A stretch of DNA of 48,502 bases from a virus (lineage: Duplodnaviria; Caudoviricetes). Numbering within the stretch: the first letter of the stretch is position 1; every line of letters starts with the position of its first letter. Below are positions 1-48,502 of this stretch, piece by piece. A program made the position numbers and the translations under genes. The stretch covers positions 1-48,502 of IMG/VR virus record IMGVR_UViG_3300033145_000424; one strand, written 5' to 3'. The notes beneath the pieces were generated by a model. That model did not search any database. It was given only the letters and a program-made list of their open reading frames with translations, and was not told the origin of the DNA.

Positions 1-25
1 CCCTGTTGCCTTCTTTGGTATTGCC
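1..25 (+). repeat. Terminal direct repeat copy 1 (assembly circularisation overlap)
   Basis: CCCTGTTGCCTTCTTTGGTATTGCC is identical to 48478-48502. Confidence 0.95.
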
Positions 26-271
26 TTCTCTGCTTCTAAGAATTGGGATTCCATATAAGAGCTTGCACAGACATCTCTCGTACAGTGTCCCTGAACCTGT
101 GTGCTTGCCTATCTGTGGATACCACACATGTGAAAGCCTATTCTGTTTATCCCTTCTTTTTTCTGATACCTCTTCAATCCTTACGCAATACTTACCATCT
201 GGCAGTATCTGCTTGATTGTCTCAATTGCATGGTCTTGCTGCTCTACGCCGACTAATATAATTTCAGTCAT
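1..271 (-). CDS. NinB/YbcN-like recombination protein, 5' part (continues at 48477-48275; 157 aa total)
   Basis: Manual translation MTEIILVGVEQQ...KRRDKQNRLSHVWYPQIGKH...CKLLYGIPILR; ATGA overlap with upstream ORF; not in ORF track. Confidence 0.6.
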   Translation of the reverse strand, partial: MTEIILVGVEQQDHAIETIKQILPDGKYCVRIEEVSEKRRDKQNRLSHVWYPQIGKHTGSGTLYERCLCKLLYGIPILRSREGNTKEGNR

Positions 272-546
272 GCGACCACCAATATCCCATCCCGGAACGC
301 TCTTTCCTGGGTTTCCATAAGCCATTTTGCTTGTGGCCAGCTGTCTGGATCGTCATGCACCTCGTCGTGAGTTTCACGGCACAGAGGAACAGCGTGTATA
401 TCCGCCGCTTTCCCGCCTGTCTTGCCCATACCTATTGCTATAACGTGATGAGGCTCTGCTGGCAATCCTGTATGGCAACAGGGCTGCTCTCTCACCCAGG
501 CTAGATATTTTTTAGACTTAAGATGGTTAGACATTTTGTTGCCCAT
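268..546 (-). CDS. DUF968-like putative HNH-type nuclease
   Basis: KYLAWVREQPCC...EPHH...VPLCRETHDEVH motif. Confidence 0.7.
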   Translation of the reverse strand: MGNKMSNHLKSKKYLAWVREQPCCHTGLPAEPHHVIAIGMGKTGGKAADIHAVPLCRETHDEVHDDPDSWPQAKWLMETQERAFRDGILVVA

Positions 547-1108
547 CTAATGCAAGTATTTCATTCTCTTGCTCTTGCTTTAGAGTGAATTGAGATTTCA
601 ACTTTTTCAGCAACCCCGCAGCTGTAGTCTTATTCTCTTCATCTTGAATCGCCAGCTTCCATGATTCTTTGTTTTTCGCAAAATCTGCTTCAGAATATTC
701 GGGAAGAGAAATTATTAATGGATCAATTGTATAAATAATAACCTTATGCTTAGAAGATCTAAGCGGGACTTCTTGGGTTTCTGTGATTCCTGTTGAATGA
801 GAAACCCTTATTCCTCCTGCCTTGGCTCCAGCCCAAAGAACGTCAGGATCACAATATAGTGTGAGACTATGCCCGATCCATTTCTTTGATGAGTTTCCGT
901 ATAGGTATGCCAGCAGCCTGCGCATTGATTTACACGGTTTGTAAGGTTGTCTGTTGCCGTCTATCCGTATAGATACTGGCTGATCAGATGTGGGGGATAC
1001 TTTTACGTCTAAAATCTTAACGGTAATTGCACCTCCGATTAAATCAGCTGCGTTTAATTGGTCGCTTTTGGCGATTAATGTTACTGAAATATCGTCTTCA
1101 TTATCCAT
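527..1108 (-). CDS. Conserved phage protein, probable ssDNA-annealing partner of the exonuclease
   Basis: KSDQLNAADL...PCKSMRR motif; coupled to the YqaJ gene. Confidence 0.5.
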   Translation of the reverse strand: MDNEDDISVTLIAKSDQLNAADLIGGAITVKILDVKVSPTSDQPVSIRIDGNRQPYKPCKSMRRLLAYLYGNSSKKWIGHSLTLYCDPDVLWAGAKAGGIRVSHSTGITETQEVPLRSSKHKVIIYTIDPLIISLPEYSEADFAKNKESWKLAIQDEENKTTAAGLLKKLKSQFTLKQEQENEILALDGQQNV

Positions 1109-1818
1109 CAGTATATCTCCGGTTCAACGTTGTTCATTTCATCAATGGCCATTAGCGCTTTGGCACATGTCTTGCGTAGATCATGTGAAACAACCATTCG
1201 CGCTTTCCGTGCTATTTCATCAGCCTCTTGAATTGCCAGATGCGCCGAGTCAGATAGTCTTGCTATAAGCTTATCATCGCGATATGCAGTAGCTATGAAT
1301 AATGGTGCTTCAGTAAACTCAGGGCAAAATGATACAAAATCCCACTTATCAACTCCGAAGATCCACATCCCTCCTTGGCATTGATTCATGTTGTCTTTTG
1401 GCGTTACCCCTTCATGAATTGTGCGCATGTGTTTCTTTATTCCAGGGCATTTGATTTCAAGGCCCCTATCTACCGCAAGCCCCAGGCCGTCAGGCGATGC
1501 CAGAATGCGCTTCATGTCGTCTAAGTACCCAAGGCCTATGTTTCTTGCCTCAGCCCCTGTCTGTGCACTATATGCTTCAAAGGCGTATGGTTCGAGCAGA
1601 GTTCCACGGCGCATATCATAGGTATTCACGCTTTCCGACAGGTTGCCCGTCAATACCTCAGCAGCCAGCTCCAAGACATAGGTCTCTCTTGTCTTGCTAG
1701 GCTTGCCGCTCTGTCCTTTTGTGAGCAAATCATTTGCCCGGCTCATTGAAGCATTCCCCGCCTTGGCATCTTTCCACTCCTGAGATCCCTGCTCTAAATG
1801 CTCTAGTATTATGGTCAT
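1108..1818 (-). CDS. YqaJ/lambda-type exonuclease
   Basis: QGSQEW, GTLLEP, ASPDGL, LEIKCP, Q..GGMW motifs. Confidence 0.9.
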   Translation of the reverse strand: MTIILEHLEQGSQEWKDAKAGNASMSRANDLLTKGQSGKPSKTRETYVLELAAEVLTGNLSESVNTYDMRRGTLLEPYAFEAYSAQTGAEARNIGLGYLDDMKRILASPDGLGLAVDRGLEIKCPGIKKHMRTIHEGVTPKDNMNQCQGGMWIFGVDKWDFVSFCPEFTEAPLFIATAYRDDKLIARLSDSAHLAIQEADEIARKARMVVSHDLRKTCAKALMAIDEMNNVEPEIY

Positions 1819-1830
1819 TGCAACGCCCCG

Positions 1831-1998
1831 TCATTCATGTTTTCCACTCCTGGCTGATCCATTTTTACCAATAGTCACGTATCTAGCGCCTACACCTGGA
1901 ACAGCAATAATCATATAAGTACTGGTTTGAGTTGACTCTGCCACCTCATAACCCATCTTTCTGTATCGAGATATGGCTTGTTTCTGTGTTTCTGCCAT
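1831..1998 (-). CDS. Hypothetical protein
   Basis: ORF; likely start MAETQ after GGAG RBS. Confidence 0.55.
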   Translation of the reverse strand: MAETQKQAISRYRKMGYEVAESTQTSTYMIIAVPGVGARYVTIGKNGSARSGKHE

Positions 1999-1999
1999 T

Positions 2000-2296
2000 T
2001 CATTTACTCCCGGTAATAGCTTTATCATCGTCTATGTGAGGCACCAGACCCCAATGTGAATACTCGCCAATCCCCTGCATCACGCGGCGGCCTGCAAGTG
2101 TCAGCCCATTATCGTCTGTTATCCATTGAAGCTGCATTGCAAAACATCCATCCCATTTTGACGCAAGTTCAGCAACCTCATTAAAGAACACAGCCTGCTG
2201 ATCTGCTCCCATTCCGGCAAATAAAGCAGCAACTATTTCTGGAGTGACTTGCTTTATTTCATCGCCAACTATAATTTTTCCATCTTTAAATTCCAT
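2000..2296 (-). CDS. Hypothetical protein
   Basis: ORF with GGAG RBS in the leftward operon. Confidence 0.65.
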   Translation of the reverse strand: MEFKDGKIIVGDEIKQVTPEIVAALFAGMGADQQAVFFNEVAELASKWDGCFAMQLQWITDDNGLTLAGRRVMQGIGEYSHWGLVPHIDDDKAITGSK

Positions 2297-2331
2297 GTTC
2301 TACTCCCGGTATAGTGCTGGGTGGTTATGGG

Positions 2332-2562
2332 TTATTTCTTATTGGATTCAATTAACGCCTCTTGGATCAATAAGGCCTTATCATGAGGATAAAAGGCACC
2401 CCTAATATTGTACTCGCCATCCTCTTTAACTAATCCAATCTGACAAAAAACAACACCTCTCTCCCCCTTCTTATCAGCCTCTTCAACAGCCTTCTGGGCT
2501 GATTCAAATGCCTGGTCAAGCTCTGGTGTTCGTGGCAGTCTTAGTTGAAATGATGTACCCAT
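2332..2562 (-). CDS. Hypothetical protein
   Basis: ORF with GGAG RBS. Confidence 0.65.
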   Translation of the reverse strand: MGTSFQLRLPRTPELDQAFESAQKAVEEADKKGERGVVFCQIGLVKEDGEYNIRGAFYPHDKALLIQEALIESNKK

Positions 2563-2852
2563 TGTCTCTCTCCAGTTTATTTAGTTGATAGCTGTCACTT
2601 CAGATAATTGTGATATATCTGTTCAATCAAGCACGTACATTGCAAAGCCTTTGTGTCACGGTAGCATTTAATCCTGTGCCTTCAGGTGATAGCTTTTAAT
2701 GTCTGTGCTGACTAGATTTATAGTTTCGCAACCACGTTTGAGTTAGGGTCAAACTTTTGTACTAAACACCATGAATCACATAACCGTGTTTTATAGCCAT
2801 CTGTAAGCCAGCTGGTAATGCAAAGAGTGATGGAAGGATAATTGATAGGCAC

Positions 2853-2996
2853 AAAAAAAGGCCTAAACAACTGTCCTCTGGGTAGGATTCCATATAGCGA
2901 AATAGGATAAAGGATAGAAAACTTGCTATACGAAACCAGAGAACATGTGTTTAGGCCCTGGGTTACCTTTATCCTGTTATGCTTAGCGATTCCTAC
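2853..2996 (-). ncRNA. c4/P4-CI-like antisense RNA module 1 with upstream targets
   Basis: Outer stem GGCCTAAACA/TGTTTAGGCC plus U-tract; internal CCTTTATCCT and TCCTAC are complementary to upstream AGGATAAAGG and GTAGGA (minus strand). Confidence 0.65.
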
Positions 2997-3040
2997 ATCA
3001 CTGCCAATAATCATCGTTCAAGATTCCTGTTCTGTCAACC

Positions 3041-3472
3041 TTAAAATGGAATATCATCATCAAAATCTGCATCAGGTGCTGGTGCAGCTTGCGGTTGATG
3101 GCTGCTTTGTTGGGCATTTTCTGGTGTAGCACCGCCTCTGCTGTCTAGCATCTGCATCTGATCAGCTACTATCTCAGTGGTATAGCGATCTTTACCGTCT
3201 TTATCCTGCCATTTGCGTGTTTGAAGTCTGCCTTCAACGTAGATCTTTGAGCCTTTTTTACAGTACTCGCCAACAATCTCACCCAGGCGACGAAAGAAAA
3301 CCACGCGATGCCACTCTGTTTTCTCTTGAGTTTCACCTGTATTTTTATCTTTCCATGACTCAGAAGTTGCCAGTGTTACATTAGCCACGGCGTTACCGTT
3401 TGGCATGTAGCGCACATCTGGATCTTGCCCTAAGTTGCCAATAAGAATTACCTTGTTTATGCCTTTTGCCAT
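3041..3472 (-). CDS. ssb: Single-stranded DNA-binding protein
   Basis: [23 protein letters not shown]-terminal DFDDDIPF. Confidence 0.97.
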
Positions 3473-3475
3473 TGT

Positions 3476-3880
3476 TTATACCTTCTTTGAGTTGGTTTTA
3501 GAGTGAATTGAATCTAGCCTAAGTCTCTGCTGCTCAAGCTTATGTTGCTCTCTCATGTATACGGGGAATTCATCTTTAGCCATAGAGAATGCTAATGCTT
3601 GTGGCACCTTTGCCAGTCTTTTGGCGATGGTTCGATACCCAGTACCAAGCTTTTTTGCAGCCCTGGCTATGGCCTTCGGTGTAGATTCTTTGCCGTTTAT
3701 ATCCAGCACTGGATGGCATTGCTCAAGGTTCACTTTTTCAATTCGCTGCTGCTTAATGGTCTTTTTTTTCAGTTCATCTGGTGAAACTTGAGACCTATAC
3801 CATTCGTTTAATTCACAGCTGAACCAGTATACAAAACCAAAGCGGCCAATTTTATATTGCACTCCATCAATGATGGTCAT
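3476..3880 (-). CDS. Hypothetical protein
   Basis: ORF in leftward operon. Confidence 0.6.
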   Translation of the reverse strand: MTIIDGVQYKIGRFGFVYWFSCELNEWYRSQVSPDELKKKTIKQQRIEKVNLEQCHPVLDINGKESTPKAIARAAKKLGTGYRTIAKRLAKVPQALAFSMAKDEFPVYMREQHKLEQQRLRLDSIHSKTNSKKV

Positions 3881-3993
3881 AGTCGCCGCCTCTTTTCTTT
3901 GTTAATCCAGCCCAAGCCCGCTTCATAAGCTTCCGCACCCATGATCTGGCTTTCTTGTATCTCAGGTCTTTATCGGCGATTCGCATTGTTAAA

Positions 3994-4569
3994 TCATCCC
4001 TTGCTAATCAATGATTGCTGATTTTTCATCATGCGGGCAACTATGGAATGCCGCCTGTCTGACTTTCCATCAGTATGATTAAAGATTTCGTGCATGAGAT
4101 TGACCTCTTTCTCAAAAAATGCATACTTCTCCTCCAATTCCTCCAGCTCAAAAAGGCGGATTTCAGCCGCGTTTTGCAGCTCTTCAATGATTTGTTCAAG
4201 CTTACCTTGATGTGTAGCCTGTACTGTTAACCGCTCCTGCAGGTCGTTTGAATGCTCAGTAAGCGAGGTCACTTTAGATTCAAGCTCTGTAACCAATGGC
4301 TTTAACCGTGCAATTGTTTGCATGTCGGCTGCAATCACCGCATTAAGCTCTAAAATCTCTGTGTCTTTCTGCGCTATCTGCTCTTTCATTGTGGGTTTTT
4401 TAGCCATGGTAATTCTCCTGGTTGGTTTCTTTAGTATCCAGATTTTAAGCAATCCACATTCAGGGCATTTAATCTGCTTATGTGTTTTGCTCTTCTCTAT
4501 TGCCCAGTGGTGCCAGCTTGTATAGCCAGTCGGGCAATCAGTGTGATCTTTGCAAGTTAATTTATTCAT
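3994..4569 (-). CDS. Coiled-coil hypothetical protein (alternative start MAKKPT with its own RBS)
   Basis: Heptad-rich C-terminus; Cys/His N-terminus. Confidence 0.6.
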   Translation of the reverse strand: MNKLTCKDHTDCPTGYTSWHHWAIEKSKTHKQIKCPECGLLKIWILKKPTRRITMAKKPTMKEQIAQKDTEILELNAVIAADMQTIARLKPLVTELESKVTSLTEHSNDLQERLTVQATHQGKLEQIIEELQNAAEIRLFELEELEEKYAFFEKEVNLMHEIFNHTDGKSDRRHSIVARMMKNQQSLISKG

Positions 4570-4589
4570 AATTGTCTATATTTTCTACT

Positions 4590-4612
4590 AACAAAGCCCC
4601 AATTAAGGGGCT
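4590..4612 (-). terminator. Probable intrinsic terminator
   Basis: AGCCCC-TTAATT-GGGGCT hairpin followed by TTGTT on the minus strand. Confidence 0.45.
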
Positions 4613-4700
4613 GAGTCAGGAGCGTTCTACAGTGTGGGTTTAGTTAGAGGTGACATATGCTAAGAACGCACAACCATTGACACCTAATCCTTGTATTCGC

Positions 4701-5063
4701 CTAATTTAGTTGGTCGCTCATCGCTCTACGTGCAGCAGCGATTGGGTTAAGTGTGAAAGCCTTAATGCGTCTTGACCGACTCACGATCTTGCCGCTCACA
4801 AATAGCTCTATCAGCCTTTTGCCTCTCTCTGCACTTGCAGCCTTTTTTGACTTGAAGTGCTCAGGTTTTAGGCTTCTCTTGACCTGCCGAGCTTCCATCT
4901 TCATAGCGTGCCGTAAAATCTGGCGCTCTAATATCTGTGAAACTCTAGGGCTTGGGATAAAGCCTCCTTTATTCACAACTGAATCGATAGTTTTAGAGGT
5001 TAGGGGGAATCTGCCTCTTAGAGTCACCCCTCCTTTTCTGCTGCAAAATGTGCCTTTATTCAT
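4701..5063 (-). CDS. Basic hypothetical protein
   Basis: ORF with AGGAG RBS. Confidence 0.55.
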   Translation of the reverse strand: MNKGTFCSRKGGVTLRGRFPLTSKTIDSVVNKGGFIPSPRVSQILERQILRHAMKMEARQVKRSLKPEHFKSKKAASAERGKRLIELFVSGKIVSRSRRIKAFTLNPIAAARRAMSDQLN

Positions 5064-5310
5064 TACCTTTCTCCTTGGTTTCTGGCTTCTTAGCAGGCAT
5101 CTCAGGCACCTTCTCTGTTTCTAGGTAGGCTATGTACTCTTTAGCCACATTAACACGGCGCGTGACGGCCTGGCGGCTAAGGCCTGATTCTTTTAGGGCT
5201 TCGCCATATTCATCGGCCGGGACTAATGCGGCAAGGGATTTATCAATTGCTTCAGCCTCTGCCTCAGTCTCGCATACGGCTCCATTATCGGCTGTGATTA
5301 CTAATTTCAT
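5056..5310 (-). CDS. Hypothetical protein
   Basis: ORF with AGGAG RBS; ATGA coupling. Confidence 0.65.
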   Translation of the reverse strand: MKLVITADNGAVCETEAEAEAIDKSLAALVPADEYGEALKESGLSRQAVTRRVNVAKEYIAYLETEKVPEMPAKKPETKEKGNE

Positions 5311-5603
5311 TTTCCATTTTCTCCTGTTTGTGCGTCATTAAAACTCAAAGGAATCACTCTCTCTTTTGGTGGCTCAAGAGAAAGAACCGTTAATTCATAT
5401 TTAGTTTCGCCATCATTGATGATCACTCTGGCGCCAAACTCTGTGGCATAAATATCACCAAATGTTAGCTCTTCATCAGTTGAGCTTTTAAATAACTCAA
5501 CTATGTCCATGCTCTTTTTTGCCGTTGCCATCATGCCCATCCTTTGGTTCTCATTTTTTCGGTTGGTGTGACTGAAGCTTAGCAAAGATTGGATTCTAGT
5601 CAA
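5307..5603 (-). CDS. Hypothetical protein (true start probably near 5535)
   Basis: First gene after the leftward promoter; the tracked TTG start overlaps the promoter. Confidence 0.55.
   Translation of the reverse strand: MTRIQSLLSFSHTNRKNENQRMGMMATAKKSMDIVELFKSSTDEELTFGDIYATEFGARVIINDGETKYELTVLSLEPPKERVIPLSFNDAQTGENGK
5576..5603 (-). promoter_or_regulatory. Leftward sigma70-like promoter
   Basis: TTGACT-16 nt-TAAGCT. Confidence 0.6.
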
Positions 5604-5620
5604 GCTTTTTTTAAAATAAG

Positions 5621-5648
5621 TTGACTTTGTTTAGGAATAAGCTAAAGT
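5621..5648 (+). promoter_or_regulatory. Rightward sigma70-like promoter driving the cro-like gene and cassette array A
   Basis: TTGACT-16 nt-TAAAGT. Confidence 0.65.
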
Positions 5649-5669
5649 ACTTAAAACACAGGAGGAAGT

Positions 5670-5867
5670 ATGAATATAGGCAAATCAATAAAACACTATC
5701 TAAACAAGCAAGATAAAATTAGGGCTGAATTAGCTGATTACCTTGGGCTATCTCTCACTTATGTAAGCACTCTATGCAATAGCAAAACTGCAGGTAAGTT
5801 GCATATTGGAGAATTGAGCGCCTTCTTTAACGTCTCAGCATCTGAATTCATTAAGGCCGGAGAATAG
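5670..5867 (+). CDS. Cro/XRE-family HTH regulator
   Basis: RAELADYLGLSLTYVSTL HTH; FFNVSASEF. Confidence 0.8.
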   Translation: MNIGKSIKHYLNKQDKIRAELADYLGLSLTYVSTLCNSKTAGKLHIGELSAFFNVSASEFIKAGE

Positions 5868-5876
5868 GGGAATATA

Positions 5877-6197
5877 ATGAGGCAAAAAAGACAGCTGCAT
5901 AACCTTGTTATGCCTACAGACCTAAAAGACCATCTCGTTGAGATTTTTTACCAGAGAGGCGACCCTGCTTTTACATGCGGCTCAATAGGTCATTGGTGTG
6001 TAGAGAATTTATGTGGTGTTGAAGCACAAATTAACGAAGGCATGGATGATGAAGACAAGACTGCTCTTTTTGAAGACGGCGATGGATCATATCTTTTTAG
6101 CATGAGTTTTGAGCCGCCAGATTACGAGCTAGGCGGTATAGGTGACGGCTATTGGTATTTCGAGAAAGTTAAATACAAGCCTGTGATTGAGGCATAA
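5877..6197 (+). CDS. Cassette hypothetical protein
   Basis: Bounded by GTTATGCCT/AGGCATAAC; stop is the TAA of the core site. Confidence 0.7.
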   Translation: MRQKRQLHNLVMPTDLKDHLVEIFYQRGDPAFTCGSIGHWCVENLCGVEAQINEGMDDEDKTALFEDGDGSYLFSMSFEPPDYELGGIGDGYWYFEKVKYKPVIEA

Positions 6198-6302
6198 CGC
6201 CCAAAATAACTGGGCGCGTGACCAAGTTTAAATAAGAACGCGGTGCTTTATACGCTCCACGTTGATTTTGATTGTTATATTTACCACTGAGGTATATTTG
6301 AA

Positions 6303-6530
6303 ATGACAGAGCCAATGCATGAGGACTACATTGCTGCTGGACTTAGAAATCAAACAGCACAAGAGCAGCAGGAATTTAATTTATTTTGCATGCTAAAGCC
6401 GACAGTTAAGAGAGATGGCAATCAATGGTGTGTGATTTATGGTGAAGATAAGACAGGTATTGCGGGATTTGGTGGCTCACTACACCTTGCAATTATGGAT
6501 TTCAACGCTCAATGGTACAAAGAAATATAA
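6303..6530 (+). CDS. Cassette hypothetical protein
   Basis: Bounded by GTTATATTT/AAATATAAC. Confidence 0.7.
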   Translation: MTEPMHEDYIAAGLRNQTAQEQQEFNLFCMLKPTVKRDGNQWCVIYGEDKTGIAGFGGSLHLAIMDFNAQWYKEI

Positions 6531-6642
6531 CGTTGCAAATAAGGTGGCACACTCGGTGCCAGAATAGAAACGAAAGACTAACCTGCTCAGCTTGATTTGC
6601 TTTGTTAGGCTATTTAGAACACTGGAAACTAGGAATTAAACA

Positions 6643-6969
6643 ATGAGCCATGCAACTGGAAAAGTGAGATTTAATGATGGAACAGTAATGTTCTATGAGT
6701 ATAACGGCACCTGTGATGTTGTGTGCAATTGCCTCTACGACTCTTATAAAGAGATGCATAGCAATTGGCGCGACCAACCCAGCAATGAGTGTACATGCGG
6801 CAACGATGAAGAGGTTGAAATTGCCACTAATTATGCAGATGGATACTACTGGCCAGGAAAAGCTTGCCGCAAATGTAAGGCCATTACGCGTGGACTAGGA
6901 AGCGCAGTAGATGAATACATTTATGACGAAGAAACAGAGGGATTACCTGACTGGTGGGCTGAAGCCTAA
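6643..6969 (+). CDS. Cassette Cys-rich hypothetical protein
   Basis: Bounded by GTTAGGCT/AGCCTAAC; YEYNGT and CxxC motifs. Confidence 0.7.
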   Translation: MSHATGKVRFNDGTVMFYEYNGTCDVVCNCLYDSYKEMHSNWRDQPSNECTCGNDEEVEIATNYADGYYWPGKACRKCKAITRGLGSAVDEYIYDEETEGLPDWWAEA

Positions 6970-7080
6970 CGTTGCAAATGAGATGCACCCCCACAAATGT
7001 ATAGATAACCGCTGCGCTTTGCAGTGTCAGATTAATTGCCGTTGTTATAACGCGCTAACTACAGACTATAGGTAACCGAC

Positions 7081-7803
7081 ATGAAAGACGAATTGATAAA
7101 CTCCATTAGCAAAATGATACCGTGCGGCAACCGATTGGAGTTGCCAAAGGAAGAGCATTTTGCTAACTACGCACAAGTTAAAAAAGCGCTCTTGACCGCA
7201 GGTGGCAAGTATAAGAAATGTGGGTTTGAATTTACTGAAGATGCTGGAGAGGTTCAGGCTCGATTAATTGGCGGCGAAGTAATTAATGACAAAAAGAAAT
7301 ATCAATTTTTCGCCACGCCTCCACAATTAGCAGAGCAACTGGTTGAGCTGGCAGGGATACAAGAAAACCATACATGCTTGGAACCATCCGCAGGACAAGG
7401 CGCTATTTCTGATTTGATGCTAGAAAAAGCTGGGAGCTGTACTGTTGTTGAGCTGATGCCAGAAAACATTAAGGCGCTTACGCGAAAAGGATATGCCCCG
7501 ATTGAGTGCGACTTCTTAGCTGAAACATTAGGCTCGTTCGATAGAATCGTTGCTAACCCACCATTTACAAAAAACCAAGACATTGACCATATTCGGCACA
7601 TGCATTCAATGCTAAAGCCTGGTGGAAAGTTGGTTAGTGTTGCAAGCAAAAGCTGGACGTTTGGCACCCAGAAGAAGCAAGTTGCTTTTAGAGAATGGCT
7701 TGATGAGATTGGGGCCACCGTTACAGATGTGCAAGCAGGTGCTTTTAAAGAGAGCGGGACTAATGTGGCCTCGGTTATCGTAGAAGCTAGCCGTGCGTTA
7801 TAA
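7081..7803 (+). CDS. SAM-dependent (probable N6-adenine DNA) methyltransferase, cassette-borne
   Basis: FFATP, LEPSAGQG (motif I), NPPF (motif IV), FKESGT. Confidence 0.85.
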   Translation: MKDELINSISKMIPCGNRLELPKEEHFANYAQVKKALLTAGGKYKKCGFEFTEDAGEVQARLIGGEVINDKKKYQFFATPPQLAEQLVELAGIQENHTCLEPSAGQGAISDLMLEKAGSCTVVELMPENIKALTRKGYAPIECDFLAETLGSFDRIVANPPFTKNQDIDHIRHMHSMLKPGGKLVSVASKSWTFGTQKKQVAFREWLDEIGATVTDVQAGAFKESGTNVASVIVEASRAL

Positions 7804-7851
7804 TGTTGCATATTCAGCTGACCGCGTGAACAGAAAACAGGACTAGACACC

Positions 7852-8106
7852 ATGAATGAGTTAACTAAAACCGATGAACTTGAAAAGCCCACCACAGCAG
7901 CGGGTCAGGCTGGAATTGCCTTGTTAGGCGACACCCACTACATGTGTGAAATGTGTGGGGAAATTAATGAAAGAGGATGGACAAAAGAAGAGTCACTGGC
8001 TGAGGCAAAATCCAACGGGTTTGACCCAGAGGAAAACCCAGATGATTACGGAATTGTTTGTGACGATTGTTACAAAAAGACTCCGTGGGGAATGGCTGAC
8101 GCCTAA
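7852..8106 (+). CDS. Cassette Zn-finger-like protein starting inside attC
   Basis: CEMC and CDDC; RBS and ATG lie in the attC loop. Confidence 0.6.
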   Translation: MNELTKTDELEKPTTAAGQAGIALLGDTHYMCEMCGEINERGWTKEESLAEAKSNGFDPEENPDDYGIVCDDCYKKTPWGMADA

Positions 8107-8206
8107 CGTTCAAAATCACCCGGCGCACTGGGTGCTTAAATAAAACCGCTAAAGTTGACCCGCTCGGGTGAATTTTGCTTGTTAGGTGTGATCGGAGAGG
8201 TGATAT

Positions 8207-8470
8207 ATGGGCATGAACAAGGCTGACATATTAGCAGACTGTATAAAAGATAGGCTAGGAAACCCTGAAAACGAGGAGGAATACTTAAAGGCGGCTTCCT
8301 GGGTTGATGAGTTGCATGCATTGGCTGACCCTCAAGCTGCCGAATTACGCAACCTTGAGGGGTTATTAACAGAGGCGCGTACCCTGCTGGAAATTTACAG
8401 TAATAACGATGTTCTTGGGTGCGGCGGTGAAGAGATGATTAAACAGATAAATAACCATTTTGACACCTAA
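8207..8470 (+). CDS. Cassette hypothetical protein
   Basis: Bounded by GTTAGGTGT/ACACCTAAC; GGAG/GAGG RBS. Confidence 0.7.
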   Translation: MGMNKADILADCIKDRLGNPENEEEYLKAASWVDELHALADPQAAELRNLEGLLTEARTLLEIYSNNDVLGCGGEEMIKQINNHFDT

Positions 8471-8500
8471 CAGTGATTAGGCAGCTGGGAGCTATATAAC
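8465..8500 (-). other. attI-like site, type 1
   Basis: Minus-strand GTTATATAGCTCCCAGCTGCCTAATCACTGTTAG, 34/34 identical to 45857-45890. Confidence 0.7.
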
Positions 8501-8514
8501 ACTCAGAGGGTGGA

Positions 8515-8727
8515 GTGAAATACAGCTCTCTGAGCAAAACTCTAGGATATTTTATGGCCAAGAAAGTAAACCAATCTGACCCATGGAATATAGGGTATCT
8601 AGTCGCGTCTATGGGGTTTAAGCGTGTGCCGTCTGTTATTCCTATTGGCGCGACTGAAAGTGAGTATAGGGAGCGCTGGTTGGCTGGGTATGATGCATTC
8701 CATGAGCGGGGTGGTAAAGCTCATTGA
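8515..8727 (+). CDS. Hypothetical protein
   Basis: ORF ending WLAGYD; followed by a terminator. Confidence 0.5.
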   Translation: MKYSSLSKTLGYFMAKKVNQSDPWNIGYLVASMGFKRVPSVIPIGATESEYRERWLAGYDAFHERGGKAH

Positions 8728-8742
8728 GATTATAGCATCCAC

Positions 8743-8783
8743 AAAAAAGCCGAGATCACTTGCGTGGTTTCGGCTTTTTCTTT
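8743..8783 (+). terminator. Intrinsic (possibly bidirectional) terminator
   Basis: AAAAAAGCCGAGATCAC-TTGC-GTGGTTTCGGCTTTTT. Confidence 0.7.
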
Positions 8784-8793
8784 ATGCTTATAT

Positions 8794-9191
8794 TTCAGTC
8801 GTTTTAAGTGGCCCTGCAAGGCCCGGCTGAAGAGGACAACAACGAAAGGAAATATAGCAATTAATTAGTGTTTGTTCAACACTGGCTTACCATAAGCAAT
8901 CGTTTATGGTCCTTTTGTCCTCATAACTTGCACGAGGACGGGCATACCAACAGACTCGTAAACCACGTGGCGTAGTACTTAGTGTTTACAACACACAATC
9001 TCAACCTTTAAGGGGCGGGGATAATTCCGGGTTAAAGTGGTGTATAGGGATTTACAACGATTTCCCTCTGGATCTTCTGTCTACCATAGCAGATAAGCAG
9101 AGGCCGGCAATACTGTAGATTGTGCTTACATGCGTTAAACGGTGGTCTTATTATCCATACCATATAAGGCTCCTTTATGTCAGGTATTGCC
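8794..9191 (+). ncRNA. Candidate large structured non-coding RNA or origin region
   Basis: About ten nested inverted repeats in an ORF-free ~400 nt. Confidence 0.4.
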
Positions 9192-9210
9192 TAAATAAAG
9201 AGGAAAGAAA

Positions 9211-9411
9211 ATGGATCATAAATTTAAACGAGGCGAACTTGTAAAATGCACTCAGTCGAATGCGGTTTATAAAGTTTGTGGATTTACTAAAGATCACCCT
9301 ATCATGCCTGATGGCTGGGTAATCGTAAGTGAAATAGGAGAGCTGGCTAATCCTAAATTCCTTGAGCGGTATGAGGGTGCCACCAGTTGCATGCAGAAAG
9401 ATAAATGCTAA
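9211..9411 (+). CDS. Hypothetical protein
   Basis: ORF with GAGG RBS. Confidence 0.6.
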   Translation: MDHKFKRGELVKCTQSNAVYKVCGFTKDHPIMPDGWVIVSEIGELANPKFLERYEGATSCMQKDKC

Positions 9412-9448
9412 GAGCGCAACCCATAAAAAACTCTAATGGTTATTCTTA

Positions 9449-9476
9449 TTGTATTTTCACGCTGATGACGTAAAGT
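9449..9476 (+). promoter_or_regulatory. Putative sigma70 promoter for c4-like module 2
   Basis: TTGTAT-16-TAAAGT. Confidence 0.45.
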
Positions 9477-9488
9477 GTTTATACGGGC

Positions 9489-9583
9489 GTCAGACACCCT
9501 CAACGGTAGATTTAATATAAAACCCTTCTTTATTCCTTGAGCCTCTACCGGCTGTCTGACCAAGGACCGAAGAGGGGTTTTTT
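9489..9583 (+). ncRNA. c4-like antisense RNA module 2
   Basis: Stem AAAACCCTTCTT/AAGAGGGGTTTT; internal TCTACCG and GTCTGAC complement upstream CGGTAGA and GTCAGAC. Confidence 0.7.
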
Positions 9584-9597
9584 ATTGGAGAAAGAAA

Positions 9598-9756
9598 ATG
9601 AAAGGCTTTACTTTACTAGAGCTGATGATAGTTATGGCAATACTTGGAATCCTTGCAGCTATCGCTTTGCCTGCATACCAAGAGCATGCCGCTAAACAAT
9701 ATACTGACGGCACATCACTTGAACAGCCTGATCATGAGGTCAATGGATTAAAATGA
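9598..9756 (+). CDS. Type IV pilin N-terminus-like peptide (52 aa), missing from ORF track
   Basis: MKG|[26 protein letters not shown]...; GGAG RBS; ATGA overlap with next gene. Confidence 0.85.
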
Positions 9757-10574
9757 AAAACCTACTCACAGCAACACTTATCATATCAATAGCGCTACTC
9801 AATACAGCATGTATTTCACCAAGTAATGTTGATGCTGGAGAAGAAGGTGTGTTGACTTACCAGCCATGGATATTTGGCCATGGTGGAGTTGATCAAGTGC
9901 CAGTAACCACAGGTTTAACATGGACAGTATGGAGTACCAGCGTTGAGCGCTATAACATAAAGCCCATGAAGGCTACAGAATCATTTGAAGATATTACAGC
10001 TTCCGACAATGTGGCAATTGATTTTAACTCATACTTAACCCTACAGATACACAAAGGAGAGTCACCAAAGCTACATGAGCTGAGCGGCGTTAAATGGTAC
10101 AGCAATAAGGTAAAGGATTACTACCGGACTGTTGTAAGGAATGAAGCGCGAACACGATCATCAATAGACCTTAGAACGAAACCTGAGATGATTAATGCAG
10201 CACAAGATAGCATACGCACCAAAATGGCTGAATACCTAAAGTCAATTGACCTGCCGGTGAGTGTAACTAAGGTGGTTATAGGGAAGGTGAACCCGCCTCA
10301 AGAGGTGCTTGATGAGGCAGAGCGTACAGCTGCACAAAAGCAGCGCAACGCAACTGAGAAGGCTAGAGCAAGTGCTGAGCTGGACAGGAAGCATGCAGAG
10401 ACAAATAAGGCGTTAGCAGACAAGGCCTATGCTACTGAATTTAAAATGAACACAGAGCAGTTTCTGAGAAATAAGCGGCTGGACATATTGCAGCTAGCGG
10501 TCTTGAAAAAAGGCGGAAACATATCCCTTATTTTGAATGCCTCGGATGCAACTCCGATATTTAATGCCAAATAA
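9753..10574 (+). CDS. SPFH/band 7 domain lipoprotein
   Basis: Lipobox-like NTAC; VDAGEEGV; coiled C-terminus. Confidence 0.8.
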
Positions 10575-10621
10575 CGGAAATGGCAACGGCGCACAGCTTG
10601 TATAGTGTGCGGCCAATAATC

Positions 10622-11152
10622 ATGAACAAAAGAGACCTAATACAGCGCGTACTAATACGCACATGCCCGCCGGAGGACAAGATAGACGCGGGCATTGCGT
10701 ATGCTGAAACCCTCTGGGAAAAGCTCTGTGCTAGAGGGTATGGCGATGCTAAGTCAACAGGAAAGAGACAAACCATAGACCATTACGCGCTATTAACGCC
10801 ATTTCAAAAGAAGTATTTCGATAGGTTTTGGGTTTCATTTGGAAAGGTTGGATCAAGGAATGATGCGGCAAAAGCATGGAAGGCAAGAGATCCTAGCGCA
10901 GAGACCTCTGAGCGCATAATTGCCGCGGCATTAAAGGAAAGCTCAAGGGAGTAGTCAGGGAGCAGGAAACACGCAGAGGGATGGATTAACGGCTATAGAT
11001 ACGAGGATCTTTCCCCTGTTAAGTCTCAGCAATCAAGGTCAGCTGATGATGGTGGGCTAATGCATGCCAAGGATATGCTGGAGAAATCTAAAGGCAACCA
11101 AGCCATGATGGATTACTGGAAAGGCCAGATAAAGAAGATACAAGACAGTTAG
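10622..11152 (+). pseudogene. Replication-initiator/replisome-organiser C-terminal-like protein interrupted by in-frame TAG at 10952
   Basis: FDRFW...AAKAW before the stop; KHAEGWINGYRYED continues in frame after it. Confidence 0.5.
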
Positions 11153-11155
11153 AGA

Positions 11156-11587
11156 TACTAACGATTTAAATCACCTGTGGCGCTGGGTGATAGAAAAAGC
11201 GCTAATGAAGAATACATCTGGTGGATTTATTTTGTTAGCTGCTGGAGGCTATTGTGAGTAAAGAATACGGAATTGTTGCTAATGTTACTGGAATTGACCG
11301 CTTTGTGCGCCAAGGGTCGAAAGCATGGCTGTCTGGTGGCACAGGTGGCGAAGGGTGGTACAAGTTCCAATGGATATGCCGCACCAGGGGAGGAAGATTG
11401 ATAGAAAAATGGATGCCTACAGAAAGACTCAGTAACTTCAGATGCGCCTGGATACCAAAGCACATATGGGCACTGGCCGATGGGCATCTTTATATGACTG
11501 GTAGCAAGGTAGAAATGGAAAAAAGAGCTGCTGATCTAAACGAATTTCACAGCACTCTCAAGCGCAGCTAACAGGGGATAGACAGCT
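11156..11587 (-). mobile_element. Integron-like array B (single cassette)
   Basis: attC-like 11156-11240; cassette ends GTTAGCTGC/GCAGCTAAC; attI-like CTAACAGGGGATAGACAGCT at 11568-11587. Confidence 0.8.
11254..11571 (+). CDS. Cassette hypothetical protein
   Basis: GGAGG RBS, GTG start; stop is the TAA of the core site. Confidence 0.7.
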   Translation: MSKEYGIVANVTGIDRFVRQGSKAWLSGGTGGEGWYKFQWICRTRGGRLIEKWMPTERLSNFRCAWIPKHIWALADGHLYMTGSKVEMEKRAADLNEFHSTLKRS

Positions 11588-11760
11588 CTCTGAGTGAAAT
11601 GGTTGGGCATTGCAGTATCTTGGCCAATGGCGAAATAGCCAATACGTGCCAATCTAACCTTAATGCTTGCCACCTTGCTCTGACTGGTGCTGGGCAGCAT
11701 ATTGATTATTTAGTTTAATAAGCATAAGCTTAAATCTATGGTTATCTCCTTATTGTGTAA

Positions 11761-13623
11761 ATGCACATGGTCAGATCGGTAATAAGAAGTATTATTCGGC
11801 CTGTGCTTCGAAGCGTTATATATATTACGCTGGCTAAATTGCTGCAGCTGCCCTATGCCGATGCTACCGGGAAACTGATATTCGGCAAATTCTTCGACAG
11901 TCGTGAAGATGACATCTGGCTGATTGATGCATGGGGAAAGCTGTTCCAGGTTCCTGGTGCGCTGAGTGCTCTTGTGCCTGGTGGTATTCCTGCGCTTGAG
12001 TATGCGCGGTGGGTGCAGAATCTTCTATCTAGCAGCGTAGCTGCCCCTCAGAATACAGGCGTAGGGGGAGACACCATCACGCCCCTTGGGGACGGGGCAT
12101 TTAGACTTAAGCGAGAGCCCGTGGGAAGTGGCGACTTTAGATGGGGGGATCTGGTGTCAGGCACTGCTGGCAATATTTACTGTGGGCAAATACAAGTCAG
12201 AAGAGTTACAGGCACGGGCACAATACATCTGGATGTAAATGACGACGGGGCCATTTTTATAGAATCAGAACTGGCTGGCGAATATAAAATCTTTTCCACT
12301 GCTGGAACGCAAGCCACTGCGTACAGGTTCATGGATGTAGCACTGGGTACAGTTGGCGATGAGGTAGAAATACATGTACCACAAATAGAGAACACAACAG
12401 GTCAAACCGATCCAACCATTCCAGGCGAGCACCAAATAAGAGACCCAGCCAATAGCCTATATGGTTTAGGCTGCTACACCACAGAGCTAGCCAACACAGT
12501 ATCAAGTGGCGTTGTTACTGAAGCTGTAGGTGCAACCCTATCGCCTTACCCTCAGTTTGTGCATTGGTATCAGAGTACTAATAGCCTTATTTATTCAAGA
12601 GATTTTTCTAGTTGGTCTGCTAGCGGAGGTGCACCAACGTTAGCGCAGGATCAAGTTGGAATTGATGGGTTGCCCGACACCGCTACGACCCTGGGTGATG
12701 ATAGTGCAGTGGTGGCACTTGGCAAGTTCATTGATACTACGGTTCCAAACGACAGTAATACGGAAACATATCATTTTTACATAGGGAAAGATAACGACGA
12801 AACAAGATTCCCAGAGGTTCAGCTTACTCTGCAAAATGGCACTCTCCAGCAGATTAAAACACAAGTAAATACTAAAACAGGAGCAAAAACAGATAGGACT
12901 GCAACAGGTACGGTCTCATCGTCGGTAGAGAGCTTTAATGCTAGTTTTTGGAAGCTCATTTTAAAAGTAGCGAATAACTCAACCGGGAACACTACTTGTA
13001 AGGTACAGGTGTTCCCGGCTATAACCACAACGTGGGGGACTGTTGAGTCATCCGCCACGGGAACAATCATTATCGACTGGGCACACCTAGGGTTAAATAG
13101 AGATTTTGCCTCCCCTCCTATACGGACAACTGGCGCAGCAGTATCACGCGATTCAACGCAGCTAAAACACCCAAGAGCAGGGTATTTTTATCAGGGTGCT
13201 GGAACGGCTGTTATGTGGGTGAGACCGAGGTTGGCCGCTGCTGTGTTGAGCGTGAAAGCGGGCTTACTATCCGTTCGCGACGGGAGTTCCACATCTGTTC
13301 TATATCTAGGAACCACTGAAGCGGGAAGGTTGGCTTCTTTTGACGGGACTAATACTGCGCATAGAGACCTAACTGCGTGGTCTGCTGATGATCTGATGCT
13401 CTTCTTTTCAAGCTGGGAAACAGGCGGCGACATAGATGCTGGCGGCAAGGTAGGAGGAGGAGCATTAGAAACAGACGCAACACCTCCAGCTTATGACGGC
13501 GACTGGCAAATATCAGGTGACAACATAGAGTTTTTCAAAGACTGCCCTCAACCCATGGTATTCGAGGGCCTTGGAATCTACAACCAAAAGCTAACCAACA
13601 CCCAAGTGGATGAACTGCCGTGA
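11761..13623 (+). CDS. Virion spike/fibre protein (head-spike-fibre-like, lectin-type C-terminus)
   Basis: STNSLIYSRDFSSW and SPPIRTTGAAVSRD motifs; G/T-rich beta composition. Confidence 0.6.
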   Translation: MHMVRSVIRSIIRPVLRSVIYITLAKLLQLPYADATGKLIFGKFFDSREDDIWLIDAWGKLFQVPGALSALVPGGIPALEYARWVQNLLSSSVAAPQNTGVGGDTITPLGDGAFRLKREPVGSGDFRWGDLVSGTAGNIYCGQIQVRRVTGTGTIHLDVNDDGAIFIESELAGEYKIFSTAGTQATAYRFMDVALGTVGDEVEIHVPQIENTTGQTDPTIPGEHQIRDPANSLYGLGCYTTELANTVSSGVVTEAVGATLSPYPQFVHWYQSTNSLIYSRDFSSWSASGGAPTLAQDQVGIDGLPDTATTLGDDSAVVALGKFIDTTVPNDSNTETYHFYIGKDNDETRFPEVQLTLQNGTLQQIKTQVNTKTGAKTDRTATGTVSSSVESFNASFWKLILKVANNSTGNTTCKVQVFPAITTTWGTVESSATGTIIIDWAHLGLNRDFASPPIRTTGAAVSRDSTQLKHPRAGYFYQGAGTAVMWVRPRLAAAVLSVKAGLLSVRDGSSTSVLYLGTTEAGRLASFDGTNTAHRDLTAWSADDLMLFFSSWETGGDIDAGGKVGGGALETDATPPAYDGDWQISGDNIEFFKDCPQPMVFEGLGIYNQKLTNTQVDELP

Positions 13624-14084
13624 TCTCTAAGGTCATCATAGCTGTTGCAGCAGTGCTAGGTGCTATCAGCTGCACATATCTTGTCAACGTAGATGACGTG
13701 TCTGTCTGCAATAAAAACCCTGAATCTGATGCATGTTGGCGGTTGGCTAGCAGTATTCACAGCAAGTTAAAGCAAAGCCATATACATATCTTGCAACCTC
13801 ATGAGAGTGCAGCAGAAGAATGGGTGAATCATTCTGACAGCCTATCTAAGGGTGAGCGCTTCAAAGGAGACTGTGACGATTTTGCTTCTACTGCAAATGC
13901 ATTTGGCAAATCTCTTGGCTTATCAGAGTCAAGAGTAAAATCGTACCTTGTAACTTTGGGTTATATGAAGCTGCACGCAGTAACAAGGGTTGGCAACTGG
14001 GTTGTGGACAATCGCAGGCCATTTGTCACCCATTGGGATAAGGCATCGAAAGAATGGATTGCATTCAATGAGCATTCACTATGA
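13620..14084 (+). CDS. Transglutaminase-like cysteine peptidase (BTLCP/C93-like) with signal peptide
   Basis: GDCDDFA...HAV...VVDN catalytic triad pattern. Confidence 0.7.
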   Translation: MISKVIIAVAAVLGAISCTYLVNVDDVSVCNKNPESDACWRLASSIHSKLKQSHIHILQPHESAAEEWVNHSDSLSKGERFKGDCDDFASTANAFGKSLGLSESRVKSYLVTLGYMKLHAVTRVGNWVVDNRRPFVTHWDKASKEWIAFNEHSL

Positions 14085-14557
14085 TCCGCAAGCTTGTCTA
14101 CATAGAGATGCCTGCTGATACTGATATCAAGCTACTGTCAGAAGAGTTACAGACTGATATTGCTAGCGTCTCTCCCAAATGGGTGGGCGATATGTGTGCT
14201 GATATGCGGGTAGTTGATGGTAAGAAAGTTATCCGCCCTAGGGTCACAACTGATGCGACTACCATCAAGGCATTAATTGCTAAACACGAACTACCTTGGC
14301 GTAACTTAGGAATGCGCAGTTGTAAAAAGGAACCTGCATTTGATGCTAATGGTCACCCGGTACTAATTGACGAAGGCCTGGAAACTGAGCATCAGCTTTA
14401 CGAACATGTCTACGACACCCCGTTTGATGTTGTCGAGCTGCAGAGGTATCTCACGCCTACTACAGATGAAGAGGGTAATGAGACCATCCGGCCACTAGGT
14501 TGCCCAGTGTATAAAGGCTCAAGTGATGATCTGGTAACGCTTGATGCGTACGGTTAA
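14081..14557 (+). CDS. Hypothetical protein
   Basis: ATGA-coupled ORF. Confidence 0.65.
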   Translation: MIRKLVYIEMPADTDIKLLSEELQTDIASVSPKWVGDMCADMRVVDGKKVIRPRVTTDATTIKALIAKHELPWRNLGMRSCKKEPAFDANGHPVLIDEGLETEHQLYEHVYDTPFDVVELQRYLTPTTDEEGNETIRPLGCPVYKGSSDDLVTLDAYG

Positions 14558-14581
14558 TAAATATTTAGGAGGACAGCAGAA

Positions 14582-14878
14582 ATGAGTTTTATCACAGGCG
14601 AATTTACAGGAACAGGGCAAAGCGATGAGGTAAGGGCTGGAGAGTTTGAGATAAATATGCATTTATCCGGAACTTTTTCAGCAACAATAGAACTGCAGCG
14701 GAAGTTCGGAAGCGGAGGAACATTTGTCACGTTAAGCGATGGAGAGTTTGTTGCCGCTGCGGACAAGGTTATCGGGGAGCCTGATGGTGACGCATTCTAT
14801 AGATTGAATTGCACGGCCTATACTTCAGGCACTGCTGCATATCGGCTGGGCGTTGCGTCTCATCAAGCGAGATCGTAA
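14582..14878 (+). CDS. Small beta-rich virion protein (spike-associated)
   Basis: SGTFSATIELQR...YRLNCTAYTSGT; similar to a segment of tail tube B. Confidence 0.5.
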   Translation: MSFITGEFTGTGQSDEVRAGEFEINMHLSGTFSATIELQRKFGSGGTFVTLSDGEFVAAADKVIGEPDGDAFYRLNCTAYTSGTAAYRLGVASHQARS

Positions 14879-14907
14879 TTATTGATTAGTGGTAGAGAGG
14901 CGAAACC

Positions 14908-15105
14908 ATGACCACAACAAACAACATTACAGGTAAGCTGATTAGAACCAAGGCAAACTCTAAGGAATTCAGAGATAACTTTTGCAGTATTATTTGGTCT
15001 AATCCCGGAGACAAGGGAAAAGACATCACCAGGAAAGGCATAGAGGCAGAGAGGGCACTTAAGCAGTTGCCTGATGTGAGCTATGAGGATGAGGGGATAA
15101 GGTAA
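14908..15105 (+). CDS. Hypothetical protein
   Basis: ORF with GAGG RBS. Confidence 0.6.
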   Translation: MTTTNNITGKLIRTKANSKEFRDNFCSIIWSNPGDKGKDITRKGIEAERALKQLPDVSYEDEGIR

Positions 15106-15136
15106 GGCTGATTAAGGTAATTTAAGGAGAGAGGCG

Positions 15137-15496
15137 ATGAAAAGGCGTAATTTTTTGAAAGGGCTGGCGGCGTTACCTATTGCTGCCGCATTACCAGCTT
15201 TGGCAAACAAACAAGATGCTGACCAGGATGAGTATGCGGTAACCCAGTGGGAGAAAGAAGGGCAATTTCAAGACGCAAAGACATTAGAGCGCCTTCAGAT
15301 GGAAATACTGGAGAAGATAGCTAACCCTCCTCTTGTCCTGGGGCCAGAGATGACAGCAACTGAGGTGTTAAGGCGAAGAGACTTGTGTGGTTTTGAGGCA
15401 AGCCAGAGAATGCAGACACATCAAGGGCTGTGTAAGTACACTCAAAAGTTATTTGATGATGAAGTTTATAGGCTGCTGACTAATGCCGGCTCCTAA
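15137..15496 (+). CDS. Twin-arginine-signal-like small protein with portal-like motifs
   Basis: MKRRNFLKGLAALP; NPPLV and MTATEV. Confidence 0.55.
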   Translation: MKRRNFLKGLAALPIAAALPALANKQDADQDEYAVTQWEKEGQFQDAKTLERLQMEILEKIANPPLVLGPEMTATEVLRRRDLCGFEASQRMQTHQGLCKYTQKLFDDEVYRLLTNAGS

Positions 15497-15950
15497 AGGA
15501 AATAAGTTCGCAGAAGGAAACGACGGAGGCCGGCCAACCAAATACACTCCAGAATTCATAGAGCTAGCTAAAGATTATCTTGAGAATTATGAGGAAAAGT
15601 ATGATGACGCAATCCCATCAATAGCAGGGCTTGCAGTGGCATCTAGCATCTCAAGAGAAACGCTAAATGTATGGAAAAGCGAGGAAGGGAAAGAAGAGTA
15701 TTCGGACATATTAGCTAAGTTATTGGCTACACAGGAAAATGTCCTGGTTAATAAGGGGCTAAAGAATGAGTTTAATTCCAATATTACCAAGCTGGTATTA
15801 GGGAAGCATGGGCACCATGAAAAGCACGATAATACTCACGGCGGGCCTAATGGCAAACCAATCGAAGTAGAAGACAAAACCAAATACGAGGGAAACGAGC
15901 TAGCCAGAAGGCTGGCTTTTGTGCTTTCTAAAGCGGTGAAAGATGAGTGA
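15483..15950 (+). CDS. terS: Terminase small subunit
   Basis: MPAPKGNKFA, GRPTKY, PSIAGLA, ITKLVL. Confidence 0.85.
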   Translation: MPAPKGNKFAEGNDGGRPTKYTPEFIELAKDYLENYEEKYDDAIPSIAGLAVASSISRETLNVWKSEEGKEEYSDILAKLLATQENVLVNKGLKNEFNSNITKLVLGKHGHHEKHDNTHGGPNGKPIEVEDKTKYEGNELARRLAFVLSKAVKDE

Positions 15951-16004
15951 TATATCTATAGTGAGCACTTGGAATTAATCGGTTGAATTGTAAGGAGTTT
16001 TAAA

Positions 16005-16112
16005 ATGGGCAATACGGCTACAATTTGGACTATTGTGTGGGTGGTTACCGGGTATCTGGCGGTTCCTTGTGGCGTCATATATGCCGTTGGTATGTCACGA
16101 GGGTGGTGGTAA
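16005..16112 (+). CDS. 35-aa single-pass membrane peptide
   Basis: AGGAG RBS; MGNTATIWTIVWVVTGYLAVPCGVIYAVGMSRGWW. Confidence 0.5.
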   Translation: MGNTATIWTIVWVVTGYLAVPCGVIYAVGMSRGWW

Positions 16113-16221
16113 GGCATAACGATTAGTTGAGAAGCGTGGTGCACGACAATGATTAAGTGCACCGCTACTGAAAACCACGTCTTTTCGAACGGCGTGTTAT
16201 GCAGAACCCCATACTACGGAG

Positions 16222-16458
16222 TTGATAATGATTAAATACTATTGCGATATTTGCGGCACCGAAATTACACCAGAGAACAAGAAGCCTGCGACATTTACAG
16301 GCAAAAAAGTAAGCACCCACGGCTTGCCAAAAAGAGAGCTGATGGTGCAGCTTGTTGAACATGACCCATGTGGCGACGAGGATGCATGTGTTTGCAAGTA
16401 TTGCATGATAGATGCAATTAAGAGCGCAGATGATCGCCCTATGGAAGGTGCTGCATAA
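16222..16458 (+). CDS. Cassette Zn-ribbon-like protein
   Basis: YCDICG and CKYC; cassette ends GTTATGCAG/CTGCATAAC. Confidence 0.65.
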   Translation: MIMIKYYCDICGTEITPENKKPATFTGKKVSTHGLPKRELMVQLVEHDPCGDEDACVCKYCMIDAIKSADDRPMEGAA

Positions 16459-16570
16459 CAGTTGCGAATAAGGTGGCACACTCGGTGCCAAAATAGAAAC
16501 GAAAGACTAACCTGCTCAGCTTGATTTGCCTGGTTAGGCGATTACTACCACTGAAGACTAGGAGTTAAAA

Positions 16571-16768
16571 ATGAGCGACTTTACAGCAAGAATGTTTGAA
16601 GAACATAGCCAGCTATCTACAAGAATTGAGAAGCTGAAGGCTTTTATTGTTTCTGATAAATACGACACGTTGCCAGAAGTTGATCAGGCTGATTTAAAAA
16701 AACAGCTGAAGCACATGGAAGGCTATTTTAAGGTATTAAGTTGCCGCGTTTCTCGTCAGTGTGGGTGA
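16571..16768 (+). CDS. crAss001_48-like small phage protein
   Basis: RM.EE..L..RI.KL..FI...Q..LK.Q...M..Y..L..R pattern. Confidence 0.6.
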   Translation: MSDFTARMFEEHSQLSTRIEKLKAFIVSDKYDTLPEVDQADLKKQLKHMEGYFKVLSCRVSRQCG

Positions 16769-16946
16769 AGAAATGAATATTGAATTATTACTTGTGATTA
16801 TGGCTTGGATGGTGGCGACCTCTATTGTGTTTCGTATCAGAGATGTATGCAACTCTGACTGCCAATATGAATTTTTGAGAGCCACATGGGAGCCTTACGC
16901 AATATCCATCGGGCTACTGATGATGGCAATAGGGCATTACGCCTAA
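16761..16946 (+). CDS. Small two-TM membrane protein (second ORF of the cassette)
   Basis: Hydrophobic segments; stop in the core site. Confidence 0.55.
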   Translation: MGEEMNIELLLVIMAWMVATSIVFRIRDVCNSDCQYEFLRATWEPYAISIGLLMMAIGHYA

Positions 16947-17019
16947 CGACCGCAATTAACCGGCACGAGTGAAGCGAGTGTCGGGTTGAATTGCCGTGTT
17001 AGGCCAAGCTTTATTTTAC

Positions 17020-17048
17020 TTGACCTGACCGATAAGTAAGACTAGATT
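17020..17048 (+). promoter_or_regulatory. Cassette-internal sigma70 promoter
   Basis: TTGACC-17-TAGATT. Confidence 0.6.
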
Positions 17049-17061
17049 TGAAACTGTGGAG

Positions 17062-17156
17062 TGATACCCACTACAAGTGAGTTAAACAAGGCGTACGTCT
17101 TGGCTAGGTGGGATCTCACTCCCCCGTATCAACTGGCCAGGGTGTACGCCTTTTTT
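17062..17156 (+). ncRNA. c4-like antisense RNA module 3 (cassette-borne)
   Basis: Stem AAGGCGTAC/GTACGCCTT plus U-tract; internal CTCACT and GTATCA complement upstream AGTGAG and TGATAC. Confidence 0.65.
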
Positions 17157-17170
17157 ATTGGGATAGGATT

Positions 17171-17383
17171 ATGCTAAATGTTAACAAACAAAAAGGGCAA
17201 ATTGACGGCGAGCTTATTGGGATTCTTATCGGGCTGGCGCTCTTTGTGGCCAGTGTTGCCGCTTGGTTTACCCATATTTTTACTTGCCTCTCTGAAGAAG
17301 CTTGGGGTTTCCTCATTGCTGGCGCGATTATGTTCCCGATTGCGATAGTTCACGGCTTTGGCATATGGTTTGGTTTCTTCTGA
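17171..17383 (+). CDS. Membrane protein with prepilin-like leader
   Basis: MLNVNKQKG|QIDGE followed by hydrophobic helices. Confidence 0.65.
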   Translation: MLNVNKQKGQIDGELIGILIGLALFVASVAAWFTHIFTCLSEEAWGFLIAGAIMFPIAIVHGFGIWFGFF

Positions 17384-17518
17384 AGTGAAGGCCGCACAGA
17401 TAGTAGATTGTGCGGCCTAATGTGGGCAATAAGTTGCAGCCCACCTAGATTGAACAAACCGCAGCGACCTCGCTGTCAATTTGATTGCCCTTGTTAGACG
17501 GCGAGAACGGAGAAACTA

Positions 17519-17770
17519 ATGTTTGCAAAACTATATGAAACAGAAATTGGACAGATTCTAGTTAAGAGAGATGAGGGGGATGATGGGCCAGAGATGAGGC
17601 TTTTCTTTAAACCGGAAAAGTTAGGTGTGTGTTCATTTGCTTTTTCATACTCAGATGATGATGAAGGTTGGGATAAGCTGGACAAAGCATTTGACGACAT
17701 GAATGAAAAAGATGCCACAGAGATGACAAAAAACATCTTTAGTAACGTTACTCAGAAGACTTTTGAATAA
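17519..17770 (+). CDS. Cassette hypothetical protein
   Basis: GGAG RBS; between attC sites. Confidence 0.7.
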   Translation: MFAKLYETEIGQILVKRDEGDDGPEMRLFFKPEKLGVCSFAFSYSDDDEGWDKLDKAFDDMNEKDATEMTKNIFSNVTQKTFE

Positions 17771-17891
17771 GAGCCGCCTAACGTGAAAATAACCTGGCAC
17801 GTATAGATGACTGGGCAAAACGCGGTGACGGAATGCTCAGGTTGATTTTGCTTGTTAGGCGATTTGATGAACCGAAAACTAGGAGATTAAA

Positions 17892-18323
17892 ATGGGAATG
17901 GTATTTACTGTTGATGAGATTAAACACTATCTTGGTGGCCACAAAACTATAGAGGCCGCTATTGATAACATAAGTGGGCAAGCTATTGCTTCATGTATCC
18001 CTATTACAAATGTTGACAGCCTGAACTTCAAGAAAAACGATGCCAATTTAGAGAAATATGAAACGATGATTGGTATGAGCAAACAAAAGAGCTATCAGCG
18101 CACCTTGCACCAGAAAAGCGGAGGCAAAGAAGGGCGGAAATGGATGGCGTTATCCCCAAAATGGATTGATGGCCATAAGCTAGAAACAGAGTTTGAGATT
18201 GCATATTGGGTAAATTATGGGGATGACAATACCTACGGTTGGTTTTCTGTTGAGCAGATTCAACAATGGTTTGCCAACCCTGGAATACAGCTACACGAGC
18301 TTGGTGGCAGAAAAGAACGGTAG
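17892..18323 (+). CDS. Cassette hypothetical protein
   Basis: AGGAG RBS; between attC sites. Confidence 0.7.
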   Translation: MGMVFTVDEIKHYLGGHKTIEAAIDNISGQAIASCIPITNVDSLNFKKNDANLEKYETMIGMSKQKSYQRTLHQKSGGKEGRKWMALSPKWIDGHKLETEFEIAYWVNYGDDNTYGWFSVEQIQQWFANPGIQLHELGGRKER

Positions 18324-18414
18324 AAGCCTAATGTGGCGCTTAACCTGCGCGAGCGCAGCGAGTGTCAGCGTTGAAGCGCATTGTTAGGCCGAACCTACAC
18401 AGGACTATAAAACT

Positions 18415-19131
18415 ATGACAACAAGACTATTACAAGGCGATTGCCTAGAACGCATGAAAGAGATAGAAAGCGGCACCGTTGATATGGTGCTGGCTGACCC
18501 GCCTTACGGCACTACATCGTGCAAATGGGATAGCGTGATACCGCTGGAACCAATGTGGGAACAGCTAAAAAGGGTGGTTAAGCCCAATGGTGCTATCGTA
18601 ATGACGGCAAGCCAACCATTTACCACTACACTGATAAGCAGTAATTTGAAGATGTTTAAATATTGCTGGGTATGGGAGAAGAGCAAGGCAACAGGGCATG
18701 CGCTATGCAAAAAAAGACCGATGAAGGCGCATGAGGATATAGCTATATTTTGCGGCGGTGCGGAACCATACGAGCCACAAATGACGGAAGGCAAAGCCTA
18801 TAAGTCAAAGCTAGGGAGAAAGGAAAGCACGGAGTTCAGCACGGGAAAAGAGCGGAATGATAACACTGGCTATAGATACCCAAGGAGCGTGCAATATTTC
18901 AAAACCAGCGAGTCAGAGCGAAACACCCACCGGCACCCAACACAGAAGCCATTACCACTAATGGAATACCTGATCAGAACTTACACGGACGAGTGTGAAA
19001 CGGTGCTAGATTTCACAATGGGAAGCGGAACTACGGGCGTAGCCTGCAAGAATCTAAACCGACACTTTATTGGAATAGAACTCGATGAAGCATACTTTAA
19101 GATTGCACAGGATAGGATTAGTGCGGCCTAA
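18415..19131 (+). CDS. N4/N6 DNA methyltransferase (beta class), cassette-borne
   Basis: DPPY, HPTQKP, DFTMGSGTT. Confidence 0.92.
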   Translation: MTTRLLQGDCLERMKEIESGTVDMVLADPPYGTTSCKWDSVIPLEPMWEQLKRVVKPNGAIVMTASQPFTTTLISSNLKMFKYCWVWEKSKATGHALCKKRPMKAHEDIAIFCGGAEPYEPQMTEGKAYKSKLGRKESTEFSTGKERNDNTGYRYPRSVQYFKTSESERNTHRHPTQKPLPLMEYLIRTYTDECETVLDFTMGSGTTGVACKNLNRHFIGIELDEAYFKIAQDRISAA

Positions 19132-19175
19132 CGATTGAGTTAACCAGCTTGCGGGAATTAAAGGAGTATGCCAAA

Positions 19176-19436
19176 ATGAAACACAGTAGTGGATGCAGCG
19201 AATTTTTGGATGAAAAGCACCACTGTAGCAAGTCTGCGTTGGACGACTTGTTAGTTGTTTACTCGGTGCTTATTTGTGACTGCATATTTGAATCGAGCTT
19301 TGCAACCGTTAGCTTACACCGCACTAAGCGCGGAGCAGTAAAGGCGATGAACAGGCTTAAAAAAGAATACTTTTACGATTACCCTTTTTATGACTACATG
19401 CGCCTGAGATACGGCAAGCAAGAAATAGGAGAGTGA
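19176..19436 (+). CDS. Cassette hypothetical protein starting inside attC
   Basis: AAGGAG and ATG within the attC loop. Confidence 0.55.
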   Translation: MKHSSGCSEFLDEKHHCSKSALDDLLVVYSVLICDCIFESSFATVSLHRTKRGAVKAMNRLKKEYFYDYPFYDYMRLRYGKQEIGE

Positions 19437-19651
19437 ATATGGAAACATTAGGCGACCGGCTTAGAGTGTATAGAACTAAAGCAGGACTTACGCAGGATAA
19501 ATTAGGTGAATTATCTGGCTCTAACCAGGCATGTATTCAGAAGATAGAAAACGGACGCTCTGAGAACCCACGCTGCCTTAGGGATATTAGCAAAGTGCTT
19601 GGTGTGCGCCCAGGGTGGCTGCATTATGGTGAAGGTGAGGCAGACAACTAA
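19433..19651 (+). CDS. XRE/Cro-family HTH regulator, cassette-borne
   Basis: LGDRLRVYR..AGLTQDKL...IQKIENG...LGVRPGWL. Confidence 0.88.
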   Translation: MNMETLGDRLRVYRTKAGLTQDKLGELSGSNQACIQKIENGRSENPRCLRDISKVLGVRPGWLHYGEGEADN

Positions 19652-19737
19652 CAGGGGATAGACAGCTATGTGCTATCTATTTCCACCCATGCAACATGAA
19701 ATGCAGCACATCGCCGTCTAATCACAATTAGGAAATT

Positions 19738-21705
19738 ATGCTACAAGAACTCTTGCAAGCAGTTGATGGCCTCGATGAAGCAGGAAAAGAGGTGGTTAAT
19801 GCTGCCCTTAAAGAAACAGAGGATATGCGGTGGGTGCCAAACCCCGGGCCGCAGACTGAGGCGTTCTTCTGTGAGGCGGATGAATTGTTCTACGGGGGGT
19901 GTGTGTCTGGGGACACTGAATATTACACCCGGGCAGGCTGGAAACGGATAGATCAATTCGACGGGAAGGGCGAGATAGCTCAGTGGCATAAGGAAGGAGG
20001 CCATTTCACATTCGTAGAGCCATCAGGGTTCACAAAAGAGCCCTGTGCTGAAATGTGGCACTTTACAGGCTCAAAAGTATCAATGATGCTATCAGATGAG
20101 CATAGGATGGCGCTGTATGATGCGGATGGTGGGTTCATAGTAAAAACCGCAGCAGAAGTTGCTGGAACACACTGTGCTTACTCAGTGCCAACTACTACGG
20201 ATAACGAGGGGCTTGATGGCGTTGAGGTTTATAGAAAGCCAGTAGTGGCTAAATATTGCTTTAAAGTACAAACATCGTTCTGGTTGGCGAGGCATAACGG
20301 GTTTGTATTTGTAACCGGGAACTCTGCTGGAGGAGGAAAGTCGTCACTGGCCGTGGGTCTTGCTCTGATCTCGCATGAGAACTCTCTAATCTTGAGGCGG
20401 ATACGCGATGACGCAAAGAAGCTGGCGGAAAAAGAGCTGCTAAACCGCATATTAGGAGGGGATCGAAACGGGTGGAATGGGCAGGATCTGCTTTATAGGG
20501 GTGACAAGCAACGGATAATGTTTGGTGGCTGCGCCAATGAGGATGATAAGCAAAGATATAAAGGCGACCCAAACGACCTGATTGTATTCGATGAATTGGG
20601 TGATTTCATGGAGTCGCAGTATGAGTTTATAACGGGGTGGAATCGCTCAGCTACGCCGGGACAGCGCTGTAGGGTAGTTGCTACTGGCAATCCGCCAACA
20701 ACAGCAGAGGGCCTGTGGGTGATCAGTCGGTTTGCCCCTTGGCTTGATCCAAAGCACGAAAACCCAGCAAAATCAGGTGAGATTAGATGGTTTCTGCGAG
20801 ATGAGGCGGGCGAGGAAAAGGAGGTTGAAAGTGCTGGTCCATATCAGTGTGGAGATAGAGAGGTTTATGCCAAGTCACGTTGCTTCATAAGAGCTAAGCT
20901 AGAGGATAATCCAGACTTGATGGATGATGGCCAGTATGAAACAAACCTGAATAATATGAGGAAAGATCTTCGGGACGCGTATCGAGACGGAAAGTTTGAA
21001 GCATCAATGAATGACCATGAAAACCAGTTAATCCCAACAGAATGGGTGCTGGCAGCGCAGAATAGATGGGCGCCAGAGCCGCCAGCTAATGTGCCGATGT
21101 GTTCAATCGGCGTTGATGTTGGAGCTGGCAATGACCCGCATGCGATAACCCAGAGGTTTGATAACTGGTTTAGTAAGCCTGAACTAGTTGAAAGCGAGCC
21201 AATAGAGCATGGCGGAGACTGCGCAGGCAAAGTATTAGCGAGGCGAAGAGATAATGCGGTTATTATTATTGATTGCGGGGGTGGGTTTGGTGGTTCTGCC
21301 TACAAGCATTTTGTTGATAATCATATACCTGCTATAGCTTATAAGGGTGGCAAAGGAACAAAAGAGCGAACAAAGCACGCTCATATCCCATTCAAGAACA
21401 CACGCACTGCATCACACTGGAAGCTGATGGAGGCGTTAGACCCTGATCAGCCAGGTGGGTCTAACATTGCGTTAGCTCCAGGCAATACGATGCTGGCTGA
21501 GCTAACTGCCATAAGGTTCTATAATAAAAACAATATGATACAATTAGAAGACAAGGAATCAGCAAAGAAACGTACAGGATTAGGGTTTCATGAGTCAGAC
21601 TCTTTGGTCATGGCTCATAGTTCGGGCAACACGGTTGCCAATATACAGGGCGGTTGGGGGCGGAGCCGCACACCTAAGGTCATCATGCACAAAAGGAGAA
21701 GATAA
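19738..21705 (+). CDS. terL: Terminase large subunit containing an intein
   Basis: After intein removal FYGGSAGGGKS (Walker A), IVFDE (Walker B), ATGNPP, IGVDV nuclease motif. Confidence 0.93.
   Translation: MLQELLQAVDGLDEAGKEVVNAALKETEDMRWVPNPGPQTEAFFCEADELFYGGCVSGDTEYYTRAGWKRIDQFDGKGEIAQWHKEGGHFTFVEPSGFTKEPCAEMWHFTGSKVSMMLSDEHRMALYDADGGFIVKTAAEVAGTHCAYSVPTTTDNEGLDGVEVYRKPVVAKYCFKVQTSFWLARHNGFVFVTGNSAGGGKSSLAVGLALISHENSLILRRIRDDAKKLAEKELLNRILGGDRNGWNGQDLLYRGDKQRIMFGGCANEDDKQRYKGDPNDLIVFDELGDFMESQYEFITGWNRSATPGQRCRVVATGNPPTTAEGLWVISRFAPWLDPKHENPAKSGEIRWFLRDEAGEEKEVESAGPYQCGDREVYAKSRCFIRAKLEDNPDLMDDGQYETNLNNMRKDLRDAYRDGKFEASMNDHENQLIPTEWVLAAQNRWAPEPPANVPMCSIGVDVGAGNDPHAITQRFDNWFSKPELVESEPIEHGGDCAGKVLARRRDNAVIIIDCGGGFGGSAYKHFVDNHIPAIAYKGGKGTKERTKHAHIPFKNTRTASHWKLMEALDPDQPGGSNIALAPGNTMLAELTAIRFYNKNNMIQLEDKESAKKRTGLGFHESDSLVMAHSSGNTVANIQGGWGRSRTPKVIMHKRRR
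19900..20322 (+). other. Mini-intein (141 aa) inserted in the TerL Walker A motif
   Basis: Starts CVSGDTEYYT; block B SDEHRM; ends YCFKV...FVTGN followed by Ser. Confidence 0.9.
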
Positions 21706-21887
21706 TGGGCGGAATATTCGGTGGATCAAAACCTAAGCCACCACCTAAGCCTATACCCCCAAAGGTCATACCGCAGCCTGATGAGGCTGCTGCCAAGAAA
21801 GCAAAGAAGAAGGATATTTCACGCACCATGCAAAGAGCTGGTCGGGCAAGTACTTTTCTTAGCGAGGGTCAAGGGCTGGGCGGATAA
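21705..21887 (+). CDS. Small Pro/Lys-rich protein preceding the portal
   Basis: MGGIFGGSKPKPPP...GRASTFLS...LGG, typical of BPP-1-like phages. Confidence 0.7.
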   Translation: MGGIFGGSKPKPPPKPIPPKVIPQPDEAAAKKAKKKDISRTMQRAGRASTFLSEGQGLGG

Positions 21888-23473
21888 TGGAACCTGCAGT
21901 AAGATCAATAGTCGACCAAGGAAACCAACTGTTTGGTAAACGGGGTCAGCTACATAGCTTATGGCAGACGACCGCTGAGAACTTCTACCCAGAGCGTGCT
22001 GATTTCACAGTTCAGCGAAGCCTGGGAGATGAGTTGGCGTCTAATCTCTATTCATCATATCCAATCTTAGCGAGACGCGATTTAGGTAACTCTCTGTCAT
22101 CTATGCTGCGCCGTGATAACTGGTTCAATATCCGCACAGATAGTGGTGAGGAAAAGACGGCGGGGCTTCAGTGGCTGGATAGGGCGACGGAGGTTCAACG
22201 CAATCTTATGTACGCGCGAGGCTCTGGCTTTGTGCGTTCGACCAAAGAGGGAGATCATGACTTTGCAGCATTTGGCCAGGCAGCTCTTTCTGTAGAGCTT
22301 AACAAGCAAAGAAGCGGGCTTCTGTATCGGTGCTGGCACCTGAAAGATGTTGCCTGGACAGATGATGATGCTGGAGAAACCCAGTGTATTCACCGTAACT
22401 GGAAGCCTTCTGCAGTTAACCTGAAGTCTGTATTCAAAGACAAAGTAAGCCCAAAGCTACAAAAGATCATTGATAAAAACCCCAATGCTCAGATCAAGTG
22501 CAGACACATAGTTGTACCTGCTGAAATGTATAACGGTCTAGAGGATGTTGGCACGTCTCCTTATGTGTCTATCCACATAGACGTGCAGCATGATCACGTT
22601 ATGGAGATAACTGGGCTAAGAAACAAGATGTACATCATTCCTCGGTGGCAGACGGTTTCAGGCTCTCAGTATGCCTATTCTCCAGCCACTGTTGCTGCCT
22701 TGCCTGATGGCAGGCTGCTGCAAGCCATGACAATGACCTTGCTAGAAGCTGGGCAGAAGTTCACAAACCCACCCATGCTGGCAGTTCAAGACGCCTTAAG
22801 GTCTGATATCGATATTGTTGAGGGCGGCATTACCTGGATTGATGCAAAGTACGATGAGCGGCTAGGAGAGGTTCTTAGGCCGTTAACTCAGAATTTATCA
22901 GGCATGCCATTAGGTCTAGAGATGCAAGCTGATGTAAGGGCGCAGATTGCCGATGCATTCTTTCTCACAAAGCTCAATCTTCCTTTAGAGGGAGATATGA
23001 CAGCATTTGAAGTCTCAAAGAGAATGGATGAGTTTGTCAGGCACACACTGCCTCTTTTTGAGCCAATGGAGACTGAGTACAACGGCCAATTATGCGAAAT
23101 GACATTTGATCTATTGATGGATGTAGGTGCATTTGGCTCTCCTTACGATATTCCAGAAGAGCTGCGAGGCCAGAAAGAGAAGTTCAAGTTTAACTCACCA
23201 ATCCAAGAGGCCGCTGATCGAGATAAAGGCCAGAAGTTCTTAGAGATGAAAGGCCTGTTGCGAGAGGCAATGGAGATTGATCCACTGTCAGTTGCCCATA
23301 TCAATATTGATGATTCATTCCATGATGCGCTAACCGGAACAGGTATTCCTGCTGATTGGCTTTATGACGAGAAAGAAGTGGCACAAGGCAAGGAACAACT
23401 GCAGCAGCAGAAAATGGCATCGCAAGTTGCTAATGCTGCTTTAGAGGGCAAGATTCAACCACCAGCACAGTAG
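21887..23473 (+). CDS. Portal (head-tail connector)
   Basis: FYPERADF, YIIPRW, NPPM, MTAFEV..R motifs; 528 aa. Confidence 0.9.
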   Translation: MEPAVRSIVDQGNQLFGKRGQLHSLWQTTAENFYPERADFTVQRSLGDELASNLYSSYPILARRDLGNSLSSMLRRDNWFNIRTDSGEEKTAGLQWLDRATEVQRNLMYARGSGFVRSTKEGDHDFAAFGQAALSVELNKQRSGLLYRCWHLKDVAWTDDDAGETQCIHRNWKPSAVNLKSVFKDKVSPKLQKIIDKNPNAQIKCRHIVVPAEMYNGLEDVGTSPYVSIHIDVQHDHVMEITGLRNKMYIIPRWQTVSGSQYAYSPATVAALPDGRLLQAMTMTLLEAGQKFTNPPMLAVQDALRSDIDIVEGGITWIDAKYDERLGEVLRPLTQNLSGMPLGLEMQADVRAQIADAFFLTKLNLPLEGDMTAFEVSKRMDEFVRHTLPLFEPMETEYNGQLCEMTFDLLMDVGAFGSPYDIPEELRGQKEKFKFNSPIQEAADRDKGQKFLEMKGLLREAMEIDPLSVAHINIDDSFHDALTGTGIPADWLYDEKEVAQGKEQLQQQKMASQVANAALEGKIQPPAQ

Positions 23474-23485
23474 AGAGGCGAAAGG

Positions 23486-23779
23486 ATGAGTATAAGCAGA
23501 AGAGCGTTCTGTGCGGCATTGCTAGCCGCGCCTATTGTCGTGAAAGCAATGGGAATTGAGTCACTAGTAGATTCAATAACCCCTGGCATGGTAAGCCACA
23601 GTATTGGGTACAACAAGGAAGAAGATTTCACGTGGCTAAGGACGACCGTGTTGTTGCCAGATGGGCGGGAATTCCATGATCTATCTCAAAAGACAGGCAA
23701 TTGCCTAGCTGATCCAGCAATGCTGTTCATGTGTAGCGAGGAAGCAAGACGGCGGTATATGGAAAAATTCACAGGGTGA
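23486..23779 (+). CDS. Twin-arginine-signal-like small protein
   Basis: MSISRRAFCAALLAAP. Confidence 0.55.
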   Translation: MSISRRAFCAALLAAPIVVKAMGIESLVDSITPGMVSHSIGYNKEEDFTWLRTTVLLPDGREFHDLSQKTGNCLADPAMLFMCSEEARRRYMEKFTG

Positions 23780-24060
23780 ATATGAATACCCCAAAAGAAA
23801 ACCCAATAGAGCCGCCTGATCATAAAATAGCTGATGTTGTAGCTATCCAAGATGTAATGGACGGCAAGGCTAATGAGCAGCAGCAAGTCAGGGCCATGAA
23901 GTACATCATAGAGGTCCTGTGTGGCACATATGACTTTGCATTCAGGCCAGACCAAAGATTGACAGACGTTGCTTTAGGAAAGCAGTTTGTAGGAAAGCAG
24001 CTTGTAACCATGATCAAGCTGAATAGAGAGTATCTTAAACAGAAAGAGGCGAAAAAATGA
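23776..24060 (+). CDS. Bbp19-like protein
   Basis: Position after the portal; LCGTYD.AF...GKQFVG. Confidence 0.55.
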   Translation: MNMNTPKENPIEPPDHKIADVVAIQDVMDGKANEQQQVRAMKYIIEVLCGTYDFAFRPDQRLTDVALGKQFVGKQLVTMIKLNREYLKQKEAKK

Positions 24061-24977
24061 CTGAAGAATCAACAGAGGCGACCGAGACAACAGAAACTAC
24101 GCAGGAAACCACAACAGACAGCACTACTGAAACCACGCAAGAGACTGCCCAGGAGACCACTCAAGAAACAGCGCAGGCAGTAACAGAGCTGCCTGAGAAC
24201 TGGCGCAGCCTAATGGCCGGTGACAATGAGAAGGGATTGAAACTGCTTGGTCGGTACAATACCCCATCTGAAGCACTGCAGGGCATGCAGGACTTTCAAA
24301 CCAAGGCAAGAAATGGCGAGAAGATTGAGCTGCCTGAGAACCCTACTGATGAAGATAAGGCGCAGTGGCGAGAGGATAACGGTATCCCTGCTACTCCTGC
24401 TGATTATGAGCTGAGTCTAGATGAGGGGCTTATCCCCGGCGAAGCTGACAAACCCATCCTAGATCATTACATCACGGCTATGCATGCGGAAAACGCTACT
24501 CCAGAGCAGGTTAATGCTGGTGTGAATGCTTACTATCAGATGGAGGCACAGGCGCAGCTGGATAGAGAAACGCAGGACAAGTCAGATGCAACCAATGCTA
24601 TCGATACCTTGAGAGATGCCTGGGGTAATGACTACCGAAGCAACGAGAATGCTGTCCATAGCTACATGTCTTTGATGCCAGAAGGCCTGCGTGAAAACAT
24701 GGCTTCCGCTCGTTTGGCTGATGGCACTTGCTTAATGAATAGCCCAGAGATGCTAGCTTTCATGTCTGATCAGTCACGCAAGCTCAACCCTGCAGCTACG
24801 GTTGTTCCAAACTCTAAAGATCCTGTAGCTGATGTACAAACTCGCAAGGGTGAATTGCAAGCAATGATGGCCAACCGTAATAGCCCATATAATCGAGGCC
24901 CGCAGAAGGCGGCTTTAAGACAGGAATACAGAGAGCTGATAGATGCTGAAACAGCTCTAAGTAAGCAAGGGCGCTAG
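24057..24977 (+). CDS. Capsid scaffolding protein
   Basis: Acidic T/E/Q-repeat N-terminus; GIPATPADY; LRDAWGNDY; lies before the capsid gene. Confidence 0.75.
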   Translation: MTEESTEATETTETTQETTTDSTTETTQETAQETTQETAQAVTELPENWRSLMAGDNEKGLKLLGRYNTPSEALQGMQDFQTKARNGEKIELPENPTDEDKAQWREDNGIPATPADYELSLDEGLIPGEADKPILDHYITAMHAENATPEQVNAGVNAYYQMEAQAQLDRETQDKSDATNAIDTLRDAWGNDYRSNENAVHSYMSLMPEGLRENMASARLADGTCLMNSPEMLAFMSDQSRKLNPAATVVPNSKDPVADVQTRKGELQAMMANRNSPYNRGPQKAALRQEYRELIDAETALSKQGR

Positions 24978-25127
24978 TATTTCTTAAATAGCGGGGCTAT
25001 AATCTGAACATCACAAAGCGACCCTGTGTGTTTAGGTTCTGGCCCCGCAGCTAGGCTACCCGGTAAACTCAACAGATGGCTACTCGTAAGTGTAAGGATA
25101 TTTTTACTTACTTTTAGGAGAGTCATA

Positions 25128-25979
25128 ATGACTGTCGCTGCTGCACAAATCCAATATCGTGATGAATATATTCACGGTTTTGAAGCACGCCAATCGCTAC
25201 TCCGAGACTCAGTAACTACAGAAGCGCAGATCAAAGGTAATTCTGCTGTATTCTTGGTTGCTGACTCCGGTGGAGCAACTACTACAACCCGTGGCCAGAA
25301 TGGCAAAATCCCTGCGCGCACGGATAACAACACTCAAAACACCTGCACCCTGACTGAAGAGCATGATCTAGTCCAAAAGACTGGGTTTGACATCTTCGCG
25401 TCTCAGGGCGATCAAAATCAGATCATGCAGAACACCTCTATGGGTGTTGTTAATCGCAAGATTGATGATCAGATTATCGTTGAACTGAACACCGGCACCA
25501 TTAATACTGGCGCTGCCGCTGTCGCTACTGTGCGACTGTTCTCAAAAGTCATGACCACTCTAGGGAATGCAGAAGTTCCTCAAGATGGCATGATCTGCAA
25601 CCTGATTACCCCCGGCTGTTTAGCTTACCTTACTGAATTGGCGGCTTTTGCTAGTGCTGACTATGTAAGTCGCAGGCCTATGGAGACTGGTGAGGCTCAA
25701 TGGTCTGATCAGCAGCCCGGATATTACGTTTGGATGGGCATGAAGTTCATTGTTCACCCTAACCTGCCTGGGGTTGGAACTAACGCTGAGAAGTGTTTTT
25801 CATACCACGAGAATGCAATCGGGCATGCCATGAACATTCAGGGCATTGATACAGCTATCGGATATGATGAAGAGCAGAATTATTCATATGCTCGGGCGTC
25901 ATTCTTCGGTGGCGCTAAACTGCTACAGAACAGCGGTGTTGTGGTTGTTAATCACGACGCATCTGCTCTACAGCTTTAA
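25128..25979 (+). CDS. Major capsid protein
   Basis: AGGAG RBS before MTVAAAQ; RQSLLR, NRKIDDQII, WMGMKFIVH, AIGHA. Confidence 0.85.
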   Translation: MTVAAAQIQYRDEYIHGFEARQSLLRDSVTTEAQIKGNSAVFLVADSGGATTTTRGQNGKIPARTDNNTQNTCTLTEEHDLVQKTGFDIFASQGDQNQIMQNTSMGVVNRKIDDQIIVELNTGTINTGAAAVATVRLFSKVMTTLGNAEVPQDGMICNLITPGCLAYLTELAAFASADYVSRRPMETGEAQWSDQQPGYYVWMGMKFIVHPNLPGVGTNAEKCFSYHENAIGHAMNIQGIDTAIGYDEEQNYSYARASFFGGAKLLQNSGVVVVNHDASALQL

Positions 25980-25994
25980 TAGGAGGTTAGGAGA

Positions 25995-26549
25995 ATGGCA
26001 TATTCTACTGGCAACCCTCCTTCTCTTGTATCGCAGCAGCTTGGCGGTACAGGTAAGGTCTGGTTGTATAAAGACGGTGATGACAAGGCGGCTGTAACTG
26101 CCGCTGATTACTTCTCAAATGGTGATGCCTTGGGCATGGCTGCAGGGGATGTAATCCATCACATTGACGAAACCAACGTGAAGGTAAACGATCTAGTCGT
26201 TAGTTCGGTAACTTCAGGTGGTGCAGCTACCGCAGATGATGCGATGGTTCAAGAGCTCACTGCTTCCGGTGCTGTAACGCCTGGTGTAATGTCGGTAGAG
26301 CTGAATCACGCGACAGTCGCTGTAGTTACAACCATTGCCACTTCGCTAGATCACCAGGGGTTTCTCGCAATAGTGAATACTTCAGCATCTGGCACAGCAG
26401 CTCACACTGTGACGCTGACGGCGGGCACATTCAATGGCACTAACAATGTTGCCACTTTGAATGCCCCTCTTGAGGCGCTGTTTGTGTGGATTGATAGCGC
26501 AGGTAACGGCACTATTGTCGAAAATGTAGGAACCGTAGGCCTCAGTTAA
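25995..26549 (+). CDS. Head decoration/minor capsid protein
   Basis: Directly after the capsid gene; YFSNG..LGM..GD. Confidence 0.55.
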   Translation: MAYSTGNPPSLVSQQLGGTGKVWLYKDGDDKAAVTAADYFSNGDALGMAAGDVIHHIDETNVKVNDLVVSSVTSGGAATADDAMVQELTASGAVTPGVMSVELNHATVAVVTTIATSLDHQGFLAIVNTSASGTAAHTVTLTAGTFNGTNNVATLNAPLEALFVWIDSAGNGTIVENVGTVGLS

Positions 26550-26559
26550 GGCCAATCAT

Positions 26560-26579
26560 GGGAGGGCTTCGGCTCTCCC
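26560..26579 (+). terminator. Hairpin after head genes
   Basis: GGGAGGGC-TTCG-GCTCTCCC; weak U-tract. Confidence 0.5.
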
Positions 26580-26601
26580 TAACTAATTCAGAGGCGAAAA
26601 C

Positions 26602-27027
26602 ATGTTAACACTAGGGCAAATGACGCAGACAGAGTTCAGCAGAATGAGCTGGACAATTACGCTCGATGTCGGACAGAAGATGTCTAAGCTAGATGATCCT
26701 AATTACTGGGCGAACATAGCTCTAAAGCTAAGGCCTACCCACCAAATTTATGTCTTTAGCAATGACGGCACTGAGTACGCTGAATATGTAGTTCTACAAT
26801 GTTCCAGACTGTATGCAAAAGTTGGGCAAGTTAATTATAAAAACTTTGATGAGGTGGCCGACAATTTGGAAGATGAGGCCTGTGAGTATCATGTGGTCTG
26901 GAAAGGCCCGAATCGAAAGTTTGAGGTGATCCGTAAAGCTGATGATAGCGCGGTTAGTTCTGGGCATGAGTCGCGGGAGGACGGTATTACTTCGATGCAT
27001 GAATACCTCAAGGTGCTTGCAGCCTAA
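26602..27027 (+). CDS. Hypothetical virion-module protein
   Basis: ORF with GAGG RBS. Confidence 0.65.
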   Translation: MLTLGQMTQTEFSRMSWTITLDVGQKMSKLDDPNYWANIALKLRPTHQIYVFSNDGTEYAEYVVLQCSRLYAKVGQVNYKNFDEVADNLEDEACEYHVVWKGPNRKFEVIRKADDSAVSSGHESREDGITSMHEYLKVLAA

Positions 27028-27638
27028 TGGATAAGCTAGGTCTATACAATGGCGCTCTGCGGCTCTTAGGAGAGCGGAGCGTCACTCTTACTGAGAATCG
27101 GGAGCCTAGGCGGCTTCTCGATGATGTATGGGCTGACAATGCGCATGATGCATGGCTTGAGGTGGCTAATTGGAAGTTCGCTACTAAGTTCGTAAAGATC
27201 CAATATGACCCTGGGCAAGACATTGAGTTTGGCTATGCCAGGTCTTTTACTGTCCCGACAGACCATGTGGCAACCTCTGGCGTGTGGGTTGATGAGTATA
27301 AGCAATCTCCTCTAAGAGAGTATGAAGAGGAAGGGGGTGTATTTTATTCTGATCAAGATGAAATCTACGTCGCCTATGTTTCGCGTGACAAAGGGTCAGA
27401 TATAAATATTTGGCCTAATTCTTTTAGTCGCTTTGTTCAGGCGTTCATGGCAGTAGAGCTGGCTCCTCGGCTAAAGAATGATAAAGACGTTGGGTCGTTA
27501 TATGGGATTCTAGAAATGCGGAGACTGGAGGCGTGCAATAAAGACGCAAAGAAATCACCATCCCGCAAGCCTTCCAAGGGAACCTGGGTGTCTTCAAGAG
27601 GCGGGCGCAATAACTATCGGCTAGGATACCCAACCTAA
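27027..27638 (+). CDS. Tail tubular protein A (T7 gp11-like)
   Basis: N.AL..LG, WKFA, F...A..LA motifs; position. Confidence 0.8.
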   Translation: MDKLGLYNGALRLLGERSVTLTENREPRRLLDDVWADNAHDAWLEVANWKFATKFVKIQYDPGQDIEFGYARSFTVPTDHVATSGVWVDEYKQSPLREYEEEGGVFYSDQDEIYVAYVSRDKGSDINIWPNSFSRFVQAFMAVELAPRLKNDKDVGSLYGILEMRRLEACNKDAKKSPSRKPSKGTWVSSRGGRNNYRLGYPT

Positions 27639-30283
27639 TGCCTCGCCAGAACGCCCCCTTACTGGCTTTCAACAGGGGTATAGTTTCCAAGCTGGGGTTG
27701 GCTCGATTAGATTTAGAACGCCTTGCATGGGCTGCTCAAACTCAAACTAACTGGGTGCCTCGGTCGCTGGGGTCAATGATGCTTCGCCCTGGGTTTGAAT
27801 ATCTTGGGGCAGTTCCTGGTGAAACGTACTTCATTCCGTTTATCTATTCGAGCGATACCACAGCATTAATTGAGTTCACCAATAATTTGGTAAGAGTGTG
27901 GGTTGATGATGAGGTTATTTCTCGCACTGCTGTTACTGGCTCTATTGCAAACGGCACATTTGACAGCAATCTAACTAGCTGGACTGATGCCGATGAATCT
28001 GGAGCAACTTCTACCTGGAAGACTGGCGGCTATATGTCGCTTATTGGCACAGGGTTTAATGAGGCAATCAGACGGCAGACACTCACCGTCACTGACACTG
28101 GTGTAGCTCACCCTCTCAGAATAGAGATAGAAAGAGGCCCGGTTGTATTTAGGCTTGGGTCAACTTCTGGCGGCAGCGAATATCTTAACACCACGCTCAG
28201 TACCGGCACGCATAGCATTGAAGTCACCCCGTCCGGCAATTTATACATAGAGTTCGCAAGCACTACCAAATATGAAGTTCTGGTTGATTCAATCGCCCTT
28301 GAGGCAACGGGCGTGATGACGCTTGTTTCAGATTACGCTCTGGCAGATATATCTTATATTCGCTTTGACCAATCAGCAGATGTCGTTTTTCTTGCGTGCA
28401 AAGGGAAGCATCAAAAAAAACTTGAGAGAAGAAGCCAGCGCTCGTGGTCTCTGGTTGATTATGAAGCAGAGGATGGGCCCTTTGGCCTGATTAATGTGGG
28501 GCCAGTTAGATTAACGCCTAGCGCTCTTTCAGGAGATATTACGCTTACTGCTGACAAGGCATTTTTCACGGCAGATCATGTGGGGTCTTTGTTTAAGCTT
28601 GATTCCACCGGGCAACAGGTAACGCAGTCGCTTACCGGGGAAGATCAATATAGCAATTACATTAAAGTAACAGGGGTTGGCAATAGCAGGATATTCAACA
28701 TATTAACTACTGGCACATGGGTTGCAGCTGTCACATTACAGAGATCTGTTGAAGCACCAGGCACATGGGAAGATGTGCAAACTTACACGACAAACCAAAC
28801 CAAAACATATGATGATGGGCTTGATAATCAGGATATTTATTACCGAATAGGCATAAAAGCAGGCGACTACACATCTGGCACAGTAGACACGACCTTAACA
28901 TTTAGTGGTGGCACGCTTACTGGCATATGCAGGGTTAATGTGTTCACCAATGATCAAAGCGTTAGCGCTGCTGTATTGCAAGATATGGGCAATACTGATG
29001 CTGTGTCTGATTGGTACGAGGGACAATGGTCTGATGAAAGCGGGCATCCAACATCTGTAAGGCTATATGAAGGCAGGCTGTGGTGGGCTGGCAAGACTAA
29101 TCTATGGGGATCTGTGTCTGATGCATACACAAGCTATGATATCGATATAGAGGGTGACTCTAGGGCTATTAATCGCTCAATAGGGTTTGGGCCTGTAGAT
29201 GAAGTGCATTGGTTGCTTGCATTGAACAGGCTAATGATGGGTACTGTTGGGAGTGAGATATCGGCTAGATCCTCTTCACTAGATGAGGCTATTACATCAA
29301 CCAATGTAAATCTTAAAGAGGCATCAGATAAAGGGTCTTCTTATATTGATGCCGTAAAAACCGGGTCTAGAGGAATGTATGTCCAAAGATCTGGCATAAA
29401 GCTTTATGAGATGGCAATGTCAGATCAAGTTTATGGATATTATGACTCTAACGATCTTATGTTGTTGGTTCCCGAGATTGCTGCTGCCGGGATAAAAAGA
29501 ATTGCCGTGCAGAATGAGCCTGATACTAGGGTTCATGTTGTATTGAATGACGGAAGCGCGTTAGTTTTCCTTACAGATCCAGCTGAGAACCTAAAGGCCT
29601 GGATAACTGTTGAGACAGATGGCGACATAGAGGACGTTGTAATCCTTCCGGGGGCAGAGGAAGACCGGGTTTATTACACAATTGGCCGGGCAAACGGCCG
29701 GTATTTTGAGAAGTGGTCGCTAGAGTCTGAGTGCAGAGGCGCTGAGGTAGGTGGTTACGCGCAGTCGAAATGTATGGATTCCCACGTTTCAACCAGTGGC
29801 GAAGTAATCACAGGAGCTGGTCATTTAGAGGGGCAGACGGTCAATGTGTGGGCAGATGGCAAGAGCAAGGGTTCTTCTGTCGTTAGCGGCGGATCGTTTA
29901 CATTGGATGCGACTTATTCCGATGTTGTGTATGGTCTTGGCTACACTGCGGATTTCAAAAGCGCGAAACTGGCTTATGCAGCTGGAATGGGTACAGCGCT
30001 TAACCAGAGGAAAAAAGTTACCGGACTAGGGCTTGTGCTTGCAGATACGCATGCTTCAGGGCTTCAGTATGGAGCAGATTTCGACAACCTTGATGACTTA
30101 CCATCACAAGAGCAAGGCGTAGCTGTAGATGCGGATTATATCTGGGGTGAATACGATTTTGATGCCATGGAGTTTGACGGCACATGGGACACTGACTCGC
30201 GGCTGTGCTTAAGGGCAGAGTCACCCAAGCCATGCACTGTAGTTGGCGCAGTTGTTCAGGTAGTGACTCATGACAAAGCCTAA
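27638..30283 (+). CDS. Tail tubular protein B (T7 gp12-like)
   Basis: AFNRG.VS, G....RPG, YEGRLWWAG, HLEGQTV; 881 aa. Confidence 0.85.
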   Translation: MPRQNAPLLAFNRGIVSKLGLARLDLERLAWAAQTQTNWVPRSLGSMMLRPGFEYLGAVPGETYFIPFIYSSDTTALIEFTNNLVRVWVDDEVISRTAVTGSIANGTFDSNLTSWTDADESGATSTWKTGGYMSLIGTGFNEAIRRQTLTVTDTGVAHPLRIEIERGPVVFRLGSTSGGSEYLNTTLSTGTHSIEVTPSGNLYIEFASTTKYEVLVDSIALEATGVMTLVSDYALADISYIRFDQSADVVFLACKGKHQKKLERRSQRSWSLVDYEAEDGPFGLINVGPVRLTPSALSGDITLTADKAFFTADHVGSLFKLDSTGQQVTQSLTGEDQYSNYIKVTGVGNSRIFNILTTGTWVAAVTLQRSVEAPGTWEDVQTYTTNQTKTYDDGLDNQDIYYRIGIKAGDYTSGTVDTTLTFSGGTLTGICRVNVFTNDQSVSAAVLQDMGNTDAVSDWYEGQWSDESGHPTSVRLYEGRLWWAGKTNLWGSVSDAYTSYDIDIEGDSRAINRSIGFGPVDEVHWLLALNRLMMGTVGSEISARSSSLDEAITSTNVNLKEASDKGSSYIDAVKTGSRGMYVQRSGIKLYEMAMSDQVYGYYDSNDLMLLVPEIAAAGIKRIAVQNEPDTRVHVVLNDGSALVFLTDPAENLKAWITVETDGDIEDVVILPGAEEDRVYYTIGRANGRYFEKWSLESECRGAEVGGYAQSKCMDSHVSTSGEVITGAGHLEGQTVNVWADGKSKGSSVVSGGSFTLDATYSDVVYGLGYTADFKSAKLAYAAGMGTALNQRKKVTGLGLVLADTHASGLQYGADFDNLDDLPSQEQGVAVDADYIWGEYDFDAMEFDGTWDTDSRLCLRAESPKPCTVVGAVVQVVTHDKA

Positions 30284-30641
30284 CCCTATTGAGATTCGGC
30301 CAGTGACTATTGGTGACTGGGTGTCATTTTATGGCGAGAAACCAGAGAGGGCTATTCGTGGATTTGCTGGAGTTCGAGGGGATGAGGTTTTAGGAATTGC
30401 TGGGCTACAGATGCTTGATGGGCAGATGATGGCCTTTAGTGAATACACTGAGGAAGCTAAAAAATATCCGGTAAGCACCATGAAGATGGCCAAGAAGATG
30501 ATGAGGATGATTGAGCAGTATGGCGGAAGCGTGTTTGCTATCGCGAATCCACATGAAGCAACGGCTAAAGCGTTCCTTAAGCGCCTTGGGTTTGCATACT
30601 CTGGATCTACAGATATTGCTGACATCTACAAGCTGAGATGA
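30270..30641 (+). CDS. GNAT-like virion assembly protein (T7 gp13-like)
   Basis: FLKRLGF motif; position after tail tube B. Confidence 0.65.
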   Translation: MTKPNPIEIRPVTIGDWVSFYGEKPERAIRGFAGVRGDEVLGIAGLQMLDGQMMAFSEYTEEAKKYPVSTMKMAKKMMRMIEQYGGSVFAIANPHEATAKAFLKRLGFAYSGSTDIADIYKLR

Positions 30642-30642
30642 C

Positions 30643-31329
30643 ATGAGAAGAGACAGACTAAATTGGAAGGCTACTTATGAAGTAGATATATTTCGTCCTA
30701 AGCAGCTGTTGCCAACAGAATGGTTTGCTGCGCCTGCTGTAGCCGGTGCAGCGGCAGGGGGAACAGCAGCGGCGGCAGGAACGGCGGCAGCAACCACAGC
30801 GGCGGCGGCCGGGGCAACCGCCGCAGGAACAGCAGCTGCTACAGGTATAACTGCGGCGCAGGTAATGACTGCGATGCAGATTGCTGGCACGGCAATGACC
30901 GCATTAAGCATGATGAGTAAAGGCGGGGAAGAGTATGGTGCGGCAAAGTACGATGCTGCTCAGCTTGAAGCTGGAGCAAAGGCGGAAGAGGCCAAGTCTC
31001 AGCGTGTCGCCGCTGCTGAAAGGCGGAAAGCCAGAATACTACAATCGAATGCTTTAGCTGCTGCTGTTGCTGGCGGGTCTACGGCCACAGATGTTGGTGT
31101 TTTAGACATCACAAGTGACATCGCCCAAGAAGGAGAATATAACGCTGCATTGGCTTTGTGGGAAGGTTCAGAGCGAGCAGCTGGAAAAAGAACGCAAGCT
31201 GGTGTAAGGAAGTGGGAAGGAAAACAGAAAAAGAAAGCATCTAAGCGCAAGGCGTTTGGTTCTGTGTTAAGCGCTGCGCCAGGAATTTATAGCTCTGGCA
31301 AGAAGGCTGGAATGTGGGGCAAGGGCTAA
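30643..31329 (+). CDS. Internal virion protein (gp14-like)
   Basis: Ala/Gly-rich; position. Confidence 0.6.
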   Translation: MRRDRLNWKATYEVDIFRPKQLLPTEWFAAPAVAGAAAGGTAAAAGTAAATTAAAAGATAAGTAAATGITAAQVMTAMQIAGTAMTALSMMSKGGEEYGAAKYDAAQLEAGAKAEEAKSQRVAAAERRKARILQSNALAAAVAGGSTATDVGVLDITSDIAQEGEYNAALALWEGSERAAGKRTQAGVRKWEGKQKKKASKRKAFGSVLSAAPGIYSSGKKAGMWGKG

Positions 31330-32960
31330 TGGCAATACCGGACGTAACCGCCCTGCCAAGGCACATGCCAACCGCAACCAGGCCAGTTGCCAGCTATCGG
31401 CCAGTAGATAGCGGTGTTGGAGAATTGGGCGCAGGAATAAGCAATCTAGGCGCTGGCTTTCAGCAAATTCAAGAGCAGGAAGAGACAGAGCGCGACCAAT
31501 TAGAGAGGGTTCAGGCTAAATCTGCATGGCTTAATCATAGGATTAACGCGCAGGCCACATCTAAAAAGAATGATGATTATTCTACTCTGCCAAAAACCCA
31601 TACGGATGAGCTGGAAAAAAGCAGGCAGTCAGTACTTGAGGGCATAACTAACCCACAGAGCAGAGCTATATTTGAAGCTGAAACCAGCGCAGACATGGCT
31701 AAAGAGGGAAGCTGGGCAAATGATACTGCCTTTGGTAAAGAGAGCGACCACCAAAACGCCACACTAAACACTGATCTTGAAGTATTACTTGAAAACGCAT
31801 ACACGGTTGAAGACAAAGAGCTAAGAGACCAGATCCTGCAGAATATTCAGGATAGGATTGATCTTCACGCAGACAATGGGTTCTATGGTGCAAATGGCGA
31901 GCAGAAAGCCGTAGCATCAAAGAAGGCTGCCGTATCTAAGTTTGCTCTGAACAAAATCCAGATGGCCCCACCTGAAGAACGAGCAGATATGCTCAAAGGT
32001 GAGCTAAAGAAATTCATTGATGCGCCAACTAGAGCAAAGCTGAAAGAAGAAGCTGAAGCTGAAATTAAAGCAGATGATGCTGACCGCATAGAGTCGCAGG
32101 CTTATGCCTTTGCTGATGCTTGGGTAAGTAAAGGACTAGAGCCAGATCAAGCCGAAAAAGAGCTAAGAAAAGTGCCGGTTAAATTGAGGGATGAGGCAAG
32201 AGCTGAATATACCCGCCAGAACAACATTAAAGAGAACAAGGAAAAGAACGATAAATTTGACACATATCAAGAGCTGGCAAAAAACATTGATGAAGACGGC
32301 CTAACCTACGAGCAGGTAAGGATGGCCGAGGGGTTTGACAAGCTTGATGACAATCACAGGGACGCGCTGAAGAAAAGAGATTACTCAACCAAGGCGGGGG
32401 TCGTACCAAAGAGCTCAGACAGAATTGTGCTTGATAAACTTATTGGCCTTGAGCAGGCTGGCGAGTGGGATGAGGCAAGGACATTTTTTATTGAAAGCGG
32501 GCATTTGTTAGATGAGTCTGATTATTCTACTCACTCAAAATCAACCCAAGAAAAACATCTTGAGCCTGCGAATAAAGAGCTTTACACAAATCAACAGGTT
32601 TTGGCGTCCAAGTTAAAGGATGTGAAAAACGACAATGAGATTGGCGCAATCAAGAGCCACATGGAGAAGTGGTATAGAGACTATCAAGCTCTTCATGAGG
32701 GCAAGATTCCATCTAGAGATGAGTTTAACGTAGAAGCCGATAGAGCTATTCTCGATACTGATCTTTGGTTCTGGGAAGAGGGCTTCCAGGGTCGCGGTGC
32801 AGAGCATCCACAGGCCATTGAGAAAGGATTGCTCCTATCGTTCACTGAGCAGCAAAGAGCCAGGGCATCAAAGGCCTACGCAACAAGATATGGTGGTGAG
32901 CCAGATAGCAAACAGTTATTCGACTACATGAAAGCGGCATCTCAGATGAGGCCAAAGTGA
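31329..32960 (+). CDS. Internal virion (ejection) protein
   Basis: Helical and charged; position. Confidence 0.6.
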   Translation: MAIPDVTALPRHMPTATRPVASYRPVDSGVGELGAGISNLGAGFQQIQEQEETERDQLERVQAKSAWLNHRINAQATSKKNDDYSTLPKTHTDELEKSRQSVLEGITNPQSRAIFEAETSADMAKEGSWANDTAFGKESDHQNATLNTDLEVLLENAYTVEDKELRDQILQNIQDRIDLHADNGFYGANGEQKAVASKKAAVSKFALNKIQMAPPEERADMLKGELKKFIDAPTRAKLKEEAEAEIKADDADRIESQAYAFADAWVSKGLEPDQAEKELRKVPVKLRDEARAEYTRQNNIKENKEKNDKFDTYQELAKNIDEDGLTYEQVRMAEGFDKLDDNHRDALKKRDYSTKAGVVPKSSDRIVLDKLIGLEQAGEWDEARTFFIESGHLLDESDYSTHSKSTQEKHLEPANKELYTNQQVLASKLKDVKNDNEIGAIKSHMEKWYRDYQALHEGKIPSRDEFNVEADRAILDTDLWFWEEGFQGRGAEHPQAIEKGLLLSFTEQQRARASKAYATRYGGEPDSKQLFDYMKAASQMRPK

Positions 32961-35449
32961 GTCCGCTAGCTACTCAAGACGATTCTGATTTCATCTTTGG
33001 CGAGCCTGAAGATAATCTAGGGCTTAGTCTTCAGCTTGGCATGAAGCAGGAGCCTGATAAGTTTTCTAAAGATCAGGCTATCGCTGATCAATTTGCTGTT
33101 CCCCGTGAAACTGTAGAGAGAAACCCGAAAGAGTTTGAGTTCAAGATCCGCAATGAAGAGATGGATCATGAGAAGATCAGGCGTGATACGCCCTCATTAG
33201 CTAAGTTTTTGGCATATCCTGACAATGCATCACAGGCGCATGATGATGTTGAGAGTTTAAGTTCACTAGAGCTTGCTGAAAGAAAGTATAGAGAGAGCCA
33301 GCCTAGAGGTGTATTTGAAAACACAACCAGAGGGTTTGCTACTCGAGCTTTTGATCTTGTAGGAAATTTCGCACAAGCCGTTGGGGTTTCTGCTAAAGGT
33401 GGAGAGCAGTGGCTTGCTGACTTCACCGGAATAAACCCCGGCGTTAAGTTTGGCGAAGATGGGGTTTCCTGGAAGTGGGATTTAGACCCTGAAAAGACAG
33501 GCGATTTCCTGAATGTTGCAGGCGAAAGCATAGAAGAGTTTGCAGCCGAGGCCTTTGATTATGTGCCAGGGTTTACCTGGGAAGAGCTGAAGGGCGATGT
33601 GACTCCAGAGAATCTAGCTGGATACATCTTTGAGCAGGGTGTAAGGACTATCCCTGATATGTTTGCGGCAATGTATACGTTGCCCGCTTACATAACTTCT
33701 AGGTCTGAAGAGATTGCAGAAGCAAGGGTTGAGAATGATCTACGAACACAGGTGGAGCCTAAAGACCTAATAACAGCTGTTCCAATAGCTGTAACTGTTT
33801 CCTTTTTGGAAAGGATCGGTGCGCTGTCAGTGTTTAAACCTGGAAGAATCACCGGGTTAAGGCAAGTGCCTGGAGCCATAGGAAAGGCGACTGCCGGTGA
33901 AAGCGCTACTGAGTTCATTCAAGAGCAGCTTGAGTACGCTGGAGAAACATTAGGAACCAAGAAAGAGTTCAGCCCTTGGGAGATGCTTGACCGAGGCATA
34001 GGTGGTGCGGTTGCTGGGGGAGGTATGGGCGGTGGAATACGCTCTGCTACAGCCTCGGCAGAGGCTACGCTGTTTGGCAAAAAGGTACAGGAAATTGCTC
34101 AGTCCAGCGGAGAGCAGCAACTGCTGGATACCATCTCTCAAGTGGCTGCAGAATCAAAACTAAATCAGAGAAACCAGGGGTTATTCCAGCAGTTTACTGA
34201 AAGCCTCGGTAGCCAGACCGTGGTTTATGTTCCAAGCGATGTGATGGAAGAGAGCTACACTGGTGATGATCAAGATATTATAAGGCAGATGGAAGAATCA
34301 AAAGCGATGGGCGGTGCAGATATTGTGCTGCCTATTGATGTTTACACCACAAAAGTGGCAGTTGATTCTAATATCCAAGCTATTCGGCCTCACGCAAGGC
34401 TGTCTGAAGAATCGCTATCGCAGTTTGAAATGGAGCAAACCGACCTTAAACAAGACATGATTGATCTTGTAGGAAGGGTGCAGGCTGATGTTGAGGTTAG
34501 AACTGAGTTAGATGAGATCGGTGCGGATGTTGAAAGGCAGCTAATTGAAACAAAAAGAGTAGTGCCTATGCATGCTAAAAAGATGTCGGCACTGATCACC
34601 AGCAACGCCAAGGCAAAATCAGAGCGCCTATGGAAAGAGAAGGGCGTGAAGATTTCACCTAAAGAGATATACGAAAAGGCAATTAAGAAGGTCAAGGGGC
34701 CAGATGGTCAGGTTGATGCAGAAGAGGCTCTGCAGCAGGCCAAGACTGAAGGCTATAAAGGGGGAAGCCAAGGCGAAGCGGCGGAATGGGTTAGGGCGGT
34801 GCAGAAATTTGGGCCGGAAGGGATGACTAAAGAAGCCAGGATGGGGCGGGCTAAGGGGATGGGATTTAACACTGAGCAGGTGCTTTATCATGGTACAACT
34901 CATACGGACATCGAGTCATTCTTACCTAAAAGCGGTGAGGCGCTGCGGCTCCATAGATTGGCAAAAAAAACTGACGCCCCATTTGGGACGCATATGTTCC
35001 GAAAGGGAATATTTTTCAGTCCTGATCCAGCATATGCAGGTAGTTACACAGAAGAAGACACCGGGCTTATTTACCCCGTGTATGCAAAAGCAAGCAACCC
35101 AGCAGTATTCAATGGGCTTACCAAGCAATGGTCAATTAGGGATGAAAGCACCACACCTGATGCAATGCATATTACAGACGGGGAAAAGGTCGTAGAGGTC
35201 GCAATCATTAACCCCTCTCAAATCCGCTCAGTCAACGCTGCCTTTGACCCTGACTTCAAAGAGCTTGGGGATCTGTTAGCTCAAGCCAAGCCCGGTGCGC
35301 AATATGCCCAAACAGAAGTAACCACAACAGAAACAATCCGCGAAACAGGCGAAGTAGTAGAAATCACTGAGAATGGTGAGGTCGCGTATAATCGAACACA
35401 ACAAAGAATGCAGTCACTTCAGAACATGATTACTTGCTTAAGGAACTAG
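32957..35449 (+). CDS. Large internal virion protein with C-terminal ADP-ribosyltransferase-like (ART-PolyVal-like) domain
   Basis: LYHGT...GIFFS...A.SY...IYPVY...NP...PSQIRSVNAAFDP. Confidence 0.65.
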   Translation: MSPLATQDDSDFIFGEPEDNLGLSLQLGMKQEPDKFSKDQAIADQFAVPRETVERNPKEFEFKIRNEEMDHEKIRRDTPSLAKFLAYPDNASQAHDDVESLSSLELAERKYRESQPRGVFENTTRGFATRAFDLVGNFAQAVGVSAKGGEQWLADFTGINPGVKFGEDGVSWKWDLDPEKTGDFLNVAGESIEEFAAEAFDYVPGFTWEELKGDVTPENLAGYIFEQGVRTIPDMFAAMYTLPAYITSRSEEIAEARVENDLRTQVEPKDLITAVPIAVTVSFLERIGALSVFKPGRITGLRQVPGAIGKATAGESATEFIQEQLEYAGETLGTKKEFSPWEMLDRGIGGAVAGGGMGGGIRSATASAEATLFGKKVQEIAQSSGEQQLLDTISQVAAESKLNQRNQGLFQQFTESLGSQTVVYVPSDVMEESYTGDDQDIIRQMEESKAMGGADIVLPIDVYTTKVAVDSNIQAIRPHARLSEESLSQFEMEQTDLKQDMIDLVGRVQADVEVRTELDEIGADVERQLIETKRVVPMHAKKMSALITSNAKAKSERLWKEKGVKISPKEIYEKAIKKVKGPDGQVDAEEALQQAKTEGYKGGSQGEAAEWVRAVQKFGPEGMTKEARMGRAKGMGFNTEQVLYHGTTHTDIESFLPKSGEALRLHRLAKKTDAPFGTHMFRKGIFFSPDPAYAGSYTEEDTGLIYPVYAKASNPAVFNGLTKQWSIRDESTTPDAMHITDGEKVVEVAIINPSQIRSVNAAFDPDFKELGDLLAQAKPGAQYAQTEVTTTETIRETGEVVEITENGEVAYNRTQQRMQSLQNMITCLRN

Positions 35450-35450
35450 A

Positions 35451-35765
35451 ATGGATGATCAATACCTACAGCAACGCCTAGATACATTCGAGCGCAATCA
35501 GATGCAGATAAGCGATAAAGTAGACAAGATGGCCGATGCGGTGCTGGTGCTAGCCAGGGTTGAAGAGCGGCAGCTAAATGACCATCAAGAGTTGCATGAG
35601 CTAAAGAAAGGCCAAGACAAACTGTTCGACAGGCTGCGAATTGCCGAAAGTAATCAGGCGGTAAATACATCAAAGATGGGGTCTGGTGAAAAGGTGTTTT
35701 GGCGGGTTTTTGGCGGGGCCGTCTCGCTTGCAGTTGCAATTGCGGCATGGAACGCAAGAACGTGA
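35451..35765 (+). CDS. Coiled-coil protein with C-terminal TM (XhlA/holin-like)
   Basis: LARVEERQ coiled coil; single C-terminal hydrophobic helix. Confidence 0.5.
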   Translation: MDDQYLQQRLDTFERNQMQISDKVDKMADAVLVLARVEERQLNDHQELHELKKGQDKLFDRLRIAESNQAVNTSKMGSGEKVFWRVFGGAVSLAVAIAAWNART

Positions 35766-36112
35766 GCATCAGCCAGGAAGAGCTAAAAGGCAGGGAGAAT
35801 AGGGGGGCAAAGATCCGCTCTATTAAATCTGCGCCGACCCAAAAGCCACAACAGGTCGAGGTCAATCTTACTGCTGAGACGCAAGTGGTAGAAGTAGAGG
35901 TTGAAGTAAAATCCACACCCCAAGAAGTTGAGATAAAGCTAACTGATGAGGGAAAATTACAAGGCCTCATAAGCCAGGTAGCGGAACTCACTCGGATCGT
36001 TGGCCGGTTAATCGAAGATAGGGAGCAGGATACGCGAGCTTTTGAAATGGATGTGATTTATGATGCGCGCGGTAAAATTACAGGAGTAAAGGGCGCAAGG
36101 AGTGATCCTTAA
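35747..36112 (+). CDS. Hypothetical protein
   Basis: VEV-repeat ORF ending DARGKITGV. Confidence 0.55.
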   Translation: MERKNVSISQEELKGRENRGAKIRSIKSAPTQKPQQVEVNLTAETQVVEVEVEVKSTPQEVEIKLTDEGKLQGLISQVAELTRIVGRLIEDREQDTRAFEMDVIYDARGKITGVKGARSDP

Positions 36113-38136
36113 TGGAACTCAGGCCTGTAGGCATACCAATTGATTATAAGGCGCAGACGATAACCGTTGCTAAACTGGGCGGGGACTTCACCTCGATTAA
36201 AGACGCCTGTGACTCAATCTCAGATTCAGCTATTGATAAAAGATATATCATCTCAGCTTATCCTGGTGATTACACAGAAGCACCATTCACCATACCTACT
36301 TATGTGAGTGCTGTTGGTGTAGATAAGCACCCTATAAGATTATTTCCTAGTGATAACAACACTGACTTTGTCAATCTTTCTGCTAATGCGGAGATTAATG
36401 AATTCATTATCACGGCCCCAACAAATGCAGCAGGCATTAGAGTTAATAATGTTGGTGGGGCATTAGTAGATGATTGTGATATTAACGGCGGCCTTTATGG
36501 GCTGCGCGTTAGCGGAAGCAGTGGCAGATGCACAGTAAACCGCCTCGACACCACCGGTAACGATAGGAATTTATTTGCTGAAACATCCTCTAGAATAACC
36601 GTGCTGTCTGTAAGAAGCACGGGTGGCGCTTATGGTGCATACGCTGATAACGCAACAATAGATATAAGAGATGCGATTATTATTCTTTGCTCAGCTGCTG
36701 GTGCTCTTGCTACAGGCGGTGGTCGTATCACGGCAAATATGGCTAGTATTATTGTCTGCTCTTATGGTGTAAGGGTTGAAGCAAATTCAGAACTTGATGC
36801 ATCTAATTTAAGATTCGGAACAATTACTAATGATGAAGTATCACAAGACGATGATACTGCCCGCATAGAAATAACCTCTGGAAGATACAATAGCGAGAAA
36901 AGGCAGATAACCAACTGGGATAATGTTGAGTTAGATGGCTTCGATATTTTTCCAGGCAATAAAGGCTACGAGATTGTTAACGAATTGCATGTAGGTGTGC
37001 CAGAAGCAGGTAGAGAGTCGTGTGTCGGTGAAGGTGATTCTTATACTAGAGGCATGCTTGTCTATACCTATGACGGTGTGGACTACGCGGATGTTTCAAC
37101 CGCTGCGGCCAGTAGTGCGGGTTCAACTTTCACATTCCCGAACACGGATGTTGATACAGCTATCTATGTTGCATCAAGCTTAGCGCATGGGGACAAAATA
37201 CAGCATTTAGGAATAAAGCAAGCAATAAGTGCCGCTGTAACACTTGGCGGTGGTGAGATTATTGCTGAATACTATAATGGAGCTTGGATTGAGTTCTCTA
37301 TTATGTCGTCAGAATCTACTGCTGATTACTTTCCTTTGGACGGAAGTTTGTTTGCAGTAGTAGGTGATATACACACGCGCTACAGCTGTAAGATCCCTAC
37401 TGACTGGGCAAAATTTGATCCAATGACGTTAAATACGGATTATTATTGGGTGAGATTTAGAATAAAAACAACTATAACTACTGCACCAACTTTTGAACAA
37501 TGGAGGTTGCATTCAAACCATACGGAAATGAACCCTGATGGATGGATTGAATACTTTGGAACCGCCAGGCCTATTGGCAGATTACCGTGGGGTGTTGAAT
37601 TATTAAAGCCGATTAATACTGATAGTCCCGCTAATCAGGATTTATTTTTATCTGACCATCTTGGGTTGGGGAGAGCTGAGAATAAATTTCAAAACAATGC
37701 CACAGACAGGACGGCTTTAGCGACATACCTCCCATTTGATTATGACACTAGCTGTCCTTTAAGAATTGTACTGACATATATTACTGATGATGCGACAGCG
37801 GGCAATATTAGGTGGGTTATTAGGTGGGCTTACAGTCAGGATGGGAATAATATTTATAGGTCTTCCGCAGGCGCTCCTACAGCTCATAGCACGGAGCAGT
37901 CCATAATTGAGATTGTTACTGCACCGACTGCTGCCGACACCCAGGGGTCTGCGGTTATTCAATTAGATACAAGTAAATTAGTTTCCAGGCGTTCAGGCAC
38001 TCCCAACTATGGGGACATCCTTTGGGTTTCTATAGAAAGAGAGGGGCCCCATGCCGACGATACCCATGAGGGTGATGTTGCCATAATTCAATTAACAGCA
38101 AATTATACGCAATGGTGCGAAGGTGGCCACGCATGA
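36112..38136 (+). CDS. Tailspike-like protein with probable parallel beta-helix N-terminus
   Basis: TVAKLGGDFTSIKDA...PGDYTE pectin-lyase-like start. Confidence 0.55.
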   Translation: MELRPVGIPIDYKAQTITVAKLGGDFTSIKDACDSISDSAIDKRYIISAYPGDYTEAPFTIPTYVSAVGVDKHPIRLFPSDNNTDFVNLSANAEINEFIITAPTNAAGIRVNNVGGALVDDCDINGGLYGLRVSGSSGRCTVNRLDTTGNDRNLFAETSSRITVLSVRSTGGAYGAYADNATIDIRDAIIILCSAAGALATGGGRITANMASIIVCSYGVRVEANSELDASNLRFGTITNDEVSQDDDTARIEITSGRYNSEKRQITNWDNVELDGFDIFPGNKGYEIVNELHVGVPEAGRESCVGEGDSYTRGMLVYTYDGVDYADVSTAAASSAGSTFTFPNTDVDTAIYVASSLAHGDKIQHLGIKQAISAAVTLGGGEIIAEYYNGAWIEFSIMSSESTADYFPLDGSLFAVVGDIHTRYSCKIPTDWAKFDPMTLNTDYYWVRFRIKTTITTAPTFEQWRLHSNHTEMNPDGWIEYFGTARPIGRLPWGVELLKPINTDSPANQDLFLSDHLGLGRAENKFQNNATDRTALATYLPFDYDTSCPLRIVLTYITDDATAGNIRWVIRWAYSQDGNNIYRSSAGAPTAHSTEQSIIEIVTAPTAADTQGSAVIQLDTSKLVSRRSGTPNYGDILWVSIEREGPHADDTHEGDVAIIQLTANYTQWCEGGHA

Positions 38137-38708
38137 GCGAGAGATTTCAAAATGGGGCTACTGTCCCTCTAACAGTAACGGCCTTGGATCATACGAGAAC
38201 CGGAGCTGCTGGGCTTGCTGACGTGTTGCTGTCTATTCGCAGGGAGAGCGATGATTATTACCTGGACTTTGATGACATGACGTTCAAGGTTTCAGGCTGG
38301 ACTACTCGCCAGCAAGTAATGGCTGAAAAGGATTCAACGTATTCTCCTGGTGTTTATTTTTATGACTTTGATGCGACTGGGTTTGATGACGACTCATTCC
38401 ATCTGGAGGCATCTAGTGCTTCTGCCGAGAATAGCCCTTGGGCAGATTGGGCTTACGTGGGTGATTATCTAAGTACAACCGATATAACGACCGCCATACT
38501 TAATATGGTATATGAGGGGGCGGAAACATTTAAGACACACCTGAGGGTGGCGCGCTCTGTGTTGGCTGGCAACAGATCAGGTTTCATAGTCGGAAGCGAG
38601 AGAACAGGAAAGTTTGCGTCTATAGATGGTTCTAAAACTAGGGTAACATCACCACATGATGCCAATGGCAACACCACGGGAAATATAACAGTTGATGGAG
38701 GTGATTAA
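38133..38708 (+). CDS. Hypothetical virion protein
   Basis: PGVYFY; LAG...DGSKTRV...DANGN motif. Confidence 0.55.
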   Translation: MSERFQNGATVPLTVTALDHTRTGAAGLADVLLSIRRESDDYYLDFDDMTFKVSGWTTRQQVMAEKDSTYSPGVYFYDFDATGFDDDSFHLEASSASAENSPWADWAYVGDYLSTTDITTAILNMVYEGAETFKTHLRVARSVLAGNRSGFIVGSERTGKFASIDGSKTRVTSPHDANGNTTGNITVDGGD

Positions 38709-38872
38709 TGTTTCCCTCTGGGCATTTTCCGCTAGGGCACTTTGCAGTGGGCCACTTTCCACCGGTGCCGCTCGTATGGAAATCGGTCTTTGGGGAAAAG
38801 AGGCAGAAGGAAGAAGAGGAAATTCTATTACTTATGATTCAGGCAGCGTTTCAAAATGGGTTCATTAAATAA
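38708..38872 (+). CDS. 54-aa protein with (GHF)x3 repeat, missing from ORF track
   Basis: MFPSGHFPLGHFAVGHFPP...EEEEILLLM; GGAGG RBS; TAATG coupling. Confidence 0.6.
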   Translation: MFPSGHFPLGHFAVGHFPPVPLVWKSVFGEKRQKEEEEILLLMIQAAFQNGFIK

Positions 38873-41800
38873 ATGCATTCTTGGTGTTCCGGTAGCCGCT
38901 GAGGATAAGGCGGAGCTGAGAGCGCGCACAGCCGATCTGATTTCCCAGGGTGAAGACGCTATTGAGGCAAGCGAGATGGCTGCGCAGGAGCTGTTTGGCG
39001 AGGCAGAATCACAGGCTAATGAGGTTCAGAGGCAACTGGATGAGCAGGCGCCAGTGTTGGAGCAGAGAGGTGTTGAGCTTGATGATTTGAAACGCACAAT
39101 ATTCAGAATGCCAGGCGTTGACATGTTTGATGTCAAACCTGACTCAGCAGGTAATGTTGTGTTAGAAGGGGTTAAAGTTCGCAAAGATGAGCGTGGGGAA
39201 GGCCTGGGTACTGGTGCTGTTAATGCGCTGTTAGACTGGGCTGACGCCAATGGGAAAACTGTCACGCTTACTCCTAGCAACTCACTTGGTGGATCAGTGA
39301 GGCGGTTGAAAAAGTTTTATAAGCGCTTTGGTTTTGTCGAGAATAAGGGGCGAAATAAAGACTTTGAAATTAGCGATTCAATGTATCGTGAGCCTGATGC
39401 ACTACTACAACAAAAAGAAGAAATAGTAGGCGGCAGAATAACCCTGCAAGCCCCCTATGAAATAACCCTTACTGAAAACTCAGATATGACAACCTTCATT
39501 CACGAAACATCGCATTTATTTATGTTGATGGAGCGTGACTTTGCCGAAGAGTACGGCATAACTGAAGATCAAAAGACACTCCTGAAGTATCTTGGCGCTG
39601 AGTCATTCGATGATATGGATGTTGTAAAGCACGGTGATCCAGCCAGAGATAGGCATGAGAAATTTGCTGATGCGTTCCTGTCCTACATCAAAACAGGCAA
39701 AGCGCCTAGCCGCAGTTTAGCCCAAGCATTCGCCTCATTCCGCAATTGGATTATGGAGGCATACCGAAGATTCACAGCTCAAGAGATCGAAGTAAGCCAA
39801 GAGGTCAGGGATGTATTTGACCGCATGCTGGCTACTGATGCTGAAATAGAGCAGATGAAAGTAGATGGTATTTATACCCAGTTCTTCCAGTCTGCTGAGC
39901 AAGCAGGCATGACTACTGCAGAGTTCAAAGAATACCAAGCTAGGGTTGATGCCAGAGAGAACAAAGCAGCCTCCACACTAGATGAGAAGCTGATTGCTGA
40001 GCTAACTCGCAAGCATGAGAAAGAGTGGAAAGCTGAAAAGAGAAAGTACGCAACCGAAGAAGAGGAAAGATTAAGAGAAAAGCCAGTATATCTGGCTGAA
40101 CAGATGATGCGCGAAGCGCCAGTAGACCGCGCAACAGTTAAGCAGCTCCTGAAGATCGACAAGATCCCTCCAAGACTCAGGGGCTTAACGAAAGAGGGGG
40201 GCGGTGATTTAGAAAGTGTGGCGCTGGAACAGGGATTCGCCTCCTCTCAACAGATGATCACTTTGGTTGCCGCCTCACTCCCCATATCAAAGAAGGCAGA
40301 AGAGAATGCAGAGTCATACATGCTGTCTACCCATGGGGATATTCTGAATGATGGCACGATAGAGCGTGAAGCTATCGAAGCATCTCAGAATGAAGAGAAT
40401 GCAAAGGCTCTTCTGATAGAGCTTAGGGCGCTGAATAGACAGAATGGAAAGCCATCTACTACAAACCTGGCGGTGGTCAGACTGCAGGCTGAAGCGCTAG
40501 TAGCTACCATGCCATATTCCGAGATCAGGCCTAACAAATATTATAGAGCAGAGGTGAAGTCTGCTAAAGAAGCACAGGCTGCGTTGGATGATGGCGATAC
40601 TCTGCTGGCTGAAGATCGAAAGGCTAAGCAGATTACTAACCAGTATCTGTATAAAGCTGCTAAAGATGCCAAGGAAAGCATGGATAAGCAGCGTAATTAC
40701 CTGCGCAGAACACAGGTTAAGGCTACTGCTGGCAAATACTCACCTAAGGACGTTGCGCCAGAGCATGTGGGTTACTTGGCAATGCTTACGGCCGCGTATG
40801 ATTTTAGGAAAAGCAAAGCAGCTGAAGACAAGGCAAGAGCTGAGCTATTCAGCATCGCCCAGTGGATCAATGCACAGGCTGGTGATTTAACCATTCCGCA
40901 ATGGCTGGATCCTAATCTTTCCATGATGAATGCAATTCTCTCCATTGAGGAGCTAAGCCAAGAAGAGAAGATGGCTCGGGTCAACGCATTAAGGATTAAG
41001 CCTTATTCAGAAATGACCGGCGAAGAGATGCAGGGCGTCTATGATATGGCGAGGAATATTCGCTGGGTCGGCGGGCAGCTATCTGAAAATGCCAACGCTG
41101 AATTTAAGGCGATGGCCGAGAAGGTAGGTGCCAACATTAAGGAGAAGGGGAAAGGGGATGGAATAGAAGCGAGGGAGTCTACTGTCTGGACTAGAAATCT
41201 ATCCATGATGAAGTCATTTGGCGCAGATCAGATTGCTTTTGCTAATACCGTCGCTGAGCTGGACGGGTACGAAGAATTTGGCCCGATGTTTGAGAATTTC
41301 TATCAGGACATAATTGATTCAACAAATACAGAGATTAAAGCCCGCAGAGGGGACGCAGAGAAGCTGAACAACCTTCTCAATGGCTTTGGATGGGCTGAGC
41401 TAATAGAGGGCAGAGGCAGGCTTTCTGTTCCTGTAAGCAGAACAGCAATAGACCCCATCTCCGGCGAGATGGTAGAAAAGAAAAAGATCACTGGTGCAGG
41501 TATTAGAGATGGAGTGTGGACTACGTCACGCAGGGCCAGGATCATGCTTGCTCTGTATTGGGGTTCGCCAGAAGGGCAGCAGGCTGTATTAGATGGATTT
41601 CAACTATCTGAATCTGAAGTTCAGTCTATGTTGAACATGATGACAGATAAAGAACTGGATCTGGTCGAGGCGCTATGGAAGTTGAATGAAGAACATTGGC
41701 CTGGGGTAAGCAAAACAGCCAAGGCGATGACCGGCGTTTCGCCTCCAAAAGTAGAGCATGTGCCGTTCCAGGTTAATGGGCGCAAGCTACCGGGAGGGTA

Positions 41801-43211
41801 CACAAGGTTATTTTATAACTATTCATCACAGGACAGCCTGAGACAAGTCGTTGATAATGTTAAAGAAACTCGTTCAGGATCAGGAATACTAAGCAATACT
41901 AAACACGGGGCGAGACATGAGCGTGTAGGCTCAGGTGGAAAGCCAGTAAATCTAGATTTCAATATGTACTTCCAGGCAATGGAGGAGGTTAACCATGACG
42001 TTGCTTTTGCTCAAACATCGAAGAGCGGATTTAGACTTCTTCAAAGCAAGCCAGTAAGAGAGGCGATTGTTGAAAAATACGGCAGAGAAAGATATGAATC
42101 TTTAATCGCTGCAATGAATGGCGTTGTTGCTGGCAAGGCAGATTCAGCTAGTGGCTGGATTAACACCCCGGCTAGGTATCTAAGAACCAATGCCACCTAT
42201 TCATTGCTGGGCCTGTCTATCCGTAATTTTGTTCAACAGCCTGTGGCCTTGACCAATGGCATGGGTAAAGTAGGCGAGGTTGAAGTAATTAGTGGGATGG
42301 TTGAGTTTTACCGAAACCCTGCAAAGATGATTGGATTTGTAAAAGAAAATTCCCAGTTCATGCAGGACAGAACCAACATAATGAACCGGGATATTGCCGA
42401 GGTATCCACCAAGTTAAATAAAGCTGGCGTGCTTGGGTCAATGCAGCATCATGCTTTTGATCTGGCAACTATTGGTGATTCAATGGTTGCTTATCCCATA
42501 TGGATTGCGGCTTATCGAAAAGGGCAGAAGAGGCATTATAGCAACAAGAAATCAGCAGTTTATGCAGATGAGATAGTTGCTGCTACTATTGGGTCTGGGC
42601 TAATGAAGGATCTCTCTCCTATAATGATGGGCAAGGTATCAAGCCAACCGCATCAAGGGCAGGCTGAGATAGTTAAGCTCATCACGTTTATGGGGTCGTT
42701 CTTCAACAAAACCGGGAATCTAGTTAGAGATGCCGTAAAGACAGCTGATTTTAAGTCTGTCGGAGGCGTTACTAAGGTAACTAGAGAAATGACTTGGTAT
42801 GTCGTTGCCCCTGCTGTTCTATCGGCGCTTGTCGTGGGTGAGCTGCCAGATGATGATGATGACGAAGGGTGGGTGGAGTTCGCTGCCACAAAGAGTGCTG
42901 AATACAGTCTAAGCATGGTCTTTTTGCTGAGAGACTTGGTGGCCTTGGCAAAAGGATTTAGCTCATCAAGCCCGTATCAAAGAGCAATGTCTGATGCTAA
43001 AAACGCTGCTGTTGATCTTTATAAGGTGTCTGAGGGCGAAAAAGAGTTAGATGACAAAACGGCAGTAAGGATATTGCGCGGAACCGCTGGGTTGTTCCCC
43101 ATACCAGGAGCAGGGCAAGTTGCCAGAACAGTTAATTATAGTTATCACTACCAAGAGGAAGGTGACTATAATCTTTATCACGCTTTAGTAAGGGGCAAGA
43201 AGAGAGATTAA
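38856..43211 (+). CDS. Large polyvalent internal virion protein (GNAT and zincin-like motifs)
   Basis: RGEGLGT...LKKFYKRFGF (GNAT); TFIHETSH (HExxH); 1451 aa. Confidence 0.7.
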   Translation: MGSLNKCILGVPVAAEDKAELRARTADLISQGEDAIEASEMAAQELFGEAESQANEVQRQLDEQAPVLEQRGVELDDLKRTIFRMPGVDMFDVKPDSAGNVVLEGVKVRKDERGEGLGTGAVNALLDWADANGKTVTLTPSNSLGGSVRRLKKFYKRFGFVENKGRNKDFEISDSMYREPDALLQQKEEIVGGRITLQAPYEITLTENSDMTTFIHETSHLFMLMERDFAEEYGITEDQKTLLKYLGAESFDDMDVVKHGDPARDRHEKFADAFLSYIKTGKAPSRSLAQAFASFRNWIMEAYRRFTAQEIEVSQEVRDVFDRMLATDAEIEQMKVDGIYTQFFQSAEQAGMTTAEFKEYQARVDARENKAASTLDEKLIAELTRKHEKEWKAEKRKYATEEEERLREKPVYLAEQMMREAPVDRATVKQLLKIDKIPPRLRGLTKEGGGDLESVALEQGFASSQQMITLVAASLPISKKAEENAESYMLSTHGDILNDGTIEREAIEASQNEENAKALLIELRALNRQNGKPSTTNLAVVRLQAEALVATMPYSEIRPNKYYRAEVKSAKEAQAALDDGDTLLAEDRKAKQITNQYLYKAAKDAKESMDKQRNYLRRTQVKATAGKYSPKDVAPEHVGYLAMLTAAYDFRKSKAAEDKARAELFSIAQWINAQAGDLTIPQWLDPNLSMMNAILSIEELSQEEKMARVNALRIKPYSEMTGEEMQGVYDMARNIRWVGGQLSENANAEFKAMAEKVGANIKEKGKGDGIEARESTVWTRNLSMMKSFGADQIAFANTVAELDGYEEFGPMFENFYQDIIDSTNTEIKARRGDAEKLNNLLNGFGWAELIEGRGRLSVPVSRTAIDPISGEMVEKKKITGAGIRDGVWTTSRRARIMLALYWGSPEGQQAVLDGFQLSESEVQSMLNMMTDKELDLVEALWKLNEEHWPGVSKTAKAMTGVSPPKVEHVPFQVNGRKLPGGYTRLFYNYSSQDSLRQVVDNVKETRSGSGILSNTKHGARHERVGSGGKPVNLDFNMYFQAMEEVNHDVAFAQTSKSGFRLLQSKPVREAIVEKYGRERYESLIAAMNGVVAGKADSASGWINTPARYLRTNATYSLLGLSIRNFVQQPVALTNGMGKVGEVEVISGMVEFYRNPAKMIGFVKENSQFMQDRTNIMNRDIAEVSTKLNKAGVLGSMQHHAFDLATIGDSMVAYPIWIAAYRKGQKRHYSNKKSAVYADEIVAATIGSGLMKDLSPIMMGKVSSQPHQGQAEIVKLITFMGSFFNKTGNLVRDAVKTADFKSVGGVTKVTREMTWYVVAPAVLSALVVGELPDDDDDEGWVEFAATKSAEYSLSMVFLLRDLVALAKGFSSSSPYQRAMSDAKNAAVDLYKVSEGEKELDDKTAVRILRGTAGLFPIPGAGQVARTVNYSYHYQEEGDYNLYHALVRGKKRD

Positions 43212-43213
43212 TT

Positions 43214-44392
43214 ATGGTTTCAACGACTACTGACAGATCAGGTATTGCGCCAGAAGAAGGAATCAAGGCTCCGTGTGTGGCTGCGGCTGCGGTAAATATA
43301 ACACTTAGCGGGCTGCAAACAATTGATACTGTTGTTACTGCTGAGAATGACAGGGTATTCCTGCCGCTTCAAACCGACACGGCTGAAAATGGGATCTATT
43401 ATGCCAGCACTGGCACATGGACGCGCGCCCCAGATTTCAACGACAACTCTGATCTAATATCAGGAATGCTTGTAAATGTCTCAGGCGGGACGGTTGCAGG
43501 AAAAGGCGGCTGGCAAATAATTTATTCTGGTTCATTATCGCTAGGCACGACCAATTTAACCTGTGAACATGTGTGGTCTGGGTCGCAAATAGGAGACATG
43601 CTAAAGGCTGACAATCTTAGTGGGATGGGAAACACTGCCACTTCGAGAGCAAATATTGCCGCGGCTGGAGAGACTGCTGAAAATCACTTTACAAAAACCC
43701 AATCATGGTCAAAAGGTGCTGATGTAGCCAGCGCTACGGCCTTAACAGTGGGTACTGATGGTAACTATTTCGATGTCACAGGCACAACAGCCATCACATC
43801 TATTACTACTGTGGGAATTGGAACAGCTATCAAGCTTCATTTCGATGGGATTCTGACGTTAACTCACCATGCAACTGATTTAATCCTGCTAGGTGGAGCC
43901 AATATCACCACTGCGGCTGGAGATGAAGCCGAATTTATAGAATATGCAACGGGCGACTGGCGCTGCATTGCATACTCAAGAGAAGACGGAACCCCGCTTG
44001 TGGATGGGATTGCTGCAGCTTCTCAAGCAGAACAGGAGGCAACAACGGCAATAGATGTGATGACTACGCCAGGTAGGCAACAGTATCATCCTTCAGCTTC
44101 TAAGCTATGGTGTGCCGTTGGTAGAAGCGCTGGCACACCTTCGCTAAGCTCACCTAGTTATAATATTGCGTCTGTGACAGATGACGGTGCTGGGCAAACT
44201 ATAGTGACAATAATGCAAGATTTTTCAACAGCGGTTTATGCGCCTCATGTGGCCTCAAGATCTACGGCACCACGTATGACGGTTGTTCACAGTCTTGCGG
44301 TTGGTTCCTTTAAAGTGAAGACGTATGATTCAGGTGGCTCGGCTGACGACACTACAGACTTCACATGTGATGGCTTTGGAGATCAAACATGA
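43214..44392 (+). CDS. Tail fibre protein
   Basis: NITLSGLQTID...QTD.AENGIY...WTRA.D N-terminus; KGADVASA. Confidence 0.8.
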   Translation: MVSTTTDRSGIAPEEGIKAPCVAAAAVNITLSGLQTIDTVVTAENDRVFLPLQTDTAENGIYYASTGTWTRAPDFNDNSDLISGMLVNVSGGTVAGKGGWQIIYSGSLSLGTTNLTCEHVWSGSQIGDMLKADNLSGMGNTATSRANIAAAGETAENHFTKTQSWSKGADVASATALTVGTDGNYFDVTGTTAITSITTVGIGTAIKLHFDGILTLTHHATDLILLGGANITTAAGDEAEFIEYATGDWRCIAYSREDGTPLVDGIAAASQAEQEATTAIDVMTTPGRQQYHPSASKLWCAVGRSAGTPSLSSPSYNIASVTDDGAGQTIVTIMQDFSTAVYAPHVASRSTAPRMTVVHSLAVGSFKVKTYDSGGSADDTTDFTCDGFGDQT

Positions 44393-44952
44393 TCCATACT
44401 TATGTAATTAAGAAAGGTGGCTTTTCCAGGATAATGAGGGTCTACCCTAATGCAGCTATGAATATAGAGTCAGGGGAAATTTTCGAGATTGTCGAACGGG
44501 TTACGCCTGTAATTTTTCTGCTATCAATAAGTGAGAAAATAAGTGAGAAAATTGAAGCAAGTGATTCTGCATGGAGAATTCTTTTCCCTACGGCGGACGA
44601 TGTAATATCAAAGTGGCGTGCTGATGATCAAGGCCAGGTGACTGGAGCTCGTAAGATTGATGAGGATGATATCCCGGCATTTCCAGACTTCAAGGATGCG
44701 TGGGAGGATGATGGATCAATAATTGCAACCGACATGCCAAAGGCGCGGTTGATCAAGATGGATCGCATACGAATTGAAAGGGATGCGAGGCTAAGCACCA
44801 CCGATAAAGAGGTTCTTCAGCTAGAGAATGCAGCGCTGCCCGCAGCTCTTAAAAGTAAACGCAAGGCCTTAAGAGATCTTCCTCAAAATACAAATCTTGA
44901 CATAATAGATAACCCAGAGGAGTTGAAGTTATTTAACCCGGTTTGGCCTTAA
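44389..44952 (+). CDS. Tail fibre assembly chaperone
   Basis: IR.ERD..L...D...RKALRDLPQ...WP. Confidence 0.75.
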   Translation: MIHTYVIKKGGFSRIMRVYPNAAMNIESGEIFEIVERVTPVIFLLSISEKISEKIEASDSAWRILFPTADDVISKWRADDQGQVTGARKIDEDDIPAFPDFKDAWEDDGSIIATDMPKARLIKMDRIRIERDARLSTTDKEVLQLENAALPAALKSKRKALRDLPQNTNLDIIDNPEELKLFNPVWP

Positions 44953-45020
44953 GGTTGCCCGCTTGAGCGCCACTTGCCCCAAGCATGGTTACCAATGCAA
45001 CTTTAAGCCATTGTGGCATT

Positions 45021-45374
45021 TCATTTCTCACCCACATCCAGCTCGTTATCTTGTGTAATTAATTCTAGCATCTTTTCTATCACCGCCACTGCCTCTCCTC
45101 GCTTTATGAGGTTTCCAGTGCATCTATAGACCGTTATTCCTGCCAACATGGCCTCACCATACTTTGTGCAGTCTTTCTCAAACCCAGCACCTCTGGTGTG
45201 GCCACCCTTGATATAAACACCACCCTCAACCTCGCAGGCAAACTTATATTCAGGCCAGTAAAAATCTAGTCGCCACTTCCTGGTTTTATGAAACTTAAAC
45301 TCTCGCTCTGGCGTTGGCAGCTTCAAGGCTTTAATCTGCATTAAAAGTAGGCTTTCGAGTTCTGAGTTTGACAT
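45021..45374 (-). CDS. PD-(D/E)XK endonuclease (DUF559/Vsr-like)
   Basis: EREFKFHKTRKWRLDF...EVEGG...H.RG.G...DC.KY. Confidence 0.8.
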   Translation of the reverse strand: MSNSELESLLLMQIKALKLPTPEREFKFHKTRKWRLDFYWPEYKFACEVEGGVYIKGGHTRGAGFEKDCTKYGEAMLAGITVYRCTGNLIKRGEAVAVIEKMLELITQDNELDVGEK

Positions 45375-45449
45375 ATAAGTTTCCTGCTAAATCAATACCC
45401 ACCCACATTTGGCTCGTCAAATATCAGCAGCATGAGCACAATCAGAAAC

Positions 45450-45734
45450 CTACTTGGGATCATATTCCGCATGTGCAGCTCCATGATTCGACTTCAGGAC
45501 ATCCCAGTCATCACCTAATGCAGCTTCGATTTCCAGAATCTCGACTTCCAGTTGCCTGAAGTCAAAAGCCAATCCTATCTCATGAAAATTACCTGGAGAA
45601 TGATTGCCTTCACCCTGGCTGGTTATGTAAAGATCAAGCCCGTGTTTAGCATATAGCTTGGCTACTCTTCCTTTGCCCTTCTGCGCTATTGGCTTCAGCT
45701 CACCCATTACGCCTGCTTTATACCAAATGGTCAT
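45450..45734 (-). CDS. Peptidase M15-like putative endolysin
   Basis: ITS..EG.H...FHEIGLAFDFR...HAEYDPK Zn-ligand pattern. Confidence 0.6.
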   Translation of the reverse strand: MTIWYKAGVMGELKPIAQKGKGRVAKLYAKHGLDLYITSQGEGNHSPGNFHEIGLAFDFRQLEVEILEIEAALGDDWDVLKSNHGAAHAEYDPK

Positions 45735-45886
45735 AGTTCATCCCCAGGAATCTTCATATGTTTAATTATGCCCTCTTTTTGGCATTGTTCAAGTTTGAGC
45801 TGTATTTGCATAGTTTTTGGCCTCCTCAATAGCTGTATTTCTCCCACCCCTTCGGAGTTATATAGCTCCCAGCTGCCTAATCACTG

Positions 45887-46081
45887 TTAGCCTTCAAGGT
45901 GAGCCGCATGGCAGGCTGTAATCTCGCTTACATTAATCATCAGCCCTGGCTCAACGTAAAAGTGATTTAAGGCGGTTGGGTCTTTCATCGCTCCATCAAG
46001 CATATCCTGCACAAACTTGTCTTTATCGGTGACATTGATGGTCATTTTATGTCCGTTTTTAAAACTAATCGTGTATTCCAT
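45887..46081 (-). CDS. Cassette hypothetical protein
   Basis: Cassette ends GTTAGCCTTC/GAAGGCTAAC. Confidence 0.7.
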   Translation of the reverse strand: MEYTISFKNGHKMTINVTDKDKFVQDMLDGAMKDPTALNHFYVEPGLMINVSEITACHAAHLEG

Positions 46082-46176
46082 AGCTCACCCCAGAAGGCTA
46101 ACAACGTAAATCAACGCGGAGCATTTCATCATTAGCGTTTTGTTTGGGCACCGAACGTGCCCGGTTATTTACAACA

Positions 46177-46584
46177 TTATGCCTCAAATCCGTACCTCTC
46201 ATTAAGGCGCTTGTCATATCGCGCTTTCGCCTCCTTATCTCCTTCAAAAGTTCCAGCATAGAAATCATTGAATTCCTCAATGGTCATGTTCTCCTTATTC
46301 CATTCCCATGATACAAGTCGATGCCCTACGCGATCTTCCATTAACGTTCTCAGCTGGCTTCTTCTGCCTCCCGTCTTGTAATCTTGCGTCTCATGGCTTT
46401 TGTCTTCATTGGGGAGTTCTTCAGGCCACTCCCATTTATTTAGCATGCAAGCCCATTGGGCTAGCGTTACATCATCTTGATTATTAATCACCTCAAGATC
46501 TTCAGGCATAACAAGGCAATTTAACGCCGACCCACTACTGTGGCGCTTGGGTTCACTTTCTGTGGTTTCGTTCGATTTAGTCAT
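46177..46584 (-). CDS. Cassette hypothetical protein starting inside attC
   Basis: AAGGAG and ATG in the attC loop. Confidence 0.65.
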   Translation of the reverse strand: MTKSNETTESEPKRHSSGSALNCLVMPEDLEVINNQDDVTLAQWACMLNKWEWPEELPNEDKSHETQDYKTGGRRSQLRTLMEDRVGHRLVSWEWNKENMTIEEFNDFYAGTFEGDKEAKARYDKRLNERYGFEA

Positions 46585-46632
46585 GGTATTCAGCTCCTTG
46601 TTTATCTGCCCGTGGTCGGGTTAATTGCAACG

Positions 46633-46923
46633 TTAGGCGGCATACAATTTCTGCACGAATGCCCGCCGTTTCTGCTTTGCTCTTTGGGTGGCTGATACTC
46701 TTTCTTGCACCCGCTTAATACAATTCTGCATACCTGCCTGCATGGGTAAAATCTTAACCTCTGCCCACGTTCTGAATATGTCGTACCACTTCCACCATTT
46801 CGGAACCTCAAGCGCCCACTCATACTCATACTCATACCGATATGGATGATCAACTAGGGTTACACAATAGCTCTCGTATGCTCTGGTGCTGATTGAATCA
46901 TAATAAGGGTAATTCACAAACAT
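46633..46923 (-). CDS. Cassette hypothetical protein
   Basis: ATG at 46923; AGGAGG RBS overlaps the core site. Confidence 0.6.
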   Translation of the reverse strand: MFVNYPYYDSISTRAYESYCVTLVDHPYRYEYEYEWALEVPKWWKWYDIFRTWAEVKILPMQAGMQNCIKRVQERVSATQRAKQKRRAFVQKLYAA

Positions 46924-47009
46924 CCTGCCTCCTAACAACGGCAATTAATCTGACACTGAAATTTCAGCGCCTTTTTAGGTATCTGTGGTGGTGCAGCTTA
47001 TTGCCCACA

Positions 47010-47315
47010 TTAGCCTTCTACCGTTTTCTTGATATCGGCTATTCTCTTCTTTAAATAGATAATCTCGCTTTGCTGTTCAGCAAATAGCTGCACTTTATCT
47101 CTATCCAGAAATGTCAGGATGTCGGTTATCTCAACCCCCATTATCTGAAGTTTCTTTTTAACGTCCAGCAATGCTTTGGTTTCCATGCCGAATATCATTT
47201 CAATATCATCTGCACTGGGTCTGTTCATGGTTGCTCTCTCAGGTTTCGTGCAAATACTGCACTGTTGGCGAAACTTTAGATGCTCGCAAATAACATCTGG
47301 TCTTCCTGGCCTCAT
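47010..47315 (-). CDS. Cassette hypothetical protein
   Basis: GAGG RBS; stop in the core site. Confidence 0.65.
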   Translation of the reverse strand: MRPGRPDVICEHLKFRQQCSICTKPERATMNRPSADDIEMIFGMETKALLDVKKKLQIMGVEITDILTFLDRDKVQLFAEQQSEIIYLKKRIADIKKTVEG

Positions 47316-47420
47316 ACATCACCTCTCCGCTCACGGCTAACAAGTAAAATCTAGCTGACGGCCTAAGCTTTGGCACTTTTAATCACTACCCAGTGCCGCA
47401 CCTAATTTTCACATTATGCT

Positions 47421-47906
47421 TCAAAACGGTACGCCGTTGTTCTTATCCGAATAGGTGATAAGGTCACGTAGTTCTCCTATTTCGCGCTCATACATTGATC
47501 TAATTGCCTTTTCTTTTTTGCTTGCAGGGCGCTCACCAATGCTGGCTTCGTATTGACCGCTCAGCTCTACTGAATTATCAAGAGCGTCTTTCATCGCGGC
47601 GTTCATTCGCCACCAAGCGCTCTGCTTAACCAACTGAACCACCTCGCCACCATCCTCGGTTACAGCAGCTAATACATCTCCAGCGAAAGCAATTAGGACT
47701 TTTTCCCAGTCATCCCATTCGCCAAAGTCACCCTCAAGGTTGTTAGAGGCGTTCGTGCCTTCACCATAGGCGGCCTCTTTGCATTTATAAATCCTGCTTT
47801 TTGCCATCTCGCTAACAGTAGGCAGGCCAAGCATAACAAGCGCATCAACCTGATTCGCTACTGTGGTGCTTGATTCAATTTTGTCACTCTTCATGTCCAT
47901 GTCCAT
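47421..47906 (-). CDS. Cassette hypothetical protein starting inside attC
   Basis: AAGGA and ATG in the attC loop. Confidence 0.6.
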   Translation of the reverse strand: MDMDMKSDKIESSTTVANQVDALVMLGLPTVSEMAKSRIYKCKEAAYGEGTNASNNLEGDFGEWDDWEKVLIAFAGDVLAAVTEDGGEVVQLVKQSAWWRMNAAMKDALDNSVELSGQYEASIGERPASKKEKAIRSMYEREIGELRDLITYSDKNNGVPF

Positions 47907-47959
47907 GTCTTTTCCTTAAATATCAGCTGTTTAAACCCGCTCTCAGGTTATGCTTGTCG

Positions 47960-48154
47960 TTATAACGCTGAGTCATTTATATAAAAATCATCAGCCGTGA
48001 AATACTCATTCTGCGCCAGCCGCCATTCTTCGGCCTCTTTGCGCGTGTCGAATGAGGTTATCAAGTGCTCGTGACCTTCGTCTTCCATTAGCACTGCTTT
48101 CCGGATTACTTGAAAGCGTTTTGTTTCATCTAAGTTCTTCCAGCTAGTATCCAT
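47960..48154 (-). CDS. Cassette hypothetical protein
   Basis: Cassette ends GTTATAACGC/GCGTTATAAC; likely start MDTSW. Confidence 0.6.
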   Translation of the reverse strand: MDTSWKNLDETKRFQVIRKAVLMEDEGHEHLITSFDTRKEAEEWRLAQNEYFTADDFYINDSAL

Positions 48155-48274
48155 AATGCACCCCGCGTTATAACAAAATAAATCCACCAGACTGCTCCAA
48201 CATTAGCGCCTTTATTTAACCACCCAGCGCAGCAGGTGATTTACAACGTTATCGGAATTGCCAATTCCTTCTTC

Positions 48275-48502
48275 TCATACTCTGCCCAGTGCGGCTTCAT
48301 ATTCAGCTAACACGATAAGTTGCATTCCGTACTTTAATGCTGTTTCCTGTTTCACGGTGGTAAGATATTCAGCAAATTGCTTAACTGACATCACGCTTGT
48401 TACCGGGAAATCAGCTATTAATTCCATTTGGGCTTCATGGTTATACACGCTGATATATTTATCAAATAAATCAGCAGCCCTGTTGCCTTCTTTGGTATTG
48501 CC
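48275..48502 (-). CDS. NinB/YbcN-like protein, 3' part (joined to 1-271)
   Basis: FPVTSVMSVKQFAEYL; in frame across the junction. Confidence 0.6.
   Translation of the reverse strand, partial: GNTKEGNRAADLFDKYISVYNHEAQMELIADFPVTSVMSVKQFAEYLTTVKQETALKYGMQLIVLAEYEAALGRV
48478..48502 (+). repeat. Terminal direct repeat copy 2
   Basis: Identical to 1-25. Confidence 0.95.

Follow-up and report, generated by a model that had tools for sequence, protein, structure and literature searches.

Clusters of attC sites lacking an integrase gene (CALINs, defined by two or more clustered attC and no neighbouring intI) have already been described in virulent phages by Qi, Rajabal, Ghaly, Tetu and Gillings (2023; PMC9892861). 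The cassettes in that study carry methyltransferases, IntI1 recombined five of six tested sites through their bottom strand, and the main text makes no mention of open reading frames (ORFs) antisense to the attC polarity. Chromosomal integrons are reported to store anti-phage defence genes (bioRxiv 10.1101/2024.07.02.601686).

The whole stretch analyzed here, referred to as the window (48,502 bp, IMGVR_UViG_3300033145_000424), is a complete 48.5-kb podovirus-like phage genome; the record is rated 100% complete and has terminal repeats. Judged from its sequence, about 20 small accessory genes appear to be organized as exchangeable integron-type cassettes, placed behind four attI-like docking sites similar to those of marine bacteria. 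A preliminary description had placed 19 hairpins in four arrays, and all of them were found in those places (Table 1). The arrays cover 8,872 bp, corresponding to 18% of the phage genome, which does not support the "much of the accessory genome" originally attributed to them. Arrays 1, 3 and 4, with 5, 7 and 6 attC respectively, conform to the definition of a CALIN, while array 2 contains one attC.

Table 1. Cassette arrays, recombination sites and neighbouring genes, in window coordinates.
Feature	Position	Strand	Remarks
Array 1	5897..8486	+	six reversed cassettes, including methyltransferase gene 7081-7803; rightward operon after Cro-like gene; ends at attI-like site A
Collapsed attC	5897..5913	+	20th site, two R boxes 3 nt apart; heads first cassette (ORF 5877-6197); sequence read directly
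attC	6192..6280	+	bottom strand is the + strand; extrahelical G, 9-nt spacing
attC	6525..6610	+	near copy of 16453-16539
attC	6964..7050	+	precedes methyltransferase cassette
DNA methyltransferase gene	7081..7803	+	cargo of array 1
attC	7798..7929	+	long; contains start of ORF 7852-8106
attC	8101..8187	+	
attI-like simple site, type A	8465..8486	+	TAAC AGTGAT TAGGC AGCT, read on its bottom strand
Array 2, single attC	11156..11240	+	cassette ORF 11254-11571
attI-like simple site, type B	11566..11587	+	TAAC AGGGGA TAGAC AGCT
Terminase small subunit (terS)	15483..15950	+	left neighbour of array 3
Array 3	16114..19667	+	seven reversed cassettes between terS and terL; attC at 16114, 16453, 16941, 17415, 17776, 18326, 19126
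Two-gene cassette	16571..16946	+	array 3; crAss001_48-like gene and 61-aa ORF
Cassette	17020..17383	+	promoter-like site 17020-17048, long RNA hairpin 17082-17158, phrog_7319 membrane-like ORF
N6/N4 DNA methyltransferase gene	18415..19131	+	cargo of array 3
attI-proximal cassette	19149..19651	+	array 3; ORF starting inside attC 19126-19256, and Cro/CI-like HTH
attI-like simple site, type B	19646..19667	+	70 bp before terL
Terminase large subunit (terL)	19738..21705	+	right neighbour of array 3
Array 4	45871..48254	-	six reversed cassettes; attC 48168-48254, 47831-47965, 47335-47419, 46930-47015, 46506-46638, 46096-46182
attI-like simple site, type A	45871..45892	-	54-nt near copy of array 1 end

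Anatomy of the attC sites

By using a structural detector, 14 matches were obtained in the window, 12 inside the four arrays and 2 outside, whereas 20 shuffles gave 0.5 on average. When the 19 sites were aligned with 10 others from the L008 and L022 contigs, 86.9% of the cells paired, and two-sided changes were seen in 12 of 19 pairs; the resulting covariation score, calculated on a structure set by the analysts from these same sequences, was reached by none of 500 shuffles. The sites show the inverted boxes R''/R' and L''/L' and one extrahelical base on the bottom strand, read by eye from the alignment as G in 15 sites and A in 4. The spacing from this bulge to the GTT of the R box is 9 nt in 16/19 phage sites, versus 8 nt in control integrons. 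TAAT replaces TAAC in 6 sites, four long sites hold a start codon, and the folding energy of the single strands is weak, with a z below -3 in only 4/19 (four sites having been entered 1-2 nt off). Mean column identity is 39%, with compensatory changes, and some sites are near copies of each other (0.91 identity). Similarity between sites is weakly correlated with that of their flanks (rho 0.13 downstream, 0.00 upstream, on 406 non-independent pairs); for the pair 6525-6610 and 16453-16539, homology extends downstream (0.73) and not upstream (0.37).

A model built from the phage attC read on the coding strand, named R1, recovered 12 out of 12 control attC in known integrons. Chance hairpins, terminators and c4 RNA were rejected as the identity of the hairpins. 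One attC pattern scan of viral contigs gave 11 matches, none backed by R1, and another gave 0; single-attC queries against phages and plasmids produced nothing useful.

Cassette ends and polarity

In a gene cassette, circularization brings together core and inverse core sequences that are complementary. Across the gene, 17 of the 19 cassettes have a perfect match of 6 nt, in agreement with the reverse-complementary ends noticed earlier, versus 3.6 expected by permutation (maximum 10 in 20,000 permutations). Within the integrated hairpins the same match is seen in only 4/19. The perfect run, counted from TAA/TTA, has a mean length of 7.4 nt (range 4-9).

The preliminary description missed that the polarity of the cassettes is reversed. 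In all 19, genes are read towards attI and encoded by the bottom attC strand, the one that recombines; the transfer unit is an attC plus the gene downstream of it. The longer ORF lies on the bottom strand in 19/19 window cassettes, versus 0/22 in the chromosomal integron of genome G335 (7 of the 22 being a tandem duplication); the usual arrangement, with a Pc promoter directed from attI into the array and ORFs on the attC top strand, is not found. In the sense of the genes, the bulge is located in the right arm in the window, whereas controls from Vibrio, Shewanella and TJE1 have it in the left arm, and R1 matches every one of the 12 control attC on the strand antisense to the genes of their array. 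The phage coding strand has the layout of the bottom strand of attC aadA7, as published in Table S3 of PMC9892861. Captured host cassettes would consequently lie antisense, and new cassettes would land in a promoter-distal position.

No report of reversed cassette polarity was found in the literature searched. Three published virulent-type arrays could be oriented: PH101 and ctTUS972 are reversed like the window, and TJE1 is canonical. The PH101 sites, which Qi et al. (PMC9892861) showed to be recombined by IntI1 with bottom-strand preference, are thus also among the reversed ones. R1 found no sites in P12002L, H188 and phage 3/49.

attI-like sites and the missing integrase

All four occurrences of the motif TAAC-N6-TAG[GA]C in the window are at array ends, so that each array is closed by a site resembling attI. 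At the sequence level, the earlier identification of integron-type attC arrays with attI-like ends is thus borne out. Of 20 gammaproteobacterial loci, in which attI was placed by position, 4 have this motif class upstream of intI, versus 0.12 expected, and none of 5000 shuffles reached 4; the strict motif is absent from 16 of the 20 regions. In G335 the site upstream of intI reads TAAC AGTGAG TAGAC. Both G335 and G035 have a further attI copy elsewhere without intI, and the one in G335 heads a four-cassette array, providing a precedent for action in trans. IntI is present in 12 of the 17 genomes of the G335 family. The attC of this host group match the phage attC better than Vibrio or Shewanella sites do for 18/19 sites, a comparison which leans towards the host group because its sites were picked with R1; in the site 6525-6610, 39 of the 48 bases in the arms agree with those of an attC on the G335 chromosome.

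No tyrosine recombinase was found in the phage genome by the HMM check that the preliminary description had proposed (PF00589, 0 candidates; TIGR02249, 0; own IntI HMM with --max, best E 0.91), and its statement that none is visible was upheld; no intI lies beside the arrays, as it does in complete integrons. This absence, together with genes facing opposite to those of bacterial cassettes, suggests that a host gene-shuffling enzyme is borrowed for a mirror-image gene pool. The arrays are probably four integrase-less integron platforms, each combining an attI-type simple site with a series of attC cassettes. The enzyme acting on them, most likely in trans, would be the chromosomal integron integrase (IntI) of a host among the marine Gammaproteobacteria.

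It is unlikely, by comparison, that the cassettes are moved by an IntI-like or short Xer-type recombinase of a co-infecting phage or prophage. Such an enzyme would be in keeping with the AGCT extension of the phage end motif, which is conserved in the window and L008/L022 (as AGC in L165) and was absent from the bacterial genomes searched. The end-site core and the attC arms, however, match chromosomal integrons with full IntI, and PF00589 had no match in any of the five records with reversed arrays (G422, 21% complete; G423; G424; PH101; ctTUS972). Weighing against the host reading, the full end motif gave one chance match in genome_contigs, within an NRPS-like cluster, and none, with one mismatch allowed, in 17 genomes. 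End-motif scans gave 16 matches in metagenomes (2 with arrays, 14 without) and 0 in viral contigs, where a relaxed scan gave 8, one with an array. A search with the phage SSB among 400 Gammaproteobacteria gave a best identity of 78%, pointing to the class and to no particular host.

Cassette exchange in related elements

The L095 and L097 sequences share only an attC and the methyltransferase gene downstream of it, a segment of 862 bp (88%) between the left crossover and TAA, and this cassette has moved intact between the two phages. L008 and L022, short contigs assigned to phages on their cargo only (tRNA cluster, HNH, PHROG matches), share 177 bp at 99% outwards from the end site, plus one cassette; divergence begins directly after TAAC at both points, which are the crossover points. 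End sites of the window type also close the reversed arrays in L165 and L008/L022. Movement of units bounded by crossover points at TAA|C was thus observed for these two pairs, and not for a sister of the window phage: a portal search for close relatives gave two distant loci (43-49%), both without attC. The proposal that a host IntI shuffles phage genes in trans is partly supported: it remains the likeliest reading, and cassette-precise exchange is seen in related elements, but the orientation of the cassettes had been overlooked.

About as improbable as a co-infecting recombinase is that the arrays are fossils, built by IntI and now fixed, with hairpins kept as leaders or spacers. The collapsed site 5897-5913, the TAAT variants, the weak folding and the start codons inside the four long hairpins would fit such decay; against it, 17 cassette ends are still perfectly complementary, the four end sites are intact, two of them as 54-nt near copies, and L008 and L022 differ by whole cassettes next to a nearly identical flank. 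That the hairpins are repeated boundaries at which the phage homologous recombination genes (the YqaJ exonuclease and the adjoining 193-aa gene) swap modules is very improbable, since, in spite of the YqaJ-type exonuclease, the SSB and the few near-identical sites, column identity is low with compensatory changes, the breakpoints in both pairs fall at the AAC crossover with few bases in common, and complementarity across genes is not predicted by homologous exchange.

R1 gave no sites on 57 cargo-homologue loci, a result which is partly false negative: L095, L096 and L097 carry attC by eye and by end complementarity although R1 gave none. A divergent attC-like site follows the gene in L091. 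Homologues of methyltransferase 7081-7803 are reversed cassettes in L095/L097 (60% identity) and lack cassette ends in L092/L093 (70%); one family thus includes ordinary phage genes as well as cassettes, which bears on the birth of cassettes. In a blastn of array 3 against GenBank phages, methyltransferase genes were found in the best 20 of 228 matches.

Cargo genes

Both methyltransferases, the HTH gene and the crAss001_48-like gene named in the first reading were confirmed, whereas the c4 RNA was not: the Rfam c4 family had no match up to E 10, although a long hairpin is present. PADLOC, run on 22 cargo proteins, returned only methyltransferase and HTH matches, plus one weak LmuB match. A promoter scan gave 20 sites, versus 26.5 in shuffles, with no clear promoter signal. 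The phage also encodes a YqaJ-type exonuclease (1108-1818) and an SSB; the 193-aa gene adjoining the former was given no name by Atlas.

Discussion

If the host integrase works the platforms, IntI would bind the folded coding strand, excise circles by attC x attC recombination, and insert them at attI or at a secondary site. Upstream phage operon promoters would read through the array towards attI, leaving the newest cassette most promoter-distal. Because of the reversed polarity, a host cassette would be antisense in a phage array, and vice versa, so that expression of the two cassette pools would remain separate; the same polarity may also leave the recombining strand exposed, either as template for lagging-strand synthesis or through displacement during transcription. 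There is perhaps an even chance that a broader picture holds, in which phages of integron-rich marine bacteria domesticated host attI/attC into a multi-platform, mirror-polarity system. By hijacking the host IntI, possibly induced by SOS in the course of infection, they would reshuffle their accessory genes and exchange them with unrelated phages, and the reversed orientation would leave phage cassettes silent in host arrays and cassettes of the defence-rich host pool silent in phage arrays. Integrons are seen as bacterial devices; if the reading is true, four attI platforms and a mirror-image pool turn IntI into a tool of phage evolution and provide a site-specific route to phage mosaicism, by which methyltransferases, regulators and the L008 tRNA cluster move as units.

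The published phage CALINs (PMC9892861) share with the window attC clusters without intI and methyltransferase cassettes. Most of those in Table S1 of that paper have 2-4 attC, versus 19 in four arrays here, and attI is given only for a Shewanella prophage and class 1 integrons, whereas each array here has an attI-like end. Class 1 and Vibrio integrons (IntI1/attI1/attC aadA7; V. anguillarum array MK672802) have the same R and L boxes, extrahelical G and crossover between G and TT, but differ in the 8-nt spacing from bulge to R box, the canonical polarity and the intI adjoining attI; their Pc promoter logic (PMC8946536) cannot apply as such to the phage arrays. The sedentary chromosomal integrons of marine Gammaproteobacteria (G335, G035, G404, G405, G414) have the same attC type, with 9 nt from bulge to GTT and shared arm sequence, the same attI core geometry, complementary cassette ends and extra intI-less attI copies. 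They encode IntI, however, and their ORFs lie on the top strand (22/22 in G335) and point away from attI, whereas the phage has no intI and its bottom-strand ORFs run towards attI.

Hairpins and cassette units

The 19 hairpins listed in the preliminary description are all real, as supported by a bulge detector and by covariation. The detector, which looks for R and L boxes that pair and carry a single bulge, produced 14 matches in the window, 12 of them inside the arrays (shuffles, 0.5), and covariation over 29 aligned sites was higher than in any of the 500 shuffles or any slid control. Single-site folding energies are mostly unremarkable, with z below -3 in 4 of the 19. The reverse complementarity proposed for the unit ends was also borne out: a perfect 6-nt end match is found across the gene in 17/19 cases, versus 4/19 inside the hairpins as integrated and 3.6 in permutations. 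Since the ends match across the gene, the pattern is that expected of cassettes assembled by recombination. The R-box TAA is the stop codon of the last gene in 16 of 20 units, and each of four long attC (131-135 bp) contains the start of the next ORF. Cassettes total 8,872 bp, or 18% of the window. In one of them, 17020-17160 holds a long hairpin, a promoter-like site and two boxes complementary to each other, and matches no Rfam family; the label of c4 RNA module is not supported.

Polarity of the arrays

An extrahelical purine (G in 15 sites, A in 4) is located on the coding strand's right arm in the 19 sites; read in gene sense, the Vibrio, Shewanella and phage TJE1 controls have theirs on the left arm. 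The phage coding strand is laid out like the bottom strand of attC aadA7 given in PMC9892861 (Table S3). A model built on the phage coding strand (R1; 29 training sites) matched 12 control attC, all 12 opposite to the genes of their array; beyond these and the training sites, no other match was found in 35 sources. The longer ORF is on the bottom strand in 19/19 window cassettes, versus 0/22 cassettes from two arrays of G335, a bacterial genome, 7 of these 22 being a tandem duplication. By a crude count, the same holds for 4/5 and 3/5 cassettes of the metagenome contigs L022 and L008, respectively.

Array ends and chromosomal attI sites

The sequence TAAC-N6-TAG[GA]C-AGCT closes all four window arrays on the gene-distal side. 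The looser TAAC-N6-TRGRC occurs four times in the window, at array ends only, versus 1.2 expected anywhere; a count of 4 was reached in 5/100 shuffles. The same type of end site closes the reversed arrays of L008/L022 and of the viral contig L165, where a helicase-like ORF follows and attC resemble those of the window.

R1 detected attC in 25 of 80 Gammaproteobacteria picked by SSB score. In G335 the array reaches intI (TIGR02249, 472 bits), with TAAC AGTGAG TAGAC at its end; a second attI copy, without intI (L061:3190), heads a canonical four-cassette array. G035 likewise repeats its chromosomal attI, the copy without intI being at L064:4088. Upstream of intI, the motif is found on the expected strand in 4 of 20 regions (0.12 expected) and on the other strand in 1. 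These bacteria have the 9-nt attC class of the phage; the full phage motif including AGCT was not found in any bacterial integron searched. In G015 (C1 2244000-2304000; L057-L059), several short cassette arrays lie beside short intI-like ORF fragments, and no full IntI was found in that genome at E 1e-40.

Cassettes shared among other elements

Two IMG/VR phages, L095 and L097, encode a methyltransferase with 59-60% identity to window 7081-7803. The sole DNA common to the two loci is a block of 862 bp at 88%, made of front attC, leader and gene, and bounded by the left crossover and the final TAA. Its context is a nin-like region in one phage; in the other it follows ssb, with further cassettes next in row. 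The cassette form is seen in 3 of 56 homologue loci (L095, L096, identical to L095, and L097); the nearer homologues L092 and L093 (70-71%) have no cassette ends. L008 and L022 have one cassette in common, as well as 177 bp (99% identical) outwards from the array end, and diverge right behind TAAC at both points.

L008:946-2623 is a 1.7-kb reversed cassette, its ends matching over 9 nt, with two HNH endonuclease genes and a cluster in which ARAGORN identifies 5 tRNA genes (Pro, Leu, Tyr, Leu, Ser). In L091 a divergent attC-like hairpin (4434-4565), also reversed, comes after a homologue (56%) of the window cargo at 17892-18323.

Phage genome and integrase search

The 48,502-bp record is rated 100% complete and has direct terminal repeats at its ends. 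Its structural genes (terS, terL, head-tail connector, major head protein, tail proteins, internal virion proteins) are in a podovirus-like layout; YqaJ exonuclease, SSB and Cro-like regulators are also encoded. The phage SSB is at most 78% identical to chromosomal SSBs of 400 Gammaproteobacteria, the one class searched; these may be the host class, as a pointer only. After the first GG motif of terL, a Cys-starting stretch resembles an intein start, with no Pfam match. Array 2 begins directly after an ORF presumably of the replication-initiator C-terminal type (see table).

Features of the window and of compared elements
Feature	Location	Remarks
Cassette arrays 1-4	window 5897-8486; 11156-11587; 16114-19667; 45871-48254
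Pilin-type N-methylation ORF (52 aa), overlapping SPFH/Band 7 gene	window 9598-10574	accessory genes outside cassettes
ORF	window 10622-11153	interrupted by a single in-frame TAG (10952-10954); no family match
terL	window 19738-21705	655 aa, vs 518 aa in L002
Large virion-type proteins	window 32957-35449 and 38856-43211	domains LPD22 + ART-PolyVal, and GNAT
Lone reversed cassette	L095:3860-4740	between two nin-region genes; secondary site, no attI-like end
Reversed published phage CALINs	KR534323 (PH101) about 75900-78000; MW202573 about 2070-3740	attC antisense to canonical polarity

As previously noticed, no tyrosine recombinase is visible in the window: PF00589 and TIGR02249 gave no match, nor did a profile of 20 IntI proteins run without filters on all six frames (best E 0.91; Vibrio IntI, the positive control, 1.5e-128).

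Proposed working

The idea of an integron-like system holds: the window arrays form a genuine cassette system of integron type, short of a complete integron. Its attC anatomy, reversed polarity, cassette unit, attI-type ends and integrase absence are all established at the sequence level. Host IntI probably works in trans on live arrays, where it would excise and insert cassettes. According to PMC8946536, intI is under SOS control, and infection by dsDNA phages induces SOS.

Transcription from upstream phage promoters would cross the arrays in the direction of attI, so a canonical host cassette inserted there would be antisense, and phage and host pools would stay separate. Loot et al. 2017 (PMC5371416) report that attC fold and recombine more when their bottom strand is on the lagging-strand template, an arrangement that 25 of 30 chromosomal integrons avoid. 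Excision would be favoured by the reversed polarity if phage genes are co-oriented with fork movement.

Comparison with published phage CALINs

Qi et al. 2023 (PMC9892861) report 17 phage CALINs (clustered attC without intI), with IntI1 activity at 5 of 6 sites, and call the PH101 structure typical. By the present reading, attC of PH101 and ctTUS972 are reversed like those of the window, whereas those of TJE1 are canonical; the reversed PH101 sites are among those given there as IntI1-active. No report of reversed phage cassettes, or of phages with several attI platforms, was found in the full-text literature searched, which covers few subscription papers. The window system is a variant of the phage CALIN that combines mirror polarity with four attI-type platforms.

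Follow-up and report, generated by a model that had tools for sequence, protein, structure and literature searches.

In integrons, promoterless cassette genes are each followed by an attC site, and the bottom-strand selectivity of recombination keeps the genes facing Pc. The first making of cassettes is an open question in the field. For the canonical integron, the cut is described on the bottom strand, in the AAC of R′ (PMC5027507). Clusters of attC sites in phages, and their activity with IntI1, have already been published (Qi et al. 2023, PMC9892861). Here we describe a phage genome in which the orientation of attC-type sites relative to their genes is reversed.

Inverted attC arrays in a complete phage genome

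The window, i.e., the whole 48,502-nt virus record analyzed here, is flanked by direct terminal repeats and is a complete phage genome, with genes for terminase, head-tail connector, and capsid (63 ORFs were compared with Pfam and 22 with PHROGs). The profiles TIGR02249 and PF00589 have no match anywhere in this complete genome, from which an intI gene is thus absent, and an Rfam search of the sequence gave no match. Curation from the sequence yields 19 attC-type hairpins in four arrays. Three arrays of five to seven sites qualify as CALINs (at least two clustered attC sites and no neighboring integrase) and are accompanied by one single-site array.

6192..8487, + strand: Array 1, hairpins 6192-6280, 6525-6610, 6964-7050, 7798-7929, and 8101-8187; terminal half-site 8465
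11156..11587, + strand: Array 2, hairpin 11156-11240, ORF 11254-11571; terminal half-site 11566
16114..19667, + strand: Array 3, hairpins 16114, 16453, 16941, 17415, 17776, 18326, and 19126; terminal half-site 19646
18415-19131, + strand: N6/N4 DNA methylase cassette within Array 3
45870..48254, − strand: Array 4, hairpins 48254, 47965, 47419, 47015, 46638, and 46182; terminal half-site 45892

The hairpins fall into the three size classes proposed in an earlier note on this DNA, which all hold: 64 nt (two sites, 16941 and 18326), 85–89 nt (13 sites), and 131–135 nt (four sites). Two cassette genes code for DNA methyltransferases (7081-7803 and 18415-19131), as in other phage CALINs, and two cassettes contain two ORFs (16539-16946 and 19176-19651), the latter with an HTH regulator directly before the terminase gene. 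Over 109 nt, which take in the leader as far as the ATG, the medium sites at 6532-6640 and 16461-16569 show 89% identity, but the ORFs behind them are unrelated; a hairpin with its leader is also common to 8101 and 47419. Array 4 has no blastn match in annotated phages, and a sigma-70 promoter scan of 5400-9000 remained at chance level (8 versus 6.3). Elsewhere, a 52-aa ORF (9598-9756) with a pilin-type N-terminal methylation motif (PF07963) precedes a Band 7/SPFH gene, and the large proteins of the virion region (32957-35449 and 38856-43211) show LPD22 and ART-PolyVal domains and a weak GNAT match.

All 19 sites close with GTTA, and they open with TAAC (13 sites) or TAAT (six sites). The six TAAT sites (7798, 17415, 18326, 47419, 47015, and 46182) keep an invariant 3′ GTT and form a G-T pair on the coding strand only. 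Paired L boxes are present in 18/19 sites, along with a central spacer that is unpaired and an extrahelical base in one of the arms; 6964 fits neither orientation. The extra base is called on the 3′ arm of the coding strand (G in 12 sites, A in six). A detector based on this base assigns 18/19 sites to the coding strand and 1/19, more weakly, to the opposite strand, where the six AAT sites are unscorable; among the AAC sites alone (n = 13), 12 fit the coding strand and one the opposite strand. The published bottom strands of attC-aadA7 and PH101 run in the same direction as the coding strand here (PMC9892861, Table S3). A canonical cassette would have its ORF on the top strand and its attC 3′ of the gene, and here the ORFs lie on the bottom strand. 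Hence, the sites are inverted, and a hairpin together with the gene downstream forms one cassette. With the bottom strand as coding strand, recombination would cross over at the stop codon of the upstream gene (TAA|C), and what the earlier note took for the downstream core site is the R″ box. Folding energy alone was rejected as a strand indicator: it is lower for the coding strand in most sites, not in all.

The 3′ heptamer of a site complements the 5′ heptamer of the next hairpin, across the ORF, in 17/19 cases and its own 5′ heptamer in 4/19. Shuffling gives a mean of 3.6 and a maximum of 11 for this complementarity, and 17 was reached in 0 of 100,000 trials. The complementarity of the cassette ends extends beyond the heptamer to about 9 bp (17/19 at position 8, 14/19 at position 9, 6/19 at position 10). 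In other inverted arrays, among the matches listed, heptamers are complementary across the ORF in 116/157 pairs and within the site in 22/157. Complementarity across the ORF is what characterizes circles integrated through site-specific recombination, and in 17/19 cases the ends are such that an excised circle would restore a perfect R box. In cassettes common to different phages (L247/L262, L262/L293, L257/L293, and L290/L367), the match spans one TAAC to the following one, and the neighbors differ. Because these whole-cassette moves start and end at the TAA|C of the 5′ arm, the attC belongs with the downstream gene, a tie that the earlier note had proposed.

The search for similar arrays used a detector and search patterns built from the sites of this genome. 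The matches listed amount to 118, 2, 51, and 120 viral, 123 bacterial, and 83 metagenomic loci, many of them chance matches; flanks were taken for at most 80 loci per scan, and a locus was kept if the same strand carried two or more strong sites. Among the matches listed, the viral arrays are inverted in 41 cases and canonical in two, with four ties; the bacterial arrays are canonical in 15 cases and inverted in three, one of these with the site series of the viral locus L008; and the metagenomic arrays are canonical in 23 cases and inverted in nine, with three ties. TJE1 and an IntI-bearing Shewanella prophage are canonical by score, and the Vibrio control (L121), with a single site, was left unscored. 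The matches listed by a viral scan with TAATG were almost entirely chance matches. The sites of the cultured phage PH101 are inverted too, as their validated bottom strands lie on the strand of the annotated neighboring ORFs. In PH101 (KR534323, L514:30800-33000), a hairpin and its leader up to the ATG are duplicated ahead of different ORFs. A related phage, the complete 38.7-kb G001 (L279/L280/L290), has the HTH region (76%) and a homolog of ORF 17892 in common with the window, as well as several inverted arrays; no tyrosine recombinase was found in it.

Replication may offer a reason for the inversion. When genes are co-oriented with replication, the lagging-strand template is the coding strand. 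The folding of attC is favored with the bottom strand as lagging-strand template (PMC5371416), and this folding advantage could account for the inverted layout.

All four arrays close with a half-site composed of a shared motif and a heptamer matching the last hairpin.

8465..8487, + strand: attI-like half-site, ACCTAAC AGTGATTAGGCAGCTG, complements GTTAGGT of the last hairpin; TAA-N5-GTT on the other strand
11566..11587, + strand: attI-like half-site, AGCTAAC AGGGGATAGACAGCT
19646..19667, + strand: attI-like half-site, AACTAAC AGGGGATAGACAGCT
45870..45892, − strand: attI-like half-site, GGCTAAC AGTGATTAGGCAGCTG

These terminal half-sites lie where an attI is expected and may act as attI. They come in two versions, and those at 8465 and 45892 share about 60 nt ending in a second CAGCT stretch that resembles the short version of 11566. 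Upstream, three arrays have no exact matching half-site, and Array 1 has a lone 3′ arm (5908-5914). None of the first 118 loci contains the exact terminal motif; it is found in two viral stretches, both without an array, and so is not widely conserved letter for letter. Among the matches listed, about 40 similar terminal candidates close other arrays, some of them being missed hairpins. An integrase adjoins one such array: in a complete viral genome (L246/G006), an inverted array has an IntI (282 bits versus a cut-off of 265) at its 3′ end, and an attI-like stretch separates the two. IntI scores above the cut-off in 1/5 genomes tested, and an untyped tyrosine recombinase is found in 2/5 others. 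The intI gene of G006 (L246:3346-6828) is co-directional with the ORFs of its array, the sites of 89–91 nt are near-identical, and the cassette adjoining intI has a 12-bp terminal inverted repeat.

Predicted starts in the loops of long sites

The features of interest are as follows.

5877..5914, + strand: probable truncated fifth case; SD and ATG 5877 read MRQKRQLHNLVMP through a lone 3′ arm, 5′ arm absent
7798..7929, + strand: long attC, 132 nt; 5′ TTATAAT holds the stop of the methyltransferase ORF; loop AGGA and ATG 7852; 3′ GTTAGGC; its coding strand is the attC bottom strand
7852..8106, + strand: 84-aa ORF; head of about residues 1–26 from loop and arm, then a CxxC...CxxC body
19126..19256, + strand: long attC, 131 nt; loop AAGGAG and ATG 19176; 3′ GTTAGTT
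19176..19436, + strand: 86-aa ORF; predicted start in the loop, rival SD and ATG at codon 58, the least certain case
19433-19651, + strand: HTH ORF, sharing its cassette with ORF 19176
46506..46638, − strand: long attC, 133 nt; AAGGAG and ATG 46584; 3′ GTTATGC contains an in-frame ATG without SD
46177..46584, − strand: 135-aa ORF, member of a 333-protein family
46930..47015, − strand: medium attC, 86 nt; 3′ box GTTAGGA plus GG gives AGGAGG, serving ATG 46923
47831..47965, − strand: long attC, 135 nt; AAGGA and ATG 47906 (also 47900); 3′ GTTATGC contains an in-frame ATG with a poor SD
47421..47906, − strand: 161-aa ORF, predicted start in the loop

The earlier note had claimed a ribosome-binding site and an ATG, open into the downstream ORF, in the loops of all four long sites, and this holds: an in-frame SD and ATG is found in 4/4 loops, against a mean of 0.23 and a maximum of 2 in 1500 loop shuffles. 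The four ATGs (7852, 19176, 46584, and 47906) lie 23–24.7 codons ahead of the G of the 3′ GTT, and no stop interrupts the reading from them into the downstream ORFs. Since SD and start lie inside the hairpin loop, the DNA swap signal of the four longest hairpins probably doubles as the code for the first 25 or so amino acids. The reading through the arm is open in all four sites, and its frame varies: the 3′ arm is read as Val(GTT)-Met in 46584 and 47906 and as Leu-Leu (TTG TTA) in 7852 and 19176. One fixed frame for every loop start was thus rejected, with two frames here and 5/41 loop-start sites outside frame 0 elsewhere, among the matches listed.

SD energies, computed against an anti-SD motif, amount to −4.0 kcal/mol for 7852 (weak, AGGA), −8.2 for 19176, −7.7 for 46584, and −6.1 for 47906; in 7852, a TTG at codon 24 scores −4.3, versus −4.0 for its own weak SD. 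In predicted mRNA folds, the unpaired probability is 0.53–0.68 at the loop start versus about 0.3 in the 3′ arm. The start lies 6–32 nt beyond the hairpin, nearly always with an SD, in the short and medium sites (14/15 checked, 16941 with its longer leader being left out). At 46930-47015, the core itself supplies AGGAGG, as previously noted, for ATG 46923, 6 nt past the site (SD −10.2 kcal/mol). An SD and ATG of its own, in the style of frame 0, lead us to regard the half-site at 5908 as a truncated long attC; the alternative is a second attI. Its GTTATGC (5908-5914) complements the GCATAAC of the next site, and 5877..5914 is probably a truncated fifth case of loop start.

For other phages, sites over 110 nt were counted as long, after removal of near-duplicates. 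Among the matches listed, 40/56 long inverted sites have an SD and ATG in the loop, the strongest being in frame and open in 32/40 (p = 2e-9 versus 1/3). Any in-frame loop start is found in 33/56 of these listed sites, against a mean of 2.2 in loop shuffles, and such starts span 23/37 site families (68% identity) and 32 loci. In the other classes, again among the matches listed, a loop SD and ATG occurs in 0/86 long canonical sites (on the ORF strand), in 14/111 medium inverted sites (eight in frame), and in 2/28 short inverted sites (none in frame). The equation of long site with loop start therefore fails as a general rule, with just 33/56 elsewhere among the matches listed. A loop start is absent from 23/56 long inverted sites, 17 of which start downstream; 10 long inverted sites have both kinds of start and 23/56 have no SD-led downstream start, all among the matches listed. 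The frame is 0 in 36/41 loop-start sites, versus an even 46/35/37 over the three frames for downstream-start sites, among the matches listed. Size peaks at 56–74, 84–94, and 120–134 recur in the other inverted arrays among these matches, in a histogram that is biased because the search patterns selected medium and long classes.

Heads, bodies, and rival explanations

We consider it likely that these are inverted cassettes, whose coding strand is recombined at TAA|C by an IntI acting in trans and which carry their own start signal, in the loop for long sites. The integrase would cut the coding (that is, bottom) strand at the stop codon of the upstream gene, the mobile unit would consist of hairpin, start signal, ORF, and stop, and arrays would grow at the attI-like site of their 3′ end. 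As the hairpin lies at the 5′ end of the mRNA of its own gene, the cassette must bring its own translation start. This would lie just beyond the hairpin in short and medium sites and in the A-rich unpaired loop in most long sites, from which a ribosome would read some 25 codons through the 3′ arm into a low-complexity N-terminal extension. Such a head would be a portable start module, not a functional domain.

The family of 46584 allows head and body to be told apart. When the best 150 of its 333 members and four others are aligned, occupancy is about 5% at residues 10–17 and 98% from V25, the GTT codon. Among these, 77/154 begin 4–8 residues ahead of D29, and the GTTATG box falls at the native start of the family. 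L500, a cassette-free relative, possesses a GGAGG of its own, and its protein opens with MTGKDL versus MPEDL. With homology starting at the 3′ GTT, what was captured is a whole gene, not a fragment. The making of cassettes by fusion of ORF fragments, as suggested earlier, thus does not fit 46584, whose body is essentially a full-length gene with its native start at the GTTATG box; furthermore, routine exchange of cassettes, with its crossover at the stop codon of the preceding gene, would not attach a head to a different ORF. The single relative of 7852, P0006, for which no DNA context was found, is headless and matches from H29 on, with Ile at the internal Met of 7852. The homolog alignment called for in the earlier note thus places the beginning of similarity at the 3′ GTT for 46584 and just after it for 7852. 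In L005, the box GTTAGCT occupies the start-codon position of a cassette-free relative, and in L007 an AGG stands where the relative has ATG; with the start codon replaced by arm codons, the loop start would be the sole start. No relative was found for 47906 (Atlas hits of at most 0.80) or for 19176 (Atlas at most 0.81, no tblastn match in phages), and in seven further viral relatives of 46584 (L502-L508) no inverted array was found around the matching region.

The residues E, T, N, and K abound in heads. Their three codon positions vary equally (40, 38, and 39 of 123, in nine related pairs), so that the head sequence looks unselected, and no purifying selection was seen by this comparison in these pairs. 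Heads look neutral, and other bodies carry them as well. Sites 81–86% identical to hairpin 46638 precede unrelated ORFs in L044, L280, and L367, with identity ending after GTTATGC. Conversely, the heads of five members of the 46584 family differ and all end in LVMP, four of them being judged from the peptide.

These heads bear on a possible addition to the favored explanation, compatible with it, toward which we remain slightly skeptical: both hairpin ends may exchange, and besides TAA|C a top-strand recombination at the 3′ GTT would join hairpin and head to new bodies in frame, creating cassettes and re-pairing heads. This agrees with near-identical heads on unrelated bodies (46638 versus L044, L280, and L367), with one body (LVMP-ED/EE/SD) under five differing heads, with identity that ends directly after the 3′ GTT in two pairs, and with the excess of frame 0 in loop-start sites (36/41 versus 46/35/37, among the matches listed). 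Top-strand recombination at R″ does occur (PMC5027507), and is reported at lower frequency for phage attC sites (PMC9892861). However, two of the four cases here are in frame 2, peptide likeness is the measure for the heads of the other four headed relatives, and capture at native TT-ATG contexts could itself give frame 0 (18/36 have the box ATG). Any cassette-making process that adds a standard attC also predicts shared heads.

A further reading, which we find doubtful, takes this mirror-image integron as a cassette factory: an attC with a ribosome entry would join a resident gene at the GTT of R″ and replace its start signal, so that one hairpin makes the gene both mobile and translated and is later re-paired, in frame, with further genes. 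The phages would bear the attI-like docking sites, and IntI would act in trans. If true, it would be a visible and testable route of cassette genesis. Codon-wise comparison with cassette-free relatives (46584/L500, L005/L280, and L007/L030) places the join at GTT, and thereby makes the question of origin testable.

It is unlikely, in our judgment, that the loop ATG opens a read-through that melts the mRNA hairpin or couples translation, most protein being made from the ATG of the GTTATG box or from further downstream. In 46584 and 47906 the core ATG is in frame, and it is the native start of the 46584 family, so that it may be used too, or instead; heads evolve without codon bias, and short ORFs within attC are reported to relieve the hairpin block (PMC8876359). 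Yet the SDs of the core ATGs are poor (−1.5 and −3.2), these ATGs lie in a paired arm (unpaired probability of about 0.3 versus 0.5–0.7 at the loop start), and 18/36 frame-0 sites lack a core ATG. Since the reading is free of stops from loop ATG to body, initiation in the loop yields a fused protein.

We consider it very improbable that the likeness to attC is incidental and the hairpins serve as RNA elements (stems for processing or translational control) or are inert relics. In favor of this view, the genome has no integrase, the G-T wobbles of the coding strand suit RNA as well, and for several long sites the predicted minimum-energy DNA fold differs from the recombinogenic one. Against it, complementarity runs across the ORF (17/19) and not within the hairpin (4/19), cassette moves are bounded at TAA|C, the extrahelical G is at its canonical place, IntI adjoins one such array (L246/G006), PH101 sites of the same polarity are IntI1 substrates (PMC9892861), and Rfam has no match.

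In conclusion, the observation of the earlier note is confirmed and its interpretation partly supported. The orientation rule of integrons is reversed in 41/47 scorable viral arrays among the matches listed, and the recombination site would itself be coding. This layout would explain why a class of phage hypothetical proteins has low-complexity N-termini that end in LVM, IVR, or LLG; PH101 provides a cultured test case.

Comparison with known systems

A literature search covering few subscription journals found no paper on inverted phage cassettes or in-frame loop starts. The closest described systems are the CALINs of virulent phages (PMC9892861), which are likewise integrase-free attC clusters with small ORFs and DNA methyltransferase cassettes. 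The main text of that work describes neither ORF polarity relative to the bottom strand nor in-loop starts nor attI-like array ends. The present genome contains 19 sites, arranged in four arrays; TJE1, from the same work, scored canonical.

Short ORFs in attC sites and ORF-11 of attI1 (Jacquier 2009, as covered in PMC8876359 and PMC11511950) are similar in that translation signals inside a site help the next gene across the hairpin. There, the signals form separate mini-ORFs acting by termination-reinitiation and are called anecdotal, whereas here the loop start is fused in frame, in 33/56 long inverted sites among the matches listed.

With the canonical integron, as described in PMC5027507, the arrays share the RYYYAAC/GTTRRRY boxes, the L boxes, the extrahelical G, the unpaired central spacer, and the variable terminal loop, as well as complementary cassette ends and, if the terminal half-sites are taken as attI, the top-strand order attI-cassette-attC. 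In contrast to it, six sites have AAT for AAC, the terminal half-sites have 5 nt between TAA/TAT and GTT versus 6 in the Shewanella attI, the ORFs lie on the bottom strand with the attC 5′ of the gene and the predicted crossover at a stop codon, and additional cassettes would be inserted at the operon's distal end.

Follow-up and report, generated by a model that had tools for sequence, protein, structure and literature searches.

Inverted attC polarity in the cassette arrays of a complete phage genome

The genome of phage IMGVR_UViG_3300033145_000424 carries integron-type cassettes whose genes, as judged from sequence comparison with bacterial attC sites, are read on the attC bottom strand, and we consider the inverted polarity put forward in the original prediction for these arrays to be confirmed. 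The canonical arrangement, in which the gene lies on the top strand with attC downstream of it, was not found here. Instead, attC sites occur upstream of the genes in four arrays, each of which ends in an attI-like site on its downstream side.

Four cassette arrays in a complete phage genome

The window, meaning the whole stretch of DNA that was analyzed, corresponds to the whole virus record of 48,502 bases, which has direct terminal repeats and is 100% complete. Judging from its PHROG matches (terminase subunits, head-tail adaptor, major head, tail and internal virion proteins, SSB, and an exonuclease) the phage is podovirus-like, and the closest capsid match in a cultured phage was only 25% identical. 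A search of the whole 48.5-kb complete genome for the tyrosine recombinase family PF00589 returned no match, indicating that there is no intI in the phage, and there were no matches to Rfam. A 620-residue ORF (11761-13623) was considered as a recombinase and rejected; it resembles viral Laminin_G/tail-fibre-like proteins.

Reading of the sequence combined with scanning identified 19 attC-like sites in four arrays (Table 1): A1 (5 sites), A2 (1 site) and A3 (7 sites, located between the genes for the terminase small (terS) and large (terL) subunits) on the plus strand, and A4 (6 sites) on the minus strand. Our detector searched for hairpins with two extrahelical bases, and at its score cut-off (≥12.5) it found nine sites in the phage genome, compared with a single site in 30 second-order Markov-shuffled genomes. 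The R''/R' cores (RYYYAAC...GTTRRRY) and the L''/L' boxes that together form a single-strand hairpin are present, with 18 of the 19 sites matching a bacterial attC model, and attC quality, as given by covariance model (CM) scores, showed no trend from one end of an array to the other. A CALIN is defined by two or more attC sites within 4 kb on the same strand and no intI near them, and A1, A3 and A4 (5, 7 and 6 sites) are arrays of this kind; A2 has a single attC site.

When the sequence was cut between the TAA and the C of each core we obtained 20 cassettes of 289-834 bp, totaling 8,872 bp or 18% of the genome, each laid out as attC, leader and gene and ending at the TAA of the next core. At 16 of 23 junctions this TAA serves as an in-frame stop codon, and once three array-start junctions are left out the count is the same as the 16 of 20 cassettes originally predicted to use the core TAA as stop codon. 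Two ORFs are found together at 16571-16946 (16571-16768 with 16761-16946) and at 19176-19651 (19176-19436 with the HTH gene 19433-19651), and 16222-16458 is a further cassette region listed among those carrying two ORFs. The cargo is phage-like and has phage homologs; it includes two methyltransferase-like proteins, one HTH protein, and crAss001_48-like and other phage families. A blastn search of the arrays against cultured phages found a methyltransferase among the best 40 of 228 records and otherwise nothing useful; phi297 has a homolog of one cassette gene and no attC match. There was no attC in the flanks of relatives of the terminase small subunit (2 loci) or of the major capsid protein (12 loci), nor in the IMG/VR records of two relatives searched over their whole length, and no close relative carrying arrays was found among the relatives identified through these two proteins.

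Outside the arrays we observed a 52-residue ORF (9598-9756, +) with a prepilin-type N-terminal methylation motif (PF07963, E 6e-9), which sits directly 5' of an SPFH/Band 7 gene (9753-10574) and is possibly a phage pilin mimic, and a transglutaminase-like cysteine peptidase (13620-14084, +; PF06035, E 1.5e-5, below the curated cut-off). Related 30-nt palindromic repeats (80% identity) follow gene ends at 10585-10614 and 17388-17417 (+), with a weaker copy at about 9100-9130, and may represent an operator, promoter or terminator. A long AT-rich intergenic hairpin between genes of the SSB region (2862-2955) is not an attC according to the CM.

Table 1. Predicted attC sites, terminal attI-like sites and the 5' end of array A1 (positions in the window; CM scores in bits)
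Feature	Position	Strand	CM score	Remarks
5' end of array A1	5892..5913	+		putative original target left arm 5892-5902 plus collapsed attC 5897-5913
attC, array A1	6192..6280	+	29.8	bottom strand = +
attC, array A1	6525..6610	+		near-copy of 16453-16539, downstream leader in common
attC, array A1	6964..7050	+	17.6	upstream of methyltransferase-like ORF (7081-7803)
long attC, array A1	7798..7929	+		with start of ORF 7852-8106; missed by CM R1, 3' arm matched by R2
attC, array A1	8101..8187	+	35.8	
terminal attI-like site of A1, long type	8465..8527	+		core 8465-8487, TAA-6 nt-TTA, then conserved small hairpin
attC, single-cassette array A2	11156..11240	+	19.7	
terminal attI-like site of A2, short type	11566..11588	+		hairpin-less, matching core
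attC, first of array A3	16114..16202	+	42.2	5-nt spacer
attC, array A3	16453..16539	+	21.8	
attC, array A3, site of the original prediction	16941..17004	+	32.5	64 nt; bottom strand = gene-sense; 10.5 bits on -
attC, array A3	17415..17499	+	24.6	
attC, array A3	17776..17860	+	30.9	
attC, array A3	18326..18389	+	16.8	upstream of N6/N4 DNA methyltransferase (18415-19131)
long attC, array A3	19126..19256	+	38.7	with SD and ATG of ORF 19176-19436
terminal attI-like site of A3, short type	19646..19668	+		its TAA stops the HTH gene
attC, first of array A4	48168..48254	-	30.0	bottom strand = -
long attC, array A4	47831..47965	-	32.2	with SD and ATG of ORF 47906-47421
attC, array A4	47335..47419	-	20.6	
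attC, array A4	46930..47015	-	17.6	
long attC, array A4	46506..46638	-	19.2	with SD and ATG of ORF 46584-46177; homolog keeps arm-encoded peptide
attC, array A4	46096..46182	-	14.7	
terminal attI-like site of A4, long type	45830..45892	-		core 45892-45870; same small hairpin as at 8465

Polarity of the attC sites and the genes that own them

The first extrahelical G in L'' is known to set the strand choice by IntI, and on the bottom strand a G usually follows the AAC of R' (PMC2727003). As a bacterial control we used 80 IntI loci, in 29 of which the detector found 91 sites. The bottom strand was the intI strand in 88 of these 91 sites, and crude ORF calling placed their flanking genes in canonical orientation at 59 sites, inverted at 4 and mixed at 19, with no flanking gene at the other 9. 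A covariance model (R1) was built from 28 bottom strands, comprising 25 of 34 non-redundant canonical sites of no more than 100 nt (those that aligned), one Shewanella plasmid site and two TJE1 sites. With R1, every phage site but the long one at 7798 was matched on the gene-sense strand (18 of 19; 14.7-42.2 bits, E ≤ 0.19), and the best antisense match had 10.5 bits. Four control records gave 22 matches, 3 of them to sequences used in training, and all 22 run antisense to their arrays. The original prediction had proposed this comparison and had regarded covariance-model hits on the gene-sense strand as evidence against itself, which presumed a model of top strands; since R1 was built on bottom strands, the gene-sense matches confirm the inverted polarity.

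Simpler markers pointed to the same strand. Bottom-strand scoring favored the gene-sense strand in 19/19 sites, and with Watson-Crick pairs only and no G/T bonus it did so in 18, with one tie. The strand asymmetry said to recur from site to site was borne out when, as had been suggested, the sites were folded and their extrahelical bases mapped: these fall on the gene-sense strand in 18-19 of the 19. An extrahelical G followed by T was called in 10/19 sites (neutral register), with other bases or registers in the remainder. A G follows the AAC/AAT core in 18/19 sites on the gene-sense strand and 0/19 on the antisense strand, the corresponding figures for bacterial sites being 78/91 on the bottom and 2/91 on the top strand, and AA follows AAC in 16/19 antisense and 0/19 sense strands. 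Six of the 19 5' (R') cores, and no 3' core, have AAT in place of AAC, a change that yields a G.T pair only if the gene-sense strand folds and that therefore fits gene-sense folding. Stems of the gene-sense strand have 19 G.T versus 1 A.C in a register that rewards wobble pairs and 7 G.T versus 0 A.C in the neutral register. Folding energy was a weak marker, with the gene-sense strand more stable in 15/19 sites, several of them by under 0.5 kcal/mol. Since the CM matches, the bacterial controls and these simple markers agree, we take the coding strand to be the attC bottom strand. In both genome arms (A1-A3 on +, A4 on -) the sites are oriented with transcription and not with one fixed strand; in chromosomal integrons, orientation is tied to replication (PMC5371416).

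The site for which inversion was originally predicted (16941-17004) folds into a hairpin on both strands (z -3.83 plus, -3.55 minus), and its minus-strand sequence had been quoted exactly. Crossover is predicted to occur between 16946 and 16947. It had been likened to a classic 59-base element; it is indeed an attC-type site, but not quite a classic one, as its R''-L'' spacer is 6 nt rather than 5.

In the predicted cassettes each attC is shown to belong to its downstream gene. Four of the 19 sites are long (131-135 nt) and hold the ATG of the downstream ORF together with a purine-rich leader and 76-81 nt of coding sequence, so that a crossover at the 3' end would behead those genes. ORF 46584-46177 has three homologs, one of which has retained both the peptide encoded in the arm and the identical last residues; homolog searches with two other long-site ORFs found none for one and one relative for the other, the C-terminus of which is common up to the core and the attC peptide not clearly so. 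The closest attC pair (6525 and 16453) has a similarity of 0.52 downstream and 0.08 upstream, and this near-identical attC plus leader is present in two arrays with different genes. A Mantel-type comparison of attC similarity with flank similarity over all pairs was not significant (p 0.15 upstream, 0.11 downstream), this test being without power in the phage and in bacteria alike. No exact partner core was found within 1.5 kb upstream of the first site in any of the four arrays.

Two further features give no direction. Comparing the outer 4 nt of the cores, we found that a 3' core agrees with the 5' core that follows it in 17/19 cases, all four terminal sites included, and that a site's own two ends agree in 4/19 (permutation mean 3.6, maximum 13 in 200,000 permutations). 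This core matching is the mark left by cassette recombination and is compatible with either polarity, as is the stop in the core of 16 of the 20 cassettes.

Terminal sites and chromosomal relatives of the attC family

The attI-like site was originally predicted to lie always at the 3' end of the array, and we found that a hairpin-less site closes 4/4 arrays, the 5' core of each matching the last attC of its array (4/4). The A4 terminal site has 85% identity over 54 nt with 8460-8513. A small hairpin lies 3' of the core in both long terminal sites (8487-8527, +; 45870-45830, -), with inner stems that differ, and the short terminal sites resemble deletion derivatives of the long ones. The comparison with attI is based on these four related terminal sites, on the agreement of their cores, and on a geometry that was verified at a single bacterial junction. 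None of 401 gammaproteobacterial genomes contained the exact terminal-site pattern, and exact terminal-site and attC-arm patterns gave 0, 0, 4 and 0 stretches in viral_contigs, none of the four with a convincing site or array.

At the 5' end of A1 the left arm 5892-5902 is a 10/11 inverted repeat of 8477-8487, and the element 5897-5913 consists of two cores with 3 nt between them; we infer that this element may be the decayed attC of the oldest A1 cassette. Excising all A1 cassettes in silico between TAA and C brings 5892-5902 next to 8471-8487, producing an 11-6-11 inverted repeat with 10/11 matches. Among 846 TAAC/TAAT positions one scores 10, and the two that score 11 are the terminal arms themselves. 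This reconstruction of an empty target works for A1 only, as A2-A4 give 3, 3 and 4 of 11. A sigma-70 scan of 5400-20000 found 20 sites versus 25.1 expected, and so no enrichment; a Pc in the usual place would point antisense to the phage cassette genes.

The R''-L'' spacer is 6 nt in 13/19 phage sites versus 1/91 bacterial controls (5 nt in 90/91). A sequence model made from 14 of the 19 phage sites, with 29 candidates scored per gammaproteobacterial genome, found at least 14 matches in at least 12 of 151 genomes. Nine of these 14 bacterial look-alikes also have the 6-nt spacer, making it a subfamily trait, and the other five loci are 5-nt by the detector. Eight of the nine 6-nt bacterial sites are canonical by flanking ORFs; among the loci with a 6-nt-family site, L127 (L127/L132) has a canonical one in the first cassette beside a full IntI (455.6 bits, cut-off 265), and its attI junction, TAA-6 nt-TTA, has the same geometry as the phage terminal sites. 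The ninth 6-nt site (L129, genome G114) is inverted, with a second site upstream and matching cores, in a neighborhood of phage type (repressor-like ORF, DNA methyltransferase, PAPS reductase). The genome G114 has, in addition, a canonical site of the 6-nt family and two IntI above the cut-off. A single attC family is in this way linked to canonical use in chromosomes as well as to inverted use in phage DNA. The region of L129 (L150:7680-8123, in G114:C113) looks like a prophage, in which a small ORF and the PAPS reductase are preceded by at least two inverted attC. Another locus, L144, has one weak 'inverted' candidate with a score of 8.

Proposed mechanism, alternatives and known systems

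We consider it probable that these are integron cassettes with attC flipped relative to the gene, in a phage system that uses host IntI in trans. The most likely source of the integron integrase would be a gammaproteobacterial host that has attC sites of its own in the 6-nt-spacer family. The enzyme would fold the gene-sense strand and cut between AA and C, in the core located at the upstream gene's 3' end, with excision by attC x attC recombination and insertion at the terminal site, so that new cassettes would join the 3' end of the phage transcription unit in sense. Arrays would, from this geometry, grow at the promoter-distal end, and transcription from phage promoters further upstream would run through the cassettes. 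Recombination of the top strand in a classical integron leaves cassettes oriented against Pc, and there is strong avoidance of L-box events that would put attI downstream (PMC4792948); with attC flipped within the circle, a downstream attI would be reached with ordinary chemistry. A bacterial cassette landing in the phage would be antisense, and a phage cassette in a bacterial integron would be antisense to Pc. Weighing against this reading are the missing trend in attC quality along the arrays, the empty targets of A2-A4 that could not be rebuilt, the non-significant Mantel-type comparison, the failure to find array-bearing relatives or the terminal-site pattern in the bacterial genomes and viral_contigs searched, the single junction behind the attI match, and the inverted P12002L_attC1, which IntI1 did not recombine (PMC9892861).

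The same inverted cassettes might instead be served by an integrase from a co-infecting phage, prophage or satellite, with the pool circulating among phages only. The phage homologs of the cargo and the 0 of 401 bacterial genomes with the terminal-site pattern would suit such a pool, and one viral contig (L011) does encode a full-length IntI relative (37% identity); however, the detector found no attC in the 17 kb around this IntI, and the phage attC family and attI geometry occur at a chromosomal integron, making this source of integrase unlikely in our view. The IntI relative lies at L011:7974-8987 on a 42-kb contig, between a DNA methylase-like gene and replication genes. We give even less weight to the arrays being fossils, once inserted by IntI and now fixed, with hairpins that persist as gene junctions (stop, ribosome-binding site, weak terminator). 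A genome without integrase, one collapsed attC (5897-5913), three failed empty-site reconstructions and six of 19 R' cores with AAT rather than AAC are what decay would leave, but the core matching is still perfect in 17/19 cases, sites that have diverged retain their extrahelical bases, AAT forms a G.T pair on the strand that folds, and a near-identical attC plus leader occurs in two arrays with different genes.

Recombination of the antisense strand or at the R'' box, the gene traveling with its downstream attC and the inversion amounting to shifted extrahelical bases only, seems very improbable. Top strands do recombine at low frequency (PMC4792948), and the stop-in-core rule and core complementarity fit both polarities, but this would cut four ORFs from their start codons, and in all four arrays the last gene would lack an attC and the first attC would lack a partner core; furthermore, gene-sense bottom strands of phage PH101 gave R'-box junctions (PMC9892861). 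That the hairpins are phage repeats or terminators merely resembling attC is scarcely credible: their intergenic position speaks for it and nothing else we found does, against CM scores of up to 42 bits, a null rate of 1 in 30 shuffled genomes, core matching far beyond permutation, and the same attC family adjoining IntI in bacteria.

Returning to flipped cassettes moved by host IntI, we suggest tentatively, as an idea we would not yet rely on, that phages may keep their own mirror-image cassette pool, borrowing the host integrase and attC family with the site flipped. The flipped design would let a phage use the bacterial integrase with its cassettes kept apart from those of the bacterium. 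If this is true, phage operons would express phage cassettes that stay silent in host integrons, host cassettes, of which many are anti-phage, would be silent when landing in the phage, and polarity alone would separate two gene pools sharing one recombinase. A lytic phage would gain a programmable accessory genome (18% of its DNA). The arrays themselves point to a concrete, site-specific way for phages to become mosaic with no recombinase of their own. attC strand selection is understood as a device for orienting genes correctly behind Pc, and 20 reversed cassettes indicate that this chemistry can also serve a different layout of transcription. Anti-phage cassettes abound in chromosomal integrons (10.1101/2024.07.02.601686), and a mirrored pool would therefore let phages shuffle cassettes without expressing those genes. 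In annotation pipelines where an attC is given the ORFs upstream of it on the top strand (PMC7370490), inverted cassettes would be mis-assigned or missed.

Qi et al. 2023 described CALINs in the virulent phages TJE1, PH101, P12002L and MW202573, and reported that IntI1 recombines five of six tested phage sites, bottom strands better than top and with R-R' junctions, whereas P12002L_attC1 failed to recombine (PMC9892861). PH101 attC1 and attC2 were among the sites whose bottom strands IntI1 recombined better than the top (PMC9892861). When we mapped these phages, sites were inverted in PH101 (4/4, the tested attC1 and attC2 being on the strand of the annotated genes), MW202573 (5/5) and P12002L (attC1), and canonical in TJE1 (3/3). 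The preferred strand of PH101 thus maps as gene-sense, and there is in this way indirect experimental support for gene-sense recombination in another phage; the text of the paper, in which PH101 is called typical, says nothing of bottom-strand genes (PMC9892861). A duplicated site in PH101 has about 55 nt downstream in common and nothing upstream. In MW202573 a methyltransferase frame seems, by eye, to start inside the upstream attC (L110:2619-3186), before the annotated start at 2794. Three other phages with CALINs according to Qi et al. (Vibrio phages jenny 12G5 and H188 and Shewanella phage 3/49) had no R1 match in the stretches examined. By our mapping the inverted design is not unique to the present phage, as it is also predicted in PH101, MW202573, P12002L and the prophage-like region L129. 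In the mostly open-access literature (including PMC8352920, PMC7370490 and PMC11389934) we found no description of systematically inverted cassettes.

The published phage CALINs (PMC9892861) are like the arrays described here in being attC clusters without integrase, often with DNA methyltransferase cargo, and differ in having few sites each, compared with 19 in four arrays with terminal attI-like sites. Classical integrons (PMC2727003, PMC4792948) have in common with our phage the R''/L''/L'/R' layout, the AAC cleavage triplet, cassette sizes, the stop in the core, and the extrahelical G and T 6 nt apart in the 3' arm of the bottom strand; here, unlike in classical integrons, the gene is on the bottom strand, attC is upstream of the gene and the attI-like site downstream, there is no intI and no Pc was recognised, and the R''-L'' spacer is mostly 6 nt. 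Orientation within the integron is likewise unusual in the Treponema reverse integrons and the inverted integrase group (PMC4909258, PMC7691350, PMC4889954), but in the Treponema integrons it is intI that is turned around with respect to the array, with the stop codon in R'' downstream of the gene, whereas here attC is flipped relative to the gene. We rejected an identity with the Treponema type, as there is no intI and the polarity differs at the level of attC. There is also a likeness to attG sites, double-stranded dif-like cores outside integrons at which IntI inserts cassettes (bioRxiv 10.1101/2022.09.11.507474), and we count the 11-6-11 inverted repeat of the rebuilt A1 target toward it; attG sites, however, are scattered GWT targets, and here four related terminal sites each anchor an array. 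What this genome adds to these systems is the 20-cassette scale, the four terminal attI-like sites, a rebuilt empty target, and the link of attC and attI to a chromosomal family.
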